Shown piece after piece: positions 1-64,000 of a DNA stretch of 64,000 nt (the stretch's first letter is position 1; the number at the start of each line of letters is the position of its first letter). Below the pieces are notes generated by a model. That model worked only from the letters and a program-made list of their open reading frames with translations. It had not been told where the DNA came from and made no database searches. The translations under genes were made by a program, and so were the position numbers. Location of the stretch: IMG/VR virus record IMGVR_UViG_3300005613_000002, positions 186,001-250,000 of that record; one strand, 5' to 3'.

Positions 1-1
1 A

Positions 2-265
2 GAAACTTTTCAAATTGAATCAGATAGTGAGTCAAACGGTGAAATTGAGAGTAAAGAATTAATGAATAATATTGTTAAGGCATTTGAAGGATTAAAACCA
101 AAATATCAAAAGGTTGCAAGACTGTTATTTTTGGAACAAAAGAAATATGATGAAATTGCAGAAATTTGTGAAATGCCAATGAATAATGTTAAGGTAACAA
201 TTAACAGGTGCAGAAAAATGTTACAAGCTCAACTACAAAACCAAAAAGTTGAATATTCACTATAA
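2..265 (+). CDS. ECF-subfamily RNA polymerase sigma factor, C-terminal region 4 (5' truncated by window)
   Basis: Frame open from nt 2: ...KELMNNIVKAFEGLKPKYQKVARLLFLEQKKYDEIAEICEMPMNNVKVTINRCRKML fits the sigma70 region 4.2 HTH pattern (L+..L...R.+..L......SY.EIA..+.+...TV...+.RAR..L). Confidence 0.85.
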   Translation, partial: ETFQIESDSESNGEIESKELMNNIVKAFEGLKPKYQKVARLLFLEQKKYDEIAEICEMPMNNVKVTINRCRKMLQAQLQNQKVEYSL

Positions 266-328
266 TACACAAACCTTAAAAAAGAATGTGGGCAATGTCC
301 ATATTCTTTTTTTTTAAAACCTAAAATT

Positions 329-640
329 ATGTTATCAATTCAAGAACATTTACAAAGGGATATTAATAATAATAAAAGTATTGCTTGGTGGGCAAAAGGT
401 TTTTATATTTCAAAAGGTGGTGAACATGGTTTTGATTTAAAGATACCTTTTTTTGCTTTTAATAATAACATTGACGAATTAAAACCAAATGATACAACTA
501 AAGTATTAGTTGATTATTTGGGTTCAATGGTTTGGGTCAATGTACTAGTACATTGGTTGCATTATGGTTATGGTGTTGAAAATTCACCAAGTAAAGAGGG
601 AAAACTTATCAGATACCAATTAGAAAATTTAAAGAATTAA
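329..640 (+). CDS. hypothetical protein
   Basis: Co-oriented ORF; no family recognised. Confidence 0.7.
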   Translation: MLSIQEHLQRDINNNKSIAWWAKGFYISKGGEHGFDLKIPFFAFNNNIDELKPNDTTKVLVDYLGSMVWVNVLVHWLHYGYGVENSPSKEGKLIRYQLENLKN

Positions 641-641
641 A

Positions 642-670
642 TGTAACAATGTTCATTAAAAAACGTATAA
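642..670 (+). promoter_or_regulatory. ECF-type phage promoter
   Basis: TGTAAC-N16-CGTATAA. Confidence 0.85.
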
Positions 671-698
671 TAAGTATAACAATTTAAAACTTACAATA

Positions 699-959
699 AT
701 GGCAAAAGTAACAACAAAAAAAGAAGTTAGACCTTTATATGAGATTGCAAATGACATTGAAAAGGATTGGAAAAATATGTATTTTGGTGCAGTTCCTTAT
801 TTTCAAGCCATGCAAACATTAAATAGTATTGAAGATGACTATATACATGATTCAGCTAAAAGCATTGTACTTTATTTCTTATCCAATGCTGGAACTTGGA
901 AGGGTGAAAAAGCTAGGGAAATCAAAAAGGAATTAAAAAAATTAGCTGGTGTTAAGTAA
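699..959 (+). CDS. conserved phage hypothetical protein
   Basis: RPLYEIA..I.KDW...YFGA.PY..AM...SIV.YFLSNA.TW.G motif recalled from widespread small phage proteins; downstream of promoter. Confidence 0.75.
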   Translation: MAKVTTKKEVRPLYEIANDIEKDWKNMYFGAVPYFQAMQTLNSIEDDYIHDSAKSIVLYFLSNAGTWKGEKAREIKKELKKLAGVK

Positions 960-990
960 GTGTTTCACTAGTTGATTGGAGGGAAACCTT

Positions 991-1024
991 AAAAGGGGGA
1001 AGTATTAATTTACTTTCCCCTTTT
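991..1024 (+). terminator. intrinsic terminator
   Basis: AAAAGGGGGAAGTA-TTAATT-TACTTTCCCCTTTT hairpin. Confidence 0.75.
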
Positions 1025-1071
1025 GCTTTTAAAATAGTGATAGCACAACAATAAAAATAGTAAGTGAACAA

Positions 1072-1100
1072 TGTAACAATAGTGGTCAATGTCCGTATAA
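1072..1100 (+). promoter_or_regulatory. ECF-type phage promoter
   Basis: TGTAAC-N16-CGTATAA; only an 8-codon ORF follows. Confidence 0.8.
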
Positions 1101-1171
1101 TAAGTATGAAATATAAAGTAATGTACAAATAAGATATTAAACTTTTGTTTACTTTTATTGTAAGTGTGTTT

Positions 1172-1210
1172 AAAGGGTGAATCATTTAACCAGAATGACA
1201 CCCTTTTTTT
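1172..1210 (+). terminator. intrinsic terminator abutting next promoter
   Basis: AAAGGGTG..TCATT/AATGA-CACCCTTT stem plus U-tract running into TGTAAC. Confidence 0.7.
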
Positions 1211-1239
1211 TGTAACCTTTTTTAATTAAAAACGTATAA
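1211..1239 (+). promoter_or_regulatory. ECF-type phage promoter
   Basis: TGTAAC-N16-CGTATAA. Confidence 0.85.
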
Positions 1240-1266
1240 TAAGTATAACAATTAAAACATACGACA

Positions 1267-1602
1267 ATGAAAATTTTAACAAAAGAAATCGAAAAAGCAT
1301 TTAAAAAACAGGGTGATACTTCACAATGTTCAATGTCCGAGATTAAGATAGTAATGAAACTTTTTGGTGGTGGTTCATTTACTTGGTATCTATATGAACA
1401 TCTTGAAGGTGATATTTACATGGCATTTGTTAATCTTGGTGATAGTGAAATGGCTGAATGTGGTACTGTATCATTGTCTGAGATACAAGCGATTAAATTC
1501 CCTCCATTTGGTTTAGGTGTTGAAAGAGATATGCACTTCAAACCATTGTCCAGAACATTAAAAGATGTTTATGATACTGTTAAATCTGGTGGTCATGTGT
1601 AA
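1267..1602 (+). CDS. DUF2958-family protein
   Basis: KLFGGGSFTWYLYE...LG..EMAECGTVSLSEI..I..P.GLGVERD.HF pattern. Confidence 0.75.
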   Translation: MKILTKEIEKAFKKQGDTSQCSMSEIKIVMKLFGGGSFTWYLYEHLEGDIYMAFVNLGDSEMAECGTVSLSEIQAIKFPPFGLGVERDMHFKPLSRTLKDVYDTVKSGGHV

Positions 1603-1816
1603 TACAATATATCTTAAAATAGGTAAAAAATATAAAACTAGAAATGGTTTAATTACTGAACCATTAATTAAATCCAATAATGGAACTAGTTATATTTTTG
1701 AATCAAAACTTAATGAGCCAGAATTTAAAAGTCCTTCAGTTAGGGAGTGGTTAAAGAATGGAAAGTTTCTAATTGCTGGACATAATCACAGATTAGATTT
1801 AGTTGAGGAAATATAA
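1595..1816 (+). CDS. hypothetical protein
   Basis: ATG overlapping upstream stop; start moved from 1565. Confidence 0.65.
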   Translation: MCNTIYLKIGKKYKTRNGLITEPLIKSNNGTSYIFESKLNEPEFKSPSVREWLKNGKFLIAGHNHRLDLVEEI

Positions 1817-1841
1817 AGTATTCAATATACAATAATATTAT

Positions 1842-1872
1842 AAAAGGGTTGCACGAAAGTGTAACCTTTTTT
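1842..1872 (+). terminator. intrinsic terminator whose 3' arm is the -35 box
   Basis: GGTTGCAC-GAAA-GTGTAACC-TTTTTT. Confidence 0.8.
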
Positions 1873-1888
1873 AATTAAAAACGTATAA
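1860..1888 (+). promoter_or_regulatory. ECF-type phage promoter
   Basis: TGTAAC-N16-CGTATAA. Confidence 0.85.
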
Positions 1889-1893
1889 TAAGT

Positions 1894-2013
1894 ATGGTAA
1901 CAAAAGAAATAAATAGACCAACGACATTAAAGGAATACAATCAATCATTATTAACTGATGATAAATTGTTGAGTGGTAAAGAATTTCGTAGATTGAAACG
2001 TAAAAGACTTTAA
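1894..2013 (+). CDS. small basic protein, 39 aa, probably leaderless
   Basis: MVTKEINRPTT...FRRLKRKRL; ATG 12 nt after the C of the -10 box. Confidence 0.6.
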   Translation: MVTKEINRPTTLKEYNQSLLTDDKLLSGKEFRRLKRKRL

Positions 2014-2015
2014 TT

Positions 2016-2372
2016 ATGAAAGACACATTAACAGATGAACAGATTAATGATTTAATTGTAACAGCAATTGAAGGTGGTATTAATTATTGGTGTTGGCAAG
2101 TTTCATTAAAAGAAGGAACAATTAAACCAGAACAACAATCAAAACTAAGATATTTATCTGATTGTATTTCCCTTGGTGGTACATTAATATTACATGATGC
2201 TGAAAGTTCTGAATCATGGGAATTAACAAAAGAAAAGTTCTTAAAAGGGATTGAAAAGACTTTAGAATGGGGTGGTAGTGCTAATGTTCAAGATTTATTT
2301 GATAACCACGATGCAGACGTTGCAGACGTTTTAATTCAATTCTCAATATTTGATAAAATAGTCTTTGGATAG
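2016..2372 (+). CDS. conserved phage hypothetical protein
   Basis: TAIEGGINYW...DADVADVLIQ..IF..IVFG motif recalled from phage proteins. Confidence 0.75.
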   Translation: MKDTLTDEQINDLIVTAIEGGINYWCWQVSLKEGTIKPEQQSKLRYLSDCISLGGTLILHDAESSESWELTKEKFLKGIEKTLEWGGSANVQDLFDNHDADVADVLIQFSIFDKIVFG

Positions 2373-2373
2373 T

Positions 2374-2402
2374 TGTAACTATTTTTTATTAAAAACGTAT
2401 AA
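2374..2402 (+). promoter_or_regulatory. ECF-type phage promoter
   Basis: TGTAAC-N16-CGTATAA. Confidence 0.85.
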
Positions 2403-2407
2403 CTATT

Positions 2408-2758
2408 ATGAGCGACAAATTAGATACACAAGAATTTTATGAAGTGATGCAACAGTATCGACATTCAAATGCTAACAATCAGGAACAAGTTGTTAAATCT
2501 TTTGAAAATGTTAAAACTTGGATTCGTGATAATTTTCTTGGTGAAGTTGAAAAGAAAGTTGAGGGTTGCCCAGAATGGTTAACTTCTGATGTTCGTAAAC
2601 TTGTAAAGGAAACATGGGATAGTCATAAGGTTTGTAATGATGGTTTGACCATTAAAGCAATGAGAATAGTTCAAGCAACAGCAAAAGAAGCTGGTTATGA
2701 AATTGGTATTTCCAAAGCAATGGACTTAATGAAAGAATATTGTAATATTTACGATTAA
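2408..2758 (+). CDS. hypothetical protein, probably leaderless
   Basis: ATG 12 nt after the -10 C. Confidence 0.7.
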   Translation: MSDKLDTQEFYEVMQQYRHSNANNQEQVVKSFENVKTWIRDNFLGEVEKKVEGCPEWLTSDVRKLVKETWDSHKVCNDGLTIKAMRIVQATAKEAGYEIGISKAMDLMKEYCNIYD

Positions 2759-2762
2759 AGTC

Positions 2763-2978
2763 ATGGTTAAAACATTAGACAATACAGATAAAAACATTAA
2801 AGACTTAGAAAGTCAGGGTTATGTTAAAAGTAGTGTAAGCAAACCATTTAATTATAATAAGGTATTAAGATATGATACTAAACGTATGGTATACTGGTTT
2901 AGTTCAAGTACTGCTGCACATATGAGTGATTGTTTTTTTACTAGACAAAATGTTGGTACTATAATTATAGGTTTTTAG
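2763..2978 (+). CDS. hypothetical protein
   Basis: Co-oriented ORF. Confidence 0.6.
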   Translation: MVKTLDNTDKNIKDLESQGYVKSSVSKPFNYNKVLRYDTKRMVYWFSSSTAAHMSDCFFTRQNVGTIIIGF

Positions 2979-2979
2979 T

Positions 2980-3008
2980 TGTAACCTTTTTTAATTAAAA
3001 ACGTATAA
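2980..3008 (+). promoter_or_regulatory. ECF-type phage promoter
   Basis: TGTAAC-N16-CGTATAA. Confidence 0.85.
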
Positions 3009-3036
3009 TTATTATAACACACTAAAAGTAAATATC

Positions 3037-3348
3037 ATGGATTTATTTGAAACATTAGGAAAGACATTAAAACCTGTAACAACATTAACTAAAGAATTTA
3101 AGGTTGGGGCAGTATCAGTAAATTCCAATTCATTTGGATTAAAGCAAATGATTATGGTTGCCAAAGATGGAACAGCATTTAAGGCATGTTTTAATTATTT
3201 GAATGTGAAGAAAGAAAAGGAAACTATTAATGCTTCTATAATTTTAAATGAAGATGGAAAAGTAATATCAACTTCATTTGTTGGTGGTGAATTAATTGAA
3301 CAAATCAGTGATGCACCAAAAGAAATAATTGAAGAACTCTGGAATTAA
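3037..3348 (+). CDS. hypothetical protein
   Basis: First gene after promoter. Confidence 0.7.
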   Translation: MDLFETLGKTLKPVTTLTKEFKVGAVSVNSNSFGLKQMIMVAKDGTAFKACFNYLNVKKEKETINASIILNEDGKVISTSFVGGELIEQISDAPKEIIEELWN

Positions 3349-3359
3349 AAATAACAGTA

Positions 3360-3572
3360 ATGGAAATTTTAAAAATAAAACAATTAGAACATAGTGGAAT
3401 AGGTAATAATGCTATTCATATTAAAGTGATTGATAAGTTTAGAAAATCAAAAGAAGATGGATTGAAATATTGTAAACTCAAAGGTTTTGATGTTTCTATA
3501 ACTGATGTTTTATTAACAGTAAAACAAAATGTAATGTATGGGTTTAAAATGTCTGCATTAATTACTAATTAG
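3360..3572 (+). CDS. hypothetical protein
   Basis: Co-oriented ORF. Confidence 0.65.
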   Translation: MEILKIKQLEHSGIGNNAIHIKVIDKFRKSKEDGLKYCKLKGFDVSITDVLLTVKQNVMYGFKMSALITN

Positions 3573-3573
3573 T

Positions 3574-3602
3574 TGTAACTATTTTTAATTAAAAACGTAT
3601 AA
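3574..3602 (+). promoter_or_regulatory. ECF-type phage promoter
   Basis: TGTAAC-N16-CGTATAA. Confidence 0.85.
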
Positions 3603-3626
3603 CTATTATAACTAAAACACAAAGTT

Positions 3627-3944
3627 ATGAAAAAGCAATTAAAAGAAATATTGAATAATTGTCCACTTTCTGCTAAATGGTTAAATATGAGAGAATGGCA
3701 AAAAGAAAAATTCTCTACAGTTTTTGAAATGTGTGAAAATGAAAATATTAAAATTCACAATCGAAATCAAAAAGGTTGTTCAGGATTATTGAAAATATAT
3801 TACGATTATGGACAAATGAGAGTGATTAGATTTTCAAGCATTAGTAATATTGAAGCTGATTTGGTTAATTTGTATGCACAAAAATGTTTATATTTAGGTG
3901 ATAAATTTAAAATAACTCACAGACTTAGGAACTATTCAAATTAA
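3627..3944 (+). CDS. hypothetical protein
   Basis: First gene after promoter. Confidence 0.7.
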   Translation: MKKQLKEILNNCPLSAKWLNMREWQKEKFSTVFEMCENENIKIHNRNQKGCSGLLKIYYDYGQMRVIRFSSISNIEADLVNLYAQKCLYLGDKFKITHRLRNYSN

Positions 3945-3954
3945 AAATATACCA

Positions 3955-4149
3955 ATGAAATCAATAAACGTAAAGAATTTACAAATTCAGTTTGATAGCT
4001 TTGACGAAGGAGCAGACAAACACACGGCATTAAACATGCTTGAAGAAATCAATGGTGCATTACAAGAAAGATTCCCAGAGAACACACCTCAAATTTTTGT
4101 TGGTGCAGTTGATGACGATGACATTGAAATAGCAGATTGTAAAGAATAA
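3955..4149 (+). CDS. small acidic hypothetical protein
   Basis: Co-oriented ORF. Confidence 0.65.
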   Translation: MKSINVKNLQIQFDSFDEGADKHTALNMLEEINGALQERFPENTPQIFVGAVDDDDIEIADCKE

Positions 4150-4154
4150 TCATA

Positions 4155-4310
4155 ATGAGACCATTTAGCACTGATAATTTCAAACATAAAGAAATTCTAA
4201 GGAGTACGACAAAAACAGCAAAATTAGTAGCAAAAAATGCTGATAGGTCGAAAAAGAAAACTGTAAGGAATAGATTAAAAAATGAAATGAATAGGGAATT
4301 GGATAATTAA
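4155..4310 (+). CDS. small basic protein, 51 aa
   Basis: MRPFSTDNFKHKE...; fills the gap, not in ORF track. Confidence 0.55.
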   Translation: MRPFSTDNFKHKEILRSTTKTAKLVAKNADRSKKKTVRNRLKNEMNRELDN

Positions 4311-4331
4311 AATTTGTTACAGTTTTTAATT

Positions 4332-4364
4332 AAAAAGGTTGCATGAAAGTGTAACCTTTTTTTT
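4332..4364 (+). terminator. intrinsic terminator whose 3' arm is the -35 box
   Basis: GGTTGCAT-GAAA-GTGTAACC-TTTTTTTT. Confidence 0.8.
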
Positions 4365-4378
4365 GTTATTACGTATAA
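4350..4378 (+). promoter_or_regulatory. ECF-type phage promoter
   Basis: TGTAAC-N16-CGTATAA; no ORF follows. Confidence 0.8.
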
Positions 4379-4383
4379 TAATT

Positions 4384-4437
4384 AGGCTGGATAATACTAG
4401 GGTGCAGTAATCCACTCCTGCCTGAAAGTCTGACTTT
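4384..4437 (+). ncRNA. candidate small structured RNA
   Basis: GC-rich island starting at predicted +1; nested stems AGGC/GCCT, TGGAT/ATCCA, TACT/AGTA; possible loop pseudoknot AGGG/TCCT. Confidence 0.5.
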
Positions 4438-4481
4438 AGAATCATTCTACATTAATACTATAAATCTTTTTAATTAAAAAC

Positions 4482-4510
4482 TGTAACAAATTTTAATTAG
4501 AAACGTATAA
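4482..4510 (+). promoter_or_regulatory. ECF-type phage promoter
   Basis: TGTAAC-N16-CGTATAA. Confidence 0.85.
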
Positions 4511-4538
4511 TAAGTATAACATTTAAAGATATACTATC

Positions 4539-5429
4539 ATGACAAAAAAAGTAAAAAAAGGAACAGAAATTTGCACAATTGAAGACTTAATGTTTCCAGT
4601 TGAAATGAGGGAAGAAACTATGGCTTGTAATAAAGAGTATTGCCGTAGGATTGTTGGTCAAATTAATGGTGAAGACTTTTTATTGAATCAGTGTTCAGAT
4701 GTTTATACATTGATTGAAAATAAGGATATCTTTCCAATGATTGAAGAAGTGCTAACTAACAATAAAGTTGAGTTTACACCAACTTACAAACATTTAAACC
4801 ATGTTCGTTTCTATGCTGATTATGATATTACTGATACCCGTTTTGGTTATCAAATGAAAGATTCATTTGATGTTATTCGACCAATGTTGAGGGTTCAACA
4901 CAGTTATAACGGTTTAACCAAGTATAAAATTATCTTTGGTTATTTCAGGTTGGTTTGTTCTAATGGTTTGGTAATTCCAATTGAAGAAATGAAAGAATTC
5001 AATTTGGCAATTGTTGGAAAACACACCGAAGTAATTCTAAAATCATTTGATGACTTGAATGAGGTGCTTATTCGTTTCACAAATGAAGCTGAAAAAATCA
5101 CGGGTGCAATTGTTAATAAATTTGAGGTTCTTCGTAGTAGGGTTCGTTCAACAACAAAAAATGTTGAAGATAGGATTGAAGAAATTTTTAAAGCTACAAA
5201 AATGTCACTTGTGGATAATAAAAATTTCAGTACAATGAATACCCTAATGTCCATAATCAGGGAAGAAGCAAATAAAACTGAATTAGGTTATGATGGTCAA
5301 ATAAATGACTGGTTGATTTACAATGCTATCAACCAATATTTAAATGATGACTCACGTAATATTGCAACACCTGAAACTAGAATGGACAAAGATTCAAAGG
5401 TGTTTGAATATATGTTACAATATGCTTAA
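4539..5429 (+). CDS. DUF932-family protein
   Basis: LRVQHSYNG...GYFRLVCSNGLV signature. Confidence 0.75.
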   Translation: MTKKVKKGTEICTIEDLMFPVEMREETMACNKEYCRRIVGQINGEDFLLNQCSDVYTLIENKDIFPMIEEVLTNNKVEFTPTYKHLNHVRFYADYDITDTRFGYQMKDSFDVIRPMLRVQHSYNGLTKYKIIFGYFRLVCSNGLVIPIEEMKEFNLAIVGKHTEVILKSFDDLNEVLIRFTNEAEKITGAIVNKFEVLRSRVRSTTKNVEDRIEEIFKATKMSLVDNKNFSTMNTLMSIIREEANKTELGYDGQINDWLIYNAINQYLNDDSRNIATPETRMDKDSKVFEYMLQYA

Positions 5430-5448
5430 TCTGAGCAATGTACAATAT

Positions 5449-5479
5449 AAAAAAGGTTGCAGAAATGTAACCTTTTTTT
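5449..5479 (+). terminator. intrinsic terminator (same family, no -10 box follows)
   Basis: AAAAAAGGTTGCA-GAAA-TGTAACCTTTTTTT. Confidence 0.8.
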
Positions 5480-5513
5480 GTGGTTAATTTTAATTAAAAA
5501 AACTTACAATATT

Positions 5514-5542
5514 TGTAACTATTTTTAATTAAAAACGTATAA
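5514..5542 (+). promoter_or_regulatory. ECF-type phage promoter
   Basis: TGTAAC-N16-CGTATAA. Confidence 0.85.
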
Positions 5543-5569
5543 TAAGTATAACAATTAAAACACACTATC

Positions 5570-6052
5570 ATGACAATTTTTGAAGCACTTCGATTAGCCA
5601 ACAAAATGATTTTAGAACATTCTGAATTAAAGAATTGGATTGCTGTTTCAAACAGACGTAAACGTGCATTTGGTTTATGTAGTTATAGAAAGAAAAGAAT
5701 TTCATTATCAGAATATTTAGTTCCAGCAATGACTGATAAAGCAATTAAAGACACAATTATTCATGAAATTGCTCACGCCTTAACTAAAGGTCATGGTCAC
5801 GATAAAGTATGGCAAAGTAAATGTATTGAACTCGGTGGTAATGGTTTACGTTGTGGCGGTACTGATAAATATTTTAATGGTTCTAAAGGTAAGAATGAAA
5901 TATTAAATGCAATATCTAAATATTCATTAACATGTCCTGTTTGTGGTCATGTAAGTTATATTAACAGGAAACCAAAAAAAGATTCATCTTGTGGTAATTG
6001 TTGTAATTATTTTAATCCTAAATTTAAATTAGTTTTAACTCAAAACTATTAG
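5570..6052 (+). CDS. SprT-like zinc metalloprotease with C-terminal Zn ribbon
   Basis: RRKRAFGLC, DTIIHEIAHAL (HExxH), GHGHD..W; CPVCG...CGNC. Confidence 0.85.
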   Translation: MTIFEALRLANKMILEHSELKNWIAVSNRRKRAFGLCSYRKKRISLSEYLVPAMTDKAIKDTIIHEIAHALTKGHGHDKVWQSKCIELGGNGLRCGGTDKYFNGSKGKNEILNAISKYSLTCPVCGHVSYINRKPKKDSSCGNCCNYFNPKFKLVLTQNY

Positions 6053-6053
6053 T

Positions 6054-6082
6054 TGTAACAATTTTAATTAAAAAACGTATAA
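6054..6082 (+). promoter_or_regulatory. ECF-type phage promoter
   Basis: TGTAAC-N16-CGTATAA. Confidence 0.85.
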
Positions 6083-6108
6083 TAAGTATAACAATTAAAA
6101 CAAGACAA

Positions 6109-6576
6109 ATGAGAGACATTAATTATTTAATACAATTATTTCCAGATAAAACAGGTAAAGAACTTTTAGCTATTCAAGCACAGGATAAACTTGATGACCA
6201 AAAAGAATTTGATGAATTGAATAAAGAAAAATTAGCATACATCAAAGACTTAAATGAAAATGGTGGTTATTTCTGTGGTAGGTTTGGAATTGACCAACAT
6301 TATTATTATCATGTTTACAATCTGGTAATGGATAATAAAGGTCGTATTACTATGGATGTTGATAAGGTTGTTTTATTTTATAATGATTCTAAAGATACTC
6401 ACCAAGTTACAAGACCAAACGAAATTCGTATGGAACGTAGAATAAAAGAATATCAAGAATTTGATAAGTATGGTTTAGAACATGAAAAGAGGGTAACCAA
6501 AAAAGAATGGGATGCAGTAAATGACTATTTAAACAAAATGTCTGAATTATTTTGGGGTCATATAAAACCTGTTTAA
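6109..6576 (+). CDS. hypothetical protein
   Basis: First gene after promoter. Confidence 0.75.
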   Translation: MRDINYLIQLFPDKTGKELLAIQAQDKLDDQKEFDELNKEKLAYIKDLNENGGYFCGRFGIDQHYYYHVYNLVMDNKGRITMDVDKVVLFYNDSKDTHQVTRPNEIRMERRIKEYQEFDKYGLEHEKRVTKKEWDAVNDYLNKMSELFWGHIKPV

Positions 6577-6577
6577 T

Positions 6578-6606
6578 TGTAACTATTTTTAATTAAAAAC
6601 GTATAA
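6578..6606 (+). promoter_or_regulatory. ECF-type phage promoter
   Basis: TGTAAC-N16-CGTATAA. Confidence 0.85.
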
Positions 6607-6629
6607 CTATTATAACTAAAATTATAATA

Positions 6630-6914
6630 ATGAAATCATATAATTATAAAATTCAATGGGTGTTTAATGTAAATGGAAATTTCATAACACCAATAAATCA
6701 ACTTAGAAAGGAATTATATTCTGTTATTAGAGCTTTAGGTGCTAAAAGTTTAACAGTGATTAATTTCTTAGATGCTGATTTTAAAAAAGTTGATTCATAT
6801 ACTAGTATGGTTCAATACCCATATAATCTTGCAAATGAAGAAACAATAAAATTCATTAAAAAGAAATTAAAAAATAATCCTAATATAATGCAAATTGAAC
6901 TATTAAGAAAATAA
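6630..6914 (+). CDS. hypothetical protein
   Basis: First gene after promoter. Confidence 0.7.
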   Translation: MKSYNYKIQWVFNVNGNFITPINQLRKELYSVIRALGAKSLTVINFLDADFKKVDSYTSMVQYPYNLANEETIKFIKKKLKNNPNIMQIELLRK

Positions 6915-6919
6915 ATATC

Positions 6920-7135
6920 ATGACAAAAATAGACGCAATACTAGCAATGGAACAAGGTCAGAAAATTACACATGTTGACTTTACACCCGATGAATGGATG
7001 ACAATGGAAGGTAAGCAATGTAATAAAAAGATTGTTCTGGAAGATGGTGTTAAATGTTCACCTATTGAATTTTGGAAATGGCGAACAGATAAATCATGGG
7101 ACGATGGTTATTCAATTTTTACTGAAAAACAATAA
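6920..7135 (+). CDS. hypothetical protein
   Basis: Co-oriented ORF; A..AM..G.KI.H motif common in small phage proteins. Confidence 0.7.
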   Translation: MTKIDAILAMEQGQKITHVDFTPDEWMTMEGKQCNKKIVLEDGVKCSPIEFWKWRTDKSWDDGYSIFTEKQ

Positions 7136-7147
7136 AAACATACTATT

Positions 7148-7357
7148 ATGAATAAAGCAATGTACACTGGTGAAGTAACAGTTACCGACCCAGATTCGAA
7201 ATTACCAGTTGAGGTATCAATGTTTAAACATGAAGGTGGTGGAATGTTTGGAATAGATAGTTCATATCTTGACCAAACATTTGAAGATGATATTGAACCA
7301 GTAATACCTGACCCTTTTAATACTGGTAAAGGGTTAATTTTAGAAGGTTTAGTGTAA
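7148..7357 (+). CDS. hypothetical protein
   Basis: Stop TAA lies inside next -35 box. Confidence 0.7.
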   Translation: MNKAMYTGEVTVTDPDSKLPVEVSMFKHEGGGMFGIDSSYLDQTFEDDIEPVIPDPFNTGKGLILEGLV

Positions 7358-7381
7358 CCTTTTTTAATTAAAAACGTATAA
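7353..7381 (+). promoter_or_regulatory. ECF-type phage promoter
   Basis: TGTAAC-N16-CGTATAA. Confidence 0.85.
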
Positions 7382-7409
7382 GTAGGTATAACAATTTAAA
7401 TCTACTATC

Positions 7410-7742
7410 ATGACAAAAAAAGAATTTAAAAAGTTGATTAGTTTTCACAAGTATGGTAATCGTAGGGATTCAAGCATAATTGCAATTTTCTTCGATTATA
7501 ATCAAGGTGAACTTGAAAATGGTGATTATTTCCGTGGTTATAAATTTTGTTTGTTTTCAAGATCAACCAATGCAACCAAAGCAGAATTAATTAATATTGC
7601 ATACGATGCAATTATCAATGAGGTTGAAACACCTTATTACATTCAGCAAATAACTGCTCAGAATGATTCACAACGTTTTAGAGTTCCTATAGTTAGTTCA
7701 GGTTTAAATAAATTAATTAAGTACGAACCTGTAACAAATTAG
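7410..7742 (+). CDS. hypothetical protein
   Basis: First gene after promoter. Confidence 0.7.
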   Translation: MTKKEFKKLISFHKYGNRRDSSIIAIFFDYNQGELENGDYFRGYKFCLFSRSTNATKAELINIAYDAIINEVETPYYIQQITAQNDSQRFRVPIVSSGLNKLIKYEPVTN

Positions 7743-7758
7743 AATAAAAAACGTATAA
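7730..7758 (+). promoter_or_regulatory. ECF-type phage promoter
   Basis: TGTAAC-N16-CGTATAA, -35 inside upstream CDS end. Confidence 0.8.
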
Positions 7759-7785
7759 GTAGTATAACAATTTAAAACAAAGACA

Positions 7786-8280
7786 ATGAAAAATCTATTA
7801 TTCTTATTACTAGCAGTTTTAACCTTAACATCCTGTCAAGAAGAACTAATTACAGAGTTAGAACAAGAGCAAGAAATTGTTATTGATAATCCAATTCTTG
7901 ATTTAGTTAATGAAGTGAGGACTGTTGATTATGTAATTAATGGTATCACATATCCAGCAAAAGATGCTTTAGTTTGGAATTCGGATTTAGAAAAGATATC
8001 AAAAATACAAACCACTCACATGGATGAAAATAATGATTGGTGTATGGTTTGGGAAGATGGAACTGATTTATCTAAAAGATTTGAAATGGTTGATTGTGAT
8101 TATAAACCAAGATTTGAGGGTTATGTAAAAATGTCAACACCAACATGTCCATCAAAATTAGCAATTGATGTATTATTTAAATCATACCATGAAATATTAA
8201 TGAGTGAAAAATATAATATTGTTGCAGTTACACAAACTGGTATATATTGGTCAATTGTCTTAGCCAATAAACCTACATGA
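7786..8280 (+). CDS. lipoprotein with CAP/SCP-like domain
   Basis: Lipobox LTLTSC; LDLVNEVR...LVWN.DL......HM...; H.EILM......V....YW pattern of CAP domains. Confidence 0.6.
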   Translation: MKNLLFLLLAVLTLTSCQEELITELEQEQEIVIDNPILDLVNEVRTVDYVINGITYPAKDALVWNSDLEKISKIQTTHMDENNDWCMVWEDGTDLSKRFEMVDCDYKPRFEGYVKMSTPTCPSKLAIDVLFKSYHEILMSEKYNIVAVTQTGIYWSIVLANKPT

Positions 8281-8396
8281 CTAGCAACCCTGTTGAGAAA
8301 TGCCCATAGTATTAACCAAAGAAAACCCGATAGTATGAACAAATCTCCCCCGAAAGGGTAAATAATTAATAAATAAGATATTGAAAATATAAACGT

Positions 8397-8431
8397 AAAC
8401 GGCAGCAAATTAATTTTGTTGCCGTTTTTTT
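8397..8431 (+). terminator. intrinsic terminator abutting next promoter
   Basis: AAACGGCAGCAAA/TTTGTTGCCGTTT plus U-tract into TGTAAC. Confidence 0.8.
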
Positions 8432-8459
8432 GTAACAATTTTAATTAAAAAACGTATAA
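8431..8459 (+). promoter_or_regulatory. ECF-type phage promoter
   Basis: TGTAAC-N16-CGTATAA. Confidence 0.85.
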
Positions 8460-8486
8460 TTAGTATAACAAATTAAAACTAGACAA

Positions 8487-9737
8487 ATGAGTACTAAAAG
8501 TGATAAAGCAAAAGAAAGTGGTGTTGTTCATTTCTCAATTGGTGAGAATATGGGTGTTAGATTAATGGAAATCTCACAGGAACATCTTATTTATGGTAAC
8601 GACCCAATTAAAGCATTAAAAGCAATTACAGACAGTTTAATTGGTTGCCCTACTGATTATGCGTTAAAAATTCTTAAAGGTGATATTGTATTGTTTGTTG
8701 ATACAGCAGACCAAACAATTATGCCAACTGAACGTATTCCAGCAATACATGATAAAATCTTTCCAAAGATTGATGTTGTTGATTACATGAAAAAATGTGA
8801 CCATAAAATTCAAAAACATTCACTATCATTAATAAACACTTGGAATATATTGAAGGGTGAAATTGCTAAAAGACATTATAGTTTAACGGTTGATTTTGAT
8901 TTTGAAGATATTTTTAAATTCGTTTCGGGTAATAATGAAGTGATTTTAGAAACATTAAGAGATTTAAAAGAGGTTGACCAAATAACAGAAATAATTGGAG
9001 CAACTAAAGCATTTATTGAACATTCAAGTAAAATTCAATCTACTTTAGAATGGATGTTTAATACTTGGAATGAATTTGAAACTTTTGATAGTGATTCAAA
9101 AGAAAATCCATATGTTGAATATATTGATATTAAAGAAAATATATCAGATAATTTAATACATGCAATGCGTAAAATGCAAGAAGTTGTTAATTTAGATTTT
9201 AAATTTCAACTTGATGCAGAAAGTGAAAGTATTGATAACTATATTAATGCAGTAAAAGAGATTGATGTTGTAATAACAGAAGGAATTGAGCCAGTTGATA
9301 TATTGGATAATTGGTCAGGTGGTTGGTTAAGTCCAGAAGGTGAGTATTATGCTTTAAATGGTGAAATTGCAAACATGTTACATAATCAAATTGCTGATGC
9401 TTTACAAGAAAAAGGAATCATTCCAATGTACGAAAATGATGAAGATAAAAGCGATAAAATTAAACTGAATCCTGATTCATGGTTAGAAGAACAAGGTTGG
9501 GTTAAAATTCATGATAATAATGTACACTTTGCTGGTTGTTTAAATGTTAAATTAGATAAACCAAATGTTAACATGACTGATATACAGATTAATATGGTGC
9601 GTGACTATATTACTGATTGTCACCAATGTATAATTAAAGCAGGTTGGAGATTAATGAAACAAAGTATTGGAATGTTCACAGCTTTAGCAAAATCTGACCC
9701 AATTGCATTTAATAAGAAATATTTTACATTTGATTAA
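8487..9737 (+). CDS. hypothetical protein, 416 aa
   Basis: Long ORF; C-terminal GWLSP.G.Y...H..IA...GWVKI module seen in phage proteins of unknown function. Confidence 0.85.
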   Translation: MSTKSDKAKESGVVHFSIGENMGVRLMEISQEHLIYGNDPIKALKAITDSLIGCPTDYALKILKGDIVLFVDTADQTIMPTERIPAIHDKIFPKIDVVDYMKKCDHKIQKHSLSLINTWNILKGEIAKRHYSLTVDFDFEDIFKFVSGNNEVILETLRDLKEVDQITEIIGATKAFIEHSSKIQSTLEWMFNTWNEFETFDSDSKENPYVEYIDIKENISDNLIHAMRKMQEVVNLDFKFQLDAESESIDNYINAVKEIDVVITEGIEPVDILDNWSGGWLSPEGEYYALNGEIANMLHNQIADALQEKGIIPMYENDEDKSDKIKLNPDSWLEEQGWVKIHDNNVHFAGCLNVKLDKPNVNMTDIQINMVRDYITDCHQCIIKAGWRLMKQSIGMFTALAKSDPIAFNKKYFTFD

Positions 9738-9751
9738 AAAACAATAATTAT

Positions 9752-9780
9752 TGTAACAAAATAAAAAATAATACGTATAT
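9752..9780 (+). promoter_or_regulatory. ECF-type phage promoter
   Basis: TGTAAC-N16-CGTATAT. Confidence 0.8.
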
Positions 9781-9833
9781 TTAAACTCAAAGTAATTAAT
9801 AATAGAAAAAGTAACAATTAAAAAAACTTTAAA

Positions 9834-10379
9834 ATGAAGAAACAATTTATTTATTTTTTAATGATTTTCGGGATGTTTTTATTAATGTCCAATTCAGGTT
9901 GTGATGATTCAACAAAACCAAATGCTGATACTGAACAGCAAAAACAAACAGAATTAGCAGCAACAGAAGGTAATCGTCAGGTTGGTATGCCCGGGATAGT
10001 TAACTATCAAGAGAAAAAAATGCTTAAATGGATTTATGAATTATGCGACCAAGAGAATTTGGTTTGTCATGCATATTTATTTAATTCAATAGAAGGTAAA
10101 GTTGGTCAATACTTAGGTGAATGTATTGGTTATGGAATTCCTTACAGTACACAATTTAGTAATCCAAATAAAGTAATTGACCCAGATCAACTCCCGGGAC
10201 AATCGTATTACAATGGTGAAGGTACACCTGTAGTAATGCCACAACCAGAACCTAATTTATTATTTAAACCAGAAGGATTATCTGCTACATGGTTAATTAT
10301 GCTTGACCCTGATACAAAGAAACCTCGACCCGTTTATGTAGAACCTGAAATTTTAGTATTTCCATATAAATTAAAATAA
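9834..10379 (+). CDS. putative phage lipoprotein
   Basis: Signal peptide ending SNSGC; GECIGYGIPYSTQFSNP...PQPEPN.LF.P...SATW...PVYVEP motifs. Confidence 0.75.
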   Translation: MKKQFIYFLMIFGMFLLMSNSGCDDSTKPNADTEQQKQTELAATEGNRQVGMPGIVNYQEKKMLKWIYELCDQENLVCHAYLFNSIEGKVGQYLGECIGYGIPYSTQFSNPNKVIDPDQLPGQSYYNGEGTPVVMPQPEPNLLFKPEGLSATWLIMLDPDTKKPRPVYVEPEILVFPYKLK

Positions 10380-10380
10380 G

Positions 10381-10725
10381 ATGAAAAATACATTAAAAAT
10401 TATAGGTGGAATACTTTTGTTCTTTGTTGTAATAATTGGTTTGTCTTATGGTTTAGGTTGGAATAAAGTTTTATTCACTAAAACAGTAGGCAAAGCACAG
10501 CAAAATGCAGAACGTGAAGTGTTTGAAGAAAACAAAAGTTTTGTTGACGGTAAACGTTCAACAGCATTTAAATACTACCATGAATATCAAACTTTACCTG
10601 ATTCAACAAAGCAATCATATGCAAGAACCGTTGCATTAGAATTTAAAGATTTTGATGAAGATAAATATTTCAAAGGTGATTTAAGAAATTTCATTCACAA
10701 TTGTAAATATAAGTTAATAGAATAG
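10381..10725 (+). CDS. membrane-anchored protein paired with the lipoprotein
   Basis: N-terminal TM helix; AEREVFEENKSFV.G. Confidence 0.75.
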   Translation: MKNTLKIIGGILLFFVVIIGLSYGLGWNKVLFTKTVGKAQQNAEREVFEENKSFVDGKRSTAFKYYHEYQTLPDSTKQSYARTVALEFKDFDEDKYFKGDLRNFIHNCKYKLIE

Positions 10726-10746
10726 AGAATAAAACAAAAAGATATT

Positions 10747-10781
10747 AAAAGGTAGTGATTAATTTCACTACCTTTTTTTTT
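10747..10781 (+). terminator. intrinsic terminator abutting next promoter
   Basis: AAAAGGTAGTGA-TTAATT-TCACTACCTTTT plus U-tract. Confidence 0.85.
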
Positions 10782-10809
10782 GTAACAATTTTAATTAAAA
10801 AACGTATAA
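10781..10809 (+). promoter_or_regulatory. ECF-type phage promoter
   Basis: TGTAAC-N16-CGTATAA. Confidence 0.85.
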
Positions 10810-10835
10810 TAAGTATAATTTAAAACTTATAAATC

Positions 10836-11237
10836 ATGTTAGTTGAAACAAATAGAAATTATGTTGAAAGAGTTGAGGGAAGTAAACATTTCCTGAATTG
10901 TCCTAAACATATATTAAACCATACGTTAGACTGTTTTTATCGTCAATTTCATGATAATAAAGCAAAAGCAATTGAAGTAATTCATTCTTATTTAAAAGAT
11001 TATAATATTGAAAGTCCGAAACAAAAAGCAATTCAATTTGTTGAATGGCGTAGCTCTATTACTATTCAGGAGTTTAATAATATCAATGTTAATTCTTATG
11101 TTGATAATTCACCTAAACATATCAATGATATGTTAAACCACCAATGTAACTGGATTGAAACTAATACAACTTATTTTCCTTTTACTGGTATAAAAAACAA
11201 ACAACCAAGTTACCCATATAAATTTAGAACGTTGTAA
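10836..11237 (+). CDS. hypothetical protein
   Basis: Stop TAA inside next -35 box. Confidence 0.7.
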   Translation: MLVETNRNYVERVEGSKHFLNCPKHILNHTLDCFYRQFHDNKAKAIEVIHSYLKDYNIESPKQKAIQFVEWRSSITIQEFNNINVNSYVDNSPKHINDMLNHQCNWIETNTTYFPFTGIKNKQPSYPYKFRTL

Positions 11238-11261
11238 CAATTTTAATTAAAAAACGTATAA
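11233..11261 (+). promoter_or_regulatory. ECF-type phage promoter
   Basis: TGTAAC-N16-CGTATAA. Confidence 0.85.
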
Positions 11262-11288
11262 TAAGTATAACATTTAAAACATACGACA

Positions 11289-11537
11289 ATGAAAAAGAAA
11301 ACACTTTACAGAACAGTAATTCAAATTGAAGTTTTATCTGAAACACCTATTGAACATTCAATGAGTACAGCAGAAATACAACAAGAATGTGATGATGGTG
11401 AATTTTCAGGAATGACTGATACTACAGTAAGCAACCAACCTATTAGTGGTAAGGATGCAGCTAAACTTGTAATTGCACAAGGTACTGATGTTGAATTTTT
11501 CAACATGGATGCTGATGGAAATGAAGTTGAATATTAA
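11289..11537 (+). CDS. small acidic hypothetical protein
   Basis: First gene after promoter. Confidence 0.7.
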   Translation: MKKKTLYRTVIQIEVLSETPIEHSMSTAEIQQECDDGEFSGMTDTTVSNQPISGKDAAKLVIAQGTDVEFFNMDADGNEVEY

Positions 11538-11555
11538 CATTTAAAACATACGACA

Positions 11556-11774
11556 ATGGCAAAGAAAAGAGTAGTATTCGAAATTGAGGTTGATGCTAAT
11601 TCAAATATTGAAGGAGCTAAAACTGTTCAGGAATGGTTACAAAACCCAAATGATAATTGGCAATATTATGTTCAAGATATTGAAACATTAAAAATTGTTA
11701 CTATTGACTTGGAAGAAGATGAATCTTGTATGGAATTACCAGCAGACAATTATTCTCCAATGATTCAAAAATAA
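11556..11774 (+). CDS. small acidic hypothetical protein
   Basis: Same 18-bp start cassette as upstream gene. Confidence 0.7.
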   Translation: MAKKRVVFEIEVDANSNIEGAKTVQEWLQNPNDNWQYYVQDIETLKIVTIDLEEDESCMELPADNYSPMIQK

Positions 11775-11779
11775 AAATT

Positions 11780-11989
11780 ATGAAAATTTATAAAACACAA
11801 TTAATTGAACTTAATAAAACTGAATTAAATAAGATTACCAAAGGTGTTCCAATTGAAGAACGAATTAAACCTTGTCCTAAATGCAAATGTACTGAATGGT
11901 GGTTACTACCAAGATTAAGTGCTAGTGTTCGTACTGGTGGTAAACATTATTGTGAATGTCTTGAATGTGGTTATCAAACACATTTATAA
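11780..11989 (+). CDS. small Zn-ribbon protein
   Basis: CPKC...CLECG; start moved from 11726. Confidence 0.65.
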   Translation: MKIYKTQLIELNKTELNKITKGVPIEERIKPCPKCKCTEWWLLPRLSASVRTGGKHYCECLECGYQTHL

Positions 11990-12018
11990 AATCTTTTTAA
12001 TTAAAAAGGTTATTAAGT

Positions 12019-12047
12019 TGTAACATATTTAAATTAAAAACGTATAT
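12019..12047 (+). promoter_or_regulatory. ECF-type phage promoter
   Basis: TGTAAC-N16-CGTATAT. Confidence 0.8.
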
Positions 12048-12080
12048 TTGAATATGTTTAACACTTACAATTTAAAACAA

Positions 12081-12887
12081 ATGACAATGAAGTTTACGAC
12101 AATTCCAAAGGCAAAGAAATTAACAGGTTTAGCTTATTTAGGTGGTGTAAATGTTTCAGCTAAAATAATTAAAAACATGAAAGTTAGCAATAACATTACA
12201 TACTCAATATATCTTGCACCTGCAATGGTTAGCGGTTATAATGTTTGTCCTAACTCAACACCTGAATGTCGTTTAGGTTGCCTTGCTACTTCTGGACGTG
12301 CAGGAATGGATATTCTTTCAGGAAAAGGAATGGTAGAAAGAGCTAGGATTAAAAAGACTAAACTATTCCATGAACACAACGATTTTTTTATGGATTGGTT
12401 ATATGCTGAACTTAGATTAGCAAAAGCAAAAGCTGAAAGAAACGGTTTTAATTTTTCTGTTCGTTTAAATGCTACTTCTGATATTGATTGGCAAAACGTA
12501 AAACGTGATAATAAAAATGTTTTTGATGTATTTCCTGATGTTAATTTCTACGACTATACCAAAAATCCAACAAAGTTTTTTGATAAACCTGAGAATTATC
12601 ATTTAACGTTTTCATATTCAGGACACAATGTTAAAATGTGTGAAAAATTATTAAATAGAGGTTTTAATATTGCAACGGTTTTCAATGTAAAAAGAGAATC
12701 AGACCTACCAAAAACCTTTATGGGTTATGATGTGATTAACGGTGATTTAACGGACTTTAGACCAAATGATGAAAAAGGTATTATTGTTGGTTTAAAATGG
12801 AAACAAATAGCTAATAAAGAGAATAACGACAAAATTAAGAACAGTATCTTTGTTGTTCAACCAAATGATGAAAGAAGTAAATATTAA
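12081..12887 (+). CDS. GP88-like phage protein (Cys-motif, radical-SAM-like)
   Basis: YLAPA...NVCP.S...C...CL..SGR; VRLNATSDI.W; FYDYTK; YHLTFS; NGD..D.R..D. Confidence 0.75.
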   Translation: MTMKFTTIPKAKKLTGLAYLGGVNVSAKIIKNMKVSNNITYSIYLAPAMVSGYNVCPNSTPECRLGCLATSGRAGMDILSGKGMVERARIKKTKLFHEHNDFFMDWLYAELRLAKAKAERNGFNFSVRLNATSDIDWQNVKRDNKNVFDVFPDVNFYDYTKNPTKFFDKPENYHLTFSYSGHNVKMCEKLLNRGFNIATVFNVKRESDLPKTFMGYDVINGDLTDFRPNDEKGIIVGLKWKQIANKENNDKIKNSIFVVQPNDERSKY

Positions 12888-12891
12888 TATT

Positions 12892-12934
12892 TAATTGGCT
12901 ATAAGTAATAAAAATTAACACTTATAGCCAATTA
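12892..12934. repeat. perfect 15-bp inverted repeat, 13-nt loop
   Basis: TAATTGGCTATAAGT / ACTTATAGCCAATTA; no U-tract. Confidence 0.85.
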
Positions 12935-12951
12935 TAACAAAAATTATAGCA

Positions 12952-13242
12952 ATGATAAATTCAAAAGATTACATTATTTCAGAACGTGAAGCAATAAAAA
13001 AAGCATTATGTATGCCAACTTCATTACCTGATACTTGGAAACTTAAAGAATTAGAACCAATTGGTCAATCCAAATTTAAAGGTGATAATTTAACTGGTAA
13101 TTGGTCAGTTAACGACCAATTTGAAATTGGAAAAGTTTACCCAATTTATGAAGGTGAAGAAGATTTATTTGTTGTTGGTGCTGATGGTGGTGGTAAAAAA
13201 ATGACACCAAAAGCATGGGGTAGGATTTTATATTTTGACTAA
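12952..13242 (+). CDS. hypothetical protein
   Basis: Co-oriented ORF. Confidence 0.7.
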   Translation: MINSKDYIISEREAIKKALCMPTSLPDTWKLKELEPIGQSKFKGDNLTGNWSVNDQFEIGKVYPIYEGEEDLFVVGADGGGKKMTPKAWGRILYFD

Positions 13243-13252
13243 AATTAAAGTA

Positions 13253-13789
13253 ATGAAAGAACCAAGAATAACTTTCTCTAATATCAAAACGTTTCGAGGT
13301 ATGGAGGGAACAGGAATAAATGCACATGTTCATATCAATGGTTTAAAATGTTTATTTATTTATGATTCAGGTGATGGTGGTGATTTAGAAATTGAAAAGT
13401 TAACTAAATCAAGTATACCTAACATTGATAAAAGAATAGAATTGCTAAATAAATTTGTTGACCAATTACCAAAAGAAAAATTTGAATTTGGTAAAACTGT
13501 GAAATATTATAAAGTCACATTGGAAAGTTATCTAAACACCAAGATTAATGATTTTATGATTGCAAAAGAAAAAGCTAAATTTCAAAAGAAGATGGAAAAG
13601 CATTTTTTAACTTGTATTGTTTTTGGTGTTCCTGATTCTGGTAGTTATCAATTTCTAAACTACAAAAAACCTTTAAGTAGTTTACCTGATATGTTTTTGG
13701 AGAATCAAATAAAGAATGTCCAAAACAAATATTGTAAAGATAATGTACAAATCTTAAATACAAATTTAGAAAAGTTTCTTTCTAATTGA
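13253..13789 (+). CDS. hypothetical protein
   Basis: ATG start chosen over TTG at 13235. Confidence 0.7.
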   Translation: MKEPRITFSNIKTFRGMEGTGINAHVHINGLKCLFIYDSGDGGDLEIEKLTKSSIPNIDKRIELLNKFVDQLPKEKFEFGKTVKYYKVTLESYLNTKINDFMIAKEKAKFQKKMEKHFLTCIVFGVPDSGSYQFLNYKKPLSSLPDMFLENQIKNVQNKYCKDNVQILNTNLEKFLSN

Positions 13790-13797
13790 TGCTAATT

Positions 13798-13837
13798 ATG
13801 CGGTGATTAAATGATCTATTCACCGCATTTAATTTTT
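13798..13837 (+). terminator. probable terminator
   Basis: ATGCGGTGA/TCACCGCAT stem then TTAATTTTT. Confidence 0.55.
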
Positions 13838-13855
13838 AATTAAAAACTTACTACA

Positions 13856-13993
13856 ATGAATGAATTCATATTTATGATGGGATTTTTTAGTGGTGCTGTT
13901 ACATGTGCAATATTATATCTTGTTGCAATGTACACTATTAAAAGAGTTAACAGGAGAAAGAGGGAGAAAGAACTGATAAGAAGATATAAATAA
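13856..13993 (+). CDS. small membrane protein, 45 aa
   Basis: Hydrophobic helix then basic tail; not in ORF track. Confidence 0.55.
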   Translation: MNEFIFMMGFFSGAVTCAILYLVAMYTIKRVNRRKREKELIRRYK

Positions 13994-13998
13994 TATAT

Positions 13999-14027
13999 AG
14001 TAACATAATTGAGCAATGTACGTATAA
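13999..14027 (+). promoter_or_regulatory. ECF-type phage promoter (AGTAAC variant)
   Basis: AGTAAC-N16-CGTATAA; spacer identical to 14699 promoter. Confidence 0.75.
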
Positions 14028-14051
14028 TTATTATAACAAAAAGAAAAAGTA

Positions 14052-14537
14052 ATGGGACAAGTAAAAGAAATGAAAAACGCTATTGAGTTTTATCTACTCA
14101 ACATTTATACCAACATTGGAATGGATAAACCATCAAACCATGATGATATCTTAGAATTCATAGCCAATGATGTAATAGAAACAGCAGACCCAATAAATTG
14201 GCATTCAGGTGATGTATCAATAGGATTTCGCAGATGGATTGAGAGCAATGTACAACCACAAGAAACAAAAATTCCAACAGGTCTTAAAGACAGTAATAAT
14301 AACATTATTTATGTTGGTGATAATGTACAACCTAATATCTGGTCACAAATAAATAGCGATCATGAAGATGAAGGTGAAATTCATATTGATGGTTATCTAA
14401 CTGATGACGATAATGAAGAAGGAACAGTAATCGCTAAAGTCAGAATGATTGATAATGAGGTTACATATTATGATGAACGTGCAAAGACTGATAAGTATGC
14501 ACAAGAAGTAATTACTGAATGTTTTAAAAGATTATAA
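14052..14537 (+). CDS. hypothetical protein with YopX-like C-terminal motif
   Basis: TGLKDSNNNIIYVGDNV resembles YopX TGLKDKNG.EIYEGDI. Confidence 0.65.
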   Translation: MGQVKEMKNAIEFYLLNIYTNIGMDKPSNHDDILEFIANDVIETADPINWHSGDVSIGFRRWIESNVQPQETKIPTGLKDSNNNIIYVGDNVQPNIWSQINSDHEDEGEIHIDGYLTDDDNEEGTVIAKVRMIDNEVTYYDERAKTDKYAQEVITECFKRL

Positions 14538-14556
14538 TTTTAATTAAAAAATAATC

Positions 14557-14694
14557 ATGGGAGCAATTAATTTACGGGATGAATATATCAATAAGATATT
14601 ATCCAACGATGATAATGATAATGATGACAATGAAGGATTTTTAGAATCATTACCATTGAGTGAACTTAAAACATTAGCTGAAGATTGTTCATAA
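14557..14694 (+). CDS. small acidic protein, 45 aa
   Basis: MGAINLRDEY...; not in ORF track. Confidence 0.5.
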   Translation: MGAINLRDEYINKILSNDDNDNDDNEGFLESLPLSELKTLAEDCS

Positions 14695-14698
14695 TTTT

Positions 14699-14727
14699 TG
14701 TAACATAATTGAGCAATGTACGTATAA
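14699..14727 (+). promoter_or_regulatory. ECF-type promoter of non-coding RNA cluster
   Basis: TGTAAC-N16-CGTATAA followed by about 400 nt without a credible ORF. Confidence 0.85.
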
Positions 14728-14732
14728 TAATA

Positions 14733-14862
14733 TAACAGTGAATAGCATAATGGAGTACGATAAGCTAAGTACAGGATGCGCAGGACTTTAAGTTTTATTT
14801 TTAAATGCATGTGGAAATAAAATTGTCGCTGAGAAGTGGGGTTGAATTCCCCAACACTGTTA
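14733..14862 (+). ncRNA. tRNA-like RNA with insertions in D-loop and anticodon loop (nominal anticodon TTA)
   Basis: Acceptor TAACAGTG/CACTGTTA; TAGCATAATGG...ATGC D-arm; CAGGA-CTTTAA then 34-nt hairpin insert then TC(G)CTG; T-arm TGGGG-TTGAATT-CCCCA. Confidence 0.6.
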
Positions 14863-14865
14863 AAC

Positions 14866-14924
14866 GGTATTGAGTGAAGTTGTTTTGGAATTCACACCAG
14901 TAGGTTCGAAACCTGCCGATACCA
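14866..14924 (+). ncRNA. 59-nt tRNA-like RNA lacking one arm
   Basis: Acceptor GGTATTG/CGATACC + A; T-arm GTAGG-TTCGAAA-CCTGC; only one other hairpin GTGAA/TTCAC. Confidence 0.65.
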
Positions 14925-14936
14925 CACCAAAACCAA

Positions 14937-15060
14937 CCGAAAGGATGCATTCTGTTTCGGCAAGGGTTATACTCTGGGGTTCTGCTTACCCTTTAAAGCA
15001 GGAGTATAAAGAAGTTGTGGGCATTATTAAGGGACACTCTTGATACGAAACAACTTCTTT
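14937..15060 (+). ncRNA. structured RNA segment (hairpin, pseudoknot, long hairpin)
   Basis: CCGAAA/TTTCGG; TTATACTC/GAGTATAA enclosing CTGCTT/AAGCAG; AAGGGT/ACCCTT; AAAGAAGTTGT/ACAACTTCTTT. Confidence 0.55.
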
Positions 15061-15118
15061 GAAATTAATTAAAAATATTTGTCTGTCACTATACTTTAAA
15101 TTGTCGTTTAGTTGTGTG

Positions 15119-15150
15119 AAATGCCGTATAGAAATGTACGGTATTTTTTT
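15119..15150 (+). terminator. terminator of ncRNA cluster, abutting next promoter
   Basis: AAATGCCGTATA-GAAA-TGTACGGTATTT plus U-tract. Confidence 0.8.
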
Positions 15151-15178
15151 GTAACATTATTGAGCAATCTACGTATAA
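15150..15178 (+). promoter_or_regulatory. ECF-type phage promoter
   Basis: TGTAAC-N16-CGTATAA. Confidence 0.85.
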
Positions 15179-15204
15179 TAATTATAACATTTAAAACATA
15201 CACA

Positions 15205-15462
15205 ATGAAATATCAAGATTTAAAAAACAGACATGACACATTAGAACAAGATATTCTTGCTGCTTTGAGACATGAAGTTAATTCCAGCAAGAAAATGTCT
15301 AAACATATTAATGATGTCGCTATTGAAGTTAATGTTTATGATTATCATGAACTTGCAATCATTCATGATGAACTTGCATTCATGGATGAAAACGGATATC
15401 AATATTCAGTTTATGCTGAATGTTCGCTTGAAGATTTAATTGACATTTTAAGTAAAATCTAA
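15205..15462 (+). CDS. hypothetical protein
   Basis: Start moved from 15112 to first ATG after promoter. Confidence 0.7.
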   Translation: MKYQDLKNRHDTLEQDILAALRHEVNSSKKMSKHINDVAIEVNVYDYHELAIIHDELAFMDENGYQYSVYAECSLEDLIDILSKI

Positions 15463-15674
15463 TGATTAAATTATTAAATATTGGAGAAATAGATGGTGGT
15501 ACTATTAGACTACAATCACAATTATTAGTTGGAAGTGATACTGCTGATTTTATCTTAGAAAATAATGAATTAAAACATTGGGAAAATGGTAATAAAGGTT
15601 TTAATTTTTATAAAACCGATATACCATATGAAATTTTCACAGATAAAAAGGATATGGTTAGGCAACGATTATAA
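15462..15674 (+). CDS. hypothetical protein
   Basis: TAATG coupling. Confidence 0.65.
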   Translation: MIKLLNIGEIDGGTIRLQSQLLVGSDTADFILENNELKHWENGNKGFNFYKTDIPYEIFTDKKDMVRQRL

Positions 15675-15689
15675 TTAAAAACAATTATT

Positions 15690-15989
15690 ATGGCATACAA
15701 TATTAATACACATGGTGATTTTAAAAATTGGTGGTGTAAAAAACAAAAGAGAACATATTGGATTCTTGGTTATTTCGGTGGTGGTTCAATAAGTATATCA
15801 GATGCATATGAGTTAGCAAAACAATATGCCAAAGCAAATAATGTTGCTATTGAAACTGTTCAAATTGATGAAGTACCAAGTTCTCGAAGATATAAATATT
15901 TCAAATTTATATTTTCAACTGCATTAGAACAAGTTCCAGCTAAAGATAGCACTGAAATGGATAATGTTTATGAATGGTTAAGAGATTAA
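15690..15989 (+). CDS. hypothetical protein
   Basis: Co-oriented ORF. Confidence 0.7.
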   Translation: MAYNINTHGDFKNWWCKKQKRTYWILGYFGGGSISISDAYELAKQYAKANNVAIETVQIDEVPSSRRYKYFKFIFSTALEQVPAKDSTEMDNVYEWLRD

Positions 15990-16045
15990 TTTTAATTAAA
16001 AATACTATTAAGTTAGGTATTAGTTCCATAATGCCTCCTTTCTTT

Positions 16046-16080
16046 AAGTGTCAGTCCCGTTAAGACTGGCACTTTTTTTT
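16046..16080 (+). terminator. intrinsic terminator abutting next promoter
   Basis: AAGTGTCAGTC/GACTGGCACTT plus U-tract. Confidence 0.85.
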
Positions 16081-16108
16081 GTAACATTAATTAAAAATTT
16101 ACGTATAA
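16080..16108 (+). promoter_or_regulatory. ECF-type phage promoter (1 of 3 tandem)
   Basis: TGTAAC-N16-CGTATAA. Confidence 0.8.
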
Positions 16109-16192
16109 ATAAGTGGTCGGCAACCTAAAGTTGTGGAAAGAATAAACCTTACTATGGATATAATTGATCTAATAAGCATTATTTAAATTAAC

Positions 16193-16221
16193 TGTAACCT
16201 TTTTTAATTAAAAACGTATAA
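16193..16221 (+). promoter_or_regulatory. ECF-type phage promoter (2 of 3 tandem)
   Basis: TGTAAC-N16-CGTATAA. Confidence 0.8.
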
Positions 16222-16267
16222 ATAATCGAAATCACAATTATTCTATTTAAAAAATGTTTTGATTAAT

Positions 16268-16296
16268 TGTAACATTTATATTTAATATACGTATAT
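16268..16296 (+). promoter_or_regulatory. ECF-type phage promoter (3 of 3 tandem)
   Basis: TGTAAC-N16-CGTATAT. Confidence 0.8.
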
Positions 16297-16329
16297 TTGT
16301 ATAGAACATAACACATTAAAAATACTATC

Positions 16330-18654
16330 ATGGAAATTAATTTACTAGAATTAAGTACACAAGGTGTTGAAAGTACAACCACTGCAAGAAAAATGGGAAT
16401 GTCAAAGAATGCACAATCAATGGTATTCCAATTGTTTACAAAAAATGTATATTCTAATCCAATTGGTACAGTTGTACGTGAAATTACTTCCAATTGTTTT
16501 GATAGCCATGTTGAAGCCAAAGTTAAATCTCCTGTACTTATCAAGAAAACCTATGATGAACAAACTAAAACACATTATATATCATTTATTGATTTTGGTG
16601 TTGGTATGTCAGAAGAAAGGATTTATGAGATTTATGGTGTATATTTTGAAAGTACCAAACGTGTTGATAATACACAAATTGGTGGTTTTGGAATTGGTGG
16701 TAAAACTCCATTAGCATATAAACGTTCAACAGGTCAAGGTGATGGTGAATATGATAATAGCTTTTATATTATCACTAATTATAATGGTACTCGTTATTAC
16801 TATTGCATATATGAAGGTGCTGATGCTCCTGTAATTTCCCCTTTACATTCTGAACCAACAACAGAAAGAAACGGAACTGAAATTCGTATTCCAGTTTTAG
16901 AAAAAGATATGGATGACTTTGCTAAAGAAATGGTACGTCAACTTTATTATTTTGAAGATGTTATTTTTGAAGGTTTTGAAGATGCTTGGAGGCATGGTGA
17001 AACCTTATCAAATGAGTATCAAATATTCAGAGGTAAAACATTCTTATTTAGAGGTGACGATTATTTGAGCAATGTACATATATGTTTGGGTAGAGTTGCT
17101 TACCCAATTGATTATTCTGTTTTAGGTTTATCTTCTGGTGAATATAATTTACCAGTTGCAATTAGACTTGAAGTTGGAGATTTAAATGTTACAGTTTCAA
17201 GGGAAAGTATTGATTATAGTGAGTCTACAATCAAGATGTTAAAAAAGAAATTGGTTGAGGTGAAAACTGAAATTATTGGAATGATGGTGAAACAATATGA
17301 AAATATTGTTACCCTTGAAGATTATTTCAAAATGAAAACCGATTTTGGAAACTATACTTTTAGCAATGGGAAAAGTATTTCAGTTGGAAATGTTGTTAAA
17401 GAAAAAGATATTGATTTTACAAATTTCAATTTCAGTTTCATGAAAATGCCAACAGATAAACAATTGTTTAATTTGTTCTTCAATGTTAAATCTTATGGTA
17501 AAAAACCTAATAGAAGTCGTTATGGTAGTAGTAGTAATGAATTCGAAGGTGGTTATAAAGAATTACTTTCAAGTTCAAACCTTTATCATTTTAATAACGT
17601 TTTTAATCGTAAGGTTATTAAACAATCTTATTTAAAATCAGAACACATATTGTACCATATCATTAATCGTGAAAATTTGTCACAACCACATTTGCGTCAT
17701 AAGATTACTGAATTGTTCAATGTACATTTAGATTCACTTGTTGATGAAAATGGTGTTCCTGTTCAATTTGTTCAATCATTAATGGCAATGCAGGATGAAT
17801 ATTTTACCATTGTACAAGATCAAACTGTATGTTACGATACTTTGGAAGTTCCAGAAGATTTTATTGCAGAAAGAAAGAACCGTAATAAAATCACTGATGA
17901 TATGAGGAAATTAACATTTCCAATAAAATTCATGTGTGAATATTCTGGAAGTCCTACAAGAGTAAAACTAGATCATTTATTTAAATTTAATATGCCTATC
18001 TTTTATGGTACTACTGACGATGAATTTAAATTAGAAAAAGCTAGTAAAATATATAGACATTTGTTTAATGAGAAATTTTTAATAACTGGTTATTCTGAAT
18101 ATGGTTATAACAATAGTGTTGATAAATTTAATAGAGTAGGACATGATTCAACACAAAAAGCTGGAATTATGTTTATCAGAATAGCAAAAGGAAATGTTAA
18201 ATATATGAAGTTTTGCAAAAATGCAAATCATATTGATACTGTTTATGATAAACTATTCAAACGTAAAGAAAAAGTAGTTTTGAATTATTTTAAAACTTAT
18301 CAATTATTTAATAGTTATAATAATCTGGATGATTTATATAAAGATAAACATTTTGGATTAATTGATGAAAATTGGGGTGAAACAATTATTAAACTCAATA
18401 CTGATATTACTAAAATTAAGGATTCTTTATTGGTGAAAGATTTGGAATATATTGAATCATCATTAAGTCATTATTTTAATATTGATAGAAATAAAATTGA
18501 TAAGAAATACGATAAATTAATAAAAGCTATTGATGATCTGGTAATGTTGGAAGAAGTAAATAAAGATATTGTTGAATTTATTCGTATTCCACATAGTTTA
18601 GAATATGGAAATAAAAAACTATTTCCACTATTGAAAAAAGTAATGATATTATAA
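16330..18654 (+). CDS. rIIA: RIIA-like protein with N-terminal GHKL ATPase domain
   Basis: VYSNPIGTVVREITSNCFDS, FIDFGVGMS, GGFGIGGK, SRESI; adjacent to rIIB-like gene. Confidence 0.85.
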   Translation: MEINLLELSTQGVESTTTARKMGMSKNAQSMVFQLFTKNVYSNPIGTVVREITSNCFDSHVEAKVKSPVLIKKTYDEQTKTHYISFIDFGVGMSEERIYEIYGVYFESTKRVDNTQIGGFGIGGKTPLAYKRSTGQGDGEYDNSFYIITNYNGTRYYYCIYEGADAPVISPLHSEPTTERNGTEIRIPVLEKDMDDFAKEMVRQLYYFEDVIFEGFEDAWRHGETLSNEYQIFRGKTFLFRGDDYLSNVHICLGRVAYPIDYSVLGLSSGEYNLPVAIRLEVGDLNVTVSRESIDYSESTIKMLKKKLVEVKTEIIGMMVKQYENIVTLEDYFKMKTDFGNYTFSNGKSISVGNVVKEKDIDFTNFNFSFMKMPTDKQLFNLFFNVKSYGKKPNRSRYGSSSNEFEGGYKELLSSSNLYHFNNVFNRKVIKQSYLKSEHILYHIINRENLSQPHLRHKITELFNVHLDSLVDENGVPVQFVQSLMAMQDEYFTIVQDQTVCYDTLEVPEDFIAERKNRNKITDDMRKLTFPIKFMCEYSGSPTRVKLDHLFKFNMPIFYGTTDDEFKLEKASKIYRHLFNEKFLITGYSEYGYNNSVDKFNRVGHDSTQKAGIMFIRIAKGNVKYMKFCKNANHIDTVYDKLFKRKEKVVLNYFKTYQLFNSYNNLDDLYKDKHFGLIDENWGETIIKLNTDITKIKDSLLVKDLEYIESSLSHYFNIDRNKIDKKYDKLIKAIDDLVMLEEVNKDIVEFIRIPHSLEYGNKKLFPLLKKVMIL

Positions 18655-18666
18655 TCATTACTTTTT
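18635..18666 (+). terminator. hairpin at rIIA stop fused to next -35
   Basis: AAAAAGTAATGAT/ATCATTACTTTTT perfect 13 bp. Confidence 0.6.
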
Positions 18667-18694
18667 GTAACAAAATTTTAATTAATACGTATAA
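18666..18694 (+). promoter_or_regulatory. ECF-type phage promoter
   Basis: TGTAAC-N16-CGTATAA. Confidence 0.85.
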
Positions 18695-18726
18695 TAATAA
18701 ACAAACATTAATAAACAATAATAATC

Positions 18727-19923
18727 ATGAAAAACATTCAAGGTGTAAAAATCGGAAATGTTGTAAATCTATCAATTGATGGTAGACTTTGCAAAAAGAA
18801 TTGTGGTAGTCCAGAAGAAGCAGATGAACTTTTTCGTTTGGTACTAAAAGCAAAAGAAAACCCAACGGATGAAAATGTGAAAAACATTCGTGTTTATCTG
18901 AATGAACAAACTCGTATTGCAATGCTTGCTGGATTAGAATCAGATGTAGATACTGGTGAAGTATTCTTAGCTGGCTTTAATACTCCTGTACCTGAAACTC
19001 TTTTGGAAGTTATTAAAGAGTACCATGAAAATAAGTATCCTTTAGATGCTGTTATCAATTTCTGGAAACTCTTAATGATTAATCCAGATACACGTGTTCG
19101 AACTTCATTGTTTGATTTTATTAAATCACATGACTTTGTTTTAACTGATAAAGGTTATATGGTGGTTTATAAAGCAGTTTACTTGAAAGAAGCAAAAGTA
19201 AACACACCTGAGAAAAAATATGTGGAATTCCTTTCAAACAAATATCTTCATGTGAAAAAAACATGGAAATGTTCACCTAACAAATATGTGGCATATAAAA
19301 TTCTTGAAGATAATTCATATGGAATTACCAAAACAGTAACTGCTGAAAAATGGGATGAAAAGGAAAAGAACATTGAAATCTTAGGTAAACTTGGTGACTT
19401 ACATAAAGCCATTATTGAAAATAAGGTTGAAGTTAAAGAAGACCTAGCACCATTGTACACCGATATGTATTCAAAAACTATGAGTATCCAACTTGGTGTA
19501 CCAGTTTGTCAAGAAAGAAAAGATTGTAATGGAAATCCAAAAATAGAATGTTCTGATGGTTTGCATTGTGGTGCAACAAAATATGTTGAAAACTATGCAA
19601 ATAGAAGTTCTGCAATCTTAGCTTGTTTTGTTAATCCTGCAAATGTAGTTGCTGTTCCAGATTACGATAAATCAAAAATGCGTACCTGTGAATATTTCCC
19701 TTTTGCAGTTGCAACATTCGAAAATAAAAAGATTGACATTATTGAACAATCATATTTTGAAGAAGATTATTGCAATTATGAATCTACCGAATTAGAAAAA
19801 CAAATTGCAAAGATCAAAGCAAATGAACTTCCAATTGCAACAGCAAAGAAAGCTGAAAAGGAAACCCGACCAATGGTCGAACTTATGAAAATACTTGAAA
19901 CAAGATTAGTTGATATTGTGTAA
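18727..19923 (+). CDS. rIIB: RIIB-like protein
   Basis: LINFW..LM.NP, LTDKG..V.YKAV, CSDGLHCG..KY, VNPANVVAVP.YD.SKMRTCEY. Confidence 0.85.
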   Translation: MKNIQGVKIGNVVNLSIDGRLCKKNCGSPEEADELFRLVLKAKENPTDENVKNIRVYLNEQTRIAMLAGLESDVDTGEVFLAGFNTPVPETLLEVIKEYHENKYPLDAVINFWKLLMINPDTRVRTSLFDFIKSHDFVLTDKGYMVVYKAVYLKEAKVNTPEKKYVEFLSNKYLHVKKTWKCSPNKYVAYKILEDNSYGITKTVTAEKWDEKEKNIEILGKLGDLHKAIIENKVEVKEDLAPLYTDMYSKTMSIQLGVPVCQERKDCNGNPKIECSDGLHCGATKYVENYANRSSAILACFVNPANVVAVPDYDKSKMRTCEYFPFAVATFENKKIDIIEQSYFEEDYCNYESTELEKQIAKIKANELPIATAKKAEKETRPMVELMKILETRLVDIV

Positions 19924-19933
19924 TGTTTGTGTT

Positions 19934-19965
19934 AAACCTTCCTGTATAATGTACAGGGAGGTTTT
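19934..19965 (+). terminator. intrinsic terminator
   Basis: AAACCTTCCTGTA/TACAGGGAGGTTT. Confidence 0.7.
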
Positions 19966-20013
19966 AGTTTATTAACAAACATTAAGGGTAATAATCGTTT
20001 TAATTAAAAAAAT

Positions 20014-20292
20014 ATGAGTAAAATATATTTATCAGCAGACATAAGGGAAATTAATAGTTTTAACTTTACAGTTGAAGTTGATGATAATCTACCTATAACA
20101 AAAGCAGTTGAAGTTGCTAAAGATAAATTAAAAGCACATCTGGATGTTCAATGTCCAAACCCTTTACAAAGTTCACCAGATAAGAATGGAATTCATTGTT
20201 ATGATTGTGAAGGTTCTGTTGAAACCGAAGACACCGTTTCTATTGATGTAAATAATACATTACATAAAATTCAATCGATAACAACAAAATAA
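20014..20292 (+). CDS. hypothetical protein
   Basis: Co-oriented ORF. Confidence 0.65.
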   Translation: MSKIYLSADIREINSFNFTVEVDDNLPITKAVEVAKDKLKAHLDVQCPNPLQSSPDKNGIHCYDCEGSVETEDTVSIDVNNTLHKIQSITTK

Positions 20293-20297
20293 TTATC

Positions 20298-20777
20298 ATG
20301 GATATCAATACTAAAAGAAAATATAAAAAAATTAGTAAAAATTTATATAAAGCAGCTACTAGTTGTATTGTATTATTTTTTATTGTTCTAATTGTATTAG
20401 GAACAAAAAAAATTGACGCATCAAATTTAAATGCTGCTTGGGGTATGGTAATAATTATGTCACCAATATTCATTGGGTTATTCTTTGCTTTCTTTGGTGC
20501 TATATATTATGAATATTTCAATAGCTATCATAAAAAAGTTATTGAATATCGTAAACGTTTCCATATTACCAAGATTTATGAATTTATTGATATTGGTGAT
20601 TTCGAGAAAGCTATTCCTATCTATAACAATCTTAAACAAAGTATGGATAAGGATATGTTGTACATCTATTTAATTAAATCTTCAATGGATTCAGATGACC
20701 CCAAACAAAAAGCTAAAGGTTTAGAGAATTATAATGTTATACGCAACTGGTATGATGTTGAAAAAGTTTTTAATTAA
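20298..20777 (+). CDS. two-TM membrane protein
   Basis: Two hydrophobic helices at N-terminus. Confidence 0.7.
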   Translation: MDINTKRKYKKISKNLYKAATSCIVLFFIVLIVLGTKKIDASNLNAAWGMVIIMSPIFIGLFFAFFGAIYYEYFNSYHKKVIEYRKRFHITKIYEFIDIGDFEKAIPIYNNLKQSMDKDMLYIYLIKSSMDSDDPKQKAKGLENYNVIRNWYDVEKVFN

Positions 20778-20779
20778 TA

Positions 20780-21028
20780 ATGGCTAACAGAAAATCAGGA
20801 AAAGAACTTAGAAAGGAATATCAAGACCTTCTGGATAAGACCAAGGCAATGCGTAAACGCATTATTAAAAGAGCAGAAGATTTAATTAAAAGATATCCAA
20901 ATGTTGTTGTAAATGATTTTGATCTATATAAACTAAATATACAAGCAGCAATGTCCATTATTGAAAAAATTGAAGAACATATTGCTGACAAACATCCACA
21001 TCAACAAACTAAAATGTTTAACACTTAA
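20780..21028 (+). CDS. hypothetical protein
   Basis: Co-oriented ORF. Confidence 0.7.
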   Translation: MANRKSGKELRKEYQDLLDKTKAMRKRIIKRAEDLIKRYPNVVVNDFDLYKLNIQAAMSIIEKIEEHIADKHPHQQTKMFNT

Positions 21029-21038
21029 AAAATACATA

Positions 21039-21449
21039 ATGAAAAAAGCTAAAGTATTAGAAATAAAAACTTCAGAAATAAAAACTTCAGTAAATAGAAT
21101 TACTGAAAAAGTAATTCTTTTAGAAAAAAAGAATAAAGATTTTTTCTTGAAAGTCAATTCATTATTATATAATCCAATATATAATGGCTTCCATGAACTT
21201 AGAAAAATCAATGATGATGATACTGTTGTCATTAGTGATTGTTGTAATTATCTTATTGACGCAACAACAACTATCTCCAATAATAAAGTAAAGGTTGATT
21301 ATTTAACTAAACTAAAACCAGTTTATAAACTTCATAATTTTATGGAATATTGTAATACTGTTAAGGCGTGGAGAGTTAAAAAAAGTTTAGGACATAAATC
21401 ATACTTGTTCTATAAAGATATTAATGTTATTAATATCTTCGAACATTAG
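21039..21449 (+). CDS. hypothetical protein
   Basis: Start moved from 20961 to avoid overlap. Confidence 0.65.
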   Translation: MKKAKVLEIKTSEIKTSVNRITEKVILLEKKNKDFFLKVNSLLYNPIYNGFHELRKINDDDTVVISDCCNYLIDATTTISNNKVKVDYLTKLKPVYKLHNFMEYCNTVKAWRVKKSLGHKSYLFYKDINVINIFEH

Positions 21450-21452
21450 ATA

Positions 21453-21620
21453 ATGTACAGAATATCTAAGAACATAAGAAAGTTTAGCTCAACACCCATT
21501 GTACGACCATACAAAGATGATAAGGGTAAAGAGAAAGAACAAATGGTTTGTGTATGCATTGGTAAGAAAAAAGAAGCTGATGCTTTAGCATTAAAAATTG
21601 TTGAACTATTAAATCAATAA
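21453..21620 (+). CDS. small protein, 55 aa
   Basis: MYRISKNIRK...; fills the gap. Confidence 0.55.
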   Translation: MYRISKNIRKFSSTPIVRPYKDDKGKEKEQMVCVCIGKKKEADALALKIVELLNQ

Positions 21621-21621
21621 T

Positions 21622-21864
21622 ATGACACACGAAGACTTACTTGAAATTGGTTTTAAACTATATGGTGAAACAGAAAATGACCCATACTATAAACTAATCT
21701 ATAGACCACCATTTAATTTTGGTATTACTTCTTTATCTGGTGTGTTCTTAGGATTAAATAATACCGAATTTTATCTTTATAATAACAACACTAGATATAC
21801 TGATAAAAAAGAGTTAAAAACATTAGTTAATATACTAGGAAATGAAATATATGGTATTGATTAA
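21622..21864 (+). CDS. hypothetical protein
   Basis: Co-oriented ORF. Confidence 0.65.
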   Translation: MTHEDLLEIGFKLYGETENDPYYKLIYRPPFNFGITSLSGVFLGLNNTEFYLYNNNTRYTDKKELKTLVNILGNEIYGID

Positions 21865-21895
21865 TGTTAAATCATAACAAATTAAATAAAATATC

Positions 21896-22039
21896 ATGAA
21901 CGATAAATCAAGAGACTGGTGGAACATGCAATCTTTAGATAACCAAATCTGGTTATTAATGAAACATGGGTTTGAAAACTTTAATCCTAAGAATGTGAAA
22001 CTTGAACAAATATCAAAATTATATAAATTAGAGCATTAA
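21896..22039 (+). CDS. small protein, 47 aa
   Basis: MNDKSRDWWN...; not in ORF track. Confidence 0.55.
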   Translation: MNDKSRDWWNMQSLDNQIWLLMKHGFENFNPKNVKLEQISKLYKLEH

Positions 22040-22131
22040 ACTTATAAACTGAAAGCTCAGACCCTAGTAAGAACAACTTTCAGTTTAATAGAATAATGTA
22101 CGTTTTACTTACAGATTAATAATTTTAAACT

Positions 22132-22599
22132 ATGATTAAATATATTAAAGGTGATGCAACATCACCAGTAGGAGAAGGAAATAAAGTAATAGCACATATT
22201 TCTAATGATGTTGGTGGTTGGGGTGCAGGTTTCGTATTAGCATTATCCAAGAGGTGGATACAACCTGAAGCACATTATCGTGCTGAAGCTAAAAAACTAA
22301 CCAAAGAGAACCCATACTTAACTCTGGGTGATGTACAGTTTGTACAAGTTGAAAATAATATTGTTGTTGCTAATATGATAGGACAACACCTAACTGTCTC
22401 AAGAACAAAAGAAACCCCAATTAGATATGAAGCAGTTAAAAAATGCTTAGAAGAAGTAAATGAATTCTGTATGTTAAATAACGCAACACTTCATGCACCA
22501 AGATTCGGTTCAGGTTTAGCTGGTGGTGATTGGAATAAGATTGAAGCAATCATTAATTCCACAATGTCCGTTGATGTTACTATATACGATTTTAATTAA
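22132..22599 (+). CDS. macrodomain (Appr-1-p / ADP-ribose processing) protein
   Basis: IKGDAT, IAHISNDVGGWGAGFV.A, PRFGSGLAGGDW. Confidence 0.9.
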   Translation: MIKYIKGDATSPVGEGNKVIAHISNDVGGWGAGFVLALSKRWIQPEAHYRAEAKKLTKENPYLTLGDVQFVQVENNIVVANMIGQHLTVSRTKETPIRYEAVKKCLEEVNEFCMLNNATLHAPRFGSGLAGGDWNKIEAIINSTMSVDVTIYDFN

Positions 22600-22610
22600 A
22601 AAAGGTTACA
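22582..22610 (-). promoter_or_regulatory. ECF-type promoter, antisense to macrodomain gene
   Basis: Minus strand TGTAAC-CTTTTTTAATTAAAAT-CGTATAT. Confidence 0.75.
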
Positions 22611-22633
22611 AATATTATTAACTAAAAACTTAT

Positions 22634-22918
22634 ATGAGTAGAATTGTTAATTACAAAGACGATAGATTATGTTTCGTTTCAGGATTAGATCATGTTTTAG
22701 GAAAGTTTATTCAACTATATGATAACGAAATTGAAACACCTGATGGTGAAGGAATTGTTTTAGATTGGACTGAACGTTTCGGAATATCAATTAACCTAAC
22801 TGGAGAATCAATAAGTAATAATGAACATGAAGTTCTAATGATGATTAGTAAATATCTCTCAAAACATAACAAAGAATTAATCATTATTACTGCCGAACAA
22901 CAAAACAATCTAAATTAA
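22634..22918 (+). CDS. hypothetical protein
   Basis: Co-oriented ORF. Confidence 0.7.
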   Translation: MSRIVNYKDDRLCFVSGLDHVLGKFIQLYDNEIETPDGEGIVLDWTERFGISINLTGESISNNEHEVLMMISKYLSKHNKELIIITAEQQNNLN

Positions 22919-22999
22919 TCATAAGCCGAATGTAATTCATATTGATATTTTTATTACATTTACATTACGATAAAATAATTCCAATAATTAGAGAGATAT

Positions 23000-23464
23000 A
23001 TGACTAGAAGAAAAAAAGAATACTCCCCTGAAGAAAACACAACATTTAATACTACCAATAATTATAACATAGAACTAGAGTTTAACCTTATCAATCATGA
23101 TAAAGAATTATCAGATGCTGAAGATGCTATCGAAACATTAAAGCTGAAGGTCATTGAAATTATTATTAATGAAACCTTAGACGATAATGTACATGAAGAA
23201 TTCTATGAGGAAATAATGAGAGTGCTCGACTATACAGGTAGACTATCAATGCAAATATTCGCAATTAATGACTTGCTTGAAGAACAATACCTGAAGAAAT
23301 ATAAAAACGCTCCTGCAATGGCTAAAGAATTATGGCTTAACCATTATGAACAATTACACCAACCATATAACAAAATTAAAAATAGATGCTTTAAACTCTT
23401 AGATCGTTTAGATAATGGTTATGTCGCATTGTACGATAAGAACCCTCCTAACTGGAATCCATAA
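23000..23464 (+). CDS. helical hypothetical protein
   Basis: Last + strand gene. Confidence 0.75.
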   Translation: MTRRKKEYSPEENTTFNTTNNYNIELEFNLINHDKELSDAEDAIETLKLKVIEIIINETLDDNVHEEFYEEIMRVLDYTGRLSMQIFAINDLLEEQYLKKYKNAPAMAKELWLNHYEQLHQPYNKIKNRCFKLLDRLDNGYVALYDKNPPNWNP

Positions 23465-23518
23465 TGTACAATCTAAAAAATAATTGTAGTTCATCACATT
23501 AATGCTACAGTGTTCTCG

Positions 23519-23556
23519 AATGTCCAGTTTATTTAATTATTTACTGGACATTTTTT
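23519..23556 (+). terminator. terminator closing + block
   Basis: AATGTCCAGT/ACTGGACATT plus U-tract. Confidence 0.7.
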
Positions 23557-23561
23557 ATTCA

Positions 23562-23619
23562 CCATTGTACACAAACTCTACAACACCCATTGTACACCTA
23601 ATATATTTTACCATTGTAC
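23562..23619 (+). repeat. three CCATTGTAC direct repeats, 24-25 bp period
   Basis: Copies at 23562, 23587, 23611. Confidence 0.8.
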
Positions 23620-23969
23620 GAAGATACATTCCCAGAGGGTGTTAACCTTTATCTAAAATAAATAAAGTAACCCCTAAGTTTATAGTTATTTATAAAATAT
23701 TATAAAATTAAGTTTCTATAAAAAATATCTATAAGGAAAGTTTGGCGTGTGGGGACTACATTTTCTTGATTTTACCATAAAAACCATTATTTTTCTTCCA
23801 TTTCATGACACAATCTTCCATTTTAAACCTTCAATTTACTGAAAGATGTATTGTACACCGTCTAACTACCTGATAATCAGTAGTACCATTATATTATAAA
23901 ATAGTACAAAATATTACAGTTTTTTAGGGTTATGGTACAGTTAAAGTTAGGTTATGTTTATATTAAATT

Positions 23970-24104
23970 TTAGATATATTCCTCACCACATTTATATATC
24001 TTAGTTTTAAGTCCTAATTCATTATAGACATCATGTTTAAATAATCTACCATTAAAGTTACAATTATTACATTTAGGATGTAAGAACCTCCAAAAATTCA
24101 TCAT
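23970..24104 (-). CDS. small Cys-containing protein, 44 aa
   Basis: MMNFWRFLHPKCNNC...KCGEEYI; starts 2 nt after upstream stop. Confidence 0.5.
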   Translation of the reverse strand: MMNFWRFLHPKCNNCNFNGRLFKHDVYNELGLKTKIYKCGEEYI

Positions 24105-24106
24105 AA

Positions 24107-24436
24107 TCACAATGAATTTAATTTTACTTTTCCTTTAACAACATTTATTTTATCTTTATTCTTTTCACCAATTTTGATATCTAAATCATATTCTCTGGAA
24201 AGCAGCATATTGTTTGCATCTTCTTTAGTTATTATTTTTAAGAATTCATTAGTCATACCAGAGTGTTCATGAATATCTTTATAAATTTTATCACCTATTA
24301 GATACTCAAGATCATATTTAAGTTCTTTATTGTCACCTCTGTCTGCTTTTCTGACATTTCTTATTATACCTAATCCATATGCACCTCTTTCAATATGGTG
24401 TACTAGTTGACCATCTTTAATGTATTTTCTATTCAT
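24107..24436 (-). CDS. hypothetical protein
   Basis: Co-oriented ORF in - block. Confidence 0.7.
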   Translation of the reverse strand: MNRKYIKDGQLVHHIERGAYGLGIIRNVRKADRGDNKELKYDLEYLIGDKIYKDIHEHSGMTNEFLKIITKEDANNMLLSREYDLDIKIGEKNKDKINVVKGKVKLNSL

Positions 24437-24484
24437 GATTATTAATTAAAATTATATTTATTTATATACCTATAACTACAAAAA

Positions 24485-24841
24485 TTATGAGTTATAGAAG
24501 TTAACTATTTTAGAATACATATCTTTAATAGTAGTCCATTTAACTGGAACTTTTTGCATATAGTATTCATTGTTATCGTCATTATTGCAAGTATTACATT
24601 CGCCACAATCACAATATTCATTGTTTGCTATTTCGATTGTTTCATTTATTTCTCCACAGAGCAGGTTTTTAGCTCCATTTTCGACAGTTAAGCTAGTGGG
24701 TAATAGATTTAGGTCTTTAACAACATTTATTGCGTCATTAATAGCTTTTACATAACCTTCTCTAAATTTAGAGTCTTCGTTATGTTCGTTAACTTCTCTA
24801 TCTATTTTTAATTGTTTAAATTTCTTTTCTGCTATATTCAT
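24485..24841 (-). CDS. hypothetical protein with CxCxxCxxC
   Basis: Co-oriented ORF. Confidence 0.7.
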   Translation of the reverse strand: MNIAEKKFKQLKIDREVNEHNEDSKFREGYVKAINDAINVVKDLNLLPTSLTVENGAKNLLCGEINETIEIANNEYCDCGECNTCNNDDNNEYYMQKVPVKWTTIKDMYSKIVNFYNS

Positions 24842-24858
24842 ATTTTTAATTAAGAATA

Positions 24859-25224
24859 TTAACGAGTAATGAATCTATCTGGGATTACAAAATAGTTATT
24901 GATTGGACTTCCAAATATTTTTCTACAATCATCAATTATTGTTTTATCGAATTTCATTTTTACAATTCTTCCAGTTGGGAGTTTATATTTACGTTTAGTT
25001 AGAATACAGACGGATAAATCATTTCCAATTGCATCGACTAAAAATGGTTGATTATATTCGATAACTTGGTTTAGAGTTATTTTGCTTTTATCTTCATCTG
25101 TTTTATAGAAAAAATCGATATCGTTTCTTGTATGAGCTTTTATAAGACCACCGTTATTTATTGTTTCATAGGTTAGGGTTTTGATGAATCTTTTTAATCC
25201 TTCATAATCTATAATGTAGTTCAT
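24859..25224 (-). CDS. hypothetical protein
   Basis: Co-oriented ORF. Confidence 0.7.
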   Translation of the reverse strand: MNYIIDYEGLKRFIKTLTYETINNGGLIKAHTRNDIDFFYKTDEDKSKITLNQVIEYNQPFLVDAIGNDLSVCILTKRKYKLPTGRIVKMKFDKTIIDDCRKIFGSPINNYFVIPDRFITR

Positions 25225-25245
25225 ATTAGATAGTTTTTATTGGAA

Positions 25246-25431
25246 TTATAATGTATCATAAGTTCCCAGATACTTATCGTTTATATGGACTTCTGCCTCT
25301 TTTTTATTTTCTTTAAAATAAATTGTTACTTTATCTTTATCTGTACCAACTAATTTTTGTATTGCTTCCAAAATATCTTCCCAGTATTCCATATAGTTTT
25401 TATTTATATAATTGAATATAATATCCATCAA
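25246..25431 (-). CDS. hypothetical protein
   Basis: Co-oriented ORF. Confidence 0.6.
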   Translation of the reverse strand: MMDIIFNYINKNYMEYWEDILEAIQKLVGTDKDKVTIYFKENKKEAEVHINDKYLGTYDTL

Positions 25432-25519
25432 TACCTTTAACTACTTTACCGATTACCAACCAATCTCCAGTAGGTGCTTGTTCATAAACATATCTTCCTA
25501 TTTGTACCATAGTTTTTAA

Positions 25520-25810
25520 TTAATAGTCAGCACTAATATGATATTTTTTATTTTTATATTCAATTTTTTCTACACGTCTTTCTATTTCATTTATTTCACC
25601 AACTGCATCGGTATTAAAATATATTGAAAAACTTCCTAGAAGGTTTAATTCATGGCAACGAACTAAATAGTTTAGAGTTTCTATTTGTAGTTCAGATAAT
25701 TCTTTTTCATCTAATTTAATAATATAACCAAAACCTTTATCTGGATTTTTAAATACATCTAAAAAGACATTTTGATTTACATTAAAATATATTCCTTTAA
25801 ATATTTGCAT
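25520..25810 (-). CDS. hypothetical protein
   Basis: Co-oriented ORF. Confidence 0.65.
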   Translation of the reverse strand: MQIFKGIYFNVNQNVFLDVFKNPDKGFGYIIKLDEKELSELQIETLNYLVRCHELNLLGSFSIYFNTDAVGEINEIERRVEKIEYKNKKYHISADY

Positions 25811-25844
25811 AGTTTTTAATTAAAAGTTTAAGCACAAAATATTT

Positions 25845-26252
25845 TTACAAATTATCAAATTCAGGAATCCATCTATTTGGCATTCTTTTAAATTCCATGA
25901 TTGCTTTACTATTTTCATGTGAATATAAGCACCATTTACTCCATTTCTTTTTATTTGTTTTTCTACTTGGTTGCCAAATAGAATAATCATCATCATTATA
26001 AAACTTCCAAATATCTCTATGATTGGTTTTTATTTCATAACTTTCTGTATGTCTTAATGAAAGGTTTACGAAATATTTATAACCTTTTTCTTTTAGTGAT
26101 TCTAAATATTTTTCAACTTCTCTAAGATAACCTTTCACTAAGAAATTACCTTTATTGGAGTATACATAAGCTAGGGTATATGCACCACCATACCAACCTT
26201 TTTTACCATCAGGTTTGATTTCGATTACATTTTTCCAAGTTTTATTTTTCAT
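25845..26252 (-). CDS. hypothetical protein (Trp/Tyr/Lys rich)
   Basis: Co-oriented ORF. Confidence 0.7.
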   Translation of the reverse strand: MKNKTWKNVIEIKPDGKKGWYGGAYTLAYVYSNKGNFLVKGYLREVEKYLESLKEKGYKYFVNLSLRHTESYEIKTNHRDIWKFYNDDDYSIWQPSRKTNKKKWSKWCLYSHENSKAIMEFKRMPNRWIPEFDNL

Positions 26253-26258
26253 TTTTTT

Positions 26259-26323
26259 AAATTAAAAAGAGACATTATTATTGGATTAATTAAGCTTTCT
26301 ATATTTAATCACTAATGTCTCTT
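26259..26323 (-). terminator. promoter-proximal leader hairpin with U-tract (attenuator or sRNA end)
   Basis: AAGAGACATTA/TAATGTCTCTT perfect 11 bp, then TTTAATTT. Confidence 0.55.
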
Positions 26324-26362
26324 ATGGGTTAATTATGCTTTTTATATATAACCACTAATTTA

Positions 26363-26391
26363 TTATACGTAAAACATTAATAAATGTTACA
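26363..26391 (-). promoter_or_regulatory. ECF-type phage promoter
   Basis: TGTAAC-N16-CGTATAA. Confidence 0.85.
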
Positions 26392-26695
26392 ATTTTAACA
26401 TATCAATTAATTCTGCTGTATTACAACCACCGCCATTATCATTTTCCCACCATACACCATCTTCTTTACTGTATGTATATTTCCAATTTTGTTTAGATGC
26501 TTTTGCTAATAAGTGATCGATGAAAACATTTTTTATTTCATCTTCAAGTTCTAACATTGCATCTAAAGTAGTTTGATATTCTGGTTGTTCTTTAATTTCT
26601 TCAATACTACAATAACTTTCATTGGTTCTATTAAGCATAGTTTTTATATGCTTATCAAGAATTTCTTTTTTTGTTTTTATTTTAATTTTACTCAT
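26387..26695 (-). CDS. hypothetical protein
   Basis: Stop TAA inside -35 box. Confidence 0.7.
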   Translation of the reverse strand: MSKIKIKTKKEILDKHIKTMLNRTNESYCSIEEIKEQPEYQTTLDAMLELEDEIKNVFIDHLLAKASKQNWKYTYSKEDGVWWENDNGGGCNTAELIDMLKL

Positions 26696-27089
26696 GGTTA
26701 ATAGTATTAAATGCTTGTTTTAAATCGTTTTCAAATTGTTCTTTAGTTCTAACATCAAAATCATCATTCAACCAACATTTAACAAAATTACTCACATCAT
26801 TATTTGCTTTTGAATAATATGAGTCTGCTAAAGAGTTTCCATATGCTTTAATTGTTATAACTTCAATTTTACATTCAAATGAACCATATACGAATGTTAC
26901 TTTATATTCGAATATTTCTTCATCCTTATTTTCTTGTTCTTTTTTCCATGTAGTCCATCTTGGAACTATTCTTATGGCTCTACGTATTCCAGTTTGGAAA
27001 TAGTATTGGGTTTCTTCTGGAAGTTCTATTTCCTTTGAATCAATTTCTTTCTGTACGTATTCGTATTGTTTTAATTTTATTGTAGTCAT
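26688..27089 (-). CDS. hypothetical protein
   Basis: First gene after promoter. Confidence 0.75.
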   Translation of the reverse strand: MTTIKLKQYEYVQKEIDSKEIELPEETQYYFQTGIRRAIRIVPRWTTWKKEQENKDEEIFEYKVTFVYGSFECKIEVITIKAYGNSLADSYYSKANNDVSNFVKCWLNDDFDVRTKEQFENDLKQAFNTINHE

Positions 27090-27106
27090 GATTTAAATTT
27101 TATTAT

Positions 27107-27135
27107 TTATACGTAAAAATAGTTATTTTGTTACA
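27107..27135 (-). promoter_or_regulatory. ECF-type phage promoter
   Basis: TGTAAC-N16-CGTATAA. Confidence 0.85.
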
Positions 27136-27136
27136 A

Positions 27137-27490
27137 TTATTCTTCATAACCACATTTTCTACATTTTGAAATTACACTACCAGTATCATAATCTGGATAC
27201 ATATCATGGTTACACTCTTTAGGTTTACAAATTTCTGCACCACCAAGGCATGATATATAATCAGAATCACCACCATAATCTGTACGTCTTATTGTTTTAA
27301 GTCTTCTACTATTTTCACCATTGGTTATTTTTTCATTTATACCAGTGATTAAAATAAAATTTCTATCGAAGATTATATGCCAGATAGCGTTTAGTCTTTG
27401 TTTAAATGGGTGAACTTCTCTAACATATGATTTATCATTTATATTAGATTTAGTTGTTGCAATATGATTTATATGGTTTTTATTACTCAT
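27137..27490 (-). CDS. hypothetical protein with C-terminal C.H...CxxC
   Basis: Co-oriented ORF. Confidence 0.7.
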   Translation of the reverse strand: MSNKNHINHIATTKSNINDKSYVREVHPFKQRLNAIWHIIFDRNFILITGINEKITNGENSRRLKTIRRTDYGGDSDYISCLGGAEICKPKECNHDMYPDYDTGSVISKCRKCGYEE

Positions 27491-27504
27491 GATTATCTTT
27501 TTAA

Positions 27505-27798
27505 TTAAGATTTATTGAATATATCACCAAACCCACTAAATGGATTATTTTTATCAAAACCTTTCCCAAAAGGATTATCTTTAAATATATCACCAAACAT
27601 TGAATTAATTTGACTATTTTCTTTATCACATTTATGGACTATTAATTGTTGAAAGTCTTTATATTTTCTTTTTAGAAACTTTTCAAATTCAACTTGTGCT
27701 TCTATGGAGTTTGATTTGTTTTTAACTATAGTTATTCCATTTTTTTTCAAGATGGAATTATTCTTTCCTTTTACGGTATATTCGATTTTATAGTCCAT
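27505..27798 (-). CDS. hypothetical protein
   Basis: Co-oriented ORF. Confidence 0.7.
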   Translation of the reverse strand: MDYKIEYTVKGKNNSILKKNGITIVKNKSNSIEAQVEFEKFLKRKYKDFQQLIVHKCDKENSQINSMFGDIFKDNPFGKGFDKNNPFSGFGDIFNKS

Positions 27799-27806
27799 GT
27801 TATGAT

Positions 27807-28244
27807 TTATTTCTTTGGTGATATTACATCATATCCTTCACTAAATAACCATTTAATACTATCCATCACATTATTAAATGTTAAATAATGGCTACGCATA
27901 CCCAGAGCAATTTGTCCTTGATACTGTTCATCATATCCTAATGCTTTACACATTGGGTTTATTTCATCTTCATTATCTAGTTTATGATAGATTGCTTTTA
28001 AACTATCACCAGAGACTTCATCTTTAGAATTTAGGTTTTGATCTAATTGAATTTGATTTAGTTTAAACTCAACCTCAGTCATTTTATCCCTAAGTTCTTT
28101 TCCTTTATCAATTCTTTCTGGTGTTTCTCTATAGCTATGGACATATGCCATTATAAATGCACCATCATAACATTCACCTAAGTGTTCGATATATTCTCTT
28201 TGGAGTTTGATATATTCTTGTTGTAATTTAATTTTATTTTTCAT
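27807..28244 (-). CDS. hypothetical protein
   Basis: Co-oriented ORF. Confidence 0.7.
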   Translation of the reverse strand: MKNKIKLQQEYIKLQREYIEHLGECYDGAFIMAYVHSYRETPERIDKGKELRDKMTEVEFKLNQIQLDQNLNSKDEVSGDSLKAIYHKLDNEDEINPMCKALGYDEQYQGQIALGMRSHYLTFNNVMDSIKWLFSEGYDVISPKK

Positions 28245-28614
28245 AATTCCATTTAATTATGTTAATACTTATTGGTTTCATTGTAATACTACTTGCCCAT
28301 TGAATTTTATTGTTAGAATTTGGGATTCTAACTACATGAAAGCTAGAATCAAATTCATCATACCCAATACAGGGAACTAATTCATGTGGAAGTTCAATAT
28401 TTATTGATGTCGGTTTCATGTTTTTTCTCAATAATAATTTACTTTCCCACAATTCACCTTCATAACAAATTTTATTTAATCCTTTTTCAGCATAATAACT
28501 ACCAACATTACAATCGTTTATCTTAGTATGGTCATCTTCATAATTAAACCTACAGTTCAAGCAGGTTTGTTTAGATTTCTTTTTGAAATATGATTTAAAA
28601 TTATTTTTTTTCAT
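28234..28614 (-). CDS. hypothetical protein, Cys-rich N-terminus
   Basis: Co-oriented ORF. Confidence 0.65.
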   Translation of the reverse strand: MKKNNFKSYFKKKSKQTCLNCRFNYEDDHTKINDCNVGSYYAEKGLNKICYEGELWESKLLLRKNMKPTSINIELPHELVPCIGYDEFDSSFHVVRIPNSNNKIQWASSITMKPISINIIKWNYEK

Positions 28615-28661
28615 TTCGTTTTATTGAGAGTTTATAGCAATTTTCTCTAACTCATTCAATA

Positions 28662-28952
28662 TTAATCGTTATTTAGTCTAATAATCATACTACCCCATTT
28701 ATTCGTACCTTTTTTATGTGGTAAACCTTTATAATGTAAAGTCATCCCTGTGAATTCACATTCTTTATTATTTAATGACTTTTTAAATAACCAATCTTTA
28801 GCTTCTTTTCTGATGATATCATTTTCATTATTACTATACCAACCAATACTGAGAATTAATTTACCTAATCTTAATTGTTTAAGTTTAGATTTCTTTTTAT
28901 GTCGTTTATTTCCGAATTCTTTAGTAATTCGAGCTAGTTCTTTTAAATTCAT
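28662..28952 (-). CDS. basic hypothetical protein
   Basis: Co-oriented ORF. Confidence 0.65.
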   Translation of the reverse strand: MNLKELARITKEFGNKRHKKKSKLKQLRLGKLILSIGWYSNNENDIIRKEAKDWLFKKSLNNKECEFTGMTLHYKGLPHKKGTNKWGSMIIRLNND

Positions 28953-29298
28953 CTTTCATGTATTAAAATAAATTATCCCAATTTATTTGCCAGATAGCCA
29001 TATATATCATAAAGATAATAATTAATAGATGTATTACTATTGGTTTTAGTTTATTTTTCTTATTACTTCTAACTAATTTAATAAAATCATAAACGTTATA
29101 TAGAATTATAAGTATAAATAATATTAAGCAAATCATAGTTTTAAGTTTTAAATATTAATTTAAACAGACCAATGAAACCAACTACAATGGATAATAATGT
29201 TGTTGAAATTAACAAGTAGAAGATAACAGTACCTGCTGCACTTATCTTTACTCTTTCTATCCATTTTTCAAATCTTATGATATATTTTTTCATAGTTT

Positions 29299-29565
29299 TT
29301 AATTAATATTTGTTAGTATTTCTTTAGCTTTTTTCTGATATACATTAGCAAATTTTGATAATTCTTTTTCTTTAACCAATTCCTTTAAGAACTTAATTAA
29401 AGTTTTAATGTGTTTAGGTTGGGATGGTAATTTATTAAATTCATCTCTGAATTCACGTAAATCTTTTAATCTCATGTGACCATATGTTGTTAGAGTAAAT
29501 TCTCCAGAATTTTCCCAACCCTCCAACTTTTTAATTTCTCTATTTACTTTAGTTATGTATTTCAT
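29299..29565 (-). CDS. hypothetical protein
   Basis: Co-oriented ORF. Confidence 0.65.
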   Translation of the reverse strand: MKYITKVNREIKKLEGWENSGEFTLTTYGHMRLKDLREFRDEFNKLPSQPKHIKTLIKFLKELVKEKELSKFANVYQKKAKEILTNIN

Positions 29566-29585
29566 AGATTTGTTTTCAAAATTAA

Positions 29586-29771
29586 TTATCTATTTCGTCT
29601 AACTTTATCTCTAGCAACTTGTTCTTGGTTACAAAAGCTAATTAATTCATCAAATTCTTTTTGAGTTAGTTCTTTTTCTTTTACCCATTTAAAGACTAAT
29701 TTAGTTCTTTCAGATAATTCATCTTCTCTGTAAAGAATATTTAATAAATGTGTTAATCCGTGTATATCCAT
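29586..29771 (-). CDS. hypothetical protein
   Basis: Co-oriented ORF. Confidence 0.6.
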   Translation of the reverse strand: MDIHGLTHLLNILYREDELSERTKLVFKWVKEKELTQKEFDELISFCNQEQVARDKVRRNR

Positions 29772-29784
29772 GATTATAATTTTA

Positions 29785-30081
29785 TTACCAAGTTAAACTC
29801 AAAATCTTTCTCACATCATCCTGACTAAATACATAACCATTAAATACTGTTCTAGTATCACCATCTTTCCGAATACTAATACTATTATTAGGTTCTAATT
29901 CTTTACCAAAATATGTAACACTATTACCTTCTTCATTCCAATAAATATGTGTTAATCCTATTCGGTCTTTTGCCTTACCATATATTTGATATGGCTTGAA
30001 TGTACTCTTGGTTTCTGATATTAATGTAAAACCAATTTCATCAAGAAACTCTGGTGTAAATATTTTTAGAAATTCACTCAT
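29785..30081 (-). CDS. hypothetical protein
   Basis: Co-oriented ORF. Confidence 0.7.
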   Translation of the reverse strand: MSEFLKIFTPEFLDEIGFTLISETKSTFKPYQIYGKAKDRIGLTHIYWNEEGNSVTYFGKELEPNNSISIRKDGDTRTVFNGYVFSQDDVRKILSLTW

Positions 30082-30374
30082 ATTAGCTTCTCATTAAACG
30101 AGATTTGAAATTCATCTTTGGTGCAAATATTACGTTTCACATATAAATCTTCATAATGCCACCAACCCTCAACTCTATTCTCCCAGATTATGGTCAATGC
30201 TTTTGTTTTATCACATTCCTTAACACAAGGATAGACATTATTTTGTTTAGTTTGAACACCTCTTGAATTTAATGCTTCTCTTTGACTTGACATTTGACAC
30301 AAATCTCCTTCAAGATAGAATGAATAATCTTCATTTTTTTCTTCTGAAATTGCTGATTCTATTAAATTATACAT
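30078..30374 (-). CDS. hypothetical protein
   Basis: ATGA coupling. Confidence 0.65.
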   Translation of the reverse strand: MYNLIESAISEEKNEDYSFYLEGDLCQMSSQREALNSRGVQTKQNNVYPCVKECDKTKALTIIWENRVEGWWHYEDLYVKRNICTKDEFQISFNEKLI

Positions 30375-30385
30375 AATTATTTGTT

Positions 30386-30616
30386 TTATTTAGTAATTAA
30401 TTCAATTGTATCGCTTACTTGATATAAAGTATCTGTGTAAATTTTGATATTATTATTATCGTTAATTTCAAGAATTACTCTATATTTATAATCTTCCCAA
30501 TTAAGTTCTTTTACACTTTTAACAATTACAGTATCTTCTTGTTTTAATTGAACCTCATTAGTACAAGATATTAAAGTTAATAATAGTCCTATTATGAATA
30601 TTTTTATTAGTTTCAT
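30386..30616 (-). CDS. small lipoprotein
   Basis: Lipobox LISC; KSV.E...DTLYQV.DT shared with 34393-34602. Confidence 0.65.
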   Translation of the reverse strand: MKLIKIFIIGLLLTLISCTNEVQLKQEDTVIVKSVKELNWEDYKYRVILEINDNNNIKIYTDTLYQVSDTIELITK

Positions 30617-30620
30617 ATGA

Positions 30621-30842
30621 TTATTTTAAAAATGGTTTAATTTCTTTCCATGATGTTAATTCAAAATTATCGGTATTCCAAGCATTAGAATCACTCCCAA
30701 CTTTTTCGGTATGACCAACATCTTTAATAACTACAGCATTGAACTGTGTTTCGCTAGGTGCTTTATCATTAATAACCATAAGAAATAATGGATATTCATT
30801 TGTTCTAGCTTTACTTTTAACTAATTTTCCAACTTTAAACAT
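30621..30842 (-). CDS. hypothetical protein
   Basis: First gene after promoter. Confidence 0.7.
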   Translation of the reverse strand: MFKVGKLVKSKARTNEYPLFLMVINDKAPSETQFNAVVIKDVGHTEKVGSDSNAWNTDNFELTSWKEIKPFLK

Positions 30843-30867
30843 ATTATTGTTTTTTCGATTATATTAG

Positions 30868-30896
30868 TTATACGTGAATATGTTTTAAATGTTACA
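30868..30896 (-). promoter_or_regulatory. ECF-type phage promoter
   Basis: TGTAAC-N16-CGTATAA. Confidence 0.85.
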
Positions 30897-31080
30897 ATTT
30901 TTCACTAATATTGCTTTTGGATTCTTCATGTGCTTGCAATATATCAAGTAATTCTTCTGGTGTTAAAGTAAATTCATCTAACATTTCATGAGTTTTGAAT
31001 TTACCACCATCACAATGAAATAATAAATTAACTTTATCATCACATGTTTTTATTTCAGTACTTATTTTATAATCACTCAT
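30892..31080 (-). CDS. hypothetical protein
   Basis: Stop TAA inside -35 box. Confidence 0.65.
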   Translation of the reverse strand: MSDYKISTEIKTCDDKVNLLFHCDGGKFKTHEMLDEFTLTPEELLDILQAHEESKSNISEKL

Positions 31081-31261
31081 TACTTATTAATCTTCTATAC
31101 TTCCTATGAGAAATAAATTTAGGGTCAGGAGCATATTGCCCAATACAATTAGCTTTAACCCATTTTGATGGGTCATTATAGTTTGCTGACATTTCAACCT
31201 CGTCACCTTCTTTAATTTCTTCACCTTTTTTAAGGTAATAATACTTATTTACTGATTCCAT
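31073..31261 (-). CDS. hypothetical protein
   Basis: Co-oriented ORF. Confidence 0.65.
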   Translation of the reverse strand: MESVNKYYYLKKGEEIKEGDEVEMSANYNDPSKWVKANCIGQYAPDPKFISHRKYRRLISNE

Positions 31262-31788
31262 AATTTTTAAATTGTTTTATAAATTCATTATATCGACTTC
31301 ACCATAATAATAAACATAATCACCAAAAGATGAACTAGATATTTTTATGTGTTCTGGTTTTATACCTTTTTTATCTAAATCATTTAGTGCTGCCGTTAAA
31401 TCTTCAATTGTTTTATACATTCCTTTATATTTCCATTTTCTAATCATAATATAATTGTATTATAATTTCTAACTAAAAAGATGTAAATAATTCACACATT
31501 TTACTTTTTTCTTCTTTATTATTCCTTCTACTTGTTTTCTATCACAAGTAGAATAAAACTTACATGAACTAATACGACATAAATCTGAATACTTAATTCG
31601 CATCAGATTTACTTGACTTTTTATTTGTGCTTTATTCAACATAATATATTAAATTTTATAATCAACACATTTATCTTTCTCAGATTCACAAACACTAAAA
31701 CATTCATCCCTGTATTTACAGACCTTTACGCTTTTATTCCATTTTAACTTTAAACGTTTAAATTTGTTTATGAGTTTATCTTTTTTCA

Positions 31789-32058
31789 TTACATCCAAAA
31801 ATTTTTCAATATTGATATGTTTAATATTTTAACTTGTTCCAATTTTCTTCTTTTTTCCAAATAGTTTTGAATATATATGTGTTCTACTTTTTTCAATACA
31901 TCTTCCTCAGTATCACCATGATTGGATAAATTAGAATATTCATTGGAATCATATGAATAAGATATTCCTGTAGTAATTCCATTAGTTTTTTCAATAGAAA
32001 AGATATTAATCATCATCCTTGATTCTATTCTTAATTTTTTTAATAGTTTTACTTTCAT
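31789..32058 (-). CDS. hypothetical protein
   Basis: Co-oriented ORF. Confidence 0.6.
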   Translation of the reverse strand: MKVKLLKKLRIESRMMINIFSIEKTNGITTGISYSYDSNEYSNLSNHGDTEEDVLKKVEHIYIQNYLEKRRKLEQVKILNISILKNFWM

Positions 32059-32064
32059 GATTAC

Positions 32065-32259
32065 TTAGTTTAATATTAATTTAGAAGCAGATATTTCAGA
32101 TTGTTTTGATTTCCTTATATAATCTTTTCTAACATCTTCCATATATTTATTAATGCTTTCAATTTTATTTAAGTCTTCTGGGGAATCCAACACTTTTATC
32201 TTACCTTCTTTATTTAATTTAGTTAATATCTTTTTGGTTTTACTTATCTTTTTATACAT
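32065..32259 (-). CDS. hypothetical protein
   Basis: Co-oriented ORF. Confidence 0.65.
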   Translation of the reverse strand: MYKKISKTKKILTKLNKEGKIKVLDSPEDLNKIESINKYMEDVRKDYIRKSKQSEISASKLILN

Positions 32260-32268
32260 AATATTTTA

Positions 32269-32517
32269 TTAACTTTCCCAAACGACTGATGAAAATCTAT
32301 CCATCCAATCTTTAGCTCTATCCATGTTATTTTTGTGAGTACTAATCCTTTTTTTTGCTTCATATAATGTTTCACAAATGACTGAACTTGGTTTAAATAA
32401 TCGTCCGATTTGCATCCTATTTATATTTAACCATATGCCACATATTTTGTATTGTGCCGTAAAATATGTTTTAGCGAAAGGATGTTCCCATTTTTTTATT
32501 CTATATTTTAGTTTCAT
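32269..32517 (-). CDS. hypothetical protein
   Basis: Co-oriented ORF. Confidence 0.65.
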   Translation of the reverse strand: MKLKYRIKKWEHPFAKTYFTAQYKICGIWLNINRMQIGRLFKPSSVICETLYEAKKRISTHKNNMDRAKDWMDRFSSVVWES

Positions 32518-32807
32518 TATTTTTGTTTTATCATTTTTTCATCTTCCATAATTTTCATCAAACCACAAAATTCTCTCCAATGATATTCAGTTATTTTCTC
32601 ACCTACTTTATTACTCATTAGTGATAAAACTTTATAAATTCCATCATAAATATTCTGTTTTTTATTTGGTGTTCTTTCTATTGATATAATATTTCTAACA
32701 CCTTCAACAATATAAAATTGTTGAATGGCATCTAAGATATTACTAGCAGCATAAGAACCTATTTCTTCCGTACCATCTTTATCAATAAATAATATTCTAA
32801 ATTCCAT
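32517..32807 (-). CDS. hypothetical protein
   Basis: TAATG coupling. Confidence 0.65.
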   Translation of the reverse strand: MEFRILFIDKDGTEEIGSYAASNILDAIQQFYIVEGVRNIISIERTPNKKQNIYDGIYKVLSLMSNKVGEKITEYHWREFCGLMKIMEDEKMIKQK

Positions 32808-33225
32808 TATTTTCTAAATTAAAAAATTCCAACCAACTAGTGATATCATGTTCAAGATTACGTTCATCGATTAAAATATATGAGTGTTTATTTTTTACTT
32901 GTTTATATAGTTTATTTTTCTTAAAACATATTTCACCATTTCTAACCATTCTTTTTGTTGTATTACAACGCCAAAATGCATCATAATTAATATTAGCTTT
33001 AGGTTTATTTATAGAATTTTTAAGAAAATACTCATAATCATCCAATATTTCATTAACATCATCAATATTGAACTCTGGTTCATTTTTCATCCATTCAAGA
33101 AGATTAGATAATTTTAAACGTTCAGATTTTTTTTCTTCAATAAATGAAGAAATTTTATATCTAATAGATAATATAATTAATGCTGTAATATATATTACTA
33201 CTCCTGCTAATATTAAATTTTCCAT
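32797..33225 (-). CDS. membrane-anchored hypothetical protein
   Basis: N-terminal TM; start moved from 33273. Confidence 0.65.
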   Translation of the reverse strand: MENLILAGVVIYITALIILSIRYKISSFIEEKKSERLKLSNLLEWMKNEPEFNIDDVNEILDDYEYFLKNSINKPKANINYDAFWRCNTTKRMVRNGEICFKKNKLYKQVKNKHSYILIDERNLEHDITSWLEFFNLENNGI

Positions 33226-33238
33226 AATTATTAATGTT

Positions 33239-33568
33239 TTAATAACAATATAAGGTTTTAGGTAAATAACCATATACGAATTTAGTTACATGACACAGCC
33301 ACACATCGAATTCATACATATCACTTTTAAGATTATATAACCCACCATCTGCTTCATCTTTTTCAAAGGTAAGAATAAATTTTGGATTTTCAACTTTTAT
33401 TTCACTGATATTGAGATGAACTACGTTTTCTCCTTGTGCGATAATATCTAACATAGTATCAGCACCATATACCATTTCAAGTTCAGCTTTATCTCCTTTC
33501 CATTCAGGTAATACTGCATACCATCTATTATCTTCTTCTCTTTCGAATTTGAAATTTTTATTTATCAT
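33239..33568 (-). CDS. conserved hypothetical protein (resembles Bacteroidota DUF6717-like family)
   Basis: WY..LPEW.G.KAELEMV.GADT.LD...WLC.VT..VYG..P..LY. Confidence 0.55.
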   Translation of the reverse strand: MINKNFKFEREEDNRWYAVLPEWKGDKAELEMVYGADTMLDIIAQGENVVHLNISEIKVENPKFILTFEKDEADGGLYNLKSDMYEFDVWLCHVTKFVYGYLPKTLYCY

Positions 33569-33751
33569 AGTATTTCTTGTTAATCCCAATGGTCAACACA
33601 AACATCTCTCTGCATTAAATCAATATATTCAGCTTTTTTCCACAATAATAACAACTATTCTTTAGTTTTTTCTTAATTTTTATTCCTCTAATCCAATATC
33701 CAATGATAAATGATATAATAATTAATATAACTGAAATATATAATTCCATTT

Positions 33752-33961
33752 TTATAGTAATTTGGTTTTAATTAACACATATTCTCCAGTATCATACAGT
33801 TTATCAGCATGTTCTTCATCTGTTAATACAAAAGTTACATTATCACTAGTTCTGTACATAACATAACAATCAGTACCTTTTTCAAGAAAAGGCAAATCAA
33901 TTTGTTCTTGATATTCTTTAACAATACTTTTTGCTTTTAAATAATCTTCTTTTTTAATCAT
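33752..33961 (-). CDS. hypothetical protein
   Basis: Co-oriented ORF. Confidence 0.65.
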   Translation of the reverse strand: MIKKEDYLKAKSIVKEYQEQIDLPFLEKGTDCYVMYRTSDNVTFVLTDEEHADKLYDTGEYVLIKTKLL

Positions 33962-34157
33962 TTTTCTTTTTATCTAATAATTTAATAAAATTCTTAACAG
34001 CAAATTCAGTATTAACATTACTAAAATATGGTGGAGGTGAATATCCTTGCCCACCAACATGTCTAGGATTTACCATTTTTATTTCATAACCTTCTTTATT
34101 TAAGAAGTCAATAAATTCTTGACAACTAACATTTTTAAGTGAATCATTATTTTTCAT
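33954..34157 (-). CDS. hypothetical protein
   Basis: Co-oriented ORF. Confidence 0.65.
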   Translation of the reverse strand: MKNNDSLKNVSCQEFIDFLNKEGYEIKMVNPRHVGGQGYSPPPYFSNVNTEFAVKNFIKLLDKKKND

Positions 34158-34160
34158 TAG

Positions 34161-34409
34161 TTATTTATTTAAACGTACATATTTTTCTAAAACAAAATTT
34201 AATTTATCCATGAATCTTTTATCTGATTCAATTTCTTTAAGCATTTCATATTGATAATTCAATTCCATTGAGTTATCATCATATTCTCCATGTGTTAAAA
34301 ATTGACGAAAATTAGCATTAATAAAATAGTCTACTTCATCAAATTCTTTAATTTCATCAATATCATCATTGATACGTTTTTTTATTTTTTCTCTATCTTT
34401 GTACCTCAT
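34161..34409 (-). CDS. hypothetical protein
   Basis: Co-oriented ORF. Confidence 0.65.
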   Translation of the reverse strand: MRYKDREKIKKRINDDIDEIKEFDEVDYFINANFRQFLTHGEYDDNSMELNYQYEMLKEIESDKRFMDKLNFVLEKYVRLNK

Positions 34410-34602
34410 GTTTTTTTATTACCTTTGTTGTGTCATTTATTTGATATAAAGTATCAACATTAAATCTAAAAAATAAATTAGAATTTCCTATTTTTAGATT
34501 AATTTCAGTAACACTTTTAATAGTTAACGTATTTTTAACACTACTACATGAAGTTAAACAAACAAAGAATATTATTAATAATATTTTAACTATTAATTTC
34601 AT
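34393..34602 (-). CDS. small lipoprotein
   Basis: Lipobox LTSC; DTLYQINDT. Confidence 0.6.
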   Translation of the reverse strand: MKLIVKILLIIFFVCLTSCSSVKNTLTIKSVTEINLKIGNSNLFFRFNVDTLYQINDTTKVIKKHEVQR

Positions 34603-34777
34603 GATTTTTATTTAAAATTTCACCCATAACTGCTCCATCTGTTTTTCTAACAATTAATTTTCGTTCAATTTTAATATTATCATTCATAAATTCAAATATT
34701 ATTTCATCTTCTGTATATCTTTGTTTTTGTGAAGAATCAACAGAAATTCTGACATTTAATATCATTTTTGGTTTCAT
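34586..34777 (-). CDS. hypothetical protein
   Basis: Co-oriented ORF. Confidence 0.6.
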   Translation of the reverse strand: MKPKMILNVRISVDSSQKQRYTEDEIIFEFMNDNIKIERKLIVRKTDGAVMGEILNKNHEINS

Positions 34778-34782
34778 GTTTA

Positions 34783-35346
34783 TTAATTATAAATTAAACA
34801 ACATTTTTTATATTTTTTTCCTGACCCACAAGGGCAAGGTTCATTTCTACCAGCATTAATTGGTTTTGGTTCTTCAAAGGAATAATCTTTAACATCTTCT
34901 TCAATTCCATTAAGATGATTAATTTCATGTTGCCAAATTTGTCCTGAAAACCCTTTGAATATATTAACATGTGGTTGTCCTTCCATGTCATAGTATTTAA
35001 CCTTAACTGCACGTGAACGTTCAGCTACAATTATTTTATCTTTCCAAGTTAAACAACCTTCAACTTTAATATCTTTAAGTCCTAGATATTCAACAATTTC
35101 TGGATTAATAATAATTGACCAATCATCAATTACCATACTACGTAAAGCAAATGCACGTAAACTAAACCTATTTCCGTCTAATGCTGTTTGATTTGCAGCA
35201 AGACCAACTCCATTATCTTTAGTTTTTGCATATTCAAGAAATGCTGAGAGTTCGACTTTATGTTTTTCAATATAGTCATTAACTAATTCATGTTGAATTT
35301 TCCCAATTTCTGGTGTCTGTTCGTTTGGTATGATTGTAAATTTCAT
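34783..35346 (-). CDS. def: peptide deformylase with C-terminal SEC-C motif
   Basis: GVGLAANQ, EGCLT, QHEINHLNG; tail GRNEPCPCGSGKKYKKCC; ATG 35346 chosen over TTG 35367. Confidence 0.92.
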   Translation of the reverse strand: MKFTIIPNEQTPEIGKIQHELVNDYIEKHKVELSAFLEYAKTKDNGVGLAANQTALDGNRFSLRAFALRSMVIDDWSIIINPEIVEYLGLKDIKVEGCLTWKDKIIVAERSRAVKVKYYDMEGQPHVNIFKGFSGQIWQHEINHLNGIEEDVKDYSFEEPKPINAGRNEPCPCGSGKKYKKCCLIYN

Positions 35347-35357
35347 GTAATTATATT

Positions 35358-35555
35358 TTAATTCCAATTATCAAAAGCGAATTCCAAATGGATTTTACCA
35401 AATTTAACTATAAAATCTAAAAATGATTTTCCTGTTATTACCCAAAACAAAATATTAATTATAGCTGATAATCCAATTATAAACATCGTCACAATTATTA
35501 ATGGGATTGAAATTACTTTTGCTAATCGAATTAATATTAATTTAATTGTTTTCAT
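35358..35555 (-). CDS. small membrane protein
   Basis: Long hydrophobic stretch; first gene after promoter. Confidence 0.6.
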   Translation of the reverse strand: MKTIKLILIRLAKVISIPLIIVTMFIIGLSAIINILFWVITGKSFLDFIVKFGKIHLEFAFDNWN

Positions 35556-35561
35556 GTTTAT

Positions 35562-35590
35562 TTATACGTAATTTATTCTCAAATGTTACA
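35562..35590 (-). promoter_or_regulatory. ECF-type phage promoter
   Basis: TGTAAC-N16-CGTATAA. Confidence 0.85.
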
Positions 35591-35591
35591 A

Positions 35592-35822
35592 TTAGTTATC
35601 AAGCCAATCTTTATTATAAATCTTCTCTACTTTATTCTTAGCAATATTAACATGATATATGTAATTTGTATTATCAGTTTTAAACACATATATACTATCA
35701 AGATAGTTATGAATTATAATACTTTCGATTGGTTCATCCACATATTTTTCAAAAAGATTAATTGCAACAGTAAGTTTTCTTTTACTAATTAATTGTGTTT
35801 TTCTATCTTTTAGAATTTTCAT
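35592..35822 (-). CDS. hypothetical protein
   Basis: Co-oriented ORF. Confidence 0.6.
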   Translation of the reverse strand: MKILKDRKTQLISKRKLTVAINLFEKYVDEPIESIIIHNYLDSIYVFKTDNTNYIYHVNIAKNKVEKIYNKDWLDN

Positions 35823-35827
35823 TGGTT

Positions 35828-36172
35828 TTATTTAAGTTTAGTAATTTTATCATTTAATTCATCGACTTCTAATTTTAATAAATCAAGTTTTGTTTTTTCA
35901 ATTTCATATGCTTCAATTTTCTCTATGTTTTCTTTAGTATTTTCAGCAAATGCCCACCCATAATTACATCGATACTTTTCTCCAGTATCTTTAACTATAA
36001 ACTCATAACTATTGTTAGGGAGTTTAACTACATTTTTAACTATAGAATTTGGTAGAATAGGGAAACCACCAAGTTCATTGGGTTTCCAAACCATATCAAG
36101 TCTGTATATGTATTCCATATCAGATTTTGGGTTTTTATTCTCTTTATCAATTAAGAAATCGAAATATGCCAT
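35828..36172 (-). CDS. hypothetical protein
   Basis: TAATG coupling to radical SAM gene. Confidence 0.7.
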   Translation of the reverse strand: MAYFDFLIDKENKNPKSDMEYIYRLDMVWKPNELGGFPILPNSIVKNVVKLPNNSYEFIVKDTGEKYRCNYGWAFAENTKENIEKIEAYEIEKTKLDLLKLEVDELNDKITKLK

Positions 36173-36882
36173 TATAATTGTTTTAGTTTTCTATCCCAAC
36201 TTTGGGAAATTTCACCATCTACATGGAATTTATAACTTTGATATGGGTTTTCTTTAATTACTTTATCATTTCTTTTTATGATATGACCTCTATATTTTAA
36301 TCCTTCAATTTCATCAAACAACACCAATTTTTCAGCGTTTAGTGTATCTAAATAATAAACATTTTGCATCTGTCTAGTCCATTCATTACAAGAGGTTAAA
36401 GTGCTGAATTTCAGATGACCATAATTCTGGTATTTATCGATGAATGAATTAAGTTCATTAGTATTTGGTAATTGCTTTTTATGAATCAATGTAGTAATTG
36501 TAATATCACTAATAAAATCACATTGCATTGGTAATTCTTTTTGATTATAAAAAGAAATATTAAAACAATCAATAATACCATCAAGTTGTTTTATTATTGA
36601 AGGTTTAGTATAATTAGTTGTAAGAATACTTTTAAAACCATATTCTTTTACTAGTTTTGCAATTTCAACAATATTTGGATGTAATGTTGGTTCTCCACCA
36701 ACTATTAATATTTCTTTTAGGTTTAAAGATTTGGCTTTATTAAGTGCTTTAATTACATTTTCAAGTGTAATATACTCATATCTACCTCTGTACTTATCAA
36801 TACAAAATCTACAATATTTATTACATTCATGAGTTACAACTAATGACCCAAATTCTGTTGTTTTCACTTTTCCATCAAACAT
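36172..36882 (-). CDS. radical SAM protein
   Basis: CNKYCRFC (CxxxCxxC), IVGGEPTLHP, LTTNY. Confidence 0.9.
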   Translation of the reverse strand: MFDGKVKTTEFGSLVVTHECNKYCRFCIDKYRGRYEYITLENVIKALNKAKSLNLKEILIVGGEPTLHPNIVEIAKLVKEYGFKSILTTNYTKPSIIKQLDGIIDCFNISFYNQKELPMQCDFISDITITTLIHKKQLPNTNELNSFIDKYQNYGHLKFSTLTSCNEWTRQMQNVYYLDTLNAEKLVLFDEIEGLKYRGHIIKRNDKVIKENPYQSYKFHVDGEISQSWDRKLKQL

Positions 36883-36884
36883 AG

Positions 36885-37181
36885 TTAGTTGTTTTTATTT
36901 ATAAAAGACCAATCAATATCAGCAATAATACATTTATCATCTCTATCACCACAAATCATAGAGAAAACAGGTAATAAACTTGGTAATAACTTGGGGTCAT
37001 TTTCTAATGTTGAAACATATAATGAACATAACACTAGTAATATTCCAGCACTTCTATCATTAATGACTTTAGATTCAAACACTTCAGATTCTAAAACGCA
37101 TTGAATTTCATTTAATCTTCTCCCAGAGGTTTCTGGTTTAGATGCCTCAACTAATAATTTATGTATTTCTTTTGTTTCCAT
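36885..37181 (-). CDS. hypothetical protein, probably leaderless
   Basis: ATG 13 nt after the -10 C. Confidence 0.65.
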   Translation of the reverse strand: METKEIHKLLVEASKPETSGRRLNEIQCVLESEVFESKVINDRSAGILLVLCSLYVSTLENDPKLLPSLLPVFSMICGDRDDKCIIADIDWSFINKNN

Positions 37182-37187
37182 AATTAC

Positions 37188-37216
37188 TTATACGTAATTA
37201 TCATTATTTTGTTACA
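37188..37216 (-). promoter_or_regulatory. ECF-type phage promoter
   Basis: TGTAAC-N16-CGTATAA. Confidence 0.85.
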
Positions 37217-37641
37217 ACTGTGAAGCCAGCATTTTCTAATGCTTTAATTCCTGCCGAATCAGTACCATCAATACTACCATTTTTTTCAACATAGTCAGTA
37301 AGTTGTTTCATCCCATTAATATATTCCAAGAGGTCAGGATATAACACTTTAGCATCACCAAGAATTTTAATTCCCCATTCATCATCATATTCAGTGGCAT
37401 ACCAATTTTTTCCACCATCCCATGAATGTATCATATAATTGAAAAATTTACCATCTTTTTCTTTATCCCAATTTGGTGGGAAATATACTGATGTACCACC
37501 TTGGTGTCTTAAATTAATCTTTGACTGTTCTTCTTGACGTTTTAACATATATTCATAATCACGCAATTTAGGAGCAGTATATAATCCTAAAGCAATTATG
37601 GTCAAACCTAATACTAATGATATAATCAATAATCCTTTCAT
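37204..37641 (-). CDS. membrane-anchored protein with one Asp-box-like motif
   Basis: N-terminal TM; HSWDGGKNW resembles SxDxGxxW. Confidence 0.7.
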   Translation of the reverse strand: MKGLLIISLVLGLTIIALGLYTAPKLRDYEYMLKRQEEQSKINLRHQGGTSVYFPPNWDKEKDGKFFNYMIHSWDGGKNWYATEYDDEWGIKILGDAKVLYPDLLEYINGMKQLTDYVEKNGSIDGTDSAGIKALENAGFTVVTK

Positions 37642-37669
37642 TTTATTTAATTTTAGTTTATTTGTATTA

Positions 37670-37894
37670 TTAAAATTTTTTATAATTAAACATTGGGTAT
37701 TTCTTATTTACAATTTTATGTTGTTCTTCTGTATATGGAATTATTTCTGATTTGTAATAAGAATTAAGTTTTTGAACTACCCCTGTGACCATTTCACATT
37801 GTAAATTATCTGGTTGACAAAAATCAACACCAACATAATAACCTAGATCATAACCGAATCCAGAATCCCATATTATTTTATCATTTTTTTCCAT
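37670..37894 (-). CDS. hypothetical protein
   Basis: Co-oriented ORF. Confidence 0.65.
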   Translation of the reverse strand: MEKNDKIIWDSGFGYDLGYYVGVDFCQPDNLQCEMVTGVVQKLNSYYKSEIIPYTEEQHKIVNKKYPMFNYKKF

Positions 37895-38033
37895 AATAAC
37901 ATTTTTATATTGTTGATGTGCAGGTGGATATTTCCATTAATGCACCAATAAATCCTAGAAATAATATAAGACATATTACACCAAAAAGTATTGTTGAACC
38001 ATATTTTTCACTAAATTCCATCATAATATTTGT

Positions 38034-38615
38034 TTATTGATAATTTTCTGTTTGAATTATTCCATATTTATGAAAATACCTAAGTGGTCGCCACTTGACA
38101 AGTTTTCCAGTTTTTTTATTTGTTACCCAGAAACCCCATTTATGATATGGTCTACTGCATAATAATATAGTCCAAGCACCACCTTTAGGGATACATAACC
38201 AATGTCTATCAGTTGCTTTAGAATACCAAATTGAATCTTGTGGATTGAAAAATGATTTCCATGAATTAAACATTCCTTCAACATGACAGAATGTTTCATT
38301 TCTAAAATGATGTGTACAACCTCTTTTTAAATCAGCACTCATATGTTTATCCATTGGTGTATCACCGATGTATGGTGTTGAATCTTCACGTGTCGGTTTA
38401 ACATTCCAATAATGACCTTTTAATACGATACTAATTAAATCAGTTGCATGGTCATGAAAGAATCTATTATCATCAGATTTAATCCAGTGATGAAGTCTAA
38501 AGGTATAACCAAATAGAATAAGTGTCCACCTATAAAGATATGGTGATTCAGGAATTCCCATTGGTTCTTTCCAACGTATTTGAAATATTCTATTAAATTT
38601 TCTAAATGGTTTCAT
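38034..38615 (-). CDS. cupin-like phage protein, probably leaderless
   Basis: PYL.RW...RLHH...DD...HDH...ISIVL.G.Y; ATG 13 nt after -10 C. Confidence 0.65.
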   Translation of the reverse strand: MKPFRKFNRIFQIRWKEPMGIPESPYLYRWTLILFGYTFRLHHWIKSDDNRFFHDHATDLISIVLKGHYWNVKPTREDSTPYIGDTPMDKHMSADLKRGCTHHFRNETFCHVEGMFNSWKSFFNPQDSIWYSKATDRHWLCIPKGGAWTILLCSRPYHKWGFWVTNKKTGKLVKWRPLRYFHKYGIIQTENYQ

Positions 38616-38621
38616 GATTAC

Positions 38622-38650
38622 TTATACGAAATTAAAGATAAAATGTTACA
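38622..38650 (-). promoter_or_regulatory. ECF-type phage promoter
   Basis: TGTAAC-N16-CGTATAA. Confidence 0.85.
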
Positions 38651-38662
38651 AATAATTAACAT

Positions 38663-38950
38663 TTAAATTTCGATATTACTTGTATCTGTAATCATATCAG
38701 GAAAAGGTTTAGACCATTGAGCACGTTTCATTGAGTTATTCTTTAACTTTAACTCATATGTTAGATTAGTTACGATCATTTTAGAAAAATCAATAACTTT
38801 AGCACTCCCTCGTCTTATATCACTAACTTGAAATTGTGTTGGTTTAATTTCTTTCTTATAAGAAAGAACATTACCACTAAGAGTTTGTGTTGAATCAATT
38901 AAATCTAAATACTTTTGAGGAATTCCTTCTTTTGAATTAATTTTTGACAT
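38663..38950 (-). CDS. hypothetical protein
   Basis: Co-oriented ORF. Confidence 0.6.
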   Translation of the reverse strand: MSKINSKEGIPQKYLDLIDSTQTLSGNVLSYKKEIKPTQFQVSDIRRGSAKVIDFSKMIVTNLTYELKLKNNSMKRAQWSKPFPDMITDTSNIEI

Positions 38951-38968
38951 TTTATTTGTTTTTAATTA

Positions 38969-39025
38969 AAAATGATAGAATTCAAGTGGGTAGTCATACT
39001 AACCATCTTAAATATCTATCATTTT
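38969..39025 (-). other. long imperfect hairpin right after tRNA-like gene
   Basis: AAAATGATAGA/TCTATCATTTT, ATTTAAG/CTTGAAT, TGG/CCA, TAGT/ACTA. Confidence 0.65.
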
Positions 39026-39031
39026 ATTTTG

Positions 39032-39238
39032 TCAACCCAACGGGGTTCGAACCAAACGTGACCTCCTGCATGTTAATACCGCCAATCTATTTCCGATTTC
39101 ATCCAAATTTCATGATATTAGCTTTATATCAATTCATATATTTTACTTTCTTATTTCCACCTTTAGTACCCCATTATCCGTAAACCGCTAAATAAACATT
39201 TAATTAGGACAGGCACTCTACCACTGAGCTATGGGTTG
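39032..39238 (-). tRNA. tRNA-like gene split by about 132 extra nt in the anticodon loop; identity unresolved
   Basis: Acceptor CAACCCA/TGGGTTG + A; TA-GCTC-AGTGGTA-GAGT D-arm; anticodon stem CCTGT/GCAGG; AGGTC; T-arm ACG(TTT)GG-TTCGAAC-CCCGT. Confidence 0.75.
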
Positions 39239-39248
39239 ATGTTTAAAT

Positions 39249-39458
39249 AAAGTAGATTAGGTAGGCTTTCGCATTATTACTTATGCACTTTCGTAATGTT
39301 ACCTTGATGGTTTGTTTCGCATTTCTATTGATTAAACAAAACCAGAGCATCATATTATCACTACCCACGAACTATCTTTCACTCATTGTGATGTTCAAGA
39401 GTCAGTCATGACTATTGTTCCCTATTTCACGACACAAATCTATGGGTTCTACTACTTT
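39249..39458 (-). ncRNA. 210-nt structured RNA of unknown class
   Basis: Closed by AAAGTAG/CTACTTT; internal ACCCA/TGGGT, AGTCA/TGACT, TCAC/GTGA, TGGTT.TTGTTT/AAACAAACCA, GGTAG/CTACC; several GAAA loops; no ORF. Confidence 0.6.
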
Positions 39459-39465
39459 AAATTTT

Positions 39466-39483
39466 CAATATTTTAAAGAACTG
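39466..39483 (-). promoter_or_regulatory. boxA-like antitermination element
   Basis: CAGTTCTTTAAAATATTG about 10 nt after predicted +1, resembling rRNA-leader boxA (GYTCTTT.A.A). Confidence 0.4.
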
Positions 39484-39497
39484 TTTTCTTATAATAC

Positions 39498-39526
39498 TTA
39501 TACGTTAGAAATAAAAAAATGTTACA
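39498..39526 (-). promoter_or_regulatory. ECF-type promoter of ncRNA/tRNA-like locus
   Basis: TGTAAC-N16-CGTATAA, preceded by a weak hairpin and T7. Confidence 0.85.
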
Positions 39527-39542
39527 AAAAAAGTGAACTATT

Positions 39543-39719
39543 TTATTTAACTTCACCAATTATTGATTCAATTCTTTTGATTATATTCAACGTATTATTA
39601 TATGTGTGAATTTTTGCGGTATGACTATATTCTGAAATATTAGGACTATTCATTACATCTGAACGATCTTGATTTTCATTTTTTAATTCTCTAACTAGTT
39701 TTTCGAATTCTAATTTCAT
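39543..39719 (-). CDS. small protein, 58 aa
   Basis: MKLEFEKLVREL...; not in ORF track. Confidence 0.55.
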   Translation of the reverse strand: MKLEFEKLVRELKNENQDRSDVMNSPNISEYSHTAKIHTYNNTLNIIKRIESIIGEVK

Positions 39720-39729
39720 TCTATTTATT

Positions 39730-39930
39730 TTAAATTAAAAACATACTTTTCCATGTAGACTCTCCACATATTTCAGTTATAACAACACTGAAATCCATAT
39801 CTTGTGTTTCTTTCCAGTTCCATGTAATTAGATTAAAGAATATTGTAAATAATAATAAGAAAATCCAAAAACACCAACCTAAAATAAATTTAAGATAATA
39901 TGCGACAATATATTTAAAAAATTTTCTCAT
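39730..39930 (-). CDS. small membrane protein
   Basis: Hydrophobic helix. Confidence 0.6.
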   Translation of the reverse strand: MRKFFKYIVAYYLKFILGWCFWIFLLLFTIFFNLITWNWKETQDMDFSVVITEICGESTWKSMFLI

Positions 39931-40127
39931 TATTTATTTGTTAATTGTTTTAATGCCAGAAAAGCGATATTCTTTTTTAAATGATGACCATCAGCTTCAT
40001 AGTCTGATTTCTCTAACTGTTCAACAATCTTTCCTAATGCACCAATTACTTCATTATTTAAATGATTCTTAGCATTACCAAGATATTTGTTAATTTGTTT
40101 TTGTGTATTACTTATTTCCTGTACCAT
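39930..40127 (-). CDS. hypothetical protein
   Basis: TAATG coupling. Confidence 0.6.
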   Translation of the reverse strand: MVQEISNTQKQINKYLGNAKNHLNNEVIGALGKIVEQLEKSDYEADGHHLKKNIAFLALKQLTNK

Positions 40128-40137
40128 GATTCTTAAT

Positions 40138-40350
40138 TTAAATTCTATTATTTAATTCAACTATAGTGTCATTCCATAATGCCCACTTAGGATTTAGATT
40201 ACCAATATACATTGGGTGACTTTCTTTCACTTGTTCAGCAATCAAAATTGCAACATTAACTATTTTATCATAAGTTAAACTATAATTTAGTTTTGCAACT
40301 AAATCTTCTAATTTATCAGCATTTTTTTGGACTTCAGTTTTCATAATCAT
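40138..40350 (-). CDS. hypothetical protein
   Basis: Co-oriented ORF. Confidence 0.65.
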   Translation of the reverse strand: MIMKTEVQKNADKLEDLVAKLNYSLTYDKIVNVAILIAEQVKESHPMYIGNLNPKWALWNDTIVELNNRI

Positions 40351-40592
40351 TATTTTTTCTTCTCAGGATTACTTGAAAAACTTTTAAGTAAAAGCATAGT
40401 GGCTTTAAATCCTACTGCACTTTCAAGCATTGATTTAAAAAGTCTAAGTTCATTTTGATTATAATTATTTTTTTCAACAAACTCTTTTAATTTATCTTCA
40501 AAATCTTTAGGGAGTTGAGCATTTAAAAACTCATTAGCTGCTTTCCAAAAATCAATACTATCATTTATTTTATTAATTTTTTTTGTGTTCAT
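40350..40592 (-). CDS. hypothetical protein
   Basis: Co-oriented ORF. Confidence 0.65.
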   Translation of the reverse strand: MNTKKINKINDSIDFWKAANEFLNAQLPKDFEDKLKEFVEKNNYNQNELRLFKSMLESAVGFKATMLLLKSFSSNPEKKK

Positions 40593-40613
40593 GATTTCAT
40601 AATTTATGTTGGA

Positions 40614-40778
40614 TTAAACTTCCTTTTCCCAAATTTCTTGAATTTCTCTCCCTGTTAAAGAGTATAGAGTTCTTTCTTTAAAATATCGTTTCTGTAGATC
40701 AATTCTATCTAATAGTCTAAGGTCAGTATTCCACCATTTCAATGCTGTTGACCTTTTGTTATGGTATTCGCTTATCAT
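40614..40778 (-). CDS. small protein, 54 aa
   Basis: ALKWWN...LTGREIQEIW; not in ORF track. Confidence 0.55.
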   Translation of the reverse strand: MISEYHNKRSTALKWWNTDLRLLDRIDLQKRYFKERTLYSLTGREIQEIWEKEV

Positions 40779-40788
40779 TTTATAATTA

Positions 40789-41091
40789 TTAACAAATTAA
40801 TTTATTTTGTACTTTACCACATCTTAAACAAGTTCTTTTTTGTCTATAATCAAAAGAATCTTTACCTTTAATTACCACATTTTCTGTGTATTCTTTCCAT
40901 TTAGTCCATTTGTGTCTAAAAAAACAATTACCAGAAATACCTTGTTCTTGAACAAGAAAATTCTTATCATTAGCATTATATCCAAATATAACTGCTAACC
41001 TAACAAATTCTTTCACCCCACCTTTTGGGTTTATGACCTTTAGTTGTTCAAAACATTCTTGACCTAATTTATCAAAATCAGTTTTATTCAT
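40789..41091 (-). CDS. hypothetical protein with C..RHKW...CxxC (DUF1660-like Zn motif)
   Basis: CFFRHKWTKW...RTCLRCG. Confidence 0.65.
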   Translation of the reverse strand: MNKTDFDKLGQECFEQLKVINPKGGVKEFVRLAVIFGYNANDKNFLVQEQGISGNCFFRHKWTKWKEYTENVVIKGKDSFDYRQKRTCLRCGKVQNKLIC

Positions 41092-41093
41092 GA

Positions 41094-41339
41094 TTATTCA
41101 ATTATTTTTACAATAAATATTCTCATTTCAGAATTAGTATCATCTGATTTTTTCCAATATATCTTATCCCAGATTTTACCAAATAAACTTTTTTCAGCAA
41201 TAACAAAACAATAATCATTCATCTTTTCTTTTTGTTTAATTGTTATCACTTTCTCTTGAATCATTTTATTTAAAAATAATTCTTTTAACTGATTACCATG
41301 TTCAGTTAAACCTGTTGCAGTCATTGTATATGCTTTCAT
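41094..41339 (-). CDS. hypothetical protein
   Basis: Co-oriented ORF. Confidence 0.65.
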   Translation of the reverse strand: MKAYTMTATGLTEHGNQLKELFLNKMIQEKVITIKQKEKMNDYCFVIAEKSLFGKIWDKIYWKKSDDTNSEMRIFIVKIIE

Positions 41340-41341
41340 AG

Positions 41342-41629
41342 TTATTTAGGTAACATTTCTTTTTTTAACTCTCCTAACATAGAAATTAAACAATCAATAC
41401 TATCTACCTCATTAAAAATGAATACTAATTCAGGTTTCATTTCATCATATGATTTGATTGATGTTTCAACTAGTTTATTTATTTGTTTAGATTCTTTTAC
41501 TGTTTTAAACCCTAACACAGTTTCTTGATTTTCACCTAATTCTGAACCAACCATCCAAACATCACCAGAACCAAACTCACAAACAACCACATTTTGAGTT
41601 TCACCAAATGTTGCGTTTTTTGTTATCAT
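41342..41629 (-). CDS. hypothetical protein
   Basis: Co-oriented ORF. Confidence 0.7.
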   Translation of the reverse strand: MITKNATFGETQNVVVCEFGSGDVWMVGSELGENQETVLGFKTVKESKQINKLVETSIKSYDEMKPELVFIFNEVDSIDCLISMLGELKKEMLPK

Positions 41630-41937
41630 TATTTTTTAGAATTAATATATTTTCGTTCTATTTTTTTTAATCTATTTATTTCATGTTTATTATTGATTAT
41701 TATTTCAATTAGTCTTTCTTTAGACATAAAATCATAATAATTTTTATAATCATTATAACTCATTGAGGATTCACCACCTCCACATTCTTCTACCATAATT
41801 ATTAATCTTTGTTCTGTTTTAACTGTTTTCGTTTTTTTAAATTATATGAAATAGTTGGAATTATTACCACAACAAATATAACTATAATTAAAATAACTTT
41901 CACTATAAATTCTATCATAATTAATATATTTCCCATA

Positions 41938-42366
41938 TTAATTATTGTCAACAGTTTGTAATATTATATTCACATCACATAATAAATTTCTCATTTCTCC
42001 TGTTGGTATGATACTAATTGCATCATTAAGCCTTTTCACTAAGTCTTTTATTGGGAGTTCATTATAATGTAATTTTTCAATTGATGAATCTTTCATAAAT
42101 TCCAATGTTTCACTTGGAATTGTATTATTTTCTTTTCTTAGAAAGATATATGCTTCTCTAATTTCTTTTTCGATTTGTTTTCTTGCATCATTAAATTCAT
42201 CATTACTAGACTCAACTGTTTTAGGTATAAGTATTTCAGCTTCATTATTTTCATCAATATGTTTAGTTGGTTGGGTTTTTCGCCAAAAATAAAACGAAAC
42301 ATAAATTATACTAAATGATAAAGTAAAAAATCCTATTATTGCAAAAATTATTATTAATATTTCCAT
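41938..42366 (-). CDS. membrane-anchored hypothetical protein
   Basis: N-terminal TM; first gene after promoter. Confidence 0.7.
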   Translation of the reverse strand: MEILIIIFAIIGFFTLSFSIIYVSFYFWRKTQPTKHIDENNEAEILIPKTVESSNDEFNDARKQIEKEIREAYIFLRKENNTIPSETLEFMKDSSIEKLHYNELPIKDLVKRLNDAISIIPTGEMRNLLCDVNIILQTVDNN

Positions 42367-42376
42367 TTTTTATTAT

Positions 42377-42405
42377 TTATACGTGTGTATTATTTTTTTG
42401 TTACA
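42377..42405 (-). promoter_or_regulatory. ECF-type phage promoter
   Basis: TGTAAC-N16-CGTATAA. Confidence 0.85.
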
Positions 42406-42406
42406 A

Positions 42407-42721
42407 TTACCACCACCTTTTTATCATTTCTTCATCTGTTCCAAGATCAACTTTAGTATCAAACATTTCGACTTCTACCCAATCACTATATGGGTCATAA
42501 TTCCATTTCCATTTTCTTTTACATCTTTCACAAATACATTTATCTGGCATATTAGTGAAATTATATTTAAGTTTATGACCTTTTATTTTACATAATATAT
42601 TATTCTTATCGAATAACCACCAACTAACCCAAAATGATATTCTCATTATCGCATAAAATAATAAAAATATAACAGTTAAAATTACTATACCATATCCGAA
42701 TTCAATAATTAATAGATTCAT
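42407..42721 (-). CDS. membrane protein with DUF1660-like Zn motif
   Basis: TM helix; LCKIKGHK...CERC. Confidence 0.65.
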   Translation of the reverse strand: MNLLIIEFGYGIVILTVIFLLFYAIMRISFWVSWWLFDKNNILCKIKGHKLKYNFTNMPDKCICERCKRKWKWNYDPYSDWVEVEMFDTKVDLGTDEEMIKRWW

Positions 42722-42731
42722 AACATTTAAT

Positions 42732-42944
42732 TTATGTTAAATATTCTTTCATAAATTTATAAAACTTATCTTTCATTTCAAATTTTAAACGTACCTTTGC
42801 CATATGGTCTTGACATGTTGTTAAGCTTGGTTCTACATGTGCCACACCTCTAATCATTCTAACTGCATTTAGAATTATTTCTACATCTTCTTCACTATAA
42901 TCTTGTTCTAATGTAACTGTAAATCCTTTAACTTTATGTCCCAT
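42732..42944 (-). CDS. conserved phage hypothetical protein
   Basis: KG..VTLE.D...D..E.I.NA+.MI+GV..VE pattern. Confidence 0.7.
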   Translation of the reverse strand: MGHKVKGFTVTLEQDYSEEDVEIILNAVRMIRGVAHVEPSLTTCQDHMAKVRLKFEMKDKFYKFMKEYLT

Positions 42945-42953
42945 GATGAATTA

Positions 42954-43178
42954 TTATAAAGGTGATGTTTGATTTTTACTTGGTTTGAAAATATCCTTAA
43001 ATATCTCATAAGGGACATTTAACTTATTGTTTTGTGAATTAATTAAGACTGCAAATGATTTTTTATCTTTAATTGAAATACTATCAAGTTCACATCTTTC
43101 ACCAGCACATGCTGTGTATCTTGAATCTTTATCCCATATTGTAACATATGGTTCGTATATTTTAAATTTGTTTTCCAT
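42954..43178 (-). CDS. hypothetical protein
   Basis: Start moved from 43259 to avoid overlap. Confidence 0.6.
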   Translation of the reverse strand: MENKFKIYEPYVTIWDKDSRYTACAGERCELDSISIKDKKSFAVLINSQNNKLNVPYEIFKDIFKPSKNQTSPL

Positions 43179-43197
43179 TCTTAAAATATTTATTGAT

Positions 43198-43389
43198 TTA
43201 TCTACAGGTACAATTCTCAACTCTTTTCCCACAACCATCACAATGCCAATGCTCACCATACCCAGAATAATGTTTATAGGTCATTGACCATTTATTACAG
43301 GTTGGACACATACCTGTTGTGGTATGTTTACCTCTACGTTGTAACTCTTTTTCAAGTTCATTTGTTGATGCTAGTCTAAGATTTACCAT
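43198..43389 (-). CDS. small Zn-finger protein
   Basis: CPTC...CDGC. Confidence 0.65.
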   Translation of the reverse strand: MVNLRLASTNELEKELQRRGKHTTTGMCPTCNKWSMTYKHYSGYGEHWHCDGCGKRVENCTCR

Positions 43390-43631
43390 TAGGTTCTTTT
43401 TTCAATTGGTAACATACAGGTAGTACAAAAATCTCTACCATTTTTAAATCTAACTTGTGGATATGGGCAAATACATGTGTCATGAACTAAAGTAATTAAT
43501 CTGGTTTCAAGTTCTTTTGCATAAACTTCCCAACCACAAGAGGGTTCATCAAAACCCTTTAAATAATAATTCATTTCAGTTATTACTTCTTTTCTTAGTT
43601 CAACTATTCCACATTTAGAATTTTTACCCAT
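43389..43631 (-). CDS. small Cys-rich protein
   Basis: CIC...CTTC. Confidence 0.6.
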   Translation of the reverse strand: MGKNSKCGIVELRKEVITEMNYYLKGFDEPSCGWEVYAKELETRLITLVHDTCICPYPQVRFKNGRDFCTTCMLPIEKRT

Positions 43632-43888
43632 TATTCAATATTTTTATTTGCTTCTTCAATAAATTTCATTTGTTCTAATGCCCATTTCCTAGCATCATTA
43701 TAATCTGACTCAATTGGTTTTCGAAAACATTTACCAAATTTTTTACTTAATAGACGAATGTGAACATCATTCTGGTTTAACTTTATTAATGGAGTTGAAA
43801 CTTTATATATTTCAGCAATAACTTTCCCATAATAAGGCTCAATTGTAAATCCATACTCTCTATTATTAATTTTCAAGTTTTCACTCAT
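43631..43888 (-). CDS. hypothetical protein
   Basis: TAATG coupling. Confidence 0.65.
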   Translation of the reverse strand: MSENLKINNREYGFTIEPYYGKVIAEIYKVSTPLIKLNQNDVHIRLLSKKFGKCFRKPIESDYNDARKWALEQMKFIEEANKNIE

Positions 43889-44061
43889 GACTTATTTTTA
43901 TTTAAAATTTTAATTCAATAACAATCCCTTCAATACCATCAGAATACTTAGTTCTTTCACGCATTTCAACAACAATATTATCAATGTTATCATCTAACAT
44001 TTTCTTTATTTCTAATTTGTCAACAACAGTACCTTTTTTATATGTTTCCTGATAGGTAATA

Positions 44062-44445
44062 CTATTTTTTGCCATGATTATAATTTTTTAATTTAAATTC
44101 ATTTACTAGATCATTAACTTTTTTCGGGTCAACAATCTCATAATCTTTTTTGAACTGCATCACATCTTCAATAGTTTTTAACCAACTAAATTTAGCACCT
44201 AATATTTGATGTTTGCTTTGATTATTGGCTTTCATCATTCTTCCAACTTCTTCCTTCACTTTAGTTTTTCTTGCTGGTCTAATTGGAAGATAAGCATATC
44301 TTTTCCCTTTATAATTAAAACTATAACCTAATAGTGTATTATTGAAAATAGTTTCATTCTTTCTAATTGAGAAATGTTTATGCGTAAATATATAAATTAA
44401 CAGAATAGAGTTAATAATTGTAATTATATAATTTAATATCATCAT
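44062..44445 (-). CDS. membrane-anchored basic protein
   Basis: Start moved from 44487. Confidence 0.65.
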   Translation of the reverse strand: MMILNYIITIINSILLIYIFTHKHFSIRKNETIFNNTLLGYSFNYKGKRYAYLPIRPARKTKVKEEVGRMMKANNQSKHQILGAKFSWLKTIEDVMQFKKDYEIVDPKKVNDLVNEFKLKNYNHGKK

Positions 44446-44455
44446 AATTTTAAAA

Positions 44456-44670
44456 TTAAATAAAAAGAATATTACCAAATGAAACAATATCTTGCAACAT
44501 CATCATTCCATTATCACAACGACATTGCTTTAATACTGGACGATTACTGTGTTCAATAATCCAATTTTTAAACTGTTCTTTAGTTACTTGGGATGAACCC
44601 CAAAGTGTGTCCTTGTTATTTTTCCACAAGCTCTACATTTTACATCATATTCCCAATTTCTATCTTCCAT
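44456..44670 (-). pseudogene. Zn-binding gene split by a frameshift at a G4 run
   Basis: MEDRNWEYDVKCRACG...HFG then continuation in -1 frame ...KQCRCDNG...NILFI. Confidence 0.55.
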
Positions 44671-44684
44671 AACTGTATCTTATT

Positions 44685-44744
44685 TTATACCCTTAAAGGT
44701 ATAATTATTAGTTTTTTACTCTCATTATACCCTTAAAGGTATAA
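44685..44744. repeat. two identical 20-bp palindromes, 40-bp period
   Basis: TTATACC-CTTAAA-GGTATAA at 44685 and 44725. Confidence 0.85.
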
Positions 44745-44748
44745 ATGA

Positions 44749-44979
44749 TTATGATGTTAACATTCTTAATATAGTATATTTCACATCATCAATAATAATG
44801 AGATCATCATAAACGCTAACACCCATTAGATTACTTTTACGTTTATCACCATTTTTATTTACCATAAGAAATATATCCATATAACTATCATAGGTTTCTA
44901 CTCTGACTAAATCATTATCAACAACAGCATTATTTTTTATGTTAGTTGTTGGGGTGAATACAATTTTACTCTTACTCAT
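44749..44979 (-). CDS. hypothetical protein
   Basis: Co-oriented ORF. Confidence 0.65.
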   Translation of the reverse strand: MSKSKIVFTPTTNIKNNAVVDNDLVRVETYDSYMDIFLMVNKNGDKRKSNLMGVSVYDDLIIIDDVKYTILRMLTS

Positions 44980-45253
44980 TTGTTATCGTTTTATTACGTT
45001 CAGCACAATATTTACAATTCCCCTTATGTGCTAAACTTTGATTATCACTTGAACCATCACGTAAAATATATTCACAACTATCAATTTCAATTATTTTAAC
45101 ATTGTGAGGTAAATTAAATTCAATACGATTTGATTTATTCTTTTCTGCTTCTTTTAATTCTTTCAATTTAGTTTCATGATATTCAATATCATGAACACAT
45201 CCAACACTAAAAAATAGTGTAATTAAGAATAAAAATTTAATTAAATTTTTCAT
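44972..45253 (-). CDS. small lipoprotein
   Basis: Lipobox SVGC; IDSCEYI...AHKGNCKYC. Confidence 0.7.
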   Translation of the reverse strand: MKNLIKFLFLITLFFSVGCVHDIEYHETKLKELKEAEKNKSNRIEFNLPHNVKIIEIDSCEYILRDGSSDNQSLAHKGNCKYCAERNKTITNE

Positions 45254-45254
45254 T

Positions 45255-45446
45255 TTATTTATCCTTTTTAATTAATATATGTGGACTATTTTCTGCATTA
45301 ATTTGACTACACATCTTATCAACCTCATTTAGGAACTCATTCATAAATGGTAAATTGTTCGGAAATATCCAAGTACCATCCGTACCTCTAAAGTGATATT
45401 CGAGTCTTTGTTTAACTATATCAGATTGTTTTTTTAAATCGCTCAT
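45255..45446 (-). CDS. hypothetical protein
   Basis: Co-oriented ORF. Confidence 0.6.
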   Translation of the reverse strand: MSDLKKQSDIVKQRLEYHFRGTDGTWIFPNNLPFMNEFLNEVDKMCSQINAENSPHILIKKDK

Positions 45447-45454
45447 TATTTCTA

Positions 45455-45811
45455 TTAGGTTATAATCATTAATTCTTTTAAAACTTCAACATATCTTTCT
45501 TTACTCATTGCCATAACTACTGAATCATCACTAGTATCAGCATAACAATCGAACTTATTTTCAAAAATCTGTTTAAGTTCATTTTCACTATATTGCTTAA
45601 TTCTATTTAAGATTTGTTCATTGGTTTGTAAATCTTTAACTGGAATATCTTTCGATGAATTATTAGCTAGAATAGCATCATCTTTACCTAAATAATATGC
45701 TTTATGTTTTAAACTATTATTACGGATTCTAAAAGTATGTGATATTAACTCATTTAACCCATCCCTATAACCCCACATATAATATTCCAATAAATCTTTA
45801 TCTGTTATCAT
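45455..45811 (-). CDS. hypothetical protein
   Basis: Co-oriented ORF. Confidence 0.7.
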   Translation of the reverse strand: MITDKDLLEYYMWGYRDGLNELISHTFRIRNNSLKHKAYYLGKDDAILANNSSKDIPVKDLQTNEQILNRIKQYSENELKQIFENKFDCYADTSDDSVVMAMSKERYVEVLKELMIIT

Positions 45812-45819
45812 TTTTATTA

Positions 45820-46110
45820 TTATTGATTACATTCACAAGTTTTACAATCTTCATTTAAACAATCGTGATATCTTGTTGCTTTCAGAAAACCACCATTATA
45901 ACAAATTAAATTATTAATAGTGCTTTTTATTTCAATATCTTCTAACTTCTTTGCTTTATTAAATGAAACATCTGGAATTAAACCAGCGTCATAACATTTC
46001 AAGAAATGAATGAATTTATCAACTTGAATAAGATTCCACCATAAAATAATTAATCTTTGTCTTTTAGTTAAAGATTTAAGATATTTTATATATTTCGATT
46101 CTTCTTTCAT
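45820..46110 (-). CDS. hypothetical protein, probably leaderless
   Basis: ATG 13 nt after the -10 C. Confidence 0.65.
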   Translation of the reverse strand: MKEESKYIKYLKSLTKRQRLIILWWNLIQVDKFIHFLKCYDAGLIPDVSFNKAKKLEDIEIKSTINNLICYNGGFLKATRYHDCLNEDCKTCECNQ

Positions 46111-46116
46111 AATAGA

Positions 46117-46145
46117 TTATACGAATACTAATAAAAAATGTTACA
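46117..46145 (-). promoter_or_regulatory. ECF-type phage promoter
   Basis: TGTAAC-N16-CGTATAA. Confidence 0.85.
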
Positions 46146-46338
46146 AACTTTTAATACCAATTTTTCTCATTGTTTTACATCTTTCAACTAAATCCTTAAA
46201 ATCAGTATCAACAAAAAAGCATTGAAAATATTTTTGAGGTTCATCAACTAGAATCACCTTAATATAGTTATTATTGGTATTATCAATAATTGCTATTTTA
46301 TTTGTTCCCTCATAAAAATCATGTACGTCTTGTCTCAT
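46141..46338 (-). CDS. hypothetical protein
   Basis: Stop TAA inside -35 box. Confidence 0.65.
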   Translation of the reverse strand: MRQDVHDFYEGTNKIAIIDNTNNNYIKVILVDEPQKYFQCFFVDTDFKDLVERCKTMRKIGIKSL

Positions 46339-46647
46339 TACTCATTATCTTTAGTACGCACAACAATATAACCATATGTATTTTTATATTCATATGCTTC
46401 ACTTGCATAGTCACAATAAAGATTACCTGCTGGTGTTATTACTGTCCATGCTTTTTTTTCTGTTCTTGATGTTGCCATAGTATTATTTAATTAATATCAT
46501 AAATAAAAATAATAAGTATCCAACTTACTACTATTAACATTATCAAATGATAACGTAAAAACCATGAATACTTAAAATATCTACGTTCTTTCCTGAAATA
46601 TTCAATAAAAAAACCAATATATGGAATAAATGAAAGTATGTTTTTCA

Positions 46648-46833
46648 TTATGTTTTTTCATTTAAAATTTCAGCATCAGAAAAACTAATTATTCCAGTTA
46701 AAAGTCCTTCATCAGTTTCAACCTTATAACCATGTTTGTGCGTTTCTTTACTAACTTCAACGGTTTTTCCAACTTGATCTCTATACCAATAAGTTGGTTT
46801 ACTACATTTTATGATTTTAACCAACAATCCCAT
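46648..46833 (-). CDS. hypothetical protein
   Basis: Co-oriented ORF. Confidence 0.65.
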   Translation of the reverse strand: MGLLVKIIKCSKPTYWYRDQVGKTVEVSKETHKHGYKVETDEGLLTGIISFSDAEILNEKT

Positions 46834-47080
46834 ATATTATATTTAAAATCTTTTTCTTAGTTAAATATCCATCATAATCATAATTATGAAGACATATTAT
46901 TTCAGTTACATTTTTTTCATCTTGGTCTGATGTTTCAGTGATGAACATCATTTCATTAGGTGTTCCAACAGCAGCAACACTTATTTGTCGATGTCTACCC
47001 AATTTATAGATATGGGAATTTGAAACAGTAAAATGTGGAATAGGTTCAAAACCTATTAATACTAAATCATCACTAGTCAT
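46817..47080 (-). CDS. hypothetical protein
   Basis: Start moved from 47110. Confidence 0.65.
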   Translation of the reverse strand: MTSDDLVLIGFEPIPHFTVSNSHIYKLGRHRQISVAAVGTPNEMMFITETSDQDEKNVTEIICLHNYDYDGYLTKKKILNIIYGIVG

Positions 47081-47081
47081 T

Positions 47082-47333
47082 TTAATTTCTTTTAATGAAA
47101 AGTCTTTCAACTCTATTATTTACATCTTTTTCATAATATCCAGCAAACCTACTTAAATTTCCTTTTGCTGAATTTTCAGCTTCACTATATCCACAATTAT
47201 GTGTCATTTGGATATATTGGATATAATCTGCCATATATTGTTTAGCATCAGCTTCATCAGTAATTAACATAGCTGGTTTTAATGTCTCGCTATATGATAA
47301 TTCTTTTTTGTTTTCTGGATTAAATTTTGTCAT
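47082..47333 (-). CDS. hypothetical protein
   Basis: Co-oriented ORF. Confidence 0.7.
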   Translation of the reverse strand: MTKFNPENKKELSYSETLKPAMLITDEADAKQYMADYIQYIQMTHNCGYSEAENSAKGNLSRFAGYYEKDVNNRVERLFIKRN

Positions 47334-47342
47334 GATAATAGT

Positions 47343-47690
47343 TTAAATAATTGGAATTTCTTTATATCTAAATTTTGGTATTTGTGCTTTATCATAAAAA
47401 CCAATAGACCAACAATCATTCACAGTCCAGAATCCTTTTGATTCACAAAACTCTTTAGCTTCATCTTCTGTTAATTTATAACCATATGGCTTATAACCAT
47501 CAGCGTTTCTATTTTCCATTGGGTCAATCCAACCCTTTTCAATTAAGAATATTGATTTGAATTCTCTTTCAGAATTAATTATAGCTTCTTTAATTTGGAA
47601 TTCAGCATACTCTTTTTGTTGTTCATCTAAACCAACACGTTTGTTAATCCATTCAACCCTTTGTTTTGCATCTGCTTCAATACTTTTCAT
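47343..47690 (-). CDS. hypothetical protein
   Basis: Co-oriented ORF. Confidence 0.7.
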   Translation of the reverse strand: MKSIEADAKQRVEWINKRVGLDEQQKEYAEFQIKEAIINSEREFKSIFLIEKGWIDPMENRNADGYKPYGYKLTEDEAKEFCESKGFWTVNDCWSIGFYDKAQIPKFRYKEIPII

Positions 47691-47696
47691 TTGGAT

Positions 47697-47927
47697 TTAT
47701 TTTACAACCAATTCAAAATCAACATCTTTTTTACTACATGTAGTATAAAATTTGAATAAATATCCTTTATTAAAACATGCTTCTCTTAACCTATCGGCAA
47801 ATTCACTACCACCTTCATCATTTTCTGGTTTTAAAACATCAACCTTATCAATAGGTATTGTTAGAAATGGTGGTTCTTTAATTGTTTCATCATATCTTGT
47901 TATGATACATTTTTTTAGAATTTCCAT
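47697..47927 (-). CDS. hypothetical protein
   Basis: First gene after promoter. Confidence 0.7.
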   Translation of the reverse strand: MEILKKCIITRYDETIKEPPFLTIPIDKVDVLKPENDEGGSEFADRLREACFNKGYLFKFYTTCSKKDVDFELVVK

Positions 47928-47942
47928 GTTGTTTTTTATTTA

Positions 47943-47971
47943 TTATACGAAGATTATTATTTTTTGTTACA
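47943..47971 (-). promoter_or_regulatory. ECF-type phage promoter
   Basis: TGTAAC-N16-CGTATAA. Confidence 0.85.
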
Positions 47972-48434
47972 ACCATTCACCATTTTCATCACATTTTACT
48001 AAATCATTAGCAAAATAAGCTGAAACTCTATCTTCTTTACCATATGGTTTAAAATATAATTGACCATCTTCTTTTTTATATATTTTTTGTGCTCCATCTT
48101 TCTGCACATCAACATAATCATCTTCGTTTAATTCTCTTTTAAATTTATCATAACATTTAATAAATTTTTTACCTGCTTCACAATCACATTGAATATATTT
48201 TTCAAATGGTTCAGAATAACGTGAGCCACTATCCTTACATTTCTCACATTTATATACTGTAGGTATGAAATGAATTGTTAAATTATCTAGTTCTCCATCA
48301 TCGTATTCATTCCAACTAATTGAGTCAACTGAACATAGGTTAATACCCATATAATTAGGAATTACATGTAATGGTAATGGGCATTTCTCATTGTTATTAA
48401 TTATATCATCAACTTTTTTTATAATTCTTTTCAT
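47967..48434 (-). CDS. hypothetical protein with CxxC/CxC Zn motif
   Basis: Stop TAA inside -35 box. Confidence 0.7.
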   Translation of the reverse strand: MKRIIKKVDDIINNNEKCPLPLHVIPNYMGINLCSVDSISWNEYDDGELDNLTIHFIPTVYKCEKCKDSGSRYSEPFEKYIQCDCEAGKKFIKCYDKFKRELNEDDYVDVQKDGAQKIYKKEDGQLYFKPYGKEDRVSAYFANDLVKCDENGEWL

Positions 48435-48440
48435 TTGGAT

Positions 48441-48707
48441 TTATTTTAGATTTTTTATTGGTATACCAGTATTCTTATCATATTTACTCATAATTGATAG
48501 TCTTTCTTCATCAGTTAAATTCTTAAACGCACATACTACAGAATTCTTTTTATGTGATTTAATTAATTCATGAACTGATTTAGCTACACCAGATGAATCA
48601 AATTTAAAATATGCTTCTAAATATTTTACATGTTCATCAAGAGTAAAAAACTTATTGAAGTCTATAAATTCTGCATGTTTTATTTTCTTTTCGTCTTTCT
48701 TACTCAC
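48441..48707 (-). CDS. hypothetical protein
   Basis: Co-oriented ORF. Confidence 0.65.
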   Translation of the reverse strand: MSKKDEKKIKHAEFIDFNKFFTLDEHVKYLEAYFKFDSSGVAKSVHELIKSHKKNSVVCAFKNLTDEERLSIMSKYDKNTGIPIKNLK

Positions 48708-48955
48708 TTTAAACTATCTTTATTTTTTGCATATTTTCTTGCACCTTTACTTAATGGTTTAACTAGAACATTAATTCCATATTCTGCTTTTCCATTACTT
48801 GAAATGCTTGGGATTTTAAAACAAACTTTTTTAACTACCTCAAATTCCCAACCAGTATTATCAGGTAAAAAAACATCACCTTTATTTAGATATTTGGCAG
48901 CTTCTGCATCTGCTAAATATTCAAAAGTTTTATATATTCTTACGTGTATACTCAT
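48704..48955 (-). CDS. hypothetical protein
   Basis: ATGA coupling. Confidence 0.65.
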   Translation of the reverse strand: MSIHVRIYKTFEYLADAEAAKYLNKGDVFLPDNTGWEFEVVKKVCFKIPSISSNGKAEYGINVLVKPLSKGARKYAKNKDSLK

Positions 48956-48964
48956 GTTTTATAA

Positions 48965-49207
48965 TTATACAGACCATGCTTCATCCATGTCTGATTTAAC
49001 GTTACTTAATTCAGTTTGGATATTAATTAATAGTTCGTGATATTCTTGTTGTTTAGCATCGATTTGTTCATCTGCGAACTTAATTTTACCTATGACATCT
49101 TCTTTATATTCATAAGCAATACTAAGTTCATCTTTTAGTTGAACCTGCTTTAGTTTCAATTCATCTAACTTTTTTAATCTTTTTAAATATTTTTCTGGAA
49201 ATCCCAT
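48965..49207 (-). CDS. coiled-coil hypothetical protein
   Basis: Co-oriented ORF. Confidence 0.65.
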   Translation of the reverse strand: MGFPEKYLKRLKKLDELKLKQVQLKDELSIAYEYKEDVIGKIKFADEQIDAKQQEYHELLINIQTELSNVKSDMDEAWSV

Positions 49208-49209
49208 AA

Positions 49210-49674
49210 TTATTTTTCTTTAAAAAAACAACTAACGATATTTGATAATTCATCAGTTATTTCAGTTTGTATTTCTTTACCGATATTATTCCACCAATCA
49301 TCAAAACCACTTCTATCATTTAATGCAAATATCATTCTACCAACGACTTCTTTTGTGTCTTTAGTGTTAATGTTTTCACATTCTATGAAAGCATATTGGA
49401 GTTTCTTTTTATATACATCACCAATAATTTTAAAGAAATATTCATTAGAATAAATCCCAATATATTTACCAAAATCAGCAATTTGTGTTGTATTATCTGG
49501 TATATTTATAGTTTGTGTATCTTTAAATTGATTTTTAATTACACATTCTAATCCAACACCACCAAATTTTGCAGATTCAATTTGATTTAAAATACATACT
49601 GGTAATTTTTTCAGTAATTCCTCTGCTTTTTGAAATGTTTCAATATCTTGAGCAGTAATATTAATGTTTTTCAT
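49210..49674 (-). CDS. hypothetical protein
   Basis: Co-oriented ORF. Confidence 0.7.
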   Translation of the reverse strand: MKNINITAQDIETFQKAEELLKKLPVCILNQIESAKFGGVGLECVIKNQFKDTQTINIPDNTTQIADFGKYIGIYSNEYFFKIIGDVYKKKLQYAFIECENINTKDTKEVVGRMIFALNDRSGFDDWWNNIGKEIQTEITDELSNIVSCFFKEK

Positions 49675-49676
49675 AA

Positions 49677-50102
49677 TTATTTTTTTTCAACTTTTTTATA
49701 TTTGACCATTCCAGTATATTTGTTTGTCTTTTTCATTACGTCACAACAAACACTTATTGGTTTTGATTCATAACCTAAAAATGGATTGGATGTGGTCTTG
49801 GTATATCTCTTGTCAGCTTCATAAATTTCCCATTTAGTCCACCTGTTAAAAATTCTATTAAGAAAATTGAAACTAAAGAAACGTTTCTTTATCTTTTTAG
49901 GGTTATCAATATCATACCATTTATTAAACAATTCATTCAGCTTATTAGCATCGTTAACTTCCAGACTTAGAGCAACACATGTAGAATTATCACCAATTTC
50001 ATAAGGATTGCATTTAAAACGTGCTGTAGGTAAATTAGTCCTGATAAAAGACTTTAATTCTGTAAGTCTATGAGTTTTTATATTAAATGTTTGTTCTACC
50101 AT
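49677..50102 (-). CDS. hypothetical protein
   Basis: Co-oriented ORF. Confidence 0.7.
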   Translation of the reverse strand: MVEQTFNIKTHRLTELKSFIRTNLPTARFKCNPYEIGDNSTCVALSLEVNDANKLNELFNKWYDIDNPKKIKKRFFSFNFLNRIFNRWTKWEIYEADKRYTKTTSNPFLGYESKPISVCCDVMKKTNKYTGMVKYKKVEKK

Positions 50103-50113
50103 TTTTCACAAAA

Positions 50114-50266
50114 TTAATCATTATTTGAGTTAGCTCTTTCTTTTATATATTCTTCAAGCTTTTCATAGAATAAACCTACGTCATTCCATTTATTATGAAT
50201 TTCTCTCACTTGTTCTTCACACATGTCATAATCTCGTGCCGTTTGTTTAATACAATTATCGTTCAT
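50114..50266 (-). CDS. small protein, 50 aa
   Basis: MNDNCIKQTARDY...; first gene after promoter, not in ORF track. Confidence 0.6.
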   Translation of the reverse strand: MNDNCIKQTARDYDMCEEQVREIHNKWNDVGLFYEKLEEYIKERANSNND

Positions 50267-50291
50267 GATTATTATTTTAAATTATATTAAA

Positions 50292-50320
50292 TTATACGTA
50301 TATTTTAAAATAATGTTACA
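50292..50320 (-). promoter_or_regulatory. ECF-type phage promoter
   Basis: TGTAAC-N16-CGTATAA. Confidence 0.85.
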
Positions 50321-50675
50321 TTTTCTCTTGTTTATCTTTATCACTCTCAATTTCGTCTTCAATTTGTTTTTTCATTTCATCCATGAACGTTCCAAAATGA
50401 TAAACATATGCTGCTTCAAACCCATACATTCTTAATGGATTATCCATATTCAACATTACGTCAAACTCGCTTTTTGGTAATATGTTTGTTTTTTGTAATT
50501 CAGTTAGATTAAGATTAAATAAATATTTAGCGAATTCAATTCTAACTTCATTACATTCATCATTACTAATTTCAACACCATCATACATTTTTCTAATGAA
50601 ATAACGGAATAATCCCTCAGAACATAAAAATGATTCATATGAATCATTCTCGGTTTTTTCTTTTTTATTTTTCAT
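50316..50675 (-). CDS. hypothetical protein
   Basis: Stop TAA inside -35 box; start moved from 50696. Confidence 0.65.
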   Translation of the reverse strand: MKNKKEKTENDSYESFLCSEGLFRYFIRKMYDGVEISNDECNEVRIEFAKYLFNLNLTELQKTNILPKSEFDVMLNMDNPLRMYGFEAAYVYHFGTFMDEMKKQIEDEIESDKDKQEKM

Positions 50676-51081
50676 CTGATTTTTGTTTAGCTTCACAATG
50701 TTTATTGATTTTTTCTTGAGTTTCCAAATATGTTAACTCACCATTATTGAATTTATCCATGAATTCTTGAGTTTCTGGATTATTTTTCACATAATCAACA
50801 ACATACCAAGAAAAATATTTTTGATCTGATTTTTTACAATGGGATTTCAATCCTTCTGGACTTGTCCCACCAGAATTACAACCATTACTGTTTATAGTAT
50901 GTTCACAATCATCACATAATGGAGCACCACATACTAAACCCATTGTTTCAGAACATTCATGAGTTGCTTTAGCACCACAACTACAACACATAATATCTTT
51001 ATGTTCTTCACAATAACCTGATTCATCGGCATCATTTTTACATTTACCAATCCATGCTTTATCAAATTTACATTTTTTCAT
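50665..51081 (-). CDS. Cys-rich Zn-binding protein
   Basis: C..C..C.EH...CCSCG...C...CG..LC..C. Confidence 0.7.
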   Translation of the reverse strand: MKKCKFDKAWIGKCKNDADESGYCEEHKDIMCCSCGAKATHECSETMGLVCGAPLCDDCEHTINSNGCNSGGTSPEGLKSHCKKSDQKYFSWYVVDYVKNNPETQEFMDKFNNGELTYLETQEKINKHCEAKQKSDEK

Positions 51082-51083
51082 GA

Positions 51084-51290
51084 TTATTTGTTGTTATTTA
51101 ATATTTTAATACAGTCAACCCATTTATTAAATGAAACACATGGTATAGTTCCACCACCGATAATACTTTTCATTTCTCTAATACGGTCATTATCTTGAAG
51201 TGATTTCTTCCATTCTTTACCATATAATGCCAACCATGCAGCAACAAGGGTATCATCATCATAAGTTATTGAATTTATTTTTTGTTCCAT
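51084..51290 (-). CDS. hypothetical protein, probably leaderless
   Basis: ATG 13 nt after the -10 C. Confidence 0.65.
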   Translation of the reverse strand: MEQKINSITYDDDTLVAAWLALYGKEWKKSLQDNDRIREMKSIIGGGTIPCVSFNKWVDCIKILNNNK

Positions 51291-51296
51291 AATTGA

Positions 51297-51325
51297 TTAT
51301 ACGTAATGATGAATATTTTGTTACA
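51297..51325 (-). promoter_or_regulatory. ECF-type phage promoter
   Basis: TGTAAC-N16-CGTATAA. Confidence 0.85.
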
Positions 51326-51536
51326 ATTCTTTTAATTTTAGTTTAAGTTTATCAACTAACATATTTTCTAAATCAACAAACTTACTTGCCATTTCTTTTG
51401 TTGTTTCATCAAGTATTTCATTAGATGTTGTATCTTGTATTACAATTAATACCTCAACAAATTTTTTTCTTGTTGATTCAATAAAAATAATAGTTTCATC
51501 AATATCCCTTACTAATTCAATATTTCTATATTCCAT
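51321..51536 (-). CDS. hypothetical protein
   Basis: Stop TAA inside -35 box. Confidence 0.65.
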   Translation of the reverse strand: MEYRNIELVRDIDETIIFIESTRKKFVEVLIVIQDTTSNEILDETTKEMASKFVDLENMLVDKLKLKLKEL

Positions 51537-51879
51537 AATAACTAATTTTTATTTTTAGGTTTTTACTTTTTGCTAAATCTATCATATGTTTACTTCCTTT
51601 ACTTTCACCATCCCAGAAAATGATTAATGCGTCAGCATATTCACTCATTTTCTCATTTCGAATATAACCTGCTTTTCTACCGAGTAAATCCCAATTAGCT
51701 GGAAATTGTTTTATTGGATATCCTTTTTCATTAGCATAATTTTCACCAAGTTTATCAGCACCATTTGCTGTTCCACTAACTATTTCAATATCAGTTTGGT
51801 TTGATAACATATGATTACAAACTTTACGTAGTTTATTATAATCATTAAAATCTCTACCACCAGCAATTATTACTTTCAT
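51526..51879 (-). CDS. SLOG-superfamily protein (DUF2493 / YspA-like)
   Basis: MKVIIAGGRDF.DY, IVSG.A.GAD.LG..YA, AG..RN..M..YADA...FWDG.S.G+.HMI. Confidence 0.85.
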   Translation of the reverse strand: MKVIIAGGRDFNDYNKLRKVCNHMLSNQTDIEIVSGTANGADKLGENYANEKGYPIKQFPANWDLLGRKAGYIRNEKMSEYADALIIFWDGESKGSKHMIDLAKSKNLKIKISYYGI

Positions 51880-51899
51880 TTGATTAATATTTAATCAGT

Positions 51900-51935
51900 T
51901 TTACTCCCTCATTTACTCCCTCATTTACTCCCTCA
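51900..51935 (-). repeat. 12-bp tandem repeat x3
   Basis: TTTACTCCCTCA x3 on +; reads (ATG AGG GAG TAA)x3 on -. Confidence 0.9.
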
Positions 51936-51941
51936 TATAGT

Positions 51942-52005
51942 TATCAGGATAACACAAACAATTAGTTAAAAGCTATAATTGCTATCAGAATAACACAAAC
52001 AATTA
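51942..52005. repeat. 23-bp direct repeat, 1 mismatch
   Basis: TATCAG(G/A)ATAACACAAACAATTA at 51942 and 51983. Confidence 0.85.
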
Positions 52006-52123
52006 ATAGAATATTAATTAATCTTTGTTTACGAAACTCATAATATCCAGTTGCTCGACCACCATAACATGGTGTGCCTGTTTCAACAAATTTATACCAA
52101 AAACGTTTCCAAGATTTATTCAT
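51962..52123 (-). CDS. small membrane protein, 53 aa
   Basis: C-terminal TM helix; not in ORF track. Confidence 0.55.
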   Translation of the reverse strand: MNKSWKRFWYKFVETGTPCYGGRATGYYEFRKQRLINILLIVCVILIAIIAFN

Positions 52124-52134
52124 AACTATCATTT

Positions 52135-52353
52135 TTAATTAAAACCATCAATCCAGTTTTTCATTTGGTGAGCATTCGATAAATTACCAGATATTAACAA
52201 CATAGTACCCATTTCTAATGCAAGATGATTTTCTGTTTCTGGATGTTTACTCATATCACTATGAAAACTAGCAAATGCACCAGAAACATCACCCTTATCA
52301 ATACATTCATTTGCTCTTTCTTTACACCAATTTAAATGTTCTGCTCTATTCAT
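52135..52353 (-). CDS. conserved phage hypothetical protein
   Basis: RAEHL.WCKERA.E..D.GD...AFAS..SDM.KHPET..H. Confidence 0.7.
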   Translation of the reverse strand: MNRAEHLNWCKERANECIDKGDVSGAFASFHSDMSKHPETENHLALEMGTMLLISGNLSNAHQMKNWIDGFN

Positions 52354-52355
52354 AA

Positions 52356-52592
52356 TTATTTTTTATCAATTAAACGTTCATCCCATAAATTTTGTGCTTG
52401 CTCTGAAATATTTTGAGCCATATGATGTCCATTCCCATGCAATCTTTTACCGTCAGTAAGTTTACCATGTTCCCCAATATTCTCATAAAATTGAACACTT
52501 GTCTTATAGATAGCATTACCTAATTCTCTCTTTGCTGTTTCCGAATCCATTTCTTCTGGAATCATTATTTTTATTTCTCTAAATTTTTTCAT
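52356..52592 (-). CDS. hypothetical protein
   Basis: Co-oriented ORF. Confidence 0.65.
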   Translation of the reverse strand: MKKFREIKIMIPEEMDSETAKRELGNAIYKTSVQFYENIGEHGKLTDGKRLHGNGHHMAQNISEQAQNLWDERLIDKK

Positions 52593-52849
52593 TTATTTTC
52601 TCTTTTTTATTTTATCAATCATATGTTCCAATTCATGATACAACATTGTAAATTTATTTACTTCACTTAATCTATTTTCACACAATAAAGTAATAACAAG
52701 TAATTAGGACGATGAAAACATATCATTTGAATTAGCCTCTAAATGCTTAATATATAATTCTAATGCGTTTGAATATTTCTCATAATCATATCCACCAAAT
52801 GGTGATATCATATTTCCCGAAGTACTAAAATCTTCTAATTTTGGTTTTT

Positions 52850-53209
52850 TCATTTTATATTGTGTTTTTTAATTAAAATTGCATCATCAAAAGGACATCT
52901 AATACTACCATTACCCATCCCACCTGAATCAACCCAATAACCATGTTTTCCAACAATTTGTATATAACCTCTTTTAGGTTCACCGAAAAAATCAAATTCA
53001 ATCAAATCTTCAACTTCCAATCTTTCTTTTATTGGTGCTGGTGGATATGCCCTTTTCTTTGTCCTAAATTCTTTAAACTCACATTTTTTATTAATATATG
53101 GATATTCAGAACAACATCTAGCACCAATACCCAATAAAGAACGTTTAATGTTTTTATTGGTGCACCATGCTCCATTATTATTGAATTTACAATTAATTTT
53201 AGAAATCAT
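52850..53209 (-). CDS. hypothetical protein, Cys-rich N-terminus
   Basis: Start moved from 53275. Confidence 0.6.
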   Translation of the reverse strand: MISKINCKFNNNGAWCTNKNIKRSLLGIGARCCSEYPYINKKCEFKEFRTKKRAYPPAPIKERLEVEDLIEFDFFGEPKRGYIQIVGKHGYWVDSGGMGNGSIRCPFDDAILIKKHNIK

Positions 53210-53222
53210 TTTAGTTTCACAA

Positions 53223-53645
53223 TTAAAATTTACAATTATACTTGAATACCCAATAAGGATATCCAGAACTAACATTACAACCAGTCATAATTCCAACCAG
53301 TTCTAACTCTGGTTTATTGTAATAATCACGAAGAAATGCTTCAATTTGTTTAAAACCTCTACCATCCCAATACTGTCCTTGATTACCAAAATGTTTTTCA
53401 CAAAATTTATCATGTTTTTTTGAATCCCATTGATAAAGTCGATCTGAATAAACAGCATGTTCATACTTATCTGCCTTTTTTGAAACAACATAAGCATCAT
53501 AGCTATATCTATATTCATCTCGTGTTCTTTTTACAGGATTCCCATCCCAATCTTTATATCTGCTTTCACCTTCGAAAAAACATAAACCATCACTTGTGTA
53601 TATTCTATTATTCATAGTATTATTTTTACTGCTTATAATTTTCAT
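53223..53645 (-). CDS. conserved phage hypothetical protein
   Basis: YSYDAYV..YSDRLYQWD...HFG..GQ.W...IE.FL..Y...C.VS.GYP.W; start could be 53615. Confidence 0.75.
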   Translation of the reverse strand: MKIISSKNNTMNNRIYTSDGLCFFEGESRYKDWDGNPVKRTRDEYRYSYDAYVVSKKADKYEHAVYSDRLYQWDSKKHDKFCEKHFGNQGQYWDGRGFKQIEAFLRDYYNKPELELVGIMTGCNVSSGYPYWVFKYNCKF

Positions 53646-53682
53646 TAATACTGCTCAAATGTTTAATTAATGAGCAGTATTA
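53646..53682. repeat. perfect 12-bp inverted repeat abutting start codon
   Basis: TAATACTGCTCA / TGAGCAGTATTA, 13-nt loop. Confidence 0.85.
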
Positions 53683-53735
53683 TAATATGTTTCGATCATA
53701 ACCTTCAACCAGTCGAATTTTTCGACCACTTTAAA

Positions 53736-54155
53736 TTAATCCATATAATCAACATCTTCTTGAGATATTTCAAGACAATCGATTTTATCTAAACAATTTT
53801 CAAGATAAACATGAATAAATGGTTCACTTCTACGTGGCATGAAACCTCTTACGAATGTGTGTCCTTCTTTAGATAAATATTTCCATACTGGTATATTCCA
53901 CTTATCAAAAATCCAATCAGAACTTTTAAATGTATCATAAATTGTTGGTCTCACATTTTTAAATGCGCCAAGTCTATCAAAACCTTTTGGCATTCCTAAA
54001 AAGAAAGACCCAATAAATGAACCAATTGTTCCTGCTGTATGTTTACCACAACCAATTCCACCAATAGTGTTTGGTTCAAAACATGAAATATTCCTTCCAC
54101 AAATACATCCAGTACACTGGTATTCTTCGATTGCTAATTTAAATTTATCTTCCAT
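53736..54155 (-). CDS. hypothetical protein, Cys-rich
   Basis: First gene after promoter. Confidence 0.75.
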   Translation of the reverse strand: MEDKFKLAIEEYQCTGCICGRNISCFEPNTIGGIGCGKHTAGTIGSFIGSFFLGMPKGFDRLGAFKNVRPTIYDTFKSSDWIFDKWNIPVWKYLSKEGHTFVRGFMPRRSEPFIHVYLENCLDKIDCLEISQEDVDYMD

Positions 54156-54182
54156 TTTATTTTTGTTTTTGAATTATACTAC

Positions 54183-54211
54183 TTATACGAATATAATAGC
54201 TTTTTGTTACA
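54183..54211 (-). promoter_or_regulatory. ECF-type phage promoter
   Basis: TGTAAC-N16-CGTATAA. Confidence 0.85.
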
Positions 54212-54230
54212 AAAATTATTATTTATTTCC

Positions 54231-54419
54231 TTATGGTAATTTCAATATGAAATAACAATCAGATTTATGAATCCCATCAGTGCAACCACAATATTCACAT
54301 TTGTTATTAATATATTTCCTCTCAAAATTATTACTATCACTAGAACAACAATCACAATATTTTGGGGAATATGGCTCATGTTTACATCCAGTACAAACTT
54401 TTTGTTTATTAATTTTCAT
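54231..54419 (-). CDS. small Cys-rich protein
   Basis: CTGC..C.CC..CEYCG..H..C. Confidence 0.6.
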   Translation of the reverse strand: MKINKQKVCTGCKHEPYSPKYCDCCSSDSNNFERKYINNKCEYCGCTDGIHKSDCYFILKLP

Positions 54420-54425
54420 TCTTTT

Positions 54426-54602
54426 TTAATTAATAATAACTGCTTCAATTTCATCAATATCAATAGTGAAGTTTTTATTACCAGTCCAATTCATTGAACG
54501 ATTAGTGTTTCCACTTAATTTATCAATTGTAAACGTTTTAAATCTTACAGTTATTTTATTCCCGCTTTTCATATAGAAAGTAACCTTAATTTTTTTTCCC
54601 AT
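54426..54602 (-). CDS. small protein, 58 aa
   Basis: MGKKIKVTFYMKSGNKI...IDIDEIEAVII; not in ORF track. Confidence 0.6.
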   Translation of the reverse strand: MGKKIKVTFYMKSGNKITVRFKTFTIDKLSGNTNRSMNWTGNKNFTIDIDEIEAVIIN

Positions 54603-54613
54603 GATTAATATAA

Positions 54614-54892
54614 TTAAATAACTGTTGTTAAGTCAAAGTTTGTTGTTTTTATTTTATAGCAGTTTCTCCAAAAACCAGTAACTAAATCAATTTTACTATT
54701 ATCTAATACTCTATCATTTTGATTGATTTCATATTTCATTTCTTCTGTTAAGCATTTTTGAACATCAGCAATACCTGCAAAAAAGAAAATAAAGTAATCA
54801 TCAATTTCAATTGGTGTTGTATTATCTTCACAAGTAAAATCAAATTTCTTATTTGAATCAGAACTATCTACTTTAGTTTTAAAATTTTCCAT
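54614..54892 (-). CDS. hypothetical protein
   Basis: Co-oriented ORF. Confidence 0.65.
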   Translation of the reverse strand: MENFKTKVDSSDSNKKFDFTCEDNTTPIEIDDYFIFFFAGIADVQKCLTEEMKYEINQNDRVLDNSKIDLVTGFWRNCYKIKTTNFDLTTVI

Positions 54893-54894
54893 AA

Positions 54895-55167
54895 TTACTT
54901 ATCTTTGGTTTTATCTCTTGATAATAATAATCTTAATCCCATAACAGGACGTATTGGTGTCATTCCGAGGTCAACATCATCCAGTAAATGATTACAACAA
55001 TCTAACAAAGCATCGTAATGAATTTTTTCATCAGATTTTAAAGTTATTTCATTTTGTTCTTCCAAATGATTTATATATTTTTCTAATTCATCGTAATACT
55101 TATTAAGTTGTTCACGATATTCCATTTGGTTTGATGTCTGATAATCTTTTATGTTTGGTCGTTTCAT
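54895..55167 (-). CDS. hypothetical protein
   Basis: Co-oriented ORF. Confidence 0.65.
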   Translation of the reverse strand: MKRPNIKDYQTSNQMEYREQLNKYYDELEKYINHLEEQNEITLKSDEKIHYDALLDCCNHLLDDVDLGMTPIRPVMGLRLLLSRDKTKDK

Positions 55168-55382
55168 AATACATATGTTGTTTTACTATTTACAAATGAT
55201 AATCTAAGACCAATCTGACCTTCAATTAAATCACTTCGTAATTCCCAATTATTTTTAAAATCTGGTCTTAAAAATTTACAATTATTACACAAATAATGCC
55301 CATCACCCCAACATTTACCATTTGGTTCACCAGAAGTGAAATCTTCCGTAGGACAATCAATATGTTCTTGCATGTTCTCCAT
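55164..55382 (-). CDS. small Cys-containing protein
   Basis: CWGDGHYLC..C. Confidence 0.65.
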   Translation of the reverse strand: MENMQEHIDCPTEDFTSGEPNGKCWGDGHYLCNNCKFLRPDFKNNWELRSDLIEGQIGLRLSFVNSKTTYVL

Positions 55383-55672
55383 TAAATTTTCATTTTTTTA
55401 ATGAAGCACCAATATTCTATAATAACTGGTCTTAAATTTTGATGTAAAAATCGTAGATATTTAATATCTGGAATTGTTGCTTTTTCTTCGAAAGTTGGAT
55501 TACTTTCCCACCTTTTCATTTCTTCCAATGATACAGGTTCAATATCTTCAATCACCATTTTTTTTAGTAGATGATATCCTGTTGATTGTGAATGATCTGG
55601 TAAATTTGGTAAATATAATTTATCACATAATTTATAACAAAATTCATCAAAAGTAAATTCTCTGATGCCCAT
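55382..55672 (-). CDS. hypothetical protein
   Basis: TAATG coupling. Confidence 0.65.
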   Translation of the reverse strand: MGIREFTFDEFCYKLCDKLYLPNLPDHSQSTGYHLLKKMVIEDIEPVSLEEMKRWESNPTFEEKATIPDIKYLRFLHQNLRPVIIEYWCFIKKMKI

Positions 55673-55675
55673 GTT

Positions 55676-56221
55676 TTATAATTTAAATAGTTTAGTTTCA
55701 CCAGTAAGTTTATCTATTCTAAGAATACCACGTTTGGTTTTATCTTTATCATATTCATTATTCAAGAAGATAAAATCTTTAGATTTCATTCTTGAATAAC
55801 TGGTACAATAATATTCATCAGTTTCAATATTATAATATTTATCACCAATTGAATAAACACAACCACCAATCAAATAAGGACTATCTGATTGAGCAAAAAC
55901 CTTTTTCTCCACACCATCGTTATCAATAATACAAGCACAATTCGCAAGATGTCTTGGATTGCTATCAAATTTAGTGCCTTGCTTTTTATTGAAATCTTTA
56001 GATGAATCCATAATTGATTTATCATAAAAAGATTCAACTTGTTTAAGTATCATAAAATACTTATCTTTGGGATTAAAACCAAAACCACCAACTCTATATA
56101 GAGTGTCATTAAGTTTCACACCATTTTTATATAGGTTTACAAAATCAGTTTGATTTACACGCCACTTTTTACGATATTTTTCATCTAATTCAACTGGTTT
56201 TACTTCGATTAAATTTTCCAT
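55676..56221 (-). CDS. hypothetical protein
   Basis: Start moved from 56278 to first ATG after promoter. Confidence 0.75.
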   Translation of the reverse strand: MENLIEVKPVELDEKYRKKWRVNQTDFVNLYKNGVKLNDTLYRVGGFGFNPKDKYFMILKQVESFYDKSIMDSSKDFNKKQGTKFDSNPRHLANCACIIDNDGVEKKVFAQSDSPYLIGGCVYSIGDKYYNIETDEYYCTSYSRMKSKDFIFLNNEYDKDKTKRGILRIDKLTGETKLFKL

Positions 56222-56240
56222 GATATTATCTTTTTTTAAC

Positions 56241-56269
56241 TTATACGTGGTATCTAATAAAATGTTACA
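56241..56269 (-). promoter_or_regulatory. ECF-type phage promoter
   Basis: TGTAAC-N16-CGTATAA. Confidence 0.85.
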
Positions 56270-56462
56270 ATTTACCACCTTTAATTACATCATGCAATAA
56301 ACCAATGAATTCATCATCCTTTTTAAATTTCTCTCTCCATTTAAGAATACACTCGATTTTTTCAACAGTCGTTGATTCTTGCGACATAATTTTTATATCA
56401 GCAATAAGTCTCTTATTTTCCTCTTTTACTTTTTGATATACACTTCTGCTTACATTACTCAT
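56265..56462 (-). CDS. hypothetical protein
   Basis: Stop TAA inside -35 box; start moved from 56522. Confidence 0.65.
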   Translation of the reverse strand: MSNVSRSVYQKVKEENKRLIADIKIMSQESTTVEKIECILKWREKFKKDDEFIGLLHDVIKGGKL

Positions 56463-56472
56463 AATATGGATT

Positions 56473-56742
56473 TTAATCGTCAAATACAAACATAATTCTT
56501 TGCATGAATGGATGTGCATCATAAAAATTATTAATCCATTCTACACTAAATTCAGTATTGTGAGATGCTTTACTTATTTTTCCAACATAATATGTTTTTC
56601 CATCTTCACCAAACATTTTACTATCTCTACATAAATCACATAGTTGATTCCAATCATAATCAGAATTAGCTTCAATAAATTTAACCATATCAGCTTCTGA
56701 TACATAATATATTGCTTCGTTTACATTAATTACTGATTTCAT
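56473..56742 (-). CDS. hypothetical protein
   Basis: Start moved from 56778. Confidence 0.65.
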   Translation of the reverse strand: MKSVINVNEAIYYVSEADMVKFIEANSDYDWNQLCDLCRDSKMFGEDGKTYYVGKISKASHNTEFSVEWINNFYDAHPFMQRIMFVFDD

Positions 56743-56744
56743 AC

Positions 56745-57128
56745 TTAAACAGTTATTTTTAATACGTTTTTCACCCAACTTTTACCTTGTAAGTACATCC
56801 CTAGATTAAAATATTTATTCATTTTTTTATCGATAATTATTTCAGTCCCATCTTTTTCACTAATCACAACAATTTGAGCTTTCATTATCTCGTTTTTAAA
56901 TGAATCACCTGTTATAATAAGCGTATCACCTTGTTTAATATCATAAATTGTTTTTATTGATATTATTTTAACTGTATTATTCTTGGGATATAAGAAATCT
57001 ATACTCTGTTTTAACACATCAATAGTATGTTTCTTTTCTAATGAAAATTCTGGCATATGTTTATTCAATGCCAGAATGTCTTCATCAATCAATTTTTGAT
57101 ATGTTTCTTTATTTAATTTAGTTCCCAT
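56745..57128 (-). CDS. hypothetical protein
   Basis: Co-oriented ORF. Confidence 0.7.
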   Translation of the reverse strand: MGTKLNKETYQKLIDEDILALNKHMPEFSLEKKHTIDVLKQSIDFLYPKNNTVKIISIKTIYDIKQGDTLIITGDSFKNEIMKAQIVVISEKDGTEIIIDKKMNKYFNLGMYLQGKSWVKNVLKITV

Positions 57129-57132
57129 AATA

Positions 57133-57375
57133 TTAACTAATTTCTAGTCCTTTTAACCAATTTATTGAAAATCTGTAAAGTACAGTCCCATCAGTACCAG
57201 TTATAGCAAAGTTATTACCTCCGTCAACTGGAAATATTTCAGTTTCAGTAAAAGGAATATCATTATATGTTGTCCTATATTTTAGATAAAGTCTTTTTTC
57301 ATTAATTCTTAGTTCCTTTAACCAGAGTTTATTTCCGCTATTATCTGCTGGTATACATGCTATTTTAATTCCCAT
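57133..57375 (-). CDS. hypothetical protein
   Basis: Co-oriented ORF. Confidence 0.65.
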   Translation of the reverse strand: MGIKIACIPADNSGNKLWLKELRINEKRLYLKYRTTYNDIPFTETEIFPVDGGNNFAITGTDGTVLYRFSINWLKGLEIS

Positions 57376-57377
57376 AG

Positions 57378-57713
57378 TTATTTTTTTAAATTAAATTCAT
57401 TAAGATATACTTTGAATCGTTCTTGTTTTCCATCAATATTAACAACAACACTAATGTAATCACCAAAGGAAGCAAAACCACCACCCATTTCAATTAATCT
57501 ATTTTTATAATAGTATTTGGTTTCACCCCATAAACCTTGAATATTGTTAAAATGTTTTGTTTTAAGATATTTAACTAATTCTTCTTTTGTTGACATATCA
57601 TTAAATTTTAATTTCTTTCCAGATATTATACATTTCTTCTGTAGTATGTTTTTTTTCGTAATTATCTCCCCTGTAAGTCCATTGATGTCTCTCTGCTCTA
57701 ATTCCTTCAACAT
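57378..57713 (-). CDS. hypothetical protein
   Basis: Start uncertain. Confidence 0.55.
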   Translation of the reverse strand: MLKELEQRDINGLTGEIITKKNILQKKCIISGKKLKFNDMSTKEELVKYLKTKHFNNIQGLWGETKYYYKNRLIEMGGGFASFGDYISVVVNIDGKQERFKVYLNEFNLKK

Positions 57714-57748
57714 CAATCCATTCTGCAAAACCTAATACATCATCAATA

Positions 57749-57973
57749 TTACTCATTATTCAAATCTTCGGTATATAAAGCATAATCAACACCCTTTTCA
57801 CGACCCATGTAATTAAGGAAGTCAGTAAGCACAGCATCAACATGTCGTTGTTGAATCTGTTCACCATCTTCAATTTCATTCATATGGTTATTACGAACTA
57901 AACTTTCTTGTGCTTCTTTCCTATATTTAATTGCACTTTTTTTTGCTAAATCTAAATATTCTAATGCTCCCAT
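57749..57973 (-). CDS. hypothetical protein
   Basis: Co-oriented ORF. Confidence 0.7.
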   Translation of the reverse strand: MGALEYLDLAKKSAIKYRKEAQESLVRNNHMNEIEDGEQIQQRHVDAVLTDFLNYMGREKGVDYALYTEDLNNE

Positions 57974-57980
57974 AATATTA

Positions 57981-58232
57981 TTAATTGTTTATTGATTCCC
58001 ACCATTCACTAAAATGTTTAATTACTTTTTCACTAGCATTCTCACCACCTAAAAAATATTCATAATAATATGGTGATTTCGTTTCTCCATCAGCATGTCT
58101 TAAACCACTTTTGATAGTGCAAAATCCTGCACCTTCATGAATTTCGAACCAATCAATCATTGTCATATGACCATTAAATTTAAACTCAGGTCTTAGTTTA
58201 AGAATTTGTTTTCTTGTTAAAATCTTACCCAT
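57981..58232 (-). CDS. hypothetical protein
   Basis: Start moved from 58340. Confidence 0.65.
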   Translation of the reverse strand: MGKILTRKQILKLRPEFKFNGHMTMIDWFEIHEGAGFCTIKSGLRHADGETKSPYYYEYFLGGENASEKVIKHFSEWWESINN

Positions 58233-58233
58233 T

Positions 58234-58827
58234 TTATATATTATTTGCTTCGATAAACATCTTAGATCGAAACCATCTATGATGTTCAAGTGAATATACA
58301 TTATCAAAATGCTGAATAATTGGTAAACAATGTGTTGCAATTATTAATTGAACGTTTCTATTCGCAGCATTTTCAATTTCTTTTGCTAATTTATATTGAT
58401 TCCTAAGTGATAATGCTGCTTCTGGTTCATCTAAGTATAATACACAATCTTTAGTATCTTTAATTCTATTAACTGTAAATTCTTTTAATACTTCACCATG
58501 TGACATGAAATGTGATTGCATAGCAGCACCAACACCAATACCTCTTGATGTTCCATTAGGATTAGTATACATTTGTAAATCAACAATTCTTGGATTCATT
58601 TTTTCAGCATCAAAATAAAAAGTGTTAATTCCTTTTTTTATTGTGTCTTCATGCAATTCGACTTTAATTATATCTGAATTTTCTTGAAGTAGAGTGAGAA
58701 GTGTGCTTTTTCCACAACCCTGTTCTCCAACTAACAATGTAACATGATTAAACTCAATTTTTAATCCTTTGTTTAAAGAATATTTATCAGCTAATAATTC
58801 AACTGATTTAAGATGTATATTACTCAT
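58234..58827 (-). CDS. stand-alone ABC/AAA-type ATPase
   Basis: Walker A GEQGCGKST, signature SHGE, Walker B LYLDEPEAALS, H-loop IIATH. Confidence 0.9.
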   Translation of the reverse strand: MSNIHLKSVELLADKYSLNKGLKIEFNHVTLLVGEQGCGKSTLLTLLQENSDIIKVELHEDTIKKGINTFYFDAEKMNPRIVDLQMYTNPNGTSRGIGVGAAMQSHFMSHGEVLKEFTVNRIKDTKDCVLYLDEPEAALSLRNQYKLAKEIENAANRNVQLIIATHCLPIIQHFDNVYSLEHHRWFRSKMFIEANNI

Positions 58828-59041
58828 TTTCTTTTCGTCTTTTATAAAGTTCAAGAAGCATTTCTAATTGAATCTTTTGAACTTTATCTTTATTTTTTAT
58901 TTCTAAAAGCCAACGTCCGAACTCAATGATTTCATTATCAAATTCATCATAAATTTTATCAATTTTAGACATGATTGCTTTAGGTTTCCCATAGCTATCT
59001 TTATCATCTCTAAACATTTGTTTTGCTTCTTTCCTTTTCAT
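58820..59041 (-). CDS. hypothetical protein, near-leaderless
   Basis: ATG 14 nt after the -10 C. Confidence 0.65.
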   Translation of the reverse strand: MKRKEAKQMFRDDKDSYGKPKAIMSKIDKIYDEFDNEIIEFGRWLLEIKNKDKVQKIQLEMLLELYKRRKENE

Positions 59042-59048
59042 TATTATC

Positions 59049-59077
59049 TTATACGTAAGATTTTATCTTTTGTTACA
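59049..59077 (-). promoter_or_regulatory. ECF-type phage promoter
   Basis: TGTAAC-N16-CGTATAA. Confidence 0.85.
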
Positions 59078-59078
59078 A

Positions 59079-59315
59079 TTAATAATAATCACCAACACCA
59101 ACAAAAAGTATCCTATTATGAAACAGATATTTAACCTTAACATTATTATCAAAAATATCTTCAAAATCACCAATTAAACTTCTACGTTTATCCATTTTTT
59201 TTCCATTGAAATGAATTTCTTTGCATGACAATTTAGCTTCATCGATTAATGACATAAAATCTTCAAAAGAATTAGAAATCTTTAGATTTTCTACGGTTTT
59301 AGTTTCAGTTAACAT
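59079..59315 (-). CDS. hypothetical protein
   Basis: Co-oriented ORF. Confidence 0.65.
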   Translation of the reverse strand: MLTETKTVENLKISNSFEDFMSLIDEAKLSCKEIHFNGKKMDKRRSLIGDFEDIFDNNVKVKYLFHNRILFVGVGDYY

Positions 59316-59318
59316 ATT

Positions 59319-59549
59319 TTACTTTTTAATATCAAATGGTCTACTATCCCTCCTAATATAATCTTCAAACATTATTTGTGTTTGTTCTGCCGATAATATT
59401 ACTTGTTCGAATACATCATATATATCCATCCCATCAACCATCATATGGACAGTTTTATTAAAAACAGCATTTCTCCTATATAATTCTTCACCATTTTTAA
59501 ATTTACTAATTATTTCAGTAATTTTATTGTATCGTTCAGTTTGATTCAT
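59319..59549 (-). CDS. hypothetical protein
   Basis: Co-oriented ORF. Confidence 0.65.
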   Translation of the reverse strand: MNQTERYNKITEIISKFKNGEELYRRNAVFNKTVHMMVDGMDIYDVFEQVILSAEQTQIMFEDYIRRDSRPFDIKK

Positions 59550-59872
59550 TATTTTGGTTCTTTAGGTTCTTTAGATTTCCATTTATTAAATCCAACACAT
59601 TCTTTACCACAATTAATAGTTTCAGATATATAGTGTTCACATGTTTGACAAGATACCGAAGATATATGTGGGAATTCATCATTATAAAAGAACTTCATTT
59701 TAATTGGAACATCTTCATCAGAACCCCAAACAATTCCTCTATCACAACTTCTACATGTTTCAGGTGTTATATCAGTTGTAGAACCACCATAACCACCATT
59801 AATTTGATTGTAAAATCCGTTTGGGACTTGACTTGTGCCACTACATACGGGGCAAACAAATGGAATCTTCAT
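59549..59872 (-). CDS. protein with DnaJ-like CxxCxG zinc finger
   Basis: CPVCSGT...CRSCDRG; second CQTC..C..C. Confidence 0.65.
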   Translation of the reverse strand: MKIPFVCPVCSGTSQVPNGFYNQINGGYGGSTTDITPETCRSCDRGIVWGSDEDVPIKMKFFYNDEFPHISSVSCQTCEHYISETINCGKECVGFNKWKSKEPKEPK

Positions 59873-59879
59873 AGTTTTA

Positions 59880-60101
59880 TTATTTATTTAATGTTTGTGA
59901 AAAACTTGGTTGTTCAGAATGACCTTCAAACCCTCTTAATACACAATCTTGTAATGGATGAACCAAATTTTTACACTCAATAGCATACATACCAGCAGTT
60001 ACAGTATTAATCTTTTCAAGAACATCATGTCGAAAATGTGCACAATTATTACAATTAAATTCTGGTAAGACTGTTGTTCTTAATTGTTTATTATCTATCA
60101 T
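59880..60101 (-). CDS. small Cys-rich protein
   Basis: CNNC..C..C. Confidence 0.6.
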   Translation of the reverse strand: MIDNKQLRTTVLPEFNCNNCAHFRHDVLEKINTVTAGMYAIECKNLVHPLQDCVLRGFEGHSEQPSFSQTLNK

Positions 60102-60103
60102 TA

Positions 60104-60382
60104 TTAATTATTTGATGGTTCATATGCTTTTGTAATATAAACTGATTGTGGTTTATATTTTGATGTTAAATATACATAACTTGCACGTTCCATTTGATTT
60201 GCGCTTAGTTCGTAATTCATTATTGTTAATCCTTCATTAAAGACACGACTAATTACGTCTTTATTTTCGATCATAAACTCACCAACTGTCATTTCCTCAT
60301 TGGTTTTTATCGTTTTTGAATACATCACCATTGTGCTATGGGCGAAATAAATCATTAATCTGTATTTTTCACTCATTTTCAA
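60104..60382 (-). CDS. hypothetical protein
   Basis: Co-oriented ORF. Confidence 0.6.
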   Translation of the reverse strand: MKMSEKYRLMIYFAHSTMVMYSKTIKTNEEMTVGEFMIENKDVISRVFNEGLTIMNYELSANQMERASYVYLTSKYKPQSVYITKAYEPSNN

Positions 60383-60896
60383 GATTTTTTATGTTTCCAG
60401 ATAAATATTCAATACACCTTTTAGAATTAATTATTTCTTTTTTAATGAATTCATCAATTTTAGGGTCTTTAATATTTGATTCAAGTAATGCGATTAAATT
60501 AGTAATTGGTGTCAATTTATTTCTAATATCAGGAATACTTAACACTTCAACATCATCACCACTTTGTTTGTGATACCACATAATAACATCATCATGTGTC
60601 ATTCCAATACCAACATTATCTGTATCAATAAATGTTGTAATATGGTCATTATATAATAATAGTGAGTTTAAAATGTTAATATTTTTTTCCATTGTTAAAT
60701 GAACTTGATGACAATCAACAATACTTTCATCTTCAAGTATAAATGCTTGTTTGAATGAGTGTGGATTTGTTGTAATATTAACAACACGTTCAATTTGTTT
60801 ACCACCTTTAAATGGTTTCTTTGAATGTTTAATCACATCACAACCAACCCAATTTTCCCAATCATCTTTATGTTTAAATTTATCGACTTTCATCAT
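60369..60896 (-). CDS. hypothetical protein with HisKA-like C-terminal helices
   Basis: IPDIRNKLTPITNLIALLE...EFIKKEIINSKRCIEYL. Confidence 0.7.
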   Translation of the reverse strand: MMKVDKFKHKDDWENWVGCDVIKHSKKPFKGGKQIERVVNITTNPHSFKQAFILEDESIVDCHQVHLTMEKNINILNSLLLYNDHITTFIDTDNVGIGMTHDDVIMWYHKQSGDDVEVLSIPDIRNKLTPITNLIALLESNIKDPKIDEFIKKEIINSKRCIEYLSGNIKNLENE

Positions 60897-61200
60897 TTAA
60901 CCAATTAAGTGAATTACATTCTACATAACTATCGCTACTTAATGCAGAATAACCTTTTATTTTGAACATTCCTTCACATTTAACACTTCTAAATATTGAC
61001 TCCAGTTCTGGTGAATTATAAACATTTTTGTTTACATTTTTTATAAACTCGTCTTTATCAACATCAGAAACTTCATGAACTACATCAAAAAGTTTATTTA
61101 CATCAATCACATTTTGTGTGATAGGAGTAAATCCGTTAAAACTTACACTAACTGTAAATTTCTTGCAAAGTTCTTTTAATTTTTCAATATTAATTTTCAT
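60880..61200 (-). CDS. hypothetical protein
   Basis: Co-oriented ORF. Confidence 0.65.
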   Translation of the reverse strand: MKINIEKLKELCKKFTVSVSFNGFTPITQNVIDVNKLFDVVHEVSDVDKDEFIKNVNKNVYNSPELESIFRSVKCEGMFKIKGYSALSSDSYVECNSLNWLNDESR

Positions 61201-61400
61201 TATAGTTTAATTTTAATATGTTTCCTAACGTTTTTCAAACACACAACATCAACTTCAACAGCATGACCCCAAATTTCATTATCAGCATATGTACATAACC
61301 AATGTTTAGTATGTAATTTTAAATCATCAATTAGTGTACTTTCTAATTCTTTAAGTTTTTCTAATGATAGTTTCTCAAGTGTCTTATTATCGTAAATCAT
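61200..61400 (-). CDS. hypothetical protein
   Basis: First gene after promoter. Confidence 0.65.
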   Translation of the reverse strand: MIYDNKTLEKLSLEKLKELESTLIDDLKLHTKHWLCTYADNEIWGHAVEVDVVCLKNVRKHIKIKL

Positions 61401-61416
61401 TATTATTGTTTATTAC

Positions 61417-61445
61417 TTATACGTTGAATTTAAAATTTTGTTACA
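61417..61445 (-). promoter_or_regulatory. ECF-type phage promoter
   Basis: TGTAAC-N16-CGTATAA. Confidence 0.85.
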
Positions 61446-61833
61446 ATATTTTAACAATAGATTTTTGAAAGCTATCTAAAGTATGAAATTGGATGTTATG
61501 ACCAAACAAATTAGTACTGATAAATTTTAAAGAATTTTTATAAAAAACACCAGATTGTTTATACATTTTAAACTTTTTTTGTGACCCAAGAAACTGTGGT
61601 GTTTCAATAACACAGTTAATAACATCAACATTAGGTATATTTGTAATTTTCTTTTTTGTGGTTTTAGTAAAAATCTTTTTAATTAAAAATTTGAAACCAA
61701 CTTCTTTCTGAGCAGATTCCATTAAGTTTAACACTTGATTAAATGATAACAATTGAGCAGATTCACCCCAATTTTTAACCAAACCTAAGTGTTGTTCATT
61801 TATGATGTCTTTATTTGTTTTCATTTTATTCAA
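61441..61833 (-). CDS. hypothetical protein
   Basis: Stop TAA inside -35 box. Confidence 0.65.
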   Translation of the reverse strand: MNKMKTNKDIINEQHLGLVKNWGESAQLLSFNQVLNLMESAQKEVGFKFLIKKIFTKTTKKKITNIPNVDVINCVIETPQFLGSQKKFKMYKQSGVFYKNSLKFISTNLFGHNIQFHTLDSFQKSIVKIL

Positions 61834-62029
61834 TTTCTGATAAACGATTAGTCATTGTGTCCCATTCTGAAAGATTGTCAGGAGTTTTTATCCTACAAAA
61901 TAGTTTCCCATATATTCCAACTAATACAATTTTAAAACCACCACGATGATTTTTATCTAAGATATAAGATTTACCAACAGTAAGCTTTATACCTTTATTT
62001 GTTATAATTTCAGTTATTGAATTAATCAT
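61826..62029 (-). CDS. hypothetical protein
   Basis: Start moved from 62059. Confidence 0.6.
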   Translation of the reverse strand: MINSITEIITNKGIKLTVGKSYILDKNHRGGFKIVLVGIYGKLFCRIKTPDNLSEWDTMTNRLSEIE

Positions 62030-62348
62030 CGTCAAAGAGTATTGTGTTGTTACCAACAATTTTAATTGCTTTTAATATTTTCTCTTGGTTATCATATAGA
62101 ATTTTCATTCTATATTCATTACTATTAAATTCAGCAAGACTTAATTGTGTTAATTGAATATTGTTAAGTTCTTCTAGTGACTTAATAGTTTTGTTTGCTT
62201 CATTATCTTCCCTTTGTAATTCTTCCAATACTGTTACAGCAGCAAACATAGTCGCAAAACTACCATCTTCATGACGAATTTCAAATGGACTTTCACATTC
62301 AATTATCCAACCATTTCTTTCTAATAATTTAATTTCTTTTTTATCCAT
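62022..62348 (-). CDS. hypothetical protein
   Basis: GW.IECESPFEIRHEDGSFAT..AA motif. Confidence 0.7.
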   Translation of the reverse strand: MDKKEIKLLERNGWIIECESPFEIRHEDGSFATMFAAVTVLEELQREDNEANKTIKSLEELNNIQLTQLSLAEFNSNEYRMKILYDNQEKILKAIKIVGNNTILFDDD

Positions 62349-62349
62349 G

Positions 62350-62571
62350 CTATTTTATTTTTTCATTTAATATCTTAATTTCATTTTCAAAAAAATCATT
62401 ATCAACACCTCGTTTAACATCATTAATGTAAATATAAAGAGATATTGCTACAACCCAAATAACATTCAATTCAGTTAACCAGAATAATATAGAAAACGGA
62501 AAAATTAATGAAGTTATGTGCCAAATTAAATTAAAACCTAAATGTTTTATCTTCTTTTTATTGTTTCTCAT
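62350..62571 (-). CDS. two-TM small membrane protein
   Basis: Hydrophobic helices. Confidence 0.65.
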   Translation of the reverse strand: MRNNKKKIKHLGFNLIWHITSLIFPFSILFWLTELNVIWVVAISLYIYINDVKRGVDNDFFENEIKILNEKIK

Positions 62572-62608
62572 GATTTTATTATTTTAATCAAGATATGATT
62601 TTACATCA

Positions 62609-62995
62609 TTATAATTTATCTAAGTCAAATCTTTTATTTCCTTCATCATCAGTAACTTTGGTACATGCAATAAGACCACAAAGTGTATGGATTGCACGTT
62701 CAATTGGTAATTCAGAATCGTTTGATAATCTTTTTTGGAAGGTAGATGAAAAAACATCTTTAATTTGTTGAAAGTTCCCACTGAAATCTTCTTTAATTTT
62801 CAAATGAACATCAAGAAGTTTATAGAAAATCACTTGTAGATATTGTTGGTAGTTTTCATCAGGATTCACTCCATATACTTCAAAATACCAAGGTTTAATT
62901 GTGTTTTCCCATTTACCTGTTAAAGGATATTTATCAGTTAAATGTCCTTTACAAAGTAAAATCAATTGTTTATCATATTTATCCAGTTTAATCAT
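62609..62995 (-). CDS. hypothetical protein
   Basis: First gene after promoter. Confidence 0.75.
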   Translation of the reverse strand: MIKLDKYDKQLILLCKGHLTDKYPLTGKWENTIKPWYFEVYGVNPDENYQQYLQVIFYKLLDVHLKIKEDFSGNFQQIKDVFSSTFQKRLSNDSELPIERAIHTLCGLIACTKVTDDEGNKRFDLDKL

Positions 62996-63013
62996 AATAT
63001 TGTTTTTTATTGA

Positions 63014-63042
63014 TTATACGTAGATTAATTATTTTTGTTACA
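63014..63042 (-). promoter_or_regulatory. ECF-type phage promoter
   Basis: TGTAAC-N16-CGTATAA. Confidence 0.85.
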
Positions 63043-63046
63043 ATTT

Positions 63047-63265
63047 TTATCCTGTAAAGTCAGAAAATGTTTTATGTATATCATTAAAGAAATGAAAGTA
63101 ATTTAAATTCTCTTTTTCTGTCCATAATTTTTGTGCTTGTTCAATTGTTTCTGTATGGTCAACTATTTTCAATCCTTTTGTATTATCATCAGGACAATAA
63201 TCAGTGAAAAATCTAGTACCCCTATCAATATGTTCGAAAACTGTGTATTTGAATTTCTTTTCCAT
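63047..63265 (-). CDS. hypothetical protein
   Basis: Co-oriented ORF. Confidence 0.65.
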   Translation of the reverse strand: MEKKFKYTVFEHIDRGTRFFTDYCPDDNTKGLKIVDHTETIEQAQKLWTEKENLNYFHFFNDIHKTFSDFTG

Positions 63266-63266
63266 A

Positions 63267-63887
63267 TTATAATTTTATTGGTTCAACTATATCAAAATCT
63301 TCATATTCACAATTAATTTTATTCTTTAGTAATTTATAGGCTAATTTCCCATTATTTTCATTAATTGATTTAAGAACTAAATCATAATAATTGTTATTTT
63401 CTTTATATTCTTTTAAAGTATTAATATAATTATCCAATTCAATTCTTGCAGCTTTTTGAATTCCTGCTGGCATTTCTTTAATATCAGACTCTATGAAACC
63501 TAATTCATTAAGTTTAATATTTCGTTTTTGTATATAACCATTATCTATTCGTTGTTTTAATACATGAATAGATACTTTATATAAATCATTTAACGTAGGA
63601 ATTGAATAAATCATGTCGCCATGTTTTTCCCTAAAAATTATAATTTTATTTGTAATGACTTCATCATCAGCAATTCTTAATAAAAATTCTTCAAAGAAAT
63701 GATATGGTGAAGTTTCAAGAAGTTTTTTACCTTCCTCACATATTTCTTTAGATTTGTTTTCAATTATATTTACCTTCAAAACCCTATCAAACAAAAAATA
63801 ACCATAATCAGTTTTCTTTAAATATAATCTATCAAGAATCATTGGGTTAATTGACCCAATTCTAATTTTTTCTGTATAGTCTTCCAT
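63267..63887 (-). CDS. hypothetical protein
   Basis: Co-oriented ORF. Confidence 0.75.
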   Translation of the reverse strand: MEDYTEKIRIGSINPMILDRLYLKKTDYGYFLFDRVLKVNIIENKSKEICEEGKKLLETSPYHFFEEFLLRIADDEVITNKIIIFREKHGDMIYSIPTLNDLYKVSIHVLKQRIDNGYIQKRNIKLNELGFIESDIKEMPAGIQKAARIELDNYINTLKEYKENNNYYDLVLKSINENNGKLAYKLLKNKINCEYEDFDIVEPIKL

Positions 63888-64000
63888 GATTAACTTTTGA
63901 TTAATTTTAATGAATAGTTTCTTAAATGTGATAATTTTTTATCTTTTGTTCGACTAATAACACCCTTATTTTTCTTATAGCGAAAACCATAATAAACTAT

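What the first reader, a model, noticed from the sequence alone, without database searches (positions are those of the whole stretch)
2..63042. Phage ECF sigma factor sitting at the head of a 44-promoter ECF-style regulon
Seen: 44 copies of GTAAC-N16-CGTATA with no spacing variation (26 on + in 0.6-18.7 kb, 18 on -), nearly all at gene 5' ends. The window opens in a sigma region-4 ORF. Known: an AAC-type -35 with a CGT-type -10 is the hallmark of ECF promoters (B. subtilis SigW TGAAAC-N16-CGTA, SigX TGTAAC...CGAC), unlike the Bacteroidota primary-sigma TAnnTTTG promoter. Inference: the phage redirects host RNAP with its own ECF sigma to express well over 100 accessory genes and its ncRNAs; a hijacked host ECF is the alternative.
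Basis: partly seen in the sequence, partly recalled or inferred. Interest (0 to 1): 0.75.

Follow-up and report, generated by a model that had tools for sequence, protein, structure and literature searches.

The report
Jumbo phage ECF sigma promoter regulon
An uncultured 322-kb T4-like phage, probably of a Bacteroidota host, carries 58 near-identical promoter-like sites of the type read by stress (ECF) sigma factors; it encodes two such sigmas, and one sits next to the sites, so it probably redirects the host RNA polymerase to about 200 small accessory genes.

Summary
GTAAC-N16-CGTATA occurs 44 times in the window (26 on +, 18 on -; 0.02 expected). It occurs 58 times in the whole 321,624-bp phage genome, only with a 16-nt spacer and with almost no one-mismatch variants. 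57 of 58 sites point the same way as the local genes, and 47 lie within 70 nt upstream of an ATG-started ORF.

The ORF at the window start is a complete 188-aa ECF sigma ("sigma-1": regions 2 and 4.2, TIGR02937 E 7e-30). Its closest solved homologue is B. subtilis SigW, whose promoters have a near-identical consensus. No phage RNA polymerase was found.

The sigma gene followed by an array of the same motif recurs in diverged relatives (35-79% identity), in three cases directly and more loosely in a fourth.

- A second phage ECF sigma (26% identical) lies outside the window.
- A second promoter-like class, aGTATTTATa, precedes structural genes.
- Host-type TAnnTTTG promoters precede replication genes and sigma-2.

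Sigma-1 heads only the + strand array and has no such promoter of its own.

The pairing of sigma-1 with the motif is inferred, not shown; no RNA data were available. This is a new member of a known kind (phage-encoded sigma take-over), of moderate interest.

The parts
1..265 (+). 3' part of the sigma-1 gene. The full gene is genome 185699-186265 (L010:10699-11265), 188 aa. The window holds the region 4.2 part.
   Evidence: Sigma70_r2 plus Sigma70_r4_2; TIGR02937 103.8 bits against a cut-off of 42.9; best PDB match SigW (5wuq).
329..640 (+). 103-aa ORF lying between sigma-1 and the first motif site, so probably co-transcribed with sigma-1. It is found in only one relative (L021).
   Evidence: no family match, and no anti-sigma domain.
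643..669 (+). Class I promoter-like site. The ATG of the 86-aa phrog_13953 gene lies 29 nt downstream; this gene sits just downstream of sigma-1 in L019, L021, G001 and G002.
699..959 (+). 86-aa gene (phrog_13953, function unknown), conserved just downstream of sigma-1 in four relatives.
1073..1099 (+). Class I site with no ORF downstream. It is followed by a ~105-nt unit that ends in a hairpin and T-run (1106-1211).
   Evidence: (z -2.8).
1212..1238 (+). Class I site directly after a terminator-like hairpin; drives the DUF2958 gene at 1267-1602.
1861..1887 (+). Class I site whose GTAAC lies in the 3' arm of a hairpin.
2375..2401 (+). Class I site; ATG 6 nt downstream, so probably leaderless.
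2981..3007 (+). Class I site.
3575..3601 (+). Class I site.
4351..4377 (+). Class I site overlapping a hairpin, with no ORF downstream (orphan).
4483..4509 (+). Class I site before the DUF932 gene at 4539-5429.
5515..5541 (+). Class I site.
6055..6081 (+). Class I site.
6579..6605 (+). Class I site.
7354..7380 (+). Class I site.
7731..7757 (+). Class I site.
8432..8458 (+). Class I site directly after the terminator-like hairpin at 8397-8427.
9753..9779 (+). Class I site.
10782..10808 (+). Class I site directly after the hairpin at 10747-10776.
11234..11260 (+). Class I site.
12020..12046 (+). Class I site before the GP88-family gene.
14000..14026 (+). Class I site.
14700..14726 (+). Class I site with only a short ORF downstream (orphan).
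15151..15177 (+). Class I site after a hairpin; ATG 28 nt downstream.
16081..16107 (+). Class I site after the hairpin at 16046-16074; orphan.
16194..16220 (+). Class I site; orphan, 75 nt upstream of the next site.
16269..16295 (+). Class I site before the 774-aa gene.
18667..18693 (+). Class I site after a hairpin, before the 398-aa gene.
22583..22609 (-). Class I site pointing antisense into the + strand gene 22132-22599, where the two arrays converge.
26364..26390 (-). Class I site; the next ORF is 111 nt downstream.
27108..27134 (-). Class I site.
30869..30895 (-). Class I site.
35563..35589 (-). Class I site; ATG 7 nt downstream, so probably leaderless.
37189..37215 (-). Class I site; ATG 7 nt downstream.
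38623..38649 (-). Class I site; ATG 7 nt downstream.
39499..39525 (-). Class I site with no ORF downstream; lies upstream of the intron-containing tRNA-like gene.
39031..39238 (-). tRNA-like gene with a 132-nt insertion in the anticodon loop, about 260 nt downstream of the site at 39499-39525.
   Evidence: aragorn with intron search. It was missed by the default tRNA scan and by Rfam.
42378..42404 (-). Class I site.
46118..46144 (-). Class I site; ATG 7 nt downstream.
47944..47970 (-). Class I site.
50293..50319 (-). Class I site.
51298..51324 (-). Class I site; ATG 7 nt downstream.
54184..54210 (-). Class I site.
56242..56268 (-). Class I site.
59050..59076 (-). Class I site; ATG 8 nt downstream.
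61418..61444 (-). Class I site.
63015..63041 (-). Class I site.

Best explanation
The window is part of a complete 321.6-kb T4-like jumbo phage genome from a metagenome. The host is probably a member of the Bacteroidota.

Proposed mechanism: the phage has no RNA polymerase of its own and encodes two ECF-type sigma factors. Sigma-1, whose 3' end opens the window, binds host core RNA polymerase. It directs the polymerase to 58 near-invariant promoters, tTGTAAC-N16-CGTATAa ('class I'). These drive two convergent arrays of about 220 small, mostly unknown accessory genes, a few tRNA or tRNA-like genes, and possibly some short RNAs.

Many + strand promoters sit directly behind, or overlap, a terminator hairpin. 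Genes there are therefore packaged as insulated terminator-promoter-gene cassettes. Ten promoters sit 6-8 nt from the ATG, so they should give leaderless mRNAs.

Sigma-1 itself is made from a different, unique promoter, so the class I genes are a step that follows sigma-1 synthesis. Replication genes and sigma-2 use host-type TAnnTTTG promoters. Structural genes use a third element, aGTATTTATa, which I provisionally assign to sigma-2.

Shown here: the motif statistics, the domain content of both sigmas, the conserved gene order, and the absence of detectable polymerase genes.

Inferred: that the sites fire, that sigma-1 rather than sigma-2 or a host factor reads them, and the timing.
For: - Motif: 44 sites in the window and 58 in the genome against 0.02 expected, one spacer length only, and almost no one-mismatch variants.
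- Position: the sites lie in the 9% of the genome that is non-coding. 57 of 58 are co-oriented with the local genes, and 47 of 58 have an ATG-started ORF within 70 nt.
- Sigma-1: a complete ECF sigma. Its best solved homologue is B. subtilis SigW over the full length, at 72.9 bits. CGTA -10 elements and tGAAACnTTTt -35 elements are the SigW signature (PMC5758882).
- Sigma-2: it matches SigW at only 30 bits. In the region 4.2 helix it has TVSNKVNYIK where the sigma-1 clade and the G004 ECF sigma keep VKxxxxRxR/K.
- Conserved gene order: sigma-1 orthologues at 72-79% identity (L017-L022), 49% (G001) and 35% (G002) are each followed by arrays of the exact motif. G001 has 44 sites and L021 has 8 sites in 4.7 kb. 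These relatives have 33-35% GC against 27.5% here.
- G004: it has a single ECF sigma, no sigma-2 orthologue, and about 30 sites of the form tGaAAC/GTAAC-N16-CGTATAA.
- No polymerase: no beta, beta-prime or T7-type polymerase domains were found.
- Host-type promoters exist elsewhere in the genome, and Shine-Dalgarno cores are avoided.
- Bacteroidia genomes: among 301 searched, the motif occurs about once per genome and no more often than its reversed control.
Against: - No transcription data of any kind were available. No RNA runs were listed.
- The G004 ECF sigma is not inside the sigma-1 clade. It shows that an ECF sigma goes with this motif type, but not which clade.
- The relatives were found by searching for the motif itself, which biases the co-occurrence evidence. 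The exception is L017-L022, which were found through the protein.
- The host is unknown, so a host ECF sigma with the same specificity cannot be excluded. Three of 301 Bacteroidia genomes do show raised motif counts.
- The sites also score 10 of 12 against the TTGACA-N17-TATAAT consensus.
- Sigma-1 lacks two features common in bacterial ECF systems: autoregulation and an adjacent anti-sigma factor.
Confidence: 0.68

Rival explanations
1. The class I sites are real ECF-type promoters but are read by the phage's other ECF sigma (sigma-2, genome 294176-294742). Sigma-1 would then read something else.
For: Sigma-2 is also a full ECF sigma, with TIGR02937 at 2e-22 and both regions 2 and 4. It sits behind a host-type promoter, so it could be made early. 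G003 has a sigma-2 orthologue and 22 class I sites but no sigma-1 in the fragment.
Against: - Sigma-2 lies about 20 kb from the nearest class I site (275788).
- Its region 4.2 helix lacks the basic residues kept by SigW, sigma-E and the sigma-1 clade.
- G004, G001 and G002 have class I arrays without a detectable sigma-2 orthologue, although G001 and G002 are fragments.
- The G003 array runs to the contig end, which is where a sigma-1 gene would be expected.
Confidence: 0.1
2. The phage hijacks a host ECF sigma, for example one induced by envelope stress on infection, to fire the class I promoters. The phage sigmas serve other promoters.
For: The AAC/CGT type is generic for many bacterial ECF groups (PMC5758882). 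Three of 301 Bacteroidia genomes show raised counts of the exact motif: G062 16 against 6, G285 11 against 1, and G222 8 against 2. The host is unknown.
Against: - Most of the Bacteroidia genomes searched show no excess of the motif.
- The sigma-1 gene is physically tied to the arrays in every lineage where the junction is visible.
- Dependence on a host stress sigma would leave sigma-1 without any candidate promoter class, because only two phage-specific classes were found for two phage sigmas.
Confidence: 0.09
3. The sites are strong promoters for the host primary sigma (GTAACA-N17-TATAAT resembles TTGACA-N17-TATAAT). The phage sigma is unrelated to them.
For: The generic sigma-70 scan scores many of the sites 10 of 12.
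Against: - The invariant bases (the C of GTAAC and the CG of CGTATA) are not the ones a primary sigma selects. The TTG of the -35 is absent.
- There is no spacing variation at all.
- Host signals point to Bacteroidota, whose primary sigma uses TTG/TAnnTTTG. These signals are a T9SS CHU_C domain, no Shine-Dalgarno use, and TAnnTTTG before replication genes and a tRNA.
Confidence: 0.04
4. The repeats are not promoters. They would be binding or recombination sites, for example for cassette shuffling or for a DNA-binding regulator, that happen to lie between genes.
For: Several + strand copies share identical 50-nt stretches, including the spacer and leader. This would suit homologous recombination, as proposed for T4 PeSLs (PMC2839356).
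Against: - On the - strand only the two ECF-like boxes are conserved, and the spacers differ.
- The strict orientation with genes and the sharp ATG distance peaks at 6-8 and 27-29 nt fit transcription starts.
- The two roles are not exclusive: PeSLs are promoters too.
Confidence: 0.04

Closest known systems
B. subtilis SigW (ECF01) and its promoters, tGAAACnTTTt-N-CGTAta
   Same: The sigma has the same two-domain ECF architecture, and SigW is sigma-1's best solved homologue. The promoter has the same AAC -35, CGTA(TA) -10 and 16-nt spacer, and often a T-tract next to the -35 (PMC5758882).
   Different: - Sigma-1 scores far below the SigW equivalog cut-offs (100.9 against 209 bits; 88 against 243 bits), so it is not a SigW orthologue.
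- The -35 is GTAAC, not GAAAC.
- There is no anti-sigma partner and no autoregulatory promoter.
- It is encoded by a phage, and its regulon consists of phage genes.
Phage phiEco32 gp36 (a phage-encoded sigma that reads phage middle and late promoters)
   Same: A phage-encoded sigma replaces the host sigma on the host core polymerase to read phage-specific promoters (PMC12276001).
   Different: - gp36 promoters have a single element, AATGTA centred at -11.5, and no -35 (PMC12276001). Here there is a strict two-box promoter.
- gp36 serves middle and late genes. Here the motif serves the accessory-gene arrays, and structural genes use another motif.
- No gp79-like partner was identified here.
T4 PeSL cassettes (composite terminator and early promoter units in the hyperplastic regions of T4-like phages)
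   Same: This is also a T4-like myovirus (T4-type portal and large terminase). It has long runs of small unknown ORFs, many preceded by a hairpin with a T-run followed directly by a promoter. About 11 of 58 sites, mostly on the + strand, have this form. Neighbouring cassettes share near-identical sequence (PMC2839356, PMC4122927).
   Different: PeSL promoters are early promoters thought to be read by the host primary sigma (from my own knowledge of T4). Here the promoter is ECF-type and presumably needs a phage sigma. Most - strand sites have no hairpin.
Sigma cascades of B. subtilis phage SPO1 (gp28, then gp33/34) and T4 gp55
   Same: Temporal classes are set by successive sigma factors on the host core polymerase. 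This genome has three promoter-like classes and two phage sigmas.
   Different: The sigmas here are canonical ECF-type proteins. No T4 gp55 homologue was found by sequence (a weak test). The order of the classes is not known.
ECF-type sigma genes annotated in crAss-like and Lak-type huge phages
   Same: These are the nearest phage homologues, at about 30% identity, in phages thought to infect Bacteroidota. They are annotated 'sigma-W factor'.
   Different: My literature searches found no promoter regulon described for them. They are only distantly related to sigma-1.

Membership tests
ECF (group IV) sigma-70 family sigma factor: sigma-1 | Sigma region 2 (sigma-2 domain) present | tested here: met
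   Pfam Sigma70_r2, E 2.2e-17, residues 19-86.
ECF (group IV) sigma-70 family sigma factor: sigma-1 | Sigma region 4.2 (sigma-4 domain) present | tested here: met
   Pfam Sigma70_r4_2, E 1.1e-8, residues 124-175.
ECF (group IV) sigma-70 family sigma factor: sigma-1 | No region 1.1 and no region 3; small size (about 190 aa) | tested here: met
   The protein is 188 aa, with a 37-aa linker between the two domains and no r1 or r3 match. By contrast, the 279-aa G004 sigma hits r1.2, r2, r3 and r4.
ECF (group IV) sigma-70 family sigma factor: sigma-1 | Passes the curated ECF model | tested here: met
   TIGR02937 sigma70-ECF, 103.8 bits against a cut-off of 42.9.
ECF (group IV) sigma-70 family sigma factor: sigma-1 | Binds core RNA polymerase and directs initiation at a cognate promoter | not testable with these tools
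   No RNA data were listed. The complex prediction with DNA was not folded by the tool and gives no evidence.
Typical bacterial ECF module (common, not strictly defining) | Co-transcribed anti-sigma factor | tested here: not met
   The neighbouring 103-aa, 86-aa and 194-aa proteins match no anti-sigma family in Pfam, NCBIfam or PHROGs. The 103-aa ORF is absent from most relatives.
Typical bacterial ECF module (common, not strictly defining) | Autoregulation: the cognate promoter lies upstream of the sigma gene itself | tested here: not met
   No class I site lies in the 477-nt region upstream of sigma-1. A different block, conserved in four relatives and unique in this genome, sits there instead.
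SigW equivalog (NF007223 / TIGR02948) | Score above the equivalog cut-off | tested here: not met
   100.9 bits against 209, and 88 bits against 243.1. Sigma-1 resembles SigW but is not an orthologue.
ECF-type promoter | -35 element containing AAC | tested here: met
   GTAAC is invariant in all 58 sites. It relaxes to tGaAAC, GGAAC or GTAAC in G004.
ECF-type promoter | -10 element beginning CGT | tested here: met
   CGTATA is invariant in all 58 sites, and CGTATAA is kept in all relatives.
ECF-type promoter | Narrow spacer length and close adherence to consensus | tested here: met
   Only N16 occurs, apart from one N17 site. One-mismatch relaxation adds 0-2 sites.
ECF-type promoter | Transcription starts a few nt downstream of the -10 element | not testable with these tools
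   There is only indirect support: ATG start codons pile up 6-8 nt after CGTATA at 10 sites and 27-29 nt after it at 14 sites.
T4 PeSL-type terminator-promoter cassette | Stem-loop with a T-run immediately followed by, or overlapping, a promoter, repeated between small ORFs | tested here: met
   About 11 of 58 sites have this form, 9 of them in the + strand array. The remaining sites lack the hairpin.
T4 PeSL-type terminator-promoter cassette | The promoter is a host primary-sigma early promoter | tested here: not met
   The boxes are ECF-type, not the host Bacteroidota TTG/TAnnTTTG type.

The most novel reading that the evidence does not exclude
A clade of uncultured T4-like jumbo phages of Bacteroidota runs its whole hyperplastic accessory genome (about 220 genes here) on a private, orthogonal transcription channel. 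A phage ECF sigma reads strictly invariant two-box promoters built into terminator-promoter cassettes, many giving leaderless mRNAs. A second phage ECF sigma, with a remodelled region 4.2, reads the -10-only late promoters. That would make a three-tier cascade with two virus-encoded ECF sigmas and no virus polymerase.
Probability: 0.45. Interest if true: 0.6.

Novelty: new member of a known kind. Interest (0 to 1): 0.5.

Why it matters
Phage-encoded sigma factors that retarget the host polymerase are textbook (SPO1, T4 gp55, phiEco32 gp36). Worked examples come from phages of Proteobacteria and Firmicutes, and my literature searches found no regulon mapped for the ECF-type sigmas annotated in crAss-like and huge phages.

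This case offers three things:
- A clean, testable pair: one small sigma and 58 near-identical two-box promoters, in a lineage whose likely host has an unusual primary promoter.
- A way to read gene-expression classes in uncultured jumbo phages from sequence alone: host-type TAnnTTTG, class I, and the aGTATTTATa class.
- A likely orthogonal sigma-promoter part for Bacteroidota genetics.

It also suggests that the terminator-promoter cassette architecture seen in T4 hyperplastic regions can be rebuilt around a virus-encoded sigma.

Tried and rejected
- RNA evidence: two searches for sequencing runs gave one sediment DNA run holding 5% of the words and no RNA run. Read laying was therefore not used and no start sites could be mapped.
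- Complex prediction of sigma-1 with promoter DNA: the tool did not fold it and says it must not be used as evidence. That used the only job.
- megablast of 20 kb against the phage collection: no match.
- Single-protein scan of IMG/VR with sigma-1: no relatives. Relatives came instead from the protein database and from a DNA-pattern scan.
- Rfam on the window: nothing. Folding of four orphan downstream units gave only one better than shuffles, mostly because of its terminator.
- T4 gp55 against the genome: nothing, but with no positive control this is weak.
- Host identification through the peptide deformylase gene: hits were mostly a short SEC-C motif and were uninformative. They served only to obtain Bacteroidota genome handles.
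- Atlas look-ups of the conserved 86-aa and 194-aa neighbours: phage-only clusters with no function.
- Sigma-1's own upstream element considered as a class II site or a host TAnnTTTG site: rejected. ATATTTAT is not enriched in non-coding DNA, and the element is unique in the genome.
- Genome-wide TAG recoding by the CTA-anticodon tRNA: rejected. TAG ends 44 of 532 called genes, and read-through extends only two of them substantially.
- G004 considered as a clean natural experiment for the sigma-1 pairing: downgraded, because its ECF sigma falls outside the sigma-1 clade.

Full report
**What the window is**

The window is bases 186,001-250,000 of a single 321,624-bp contig with 27.5% G+C. The collection classes it as a virus record with direct terminal repeats and 100% estimated completeness.

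The large proteins show what kind of phage it is:
- A T4-type portal (Portal_T4, 1e-61), a T4-type large terminase, a tail sheath, a family B DNA polymerase, DnaB-like and SNF2 helicases, and an M23 peptidase tail protein.
- Proteins with a type IX secretion CHU_C domain and Fib_succ_major domains.

The nearest cultured phages are distant. The portal is 38% identical to that of a Microcystis phage and 35% to that of Flavobacterium phage immuto.

A Bacteroidota host is likely but not proven. The evidence is:
- The CHU_C domain.
- Avoidance of Shine-Dalgarno cores: 2.4% of genes have one within 20 nt of the start, against a 5% background.
- TTG-N~19-TAnnTTTG elements in front of the SNF2 gene, upstream of the DnaB region, before a tRNA, and before the primase operon.

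**The observation**

GTAAC-N16-CGTATA occurs 44 times in the window, 26 on + at 643-18693 and 18 on - at 22583-63041. Shuffles gave 0.02 expected and never more than 1.

In the whole genome there are 58 sites, 33 on + and 25 on -. Fifty of them lie between 186.6 and 274 kb. Only a 16-nt spacer occurs, apart from one site with 17. Freeing any single one of the eleven fixed bases adds 0-2 sites, so the two boxes are essentially invariant. The extended consensus is tTGTAACa-N15-CGTATAa.

My simple gene caller found 532 genes covering 91% of the genome. Almost all sites lie in the non-coding 9%, and 57 of 58 are co-oriented with the local gene block. 47 of 58 sites (36 of 44 in the window) have an ATG-started ORF of at least 30 aa beginning within 70 nt downstream.

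The distance from CGTATA to the ATG is sharply peaked. Ten sites have 6-8 nt and fourteen have 27-29 nt. If initiation occurs 5-8 nt after the -10 box, as is usual for sigma-70-family promoters (my own knowledge), the first group gives leaderless or nearly leaderless mRNAs.

**The sigma ORF**

The frame ending at window 265 begins at genome 185,699 and encodes 188 aa. Its matches are:
- Sigma70_r2 (2e-17) and Sigma70_r4_2 (1e-8), with no region 1 or region 3.
- The ECF superfamily model at 103.8 bits against a cut-off of 42.9.
- Below cut-off for every equivalog, SigW included.

The best solved homologue is B. subtilis SigW, aligned over residues 14-180 at 72.9 bits. According to PMC5758882, a CGTA -10 element marks SigW promoters, ECF promoters share an AAC -35 element, and many have a T-tract just after it (tGAAACnTTTt). 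The phage motif has all three features. The T-tract is clear in the + strand array and in the relatives.

1. There is a second ECF sigma ("sigma-2") at genome 294,176-294,742 on the - strand. It is 188 aa, 26% identical to sigma-1, and scores 2e-22 against TIGR02937. It lies next to a primase-like gene and an Hsp20 gene. A host-type element, TTG-N19-TATATTTG, lies 6 nt before the primase ATG.

2. There is a second phage-specific upstream element, aGTATTTATa. About 70 of its 92 copies are non-coding, and it has no -35 partner. It lies 15-35 nt before the portal, terminase, sheath and other genes. It is spread over 0-183 kb and 262-321 kb and is absent from 184-261 kb.

3. No RNA polymerase beta, beta-prime or T7-type domains were found. 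The T7-type search had no positive control.

The genome therefore shows three promoter-like classes, two phage sigmas and no detectable phage polymerase.

**Which factor reads the GTAAC/CGTATA class?**

Five lines of evidence favour sigma-1.

*Conserved gene order.* Sigma-1 orthologues at 61-79% identity occur on short metagenome contigs. Three were fetched (72-79% identical), and the exact motif starts right after the sigma gene in each of them. L021 has 8 copies in 4.7 kb.

A pattern scan of IMG/VR found further records with many copies:
- G001 is a 102-kb fragment with 44 copies. Its 49%-identical sigma-1 orthologue sits at the head of the - strand array.
- G002 has 15 copies and two 35%-identical sigma-1-like genes at the start of the dense array.
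- G003 has 22 copies running to the contig end.
- G005 has 21 copies.
- G004 is 291 kb with 9 exact copies.

These records have 33-35% G+C against 27.5% here, so the boxes have been held constant while the rest of the sequence diverged.

Around sigma-1 the gene order is a divergent 194-aa gene, then sigma-1, then an 86-aa phrog_13953 gene. L019, G001 and G002 keep all three; L017 keeps the 194-aa gene and L021 the 86-aa gene (each contig ends before the other).

*Similarity to SigW.* Sigma-1 scores 72.9 bits against SigW and sigma-2 scores 30 bits.

*The region 4.2 recognition helix.* The sigma-1 clade and the G004 ECF sigma keep the VKxxxxRxR/K pattern also seen in SigW. The sigma-2 clade has TVSNKVNYIK. 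From my recollection of the sigma-E/-35 DNA structure, these basic residues contact the -35 element. This would fit sigma-2 serving the class that has no -35 box. It is a lead, not a test.

*G004.* This record is 91% complete. It has one ECF sigma plus a group-3 sigma and no sigma-2 orthologue. It keeps about 30 sites with CGTATAA and a looser tGaAAC/GTAAC/GGAAC -35 box at the same spacing. In the tree, however, the G004 sigma sits on its own long branch outside the sigma-1 clade. It supports an ECF sigma reading this motif type, rather than sigma-1 specifically.

*Bacteroidia genomes.* Among 301 genomes searched, the exact motif occurs about once per genome and no more often than its reversed control. 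The exceptions are G062, G285 and G222. A large host regulon of this exact form is therefore not general. The true host is unknown.

Together these make sigma-1 the best candidate, at roughly two in three. None of this is a functional test.

**How sigma-1 itself is expressed**

There is no class I or class II site in the 477 nt upstream of sigma-1. Instead, a block conserved in four relatives lies about 85 nt before the ATG: ATTTTTAtTTAAAAAAAGTgTAAtATTTATTTGGTgGTgT. It is unique in this genome.

The block has a 39-nt, 77%-complementary inverted copy in front of the divergent 194-aa gene. The two genes therefore seem to share a mirrored control region, which also holds two 41-nt tandem repeats.

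Unlike most bacterial ECF sigmas, sigma-1 is thus not autoregulated, and no anti-sigma domain was found in its neighbours. In G002, by contrast, the second sigma copy lies inside the array, downstream of a class I site.

**Architecture of the regulon**

The + strand array runs from 186.6 to 204.7 kb, with 46 called genes to the end of the + gene block at 209.6 kb. It has a site every 0.1-2.4 kb. Many copies share an almost identical 50-nt unit:

GTAACCTTTTTTAATTAAAAACGTATAATAAGTATAACAATTTAAAAC

About 11 of the 58 sites, nine of them in this array, directly follow or overlap a strong hairpin with a T-run. In some of these the GTAAC box lies in the 3' arm of the stem. This is the same design as the composite terminator and early-promoter cassettes (PeSLs) of T4-like phages, which are thought to promote modular gene shuffling (PMC2839356, PMC4122927). 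Here it is built around an ECF-type promoter.

The - strand array runs from 273.6 down to 208.6 kb and holds 175 called genes. Its sites are 0.7-13 kb apart (mostly 1-4 kb) with varied spacers, and it contains most of the leaderless cases.

The median gene in the two arrays is 93 aa, and 170 of these genes lie in the window. Few have any family match. Those that do are DUF932, GP88, a radical SAM protein, a peptide deformylase with a SEC-C motif, an AAA ATPase and DUF2958.

**The 'ncRNA' claim**

There are eight orphan sites in the window.
- The site at 39499-39525 (-) is followed, about 260 nt downstream, by a tRNA-like gene with a 132-nt insertion in the anticodon loop. It is found only when aragorn is run with intron search.
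- Outside the window, the site at genome 129,604 lies 121 nt before a tRNA-Ala gene.
- The unit after the site at 1073 folds better than shuffles (z -2.8), but mainly through its terminator.
- The other orphans show no signal, and Rfam finds nothing in the window.
- The site at 22583-22609 (-) points antisense into a + strand gene.

**Comparison with what is known, and verdict**

A phage-encoded sigma that takes over the host core polymerase is a known strategy. For phiEco32 gp36, the promoters have only a -10-like AATGTA element (PMC12276001). ECF-type sigmas are annotated in crAss-like and Lak-type phages, but my searches found no described regulon for them.

This case is a new member of that kind. 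Its distinguishing features are:
- A canonical, strictly invariant two-box ECF promoter.
- Use of that promoter for the accessory-gene arrays rather than the late genes.
- A second ECF sigma in the same genome.
- A cassette architecture parallel to T4 PeSLs.

The mechanism is well supported in silico but has not been demonstrated.

Noticed in passing
Outside the window: genome 294176-294742 (-), L016:1201-1767: A second phage ECF sigma (188 aa, 26% identical to sigma-1). It lies next to a primase-like gene and an Hsp20 gene. A Bacteroidota-type TTG-N19-TATATTTG element lies 6 nt before the primase ATG.
   Followed up: yes
Genome 0-183 kb and 262-321 kb, for example 112334 (-) before the portal gene and 114449 (-) before the terminase gene: A second phage-specific upstream element, aGTATTTATa. 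About 70 of its 92 copies are non-coding, and it has no -35 box. It precedes structural genes and is absent from 184-261 kb, so it is probably a late promoter class. It is also enriched in G001, G003 and G005.
   Followed up: partly
L007 and L008 (genome 122.5-159.7 kb): A tRNA island with 45 predicted tRNA genes, a tmRNA, and a tRNA with anticodon CTA (amber suppressor type) at about genome 159544. The suppressor tRNA lies just downstream of the class I site at 159187.
   Followed up: partly
Genome 11340-11912 (-) and 253988-254371 (-): Two TAG-terminated genes whose frames stay open for 283 and 152 further codons. Read-through by the CTA-anticodon tRNA is possible. There is no genome-wide TAG recoding: TAG ends 44 of 532 called genes.
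   Followed up: partly
Window 39031-39238 (-): A tRNA-like gene with a 132-nt insertion in the anticodon loop. aragorn calls it Val(aac), which is uncertain. The default tRNA scan and Rfam both missed it.
   Followed up: partly
L010:10263-10301 and 10625-10663; L010:10353-10434: The divergent control region between the 194-aa gene and sigma-1 holds a 39-nt inverted repeat (77% complementary), so both genes have a mirrored upstream block. Between the arms are two 41-nt tandem repeats, which may be operator- or iteron-like.
   Followed up: partly
Window 22583-22609 (-): A class I cassette in inverted orientation, where the two arrays converge. It points antisense into the + strand gene at 22132-22599.
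   Followed up: no
L001:12433-17862 (-): A 1810-aa protein that combines a poly(A) polymerase/CCA-adding head domain, 2H-phosphoesterase/RNA ligase-like domains and a weak Acb1-like match. It may be an RNA repair or anti-defence giant protein.
   Followed up: no
L002:5928-8750 (-): An SNF2-family helicase gene with a LAGLIDADG domain inserted within the helicase domain. This may be an intein or a homing endonuclease insertion.
   Followed up: no
G004 (L162-L176), for example 58368, 67619, 69271 and 74785 (-): In the 291-kb relative, many CGTATAA sites carry an upstream CCCTCTTT block and a CTTTATATATT stretch. This genome has a group-3 sigma (L176:9767-10603) in place of sigma-2.
   Followed up: partly
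Bacteroidia genomes G062, G285 and G222: Three of 301 genomes carry 8-16 exact copies of GTAAC-N16-CGTATA against 1-6 for the reversed control. The cause could be a host ECF regulon of the same specificity or a resident related phage.
   Followed up: no
Window 34783-35367 (-) and 36172-36882 (-): The accessory arrays include a peptide deformylase fused to a SEC-C zinc motif and a radical SAM protein.
   Followed up: no

What the first reader, a model, noticed from the sequence alone, without database searches (positions are those of the whole stretch)
538..23619. Strand-polar 8-mer CAWTGTAC confined to the left gene block
Seen on +: CAATGTAC at 538, 5436, 7158, 9424, 13926, 14014, 14246, 14714, 17070, 17718 and CATTGTAC at 863, 17808, 19451, 21497, 23427, 23563, 23588, 23612. 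That is 18 copies in 24 kb versus roughly 1 expected from base composition (my estimate), with only one reverse copy noticed (5230) and none noticed in 24-64 kb. Copies fall in CDS and intergenic DNA. The longer form GAGCAATGTAC occurs 5 times and overlaps the -10 box of the 13999 and 14699 promoters. Inference: a binding or loading site (Chi/KOPS-like polarity, nucleoid or injection signal, or a regulator of the ncRNA promoter).
Basis: partly seen in the sequence, partly recalled or inferred. Interest (0 to 1): 0.6.

Follow-up and report, generated by a model that had tools for sequence, protein, structure and literature searches.

The report
Strand-specific signal marking a phage gene block
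A short DNA word (core AWTGTAC) is packed onto the coding strand of one sigma-factor-headed gene block in a family of uncultivated giant phages. It is real, conserved and most likely read by the transcription machinery, but how it works is still open.

Summary
CAWTGTAC occurs 18 times on + within window 538-23619, twice on -, and never in 24-64 kb. In the 321.6-kb genome, 18 of 24 forward copies lie in these 23 kb. Codon-aware shuffles give 0.5-1.2 copies in CDS against 11 observed.

The true element is B-A-W-T-G-T-M-C-R. It is sense-strand-only (CAATGTAC 68:1 across five phages) and conserved in at least 10 related jumbo phages.

The domain always starts just downstream of a phage ECF-type sigma-factor gene (window 2-265). 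It ends at a convergent junction with a tandem array followed by a conserved AT-rich module.

In a subset the motif abuts the -10.

It is not Chi/KOPS-like: it covers one transcription block only and has no mirrored arm.

- **Best reading (about 0.35):** a -10-type single-element signal read by a phage sigma holoenzyme, acting as promoter or pause. Its core matches phiEco32 gp36 promoters (tAATGTAtA) and ECF -10 cores.
- **Rivals:** a dsDNA operator/iteron, an RNA-level element, or a polar DNA barrier.

No transcript data exist to decide between them.

The parts
1..23860 (+). Motif domain: the + strand gene block carrying all enriched copies. It holds 18 copies of the 8-mer, 31 of AWTGTAC and 44 of AWTGTMC.
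2..265 (+). 3' part of the ECF-type sigma-factor gene (sigma-1). The full gene is G000:185,699-186,265 (188 aa) and is the first gene of the domain.
   Evidence: Sigma70_r2 63-65 bits and Sigma70_r4_2 35-38 bits. Orthologues head the motif domain in five relatives.
538..545 (+). CAATGTAC inside ORF 329-640. It is one half of the 18-bp palindrome CAATGTACTAGTACATTG.
548..555 (-). Reverse copy that forms the other half of the palindrome.
863..870 (+). CATTGTAC in ORF 699-959.
1073..1101 (+). Class II promoter with the variant CAATGTCC abutting GTATAAT. It drives a short ORF-less transcript that itself carries AATGTAC at 1120 and ends at the 1175-1210 terminator.
5230..5237 (-). Isolated reverse copy, at background frequency.
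5436..5443 (+). GAGCAATGTAC lying between the stop codon of ORF 4539-5429 and its terminator hairpin.
7158..7165 (+). CAATGTAC at codons 4-6 of ORF 7148-7357.
9424..9431 (+). CAATGTAC in ORF 8487-9737. The orthologue in G001 carries CATTGTAC 6 nt away, in another frame.
13926..13933 (+). CAATGTAC, 88 nt upstream of the 14014 copy.
14000..14028 (+). Class II promoter GTAAC-N17-GTATAAT with GAGCAATGTAC (14011-14021) filling the -10-proximal spacer. It drives ORF 14052-14537.
14246..14253 (+). GAGCAATGTAC inside ORF 14052-14537.
14700..14728 (+). Class II promoter with GAGCAATGTAC (14711-14721). It drives an ORF-poor stretch of about 400 nt ending at the terminator near 15120-15150.
15151..15179 (+). 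Class II promoter with the one-mismatch variant GAGCAATCTAC.
17070..17077 (+). GAGCAATGTAC in rIIA (16330-18654).
17718..17725 (+). CAATGTAC in rIIA at alignment column 503. A copy recurs at this column in five rIIA genes: this phage and four relatives.
17808..17815 (+). CATTGTAC in rIIA. Relatives carry a copy at column 548 or at 552 in another phase.
19451..19458 (+). CATTGTAC in rIIB-like ORF 18727-19923.
21497..21504 (+). CATTGTAC in ORF 21453-21620.
23427..23434 (+). CATTGTAC near the end of the last + ORF (23000-23464).
23519..23619 (+). Terminal array: AATGTCC in the 5' arm of the last terminator hairpin, then three CCATTGTAC copies spaced 25 and 24 bp. A further AATGTAC overlaps the stop codon at 23463.
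23620..24100 (.). Conserved noncoding module after the array: AT-rich TATAAAA repeats, a G-rich box (GGCGTGTGGGG), a CTGATAATCAG palindrome and TAGTACA repeats (ATTGTAC at 23850). It lies at the convergent junction with the - block.

Best explanation
CAWTGTAC is the core of a self-contained, asymmetric signal of about 9 nt, B-A-W-T-G-T-M-C-R. It marks the non-template (sense) strand of one transcription block in a clade of T4-related jumbo phages, which probably infect Bacteroidota. The block begins with a phage ECF-type sigma-factor gene and ends at a convergent junction.

I think it is most likely a -10-type element read by RNA polymerase carrying a phage-encoded sigma factor. In that reading it is a single-element promoter and/or a sigma-dependent pause site that fires or acts co-directionally with the genes. 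Three arrangements would follow from this:
- Where it abuts or follows the CGTATAAT -10 of the ECF-type cassettes, it would give those genes a second, differently timed start.
- Dispersed copies would keep the whole block under that holoenzyme.
- Tandem arrays upstream of the AT-rich module would act as a strong entry point, for a non-coding RNA or for a transcription-primed origin of the T4/T7 kind.

Shown by the analysis:
- the motif, its polarity, its extent and its conservation;
- its registers at promoters;
- the sigma genes and the promoter family.

For: (1) Strict co-orientation with transcription. CAATGTAC is 68 sense to 1 antisense across five phages. Antisense copies are at shuffle expectation.

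(2) The domain is a transcription unit, not a replichore. A sigma-1 orthologue lies directly upstream on the same strand in six genomes. The motif stops at the convergent junction in nine phages, with none beyond on either strand.

(3) The element is self-contained. 363 sites outside class II promoters show no information beyond position -1 (not A) and +1 (purine), and no -35 partner. The phage's own late promoters (aGTATTTATa) are also single elements.

(4) Sequence precedent. phiEco32 sigma gp36 recognises single-element promoters tAATGTAtA, core AATGTA, with starts 6-8 bp downstream (PMC8948821 and PMC12276001).

(5) The tolerated A/C at position 7 (TGTA/TGTC) mirrors the CGTA/CGTC alternation of ECF -10 elements (PMC5758882).

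(6) The phage encodes two ECF-type sigma factors. About 50 cassettes of the form tGTAAC-n-TTTT...CGTATAAT are textbook ECF promoters.

(7) Registers at promoters are fixed. 24 of 64 promoter-proximal copies end exactly on the C of CGTA, and 16 sit 4-10 nt after the start of GTATAAT. This is as expected for overlapping dual starts.

(8) There is a weak A excess 7-8 nt downstream of the motif: 47% against 37%.

(9) The motif is enriched in noncoding DNA and in the -100 to -10 region before start codons: 104 observed against 62 expected.
Against: - 61% of copies lie inside CDS, often several hundred nt from the next start.
- Promoter-less intergenic gaps carry the motif only slightly more often than gaps with an ECF promoter: 23% against 15%, p = 0.09.
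- Several copies sit 5-20 nt upstream of intrinsic terminators, where a start would be futile.
- Arrays of 3-10 copies spaced 12-27 bp are odd for promoters.
- Both phage sigmas have region 4 and so would be expected to need a -35. No gp36 homologue was found.
- The fixed register at the -10 could be a by-product of the shared 'AC'.
- There are no transcript data.
Confidence: 0.35

Rival explanations
1. The motif is an operator or iteron for a sequence-specific double-stranded-DNA-binding protein, either a regulator of this block or a replication initiator. In this reading the copies flanking the -10 repress or tune a subset of promoters. The arrays next to the AT-rich module form an origin or a regulatory hub.
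For: - Copies bracket the -10 on one or both sides in several promoters.
- Dense direct-repeat arrays are followed by a conserved AT-rich module with further conserved boxes in at least five phages.
- Copy density does not drop after intrinsic terminators: 3.8/kb upstream against 4.5/kb downstream.
- The motif is tolerated inside terminator stems.
Against: - A dsDNA binder does not explain why roughly 240 intragenic copies are enriched about 10-20-fold on the sense strand only.
- Array spacings of 12-16 and 22-27 bp are off the helical repeat that is typical of iterons.
- No DNA-binding candidate was found among the 45 ORFs of the block.
Confidence: 0.25
2. The motif is an RNA-level element, AWUGUMC, in the transcripts of this block. 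It would be a binding or cleavage site for an RNA-binding protein or endoribonuclease that sets the stability or translation of this gene class. This resembles T4 RegB acting on early mRNAs. The arrays would act as a high-affinity target or sponge within a non-coding RNA.
For: - Sense-only distribution across CDS, UTRs and ORF-less transcripts.
- Position is flexible and frame changes at orthologous places.
- Arrays in G001, G002, L235 and L261 lie just downstream of a promoter.
- Array spacings of 12-16 nt fit single-strand binding better than helical phasing.
- The fixed register at promoters could come from the shared 'AC' of the promoter consensus.
Against: - Density is as high just after intrinsic terminators as before them.
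- In G000, L233 and L251 the array follows the last terminator.
- Many copies lie between a terminator and the next -10.
- Some copies are paired within hairpin stems.
- There is no peak at start codons.
- No RegA homologue was found.
Confidence: 0.2
3. The motif is a polar DNA signal read by a translocating or replicating machine. It could be Chi/KOPS-like guidance or protection. It could also be a one-way replication-fork or read-through barrier that shields the block from head-on traffic, or a strand-specific nicking site. The terminal array would be the strongest point.
For: - Extreme strand skew, density-type distribution and flexible positions.
- A threefold density peak in the last 2 kb before the convergent junction in all nine phages examined, with an abrupt stop beyond it.
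- Strand-specific recognition is inherent to Ter sites, Chi and nickases (own knowledge).
Against: - The motif is confined to 20-45 kb of genomes of about 300-365 kb.
- There is no mirrored arm in the convergent block.
- The domain starts at a sigma gene rather than at any replication landmark.
- Copies sit in fixed register with promoters.
- In L261 and G001 the main array is in mid-block, not at the junction.
- No physical genome end is known.
Confidence: 0.08
4. There is no function: the pattern is a by-product of duplicated promoter cassettes, codon usage or paralogous peptides.
For: - The block is full of repeated terminator-promoter cassettes.
- Five copies share the longer word GAGCAATGTAC.
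- Some AATGTCC copies are simply arms of GC-rich terminator stems.
Against: - Flanks of the copies differ.
- Copies lie in two or three reading phases with unrelated peptides.
- Codon-aware shuffles never reach the observed counts.
- Only the 8-mer is conserved within otherwise different spacers across phages whose terminase is 70-82% identical.
- The same polar cluster exists in at least 10 relatives.
Confidence: 0.02

Closest known systems
Single-element middle/late promoters of phage phiEco32, read by its sigma factor gp36 (tAATGTAtA; PMC8948821, PMC12276001)
   Same: - The core AATGTA is identical.
- It is one element of 8-9 bp with no -35 partner.
- The sigma factor is phage-encoded.
- The element is co-directional with the genes it serves.
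   Different: - phiEco32 has six such promoters, each upstream of a gene. Here there are about 30-45 copies in 24 kb, most of them inside genes, plus tandem arrays.
- Positions 7-8 differ (C-R here, t-A in phiEco32).
- No gp36 homologue was detected.
- Both sigmas of this phage keep region 4.
ECF sigma-factor promoters (B. subtilis sigmaW/X/M/V type: tGAAACnTTTt - spacer - CGTA/CGTC; PMC5758882)
   Same: - The roughly 50 cassettes TGTAAC-C-TTTTTT...-CGTATAAT fit this pattern, including the T-tract next to the -35.
- The motif core TGT[A/C]C resembles the -10 core.
- Spacer sequence is known to tune which sigma uses a promoter. The motif replaces part of the spacer in the class II cassettes.
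   Different: The dispersed motif copies have no AAC element 16-17 bp upstream, so they are not bipartite ECF promoters.
PeSLs, the composite terminator / early-promoter cassettes of T4-type phages (PMC2839356, PMC4122927)
   Same: Repeated cassettes of about 70 bp, each a terminator stem-loop plus a promoter, flank small variable ORFs in a T4-related phage.
   Different: - Here the promoters are of ECF type rather than sigma70 type.
- PeSLs explain the cassettes, not the dispersed polar 8-mer.
KOPS (FtsK) and Chi (RecBCD/AddAB) polar octamers
   Same: They are short and strongly strand-skewed, occur in coding and noncoding DNA, and work through density rather than exact position.
   Different: - KOPS and Chi are chromosome-wide and switch strand at the origin and terminus. 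This motif covers one transcription block, has no mirrored arm, and begins at a sigma gene.
- KOPS and Chi are G-rich; this motif is not (own knowledge for their sequences).
Transcription-primed phage origins (T7 primary origin: tandem promoters plus an AT-rich segment; T4 oriF/oriG: middle promoter plus unwinding element; own knowledge)
   Same: Tandem copies of a putative promoter element lie directly upstream of a conserved AT-rich segment.
   Different: - There is no evidence here that replication starts at this place.
- 3-10 copies is more than in any described origin of this type.
T4 RegB / RegA control of early mRNAs (own knowledge)
   Same: A short sense-strand word characterises one temporal class of transcripts.
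   Different: - RegB and RegA sites sit at ribosome-binding sites or start codons. This motif shows no such peak.
- No RegA homologue is present.

Membership tests
Chi/KOPS-type polar architecture sequences | Distribution over the whole chromosome or replichore, with the skew switching at the origin and terminus | tested here: not met
   18 of 24 forward copies lie in 23 kb of 321.6 kb. The convergent block has no copies on its own sense strand.
Chi/KOPS-type polar architecture sequences | Strong strand skew in both coding and noncoding DNA | tested here: met
   68:1 for CAATGTAC across five phages. 11 CDS and 7 noncoding copies in the window.
Chi/KOPS-type polar architecture sequences | Recognition by a DNA translocase or nuclease | not testable with these tools
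   This needs biochemistry.
Single-element phage sigma promoters (phiEco32 gp36 type) | Conserved 8-9-bp element with core AATGTA and no -35 partner | tested here: met
   Consensus B-A-W-T-G-T-M-C-R. No flanking information in 363 sites. Literature consensus.
Single-element phage sigma promoters (phiEco32 gp36 type) | Phage-encoded sigma factor lacking region 4, homologous to gp36 | tested here: not met
   Two phage sigmas are present, but both have regions 2 and 4. gp36 finds nothing in the genome.
Single-element phage sigma promoters (phiEco32 gp36 type) | Located upstream of genes, with transcripts starting 6-8 bp downstream | tested here: inconclusive
   Noncoding density is 2.6 times that of coding DNA and there is an excess before start codons. 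However, 61% of copies lie in CDS, and promoter-less gaps are only weakly enriched. No RNA runs are available.
Bipartite ECF sigma promoters | -35 AAC element 16-17 bp upstream of a CGT-type -10 | tested here: not met
   This holds for the TGTAAC-N17-CGTATAAT cassettes but not for the motif itself, which has no upstream partner.
Iterons / operators of a dsDNA-binding protein | Direct-repeat arrays in noncoding DNA next to an AT-rich region or overlapping promoters | tested here: met
   Arrays of 3-10 copies followed by the AT-rich module. Copies flank the -10.
Iterons / operators of a dsDNA-binding protein | Helically phased spacing of about 11 or 22 bp, and no requirement for one strand within genes | tested here: not met
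   Spacings cluster at 12-16 and 22-27 bp. Intragenic copies are on the sense strand only.
RegB/RegA-like RNA-level control of early mRNAs | Sites at ribosome-binding sites or start codons of the regulated genes, and a cognate protein gene | tested here: not met
   No peak at start codons (17 observed against 15 expected), and depletion just after them. There is no PF01818 hit.
RegB/RegA-like RNA-level control of early mRNAs | The motif is confined to transcribed sequence | tested here: inconclusive
   Density is equal before and after predicted terminators, but terminator efficiency is unknown.
PeSL terminator-promoter cassettes (applies to the surrounding cassettes, not to the 8-mer) | Repeated composite stem-loop plus promoter between small variable ORFs of a T4-type phage | tested here: met
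   About 26 cassettes in the window block. Terminase, portal and sheath are T4-like. Literature.

The most novel reading that the evidence does not exclude
The motif is a new kind of transcription-coupled 'domain mark'. In this reading it is a strand-specific word read on the non-template strand or nascent RNA throughout a 25-45-kb sigma-headed gene block. It would set the fate of that whole block (timing, processivity or shut-off). Its terminal array would double as an insulator or origin at the convergent junction. This would be a phage counterpart of ops/KOPS-type polar signals, working at the scale of a regulon rather than a promoter.
Probability: 0.2. Interest if true: 0.8.

Novelty: new variant of a known kind. 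Interest (0 to 1): 0.6.

Why it matters
Giant phages known only from metagenomes have almost no mapped regulation. This analysis recovers a coherent, testable transcription plan for one clade from sequence alone:
- about 50 ECF-type terminator-promoter cassettes;
- two phage sigma factors;
- a single-element late promoter;
- a conserved sense-strand word that singles out one block and ends in an array beside an AT-rich module.

If the word is a sigma-read element, it extends the phiEco32-type single-element promoter to a distant phage group and to an unusual, dense, intragenic use. If it is not, it is a polar signal of a kind not described for phages. Either outcome gives a handle for timing classes, origin mapping and synthetic control parts for Bacteroidota-type hosts.

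Tried and rejected
**Searches that found nothing**
- A megablast of the block against cultured phages found nothing.
- A single-protein rIIA scan of IMG/VR found nothing.
- An exact promoter-cassette pattern found nothing. A 14-nt version gave only chance single hits.
- Rfam and tRNA scans of the block were empty.
- No RNA run holds the sequence.
- A literature search for the motif strings returned only primers and unrelated hits.

**Known regulators not present**
- MotA, AsiA and RegA families are absent.
- phiEco32 gp36 has no detectable homologue.

**Search for the reader protein**
- Phylogenetic profiling failed. The apparently motif-negative relatives (L236, L239) do carry clusters elsewhere in their genomes.
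- ORFs specific to motif-rich regions were the GP88-family ORF 12054-12887, ORF 13253-13789, ORF 14052-14537 and ORF 22634-22918. They gave no informative family, atlas or fold lead.
- Pfam scans of most block ORFs found no DNA- or RNA-binding domain apart from the sigma factor. The third batch of ten failed on a bad coordinate and was not repeated, so seven small ORFs remain unscanned.

**Explanations rejected**
- Peptide repeat or codon artefact.
- A composite promoter with a fixed -10 or -35 partner.
- An sRNA target site: no ncRNA in the block carries the complement (and the map).
- An equivalent polar motif in the convergent block.
- A gradual density gradient toward the junction: there is only a terminal peak.
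- An apparent opposite-strand enrichment in distant relatives. In L245 this turned out to be the same-strand variant GTACAATGTCC. In L252 and L253 it remained uninterpretable.

Structure prediction, complex prediction and the large protein searches were not used, because no candidate justified them.

Full report
**1. The observation.**
There are none on either strand between 24 and 64 kb. Dinucleotide shuffles of the window give 4.55 +/- 2.04 copies on both strands against 20 observed.

The window is G000:186,001-250,000 of a 321,624-bp IMG/VR phage record. Genome-wide there are 24 forward and 5 reverse copies, and 18 of the forward ones lie in 186.5-209.6 kb.

An unbiased k-mer scan was run against the coding-strand-oriented remainder of the genome. 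It ranks the following among the most over-represented words of the block:

| Word | Observed | Expected |
|---|---|---|
| AATGTAC | 21 | 1.2 |
| CAATGTAC | 10 | 0.2 |
| CATTGTAC | 8 | 0.06 |
| CAATGTCC | 6 | 0.06 |

None of 1000 shuffles reaches 11. In noncoding DNA there are 7 copies against 0.1 expected. The antisense strand is at expectation. Copies lie in two reading phases and encode unrelated peptides, so this is not a protein repeat.

**2. What the element really is.**
A substitution scan over the homologous regions of five phages gives the following:
- CAATGTAC occurs 68 times on the sense strand and once on the antisense strand.
- Position 1 is loose (C > T > G, rarely A).
- Position 3 is A or T.
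- Position 7 is A or, less often, C.
- The base after the motif is a purine.

The core is therefore AWTGTMC, within B-A-W-T-G-T-M-C-R. There are 363 sites that are not followed by GTATA. In these, no other position within -30 to +45 carries information, and no TANNNT or AAC partner appears at any fixed distance.

**3. The genome and its transcription signals.**
The phage is a distant member of the T4 superfamily. It has sheath, portal and SbcCD-like proteins, ribonucleotide reductase and rIIA/rIIB. Its terminase is 25-28% identical to those of cyanophages and Flavobacterium phages. The 123-bp 'terminal repeat' lies inside a repetitive gene and is an assembly overlap.

The block contains about 26 near-identical cassettes: terminator, TGTAAC, T-tract, TTTTAATTAAAA, then CGTATAAT, then a conserved leader. 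The pattern GTAAC-N17-GTATA occurs 26 times on + in 180-210 kb and 24 times on - in 200-280 kb. The convergent - block therefore uses the same promoters, yet has no CAWTGTAC.

The cassettes match published ECF sigma promoters: tGAAACnTTTt, then a spacer, then CGTA or CGTC. In those promoters spacer sequence tunes sigma selectivity (PMC5758882). As composite terminator-promoter units, the cassettes also resemble the PeSLs of T4-type phages (PMC2839356, PMC4122927).

Structural genes are preceded by a different, single element, aGTATTTATa, 12-25 nt before the ATG.

The ORF cut by the left edge of the window (2-265) is the end of an ECF-type sigma factor, with region 2 and region 4 both above the Pfam cut-offs. 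A second such gene lies at about 294.2-294.7 kb. The nearest annotated relatives of sigma-1 are sigma factors of crAss-like and Prevotella phages. Together with the lack of Shine-Dalgarno sequences in the leaders, this points to a Bacteroidota host. That host assignment is inference.

**4. Conservation.**
A terminase search retrieved 80 related contigs at 70-82% identity, including whole genomes of 328-363 kb. CAWTGTAC forms a one-strand cluster of 20-45 kb in each of G001, G002, G003, G004, G007, G009 and G010, and a weak one in G006.

An rIIA profile retrieved 44 further loci. The closer ones (L233, L235, L237, L238, L250, L251, L256, L261) show 6-18 sense copies against 0-1 antisense.

In G000 and in five relatives, the sigma-1 orthologue sits on the same strand 0.3-5.6 kb upstream of the first cluster copy. 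In nine phages the domain runs to the convergent junction. Density there peaks at 3.2/kb in the last 2 kb, against about 1.1/kb elsewhere. It then falls to almost none on either strand: one or two stray copies in about 37 kb surveyed.

**5. Contexts.**
Of 535 AWTGTMC sites in 390 kb from 13 phages, only 64 lie near an ECF-type promoter, and those are in sharp registers. Twenty-four end exactly on the C of CGTATAAT; these are the 'class II' cassettes, including window 14000, 14700 and the variants at 1073 and 15151. Sixteen start 4-10 nt after the G of GTATAAT. Some promoters carry copies on both sides of the -10.

The other contexts are as follows:
- The 7-mer core AWTGTAC (386 sites) reaches 1.0/kb in CDS and 2.6/kb in noncoding DNA. 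It shows excesses around stop codons and before start codons, and a deficit just after starts.
- Density is the same before and after predicted intrinsic terminators. Several copies sit in terminator loops or stems, or 5-20 nt upstream of them.
- Tandem arrays of 3-10 copies are spaced 12-16 or 22-27 bp. They occur in noncoding DNA, usually after the last gene of the block, as at window 23519-23619.
- Each array is followed by a conserved module: AT-rich TATAAAA repeats, a G-rich box, a CTGATAATCAG-type palindrome and TAGTACA repeats.
- Within rIIA, copies recur at the same or neighbouring alignment columns in different phages, sometimes in another frame. This indicates selection on the nucleotide word.

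**6. Mechanism.**
Any explanation must account for six facts:
- the sense-only enrichment inside genes;
- the restriction to one sigma-headed block;
- the self-contained 9-nt signal;
- the fixed registers at promoters;
- the arrays beside an AT-rich module;
- the indifference to terminators.

The reading I favour is a -10-type element recognised by a phage sigma holoenzyme, acting as promoter and/or sigma-dependent pause. It has a close published precedent in phiEco32: tAATGTAtA, a single element, with starts 6-8 bp downstream. It fits the A/C tolerance of ECF -10 cores. It also fits the presence of two phage sigmas and the phage's use of another single-element promoter. Arrays upstream of an AT-rich segment would then resemble T7/T4-type transcription-primed origins (own knowledge).

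This reading fits poorly in several respects:
- Most copies are intragenic.
- Some copies sit just before terminators.
- The association with promoter-less gaps is weak.
- Both sigmas have a region 4.

I put it at about 0.35. A duplex-DNA operator or iteron (0.25) explains the arrays and the promoter overlaps but not the intragenic polarity. An RNA-level site (0.2) explains the polarity and the array spacing but not the terminator-independent density. A polar DNA barrier or guide (0.08) explains the polarity and the terminal peak but not the regulon-like extent. An artefact is excluded.

**7. Limits.**
- No transcript data exist for this phage.
- No reader protein could be identified.
- ORF and terminator calls are my own simple predictions.
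- The host is inferred.

Noticed in passing
window 2-265 (full gene G000:185,699-186,265) and G000:294,176-294,742 (-): Two phage-encoded ECF-type sigma factors, each with regions 2 and 4. The first heads the motif block. Its nearest annotated kin are sigma factors of crAss-like and Prevotella phages.
   Followed up: yes
window 643-18715 (+) and window 24-64 kb (-); genome 180-280 kb: About 50 near-identical terminator-promoter cassettes, TGTAAC-(C)TTTTTT-AATTAAAAA-CGTATAAT-AAGTATAAC-AATTTAAAAC. They are of ECF-promoter type and resemble PeSLs. In relatives the -35 GTAAC often sits in the loop of the preceding terminator hairpin.
   Followed up: partly
window block 1-24 kb, e.g. 1222-1233, 2991-3002, 5430-5535: The 12-bp palindrome TTTTAATTAAAA is enriched about 7-fold in the block (around 25 copies), both in class I promoter spacers and outside promoters. 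It may be an operator for a dimeric regulator.
   Followed up: no
genome-wide, e.g. G000:320,745(-), 312,774(-), 104,485(+), 85,783(+): A single-element late-type promoter, aGTATTTATa, lies 12-25 nt upstream of structural-gene start codons and has no -35 element.
   Followed up: partly
window 1102-1210; 4380-4480; 14730-15150; 16110-16330: ORF-less stretches lie downstream of strong promoters and end in terminators. The 14.7-kb one contains a tRNA-like T-arm (GGGGTTGAATTCCCC). The 4.4-kb one shares GGGTGCAGTAATCCA with G001. These are likely non-coding RNAs, with no Rfam match.
   Followed up: partly
window 23620-24100; L261 9650-9900; L235 16500-16900; G001 (L225) about 24850-25150: A conserved noncoding module follows the motif arrays: TATAAAA repeats, a G-rich box (CGTGTGGGG), a CTGATAATCAG-type palindrome and TAGTACA repeats. 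It is a candidate origin or other cis-acting hub.
   Followed up: partly
L239 2703-3070; L248 16389-16810: Related jumbo phages carry CRISPR-like arrays near rIIA: 36-bp repeats with a 66-bp period and unique spacers. In L239 the repeat is GTTGTAAACAACCACAAATTGAAAGGTACTTACAAC.
   Followed up: no
G000:120-186 kb (+): GGTTCGA-type T-loop words occur about 40 times, suggesting a large tRNA gene bank upstream of the motif block. This was not checked with a tRNA finder.
   Followed up: no
G000:280-321 kb (-) and record ends: Highly repetitive coding sequence (CAACTACA/GAGCCAAC words, about 30-50 copies) spans the record ends. The 123-bp 'DTR' lies inside it.
   Followed up: no
window 4539-5429, 5570-6052, 12054-12887, 22132-22599: The block encodes DUF932, SprT-like metallopeptidase, GP88-family and phosphatase/macro-like proteins. 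The run GP88-family ORF, ORF 13253-13789, ORF 14052-14537 keeps its order in several relatives.
   Followed up: partly
L280 970-1446 (G000:185,222-185,698): The divergent intergenic region upstream of the sigma-1 gene holds its own direct repeats (GTTATCTTTAATTAGTTAT twice, TGATACTAT three times). These may be early operators or a host-type promoter region.
   Followed up: no
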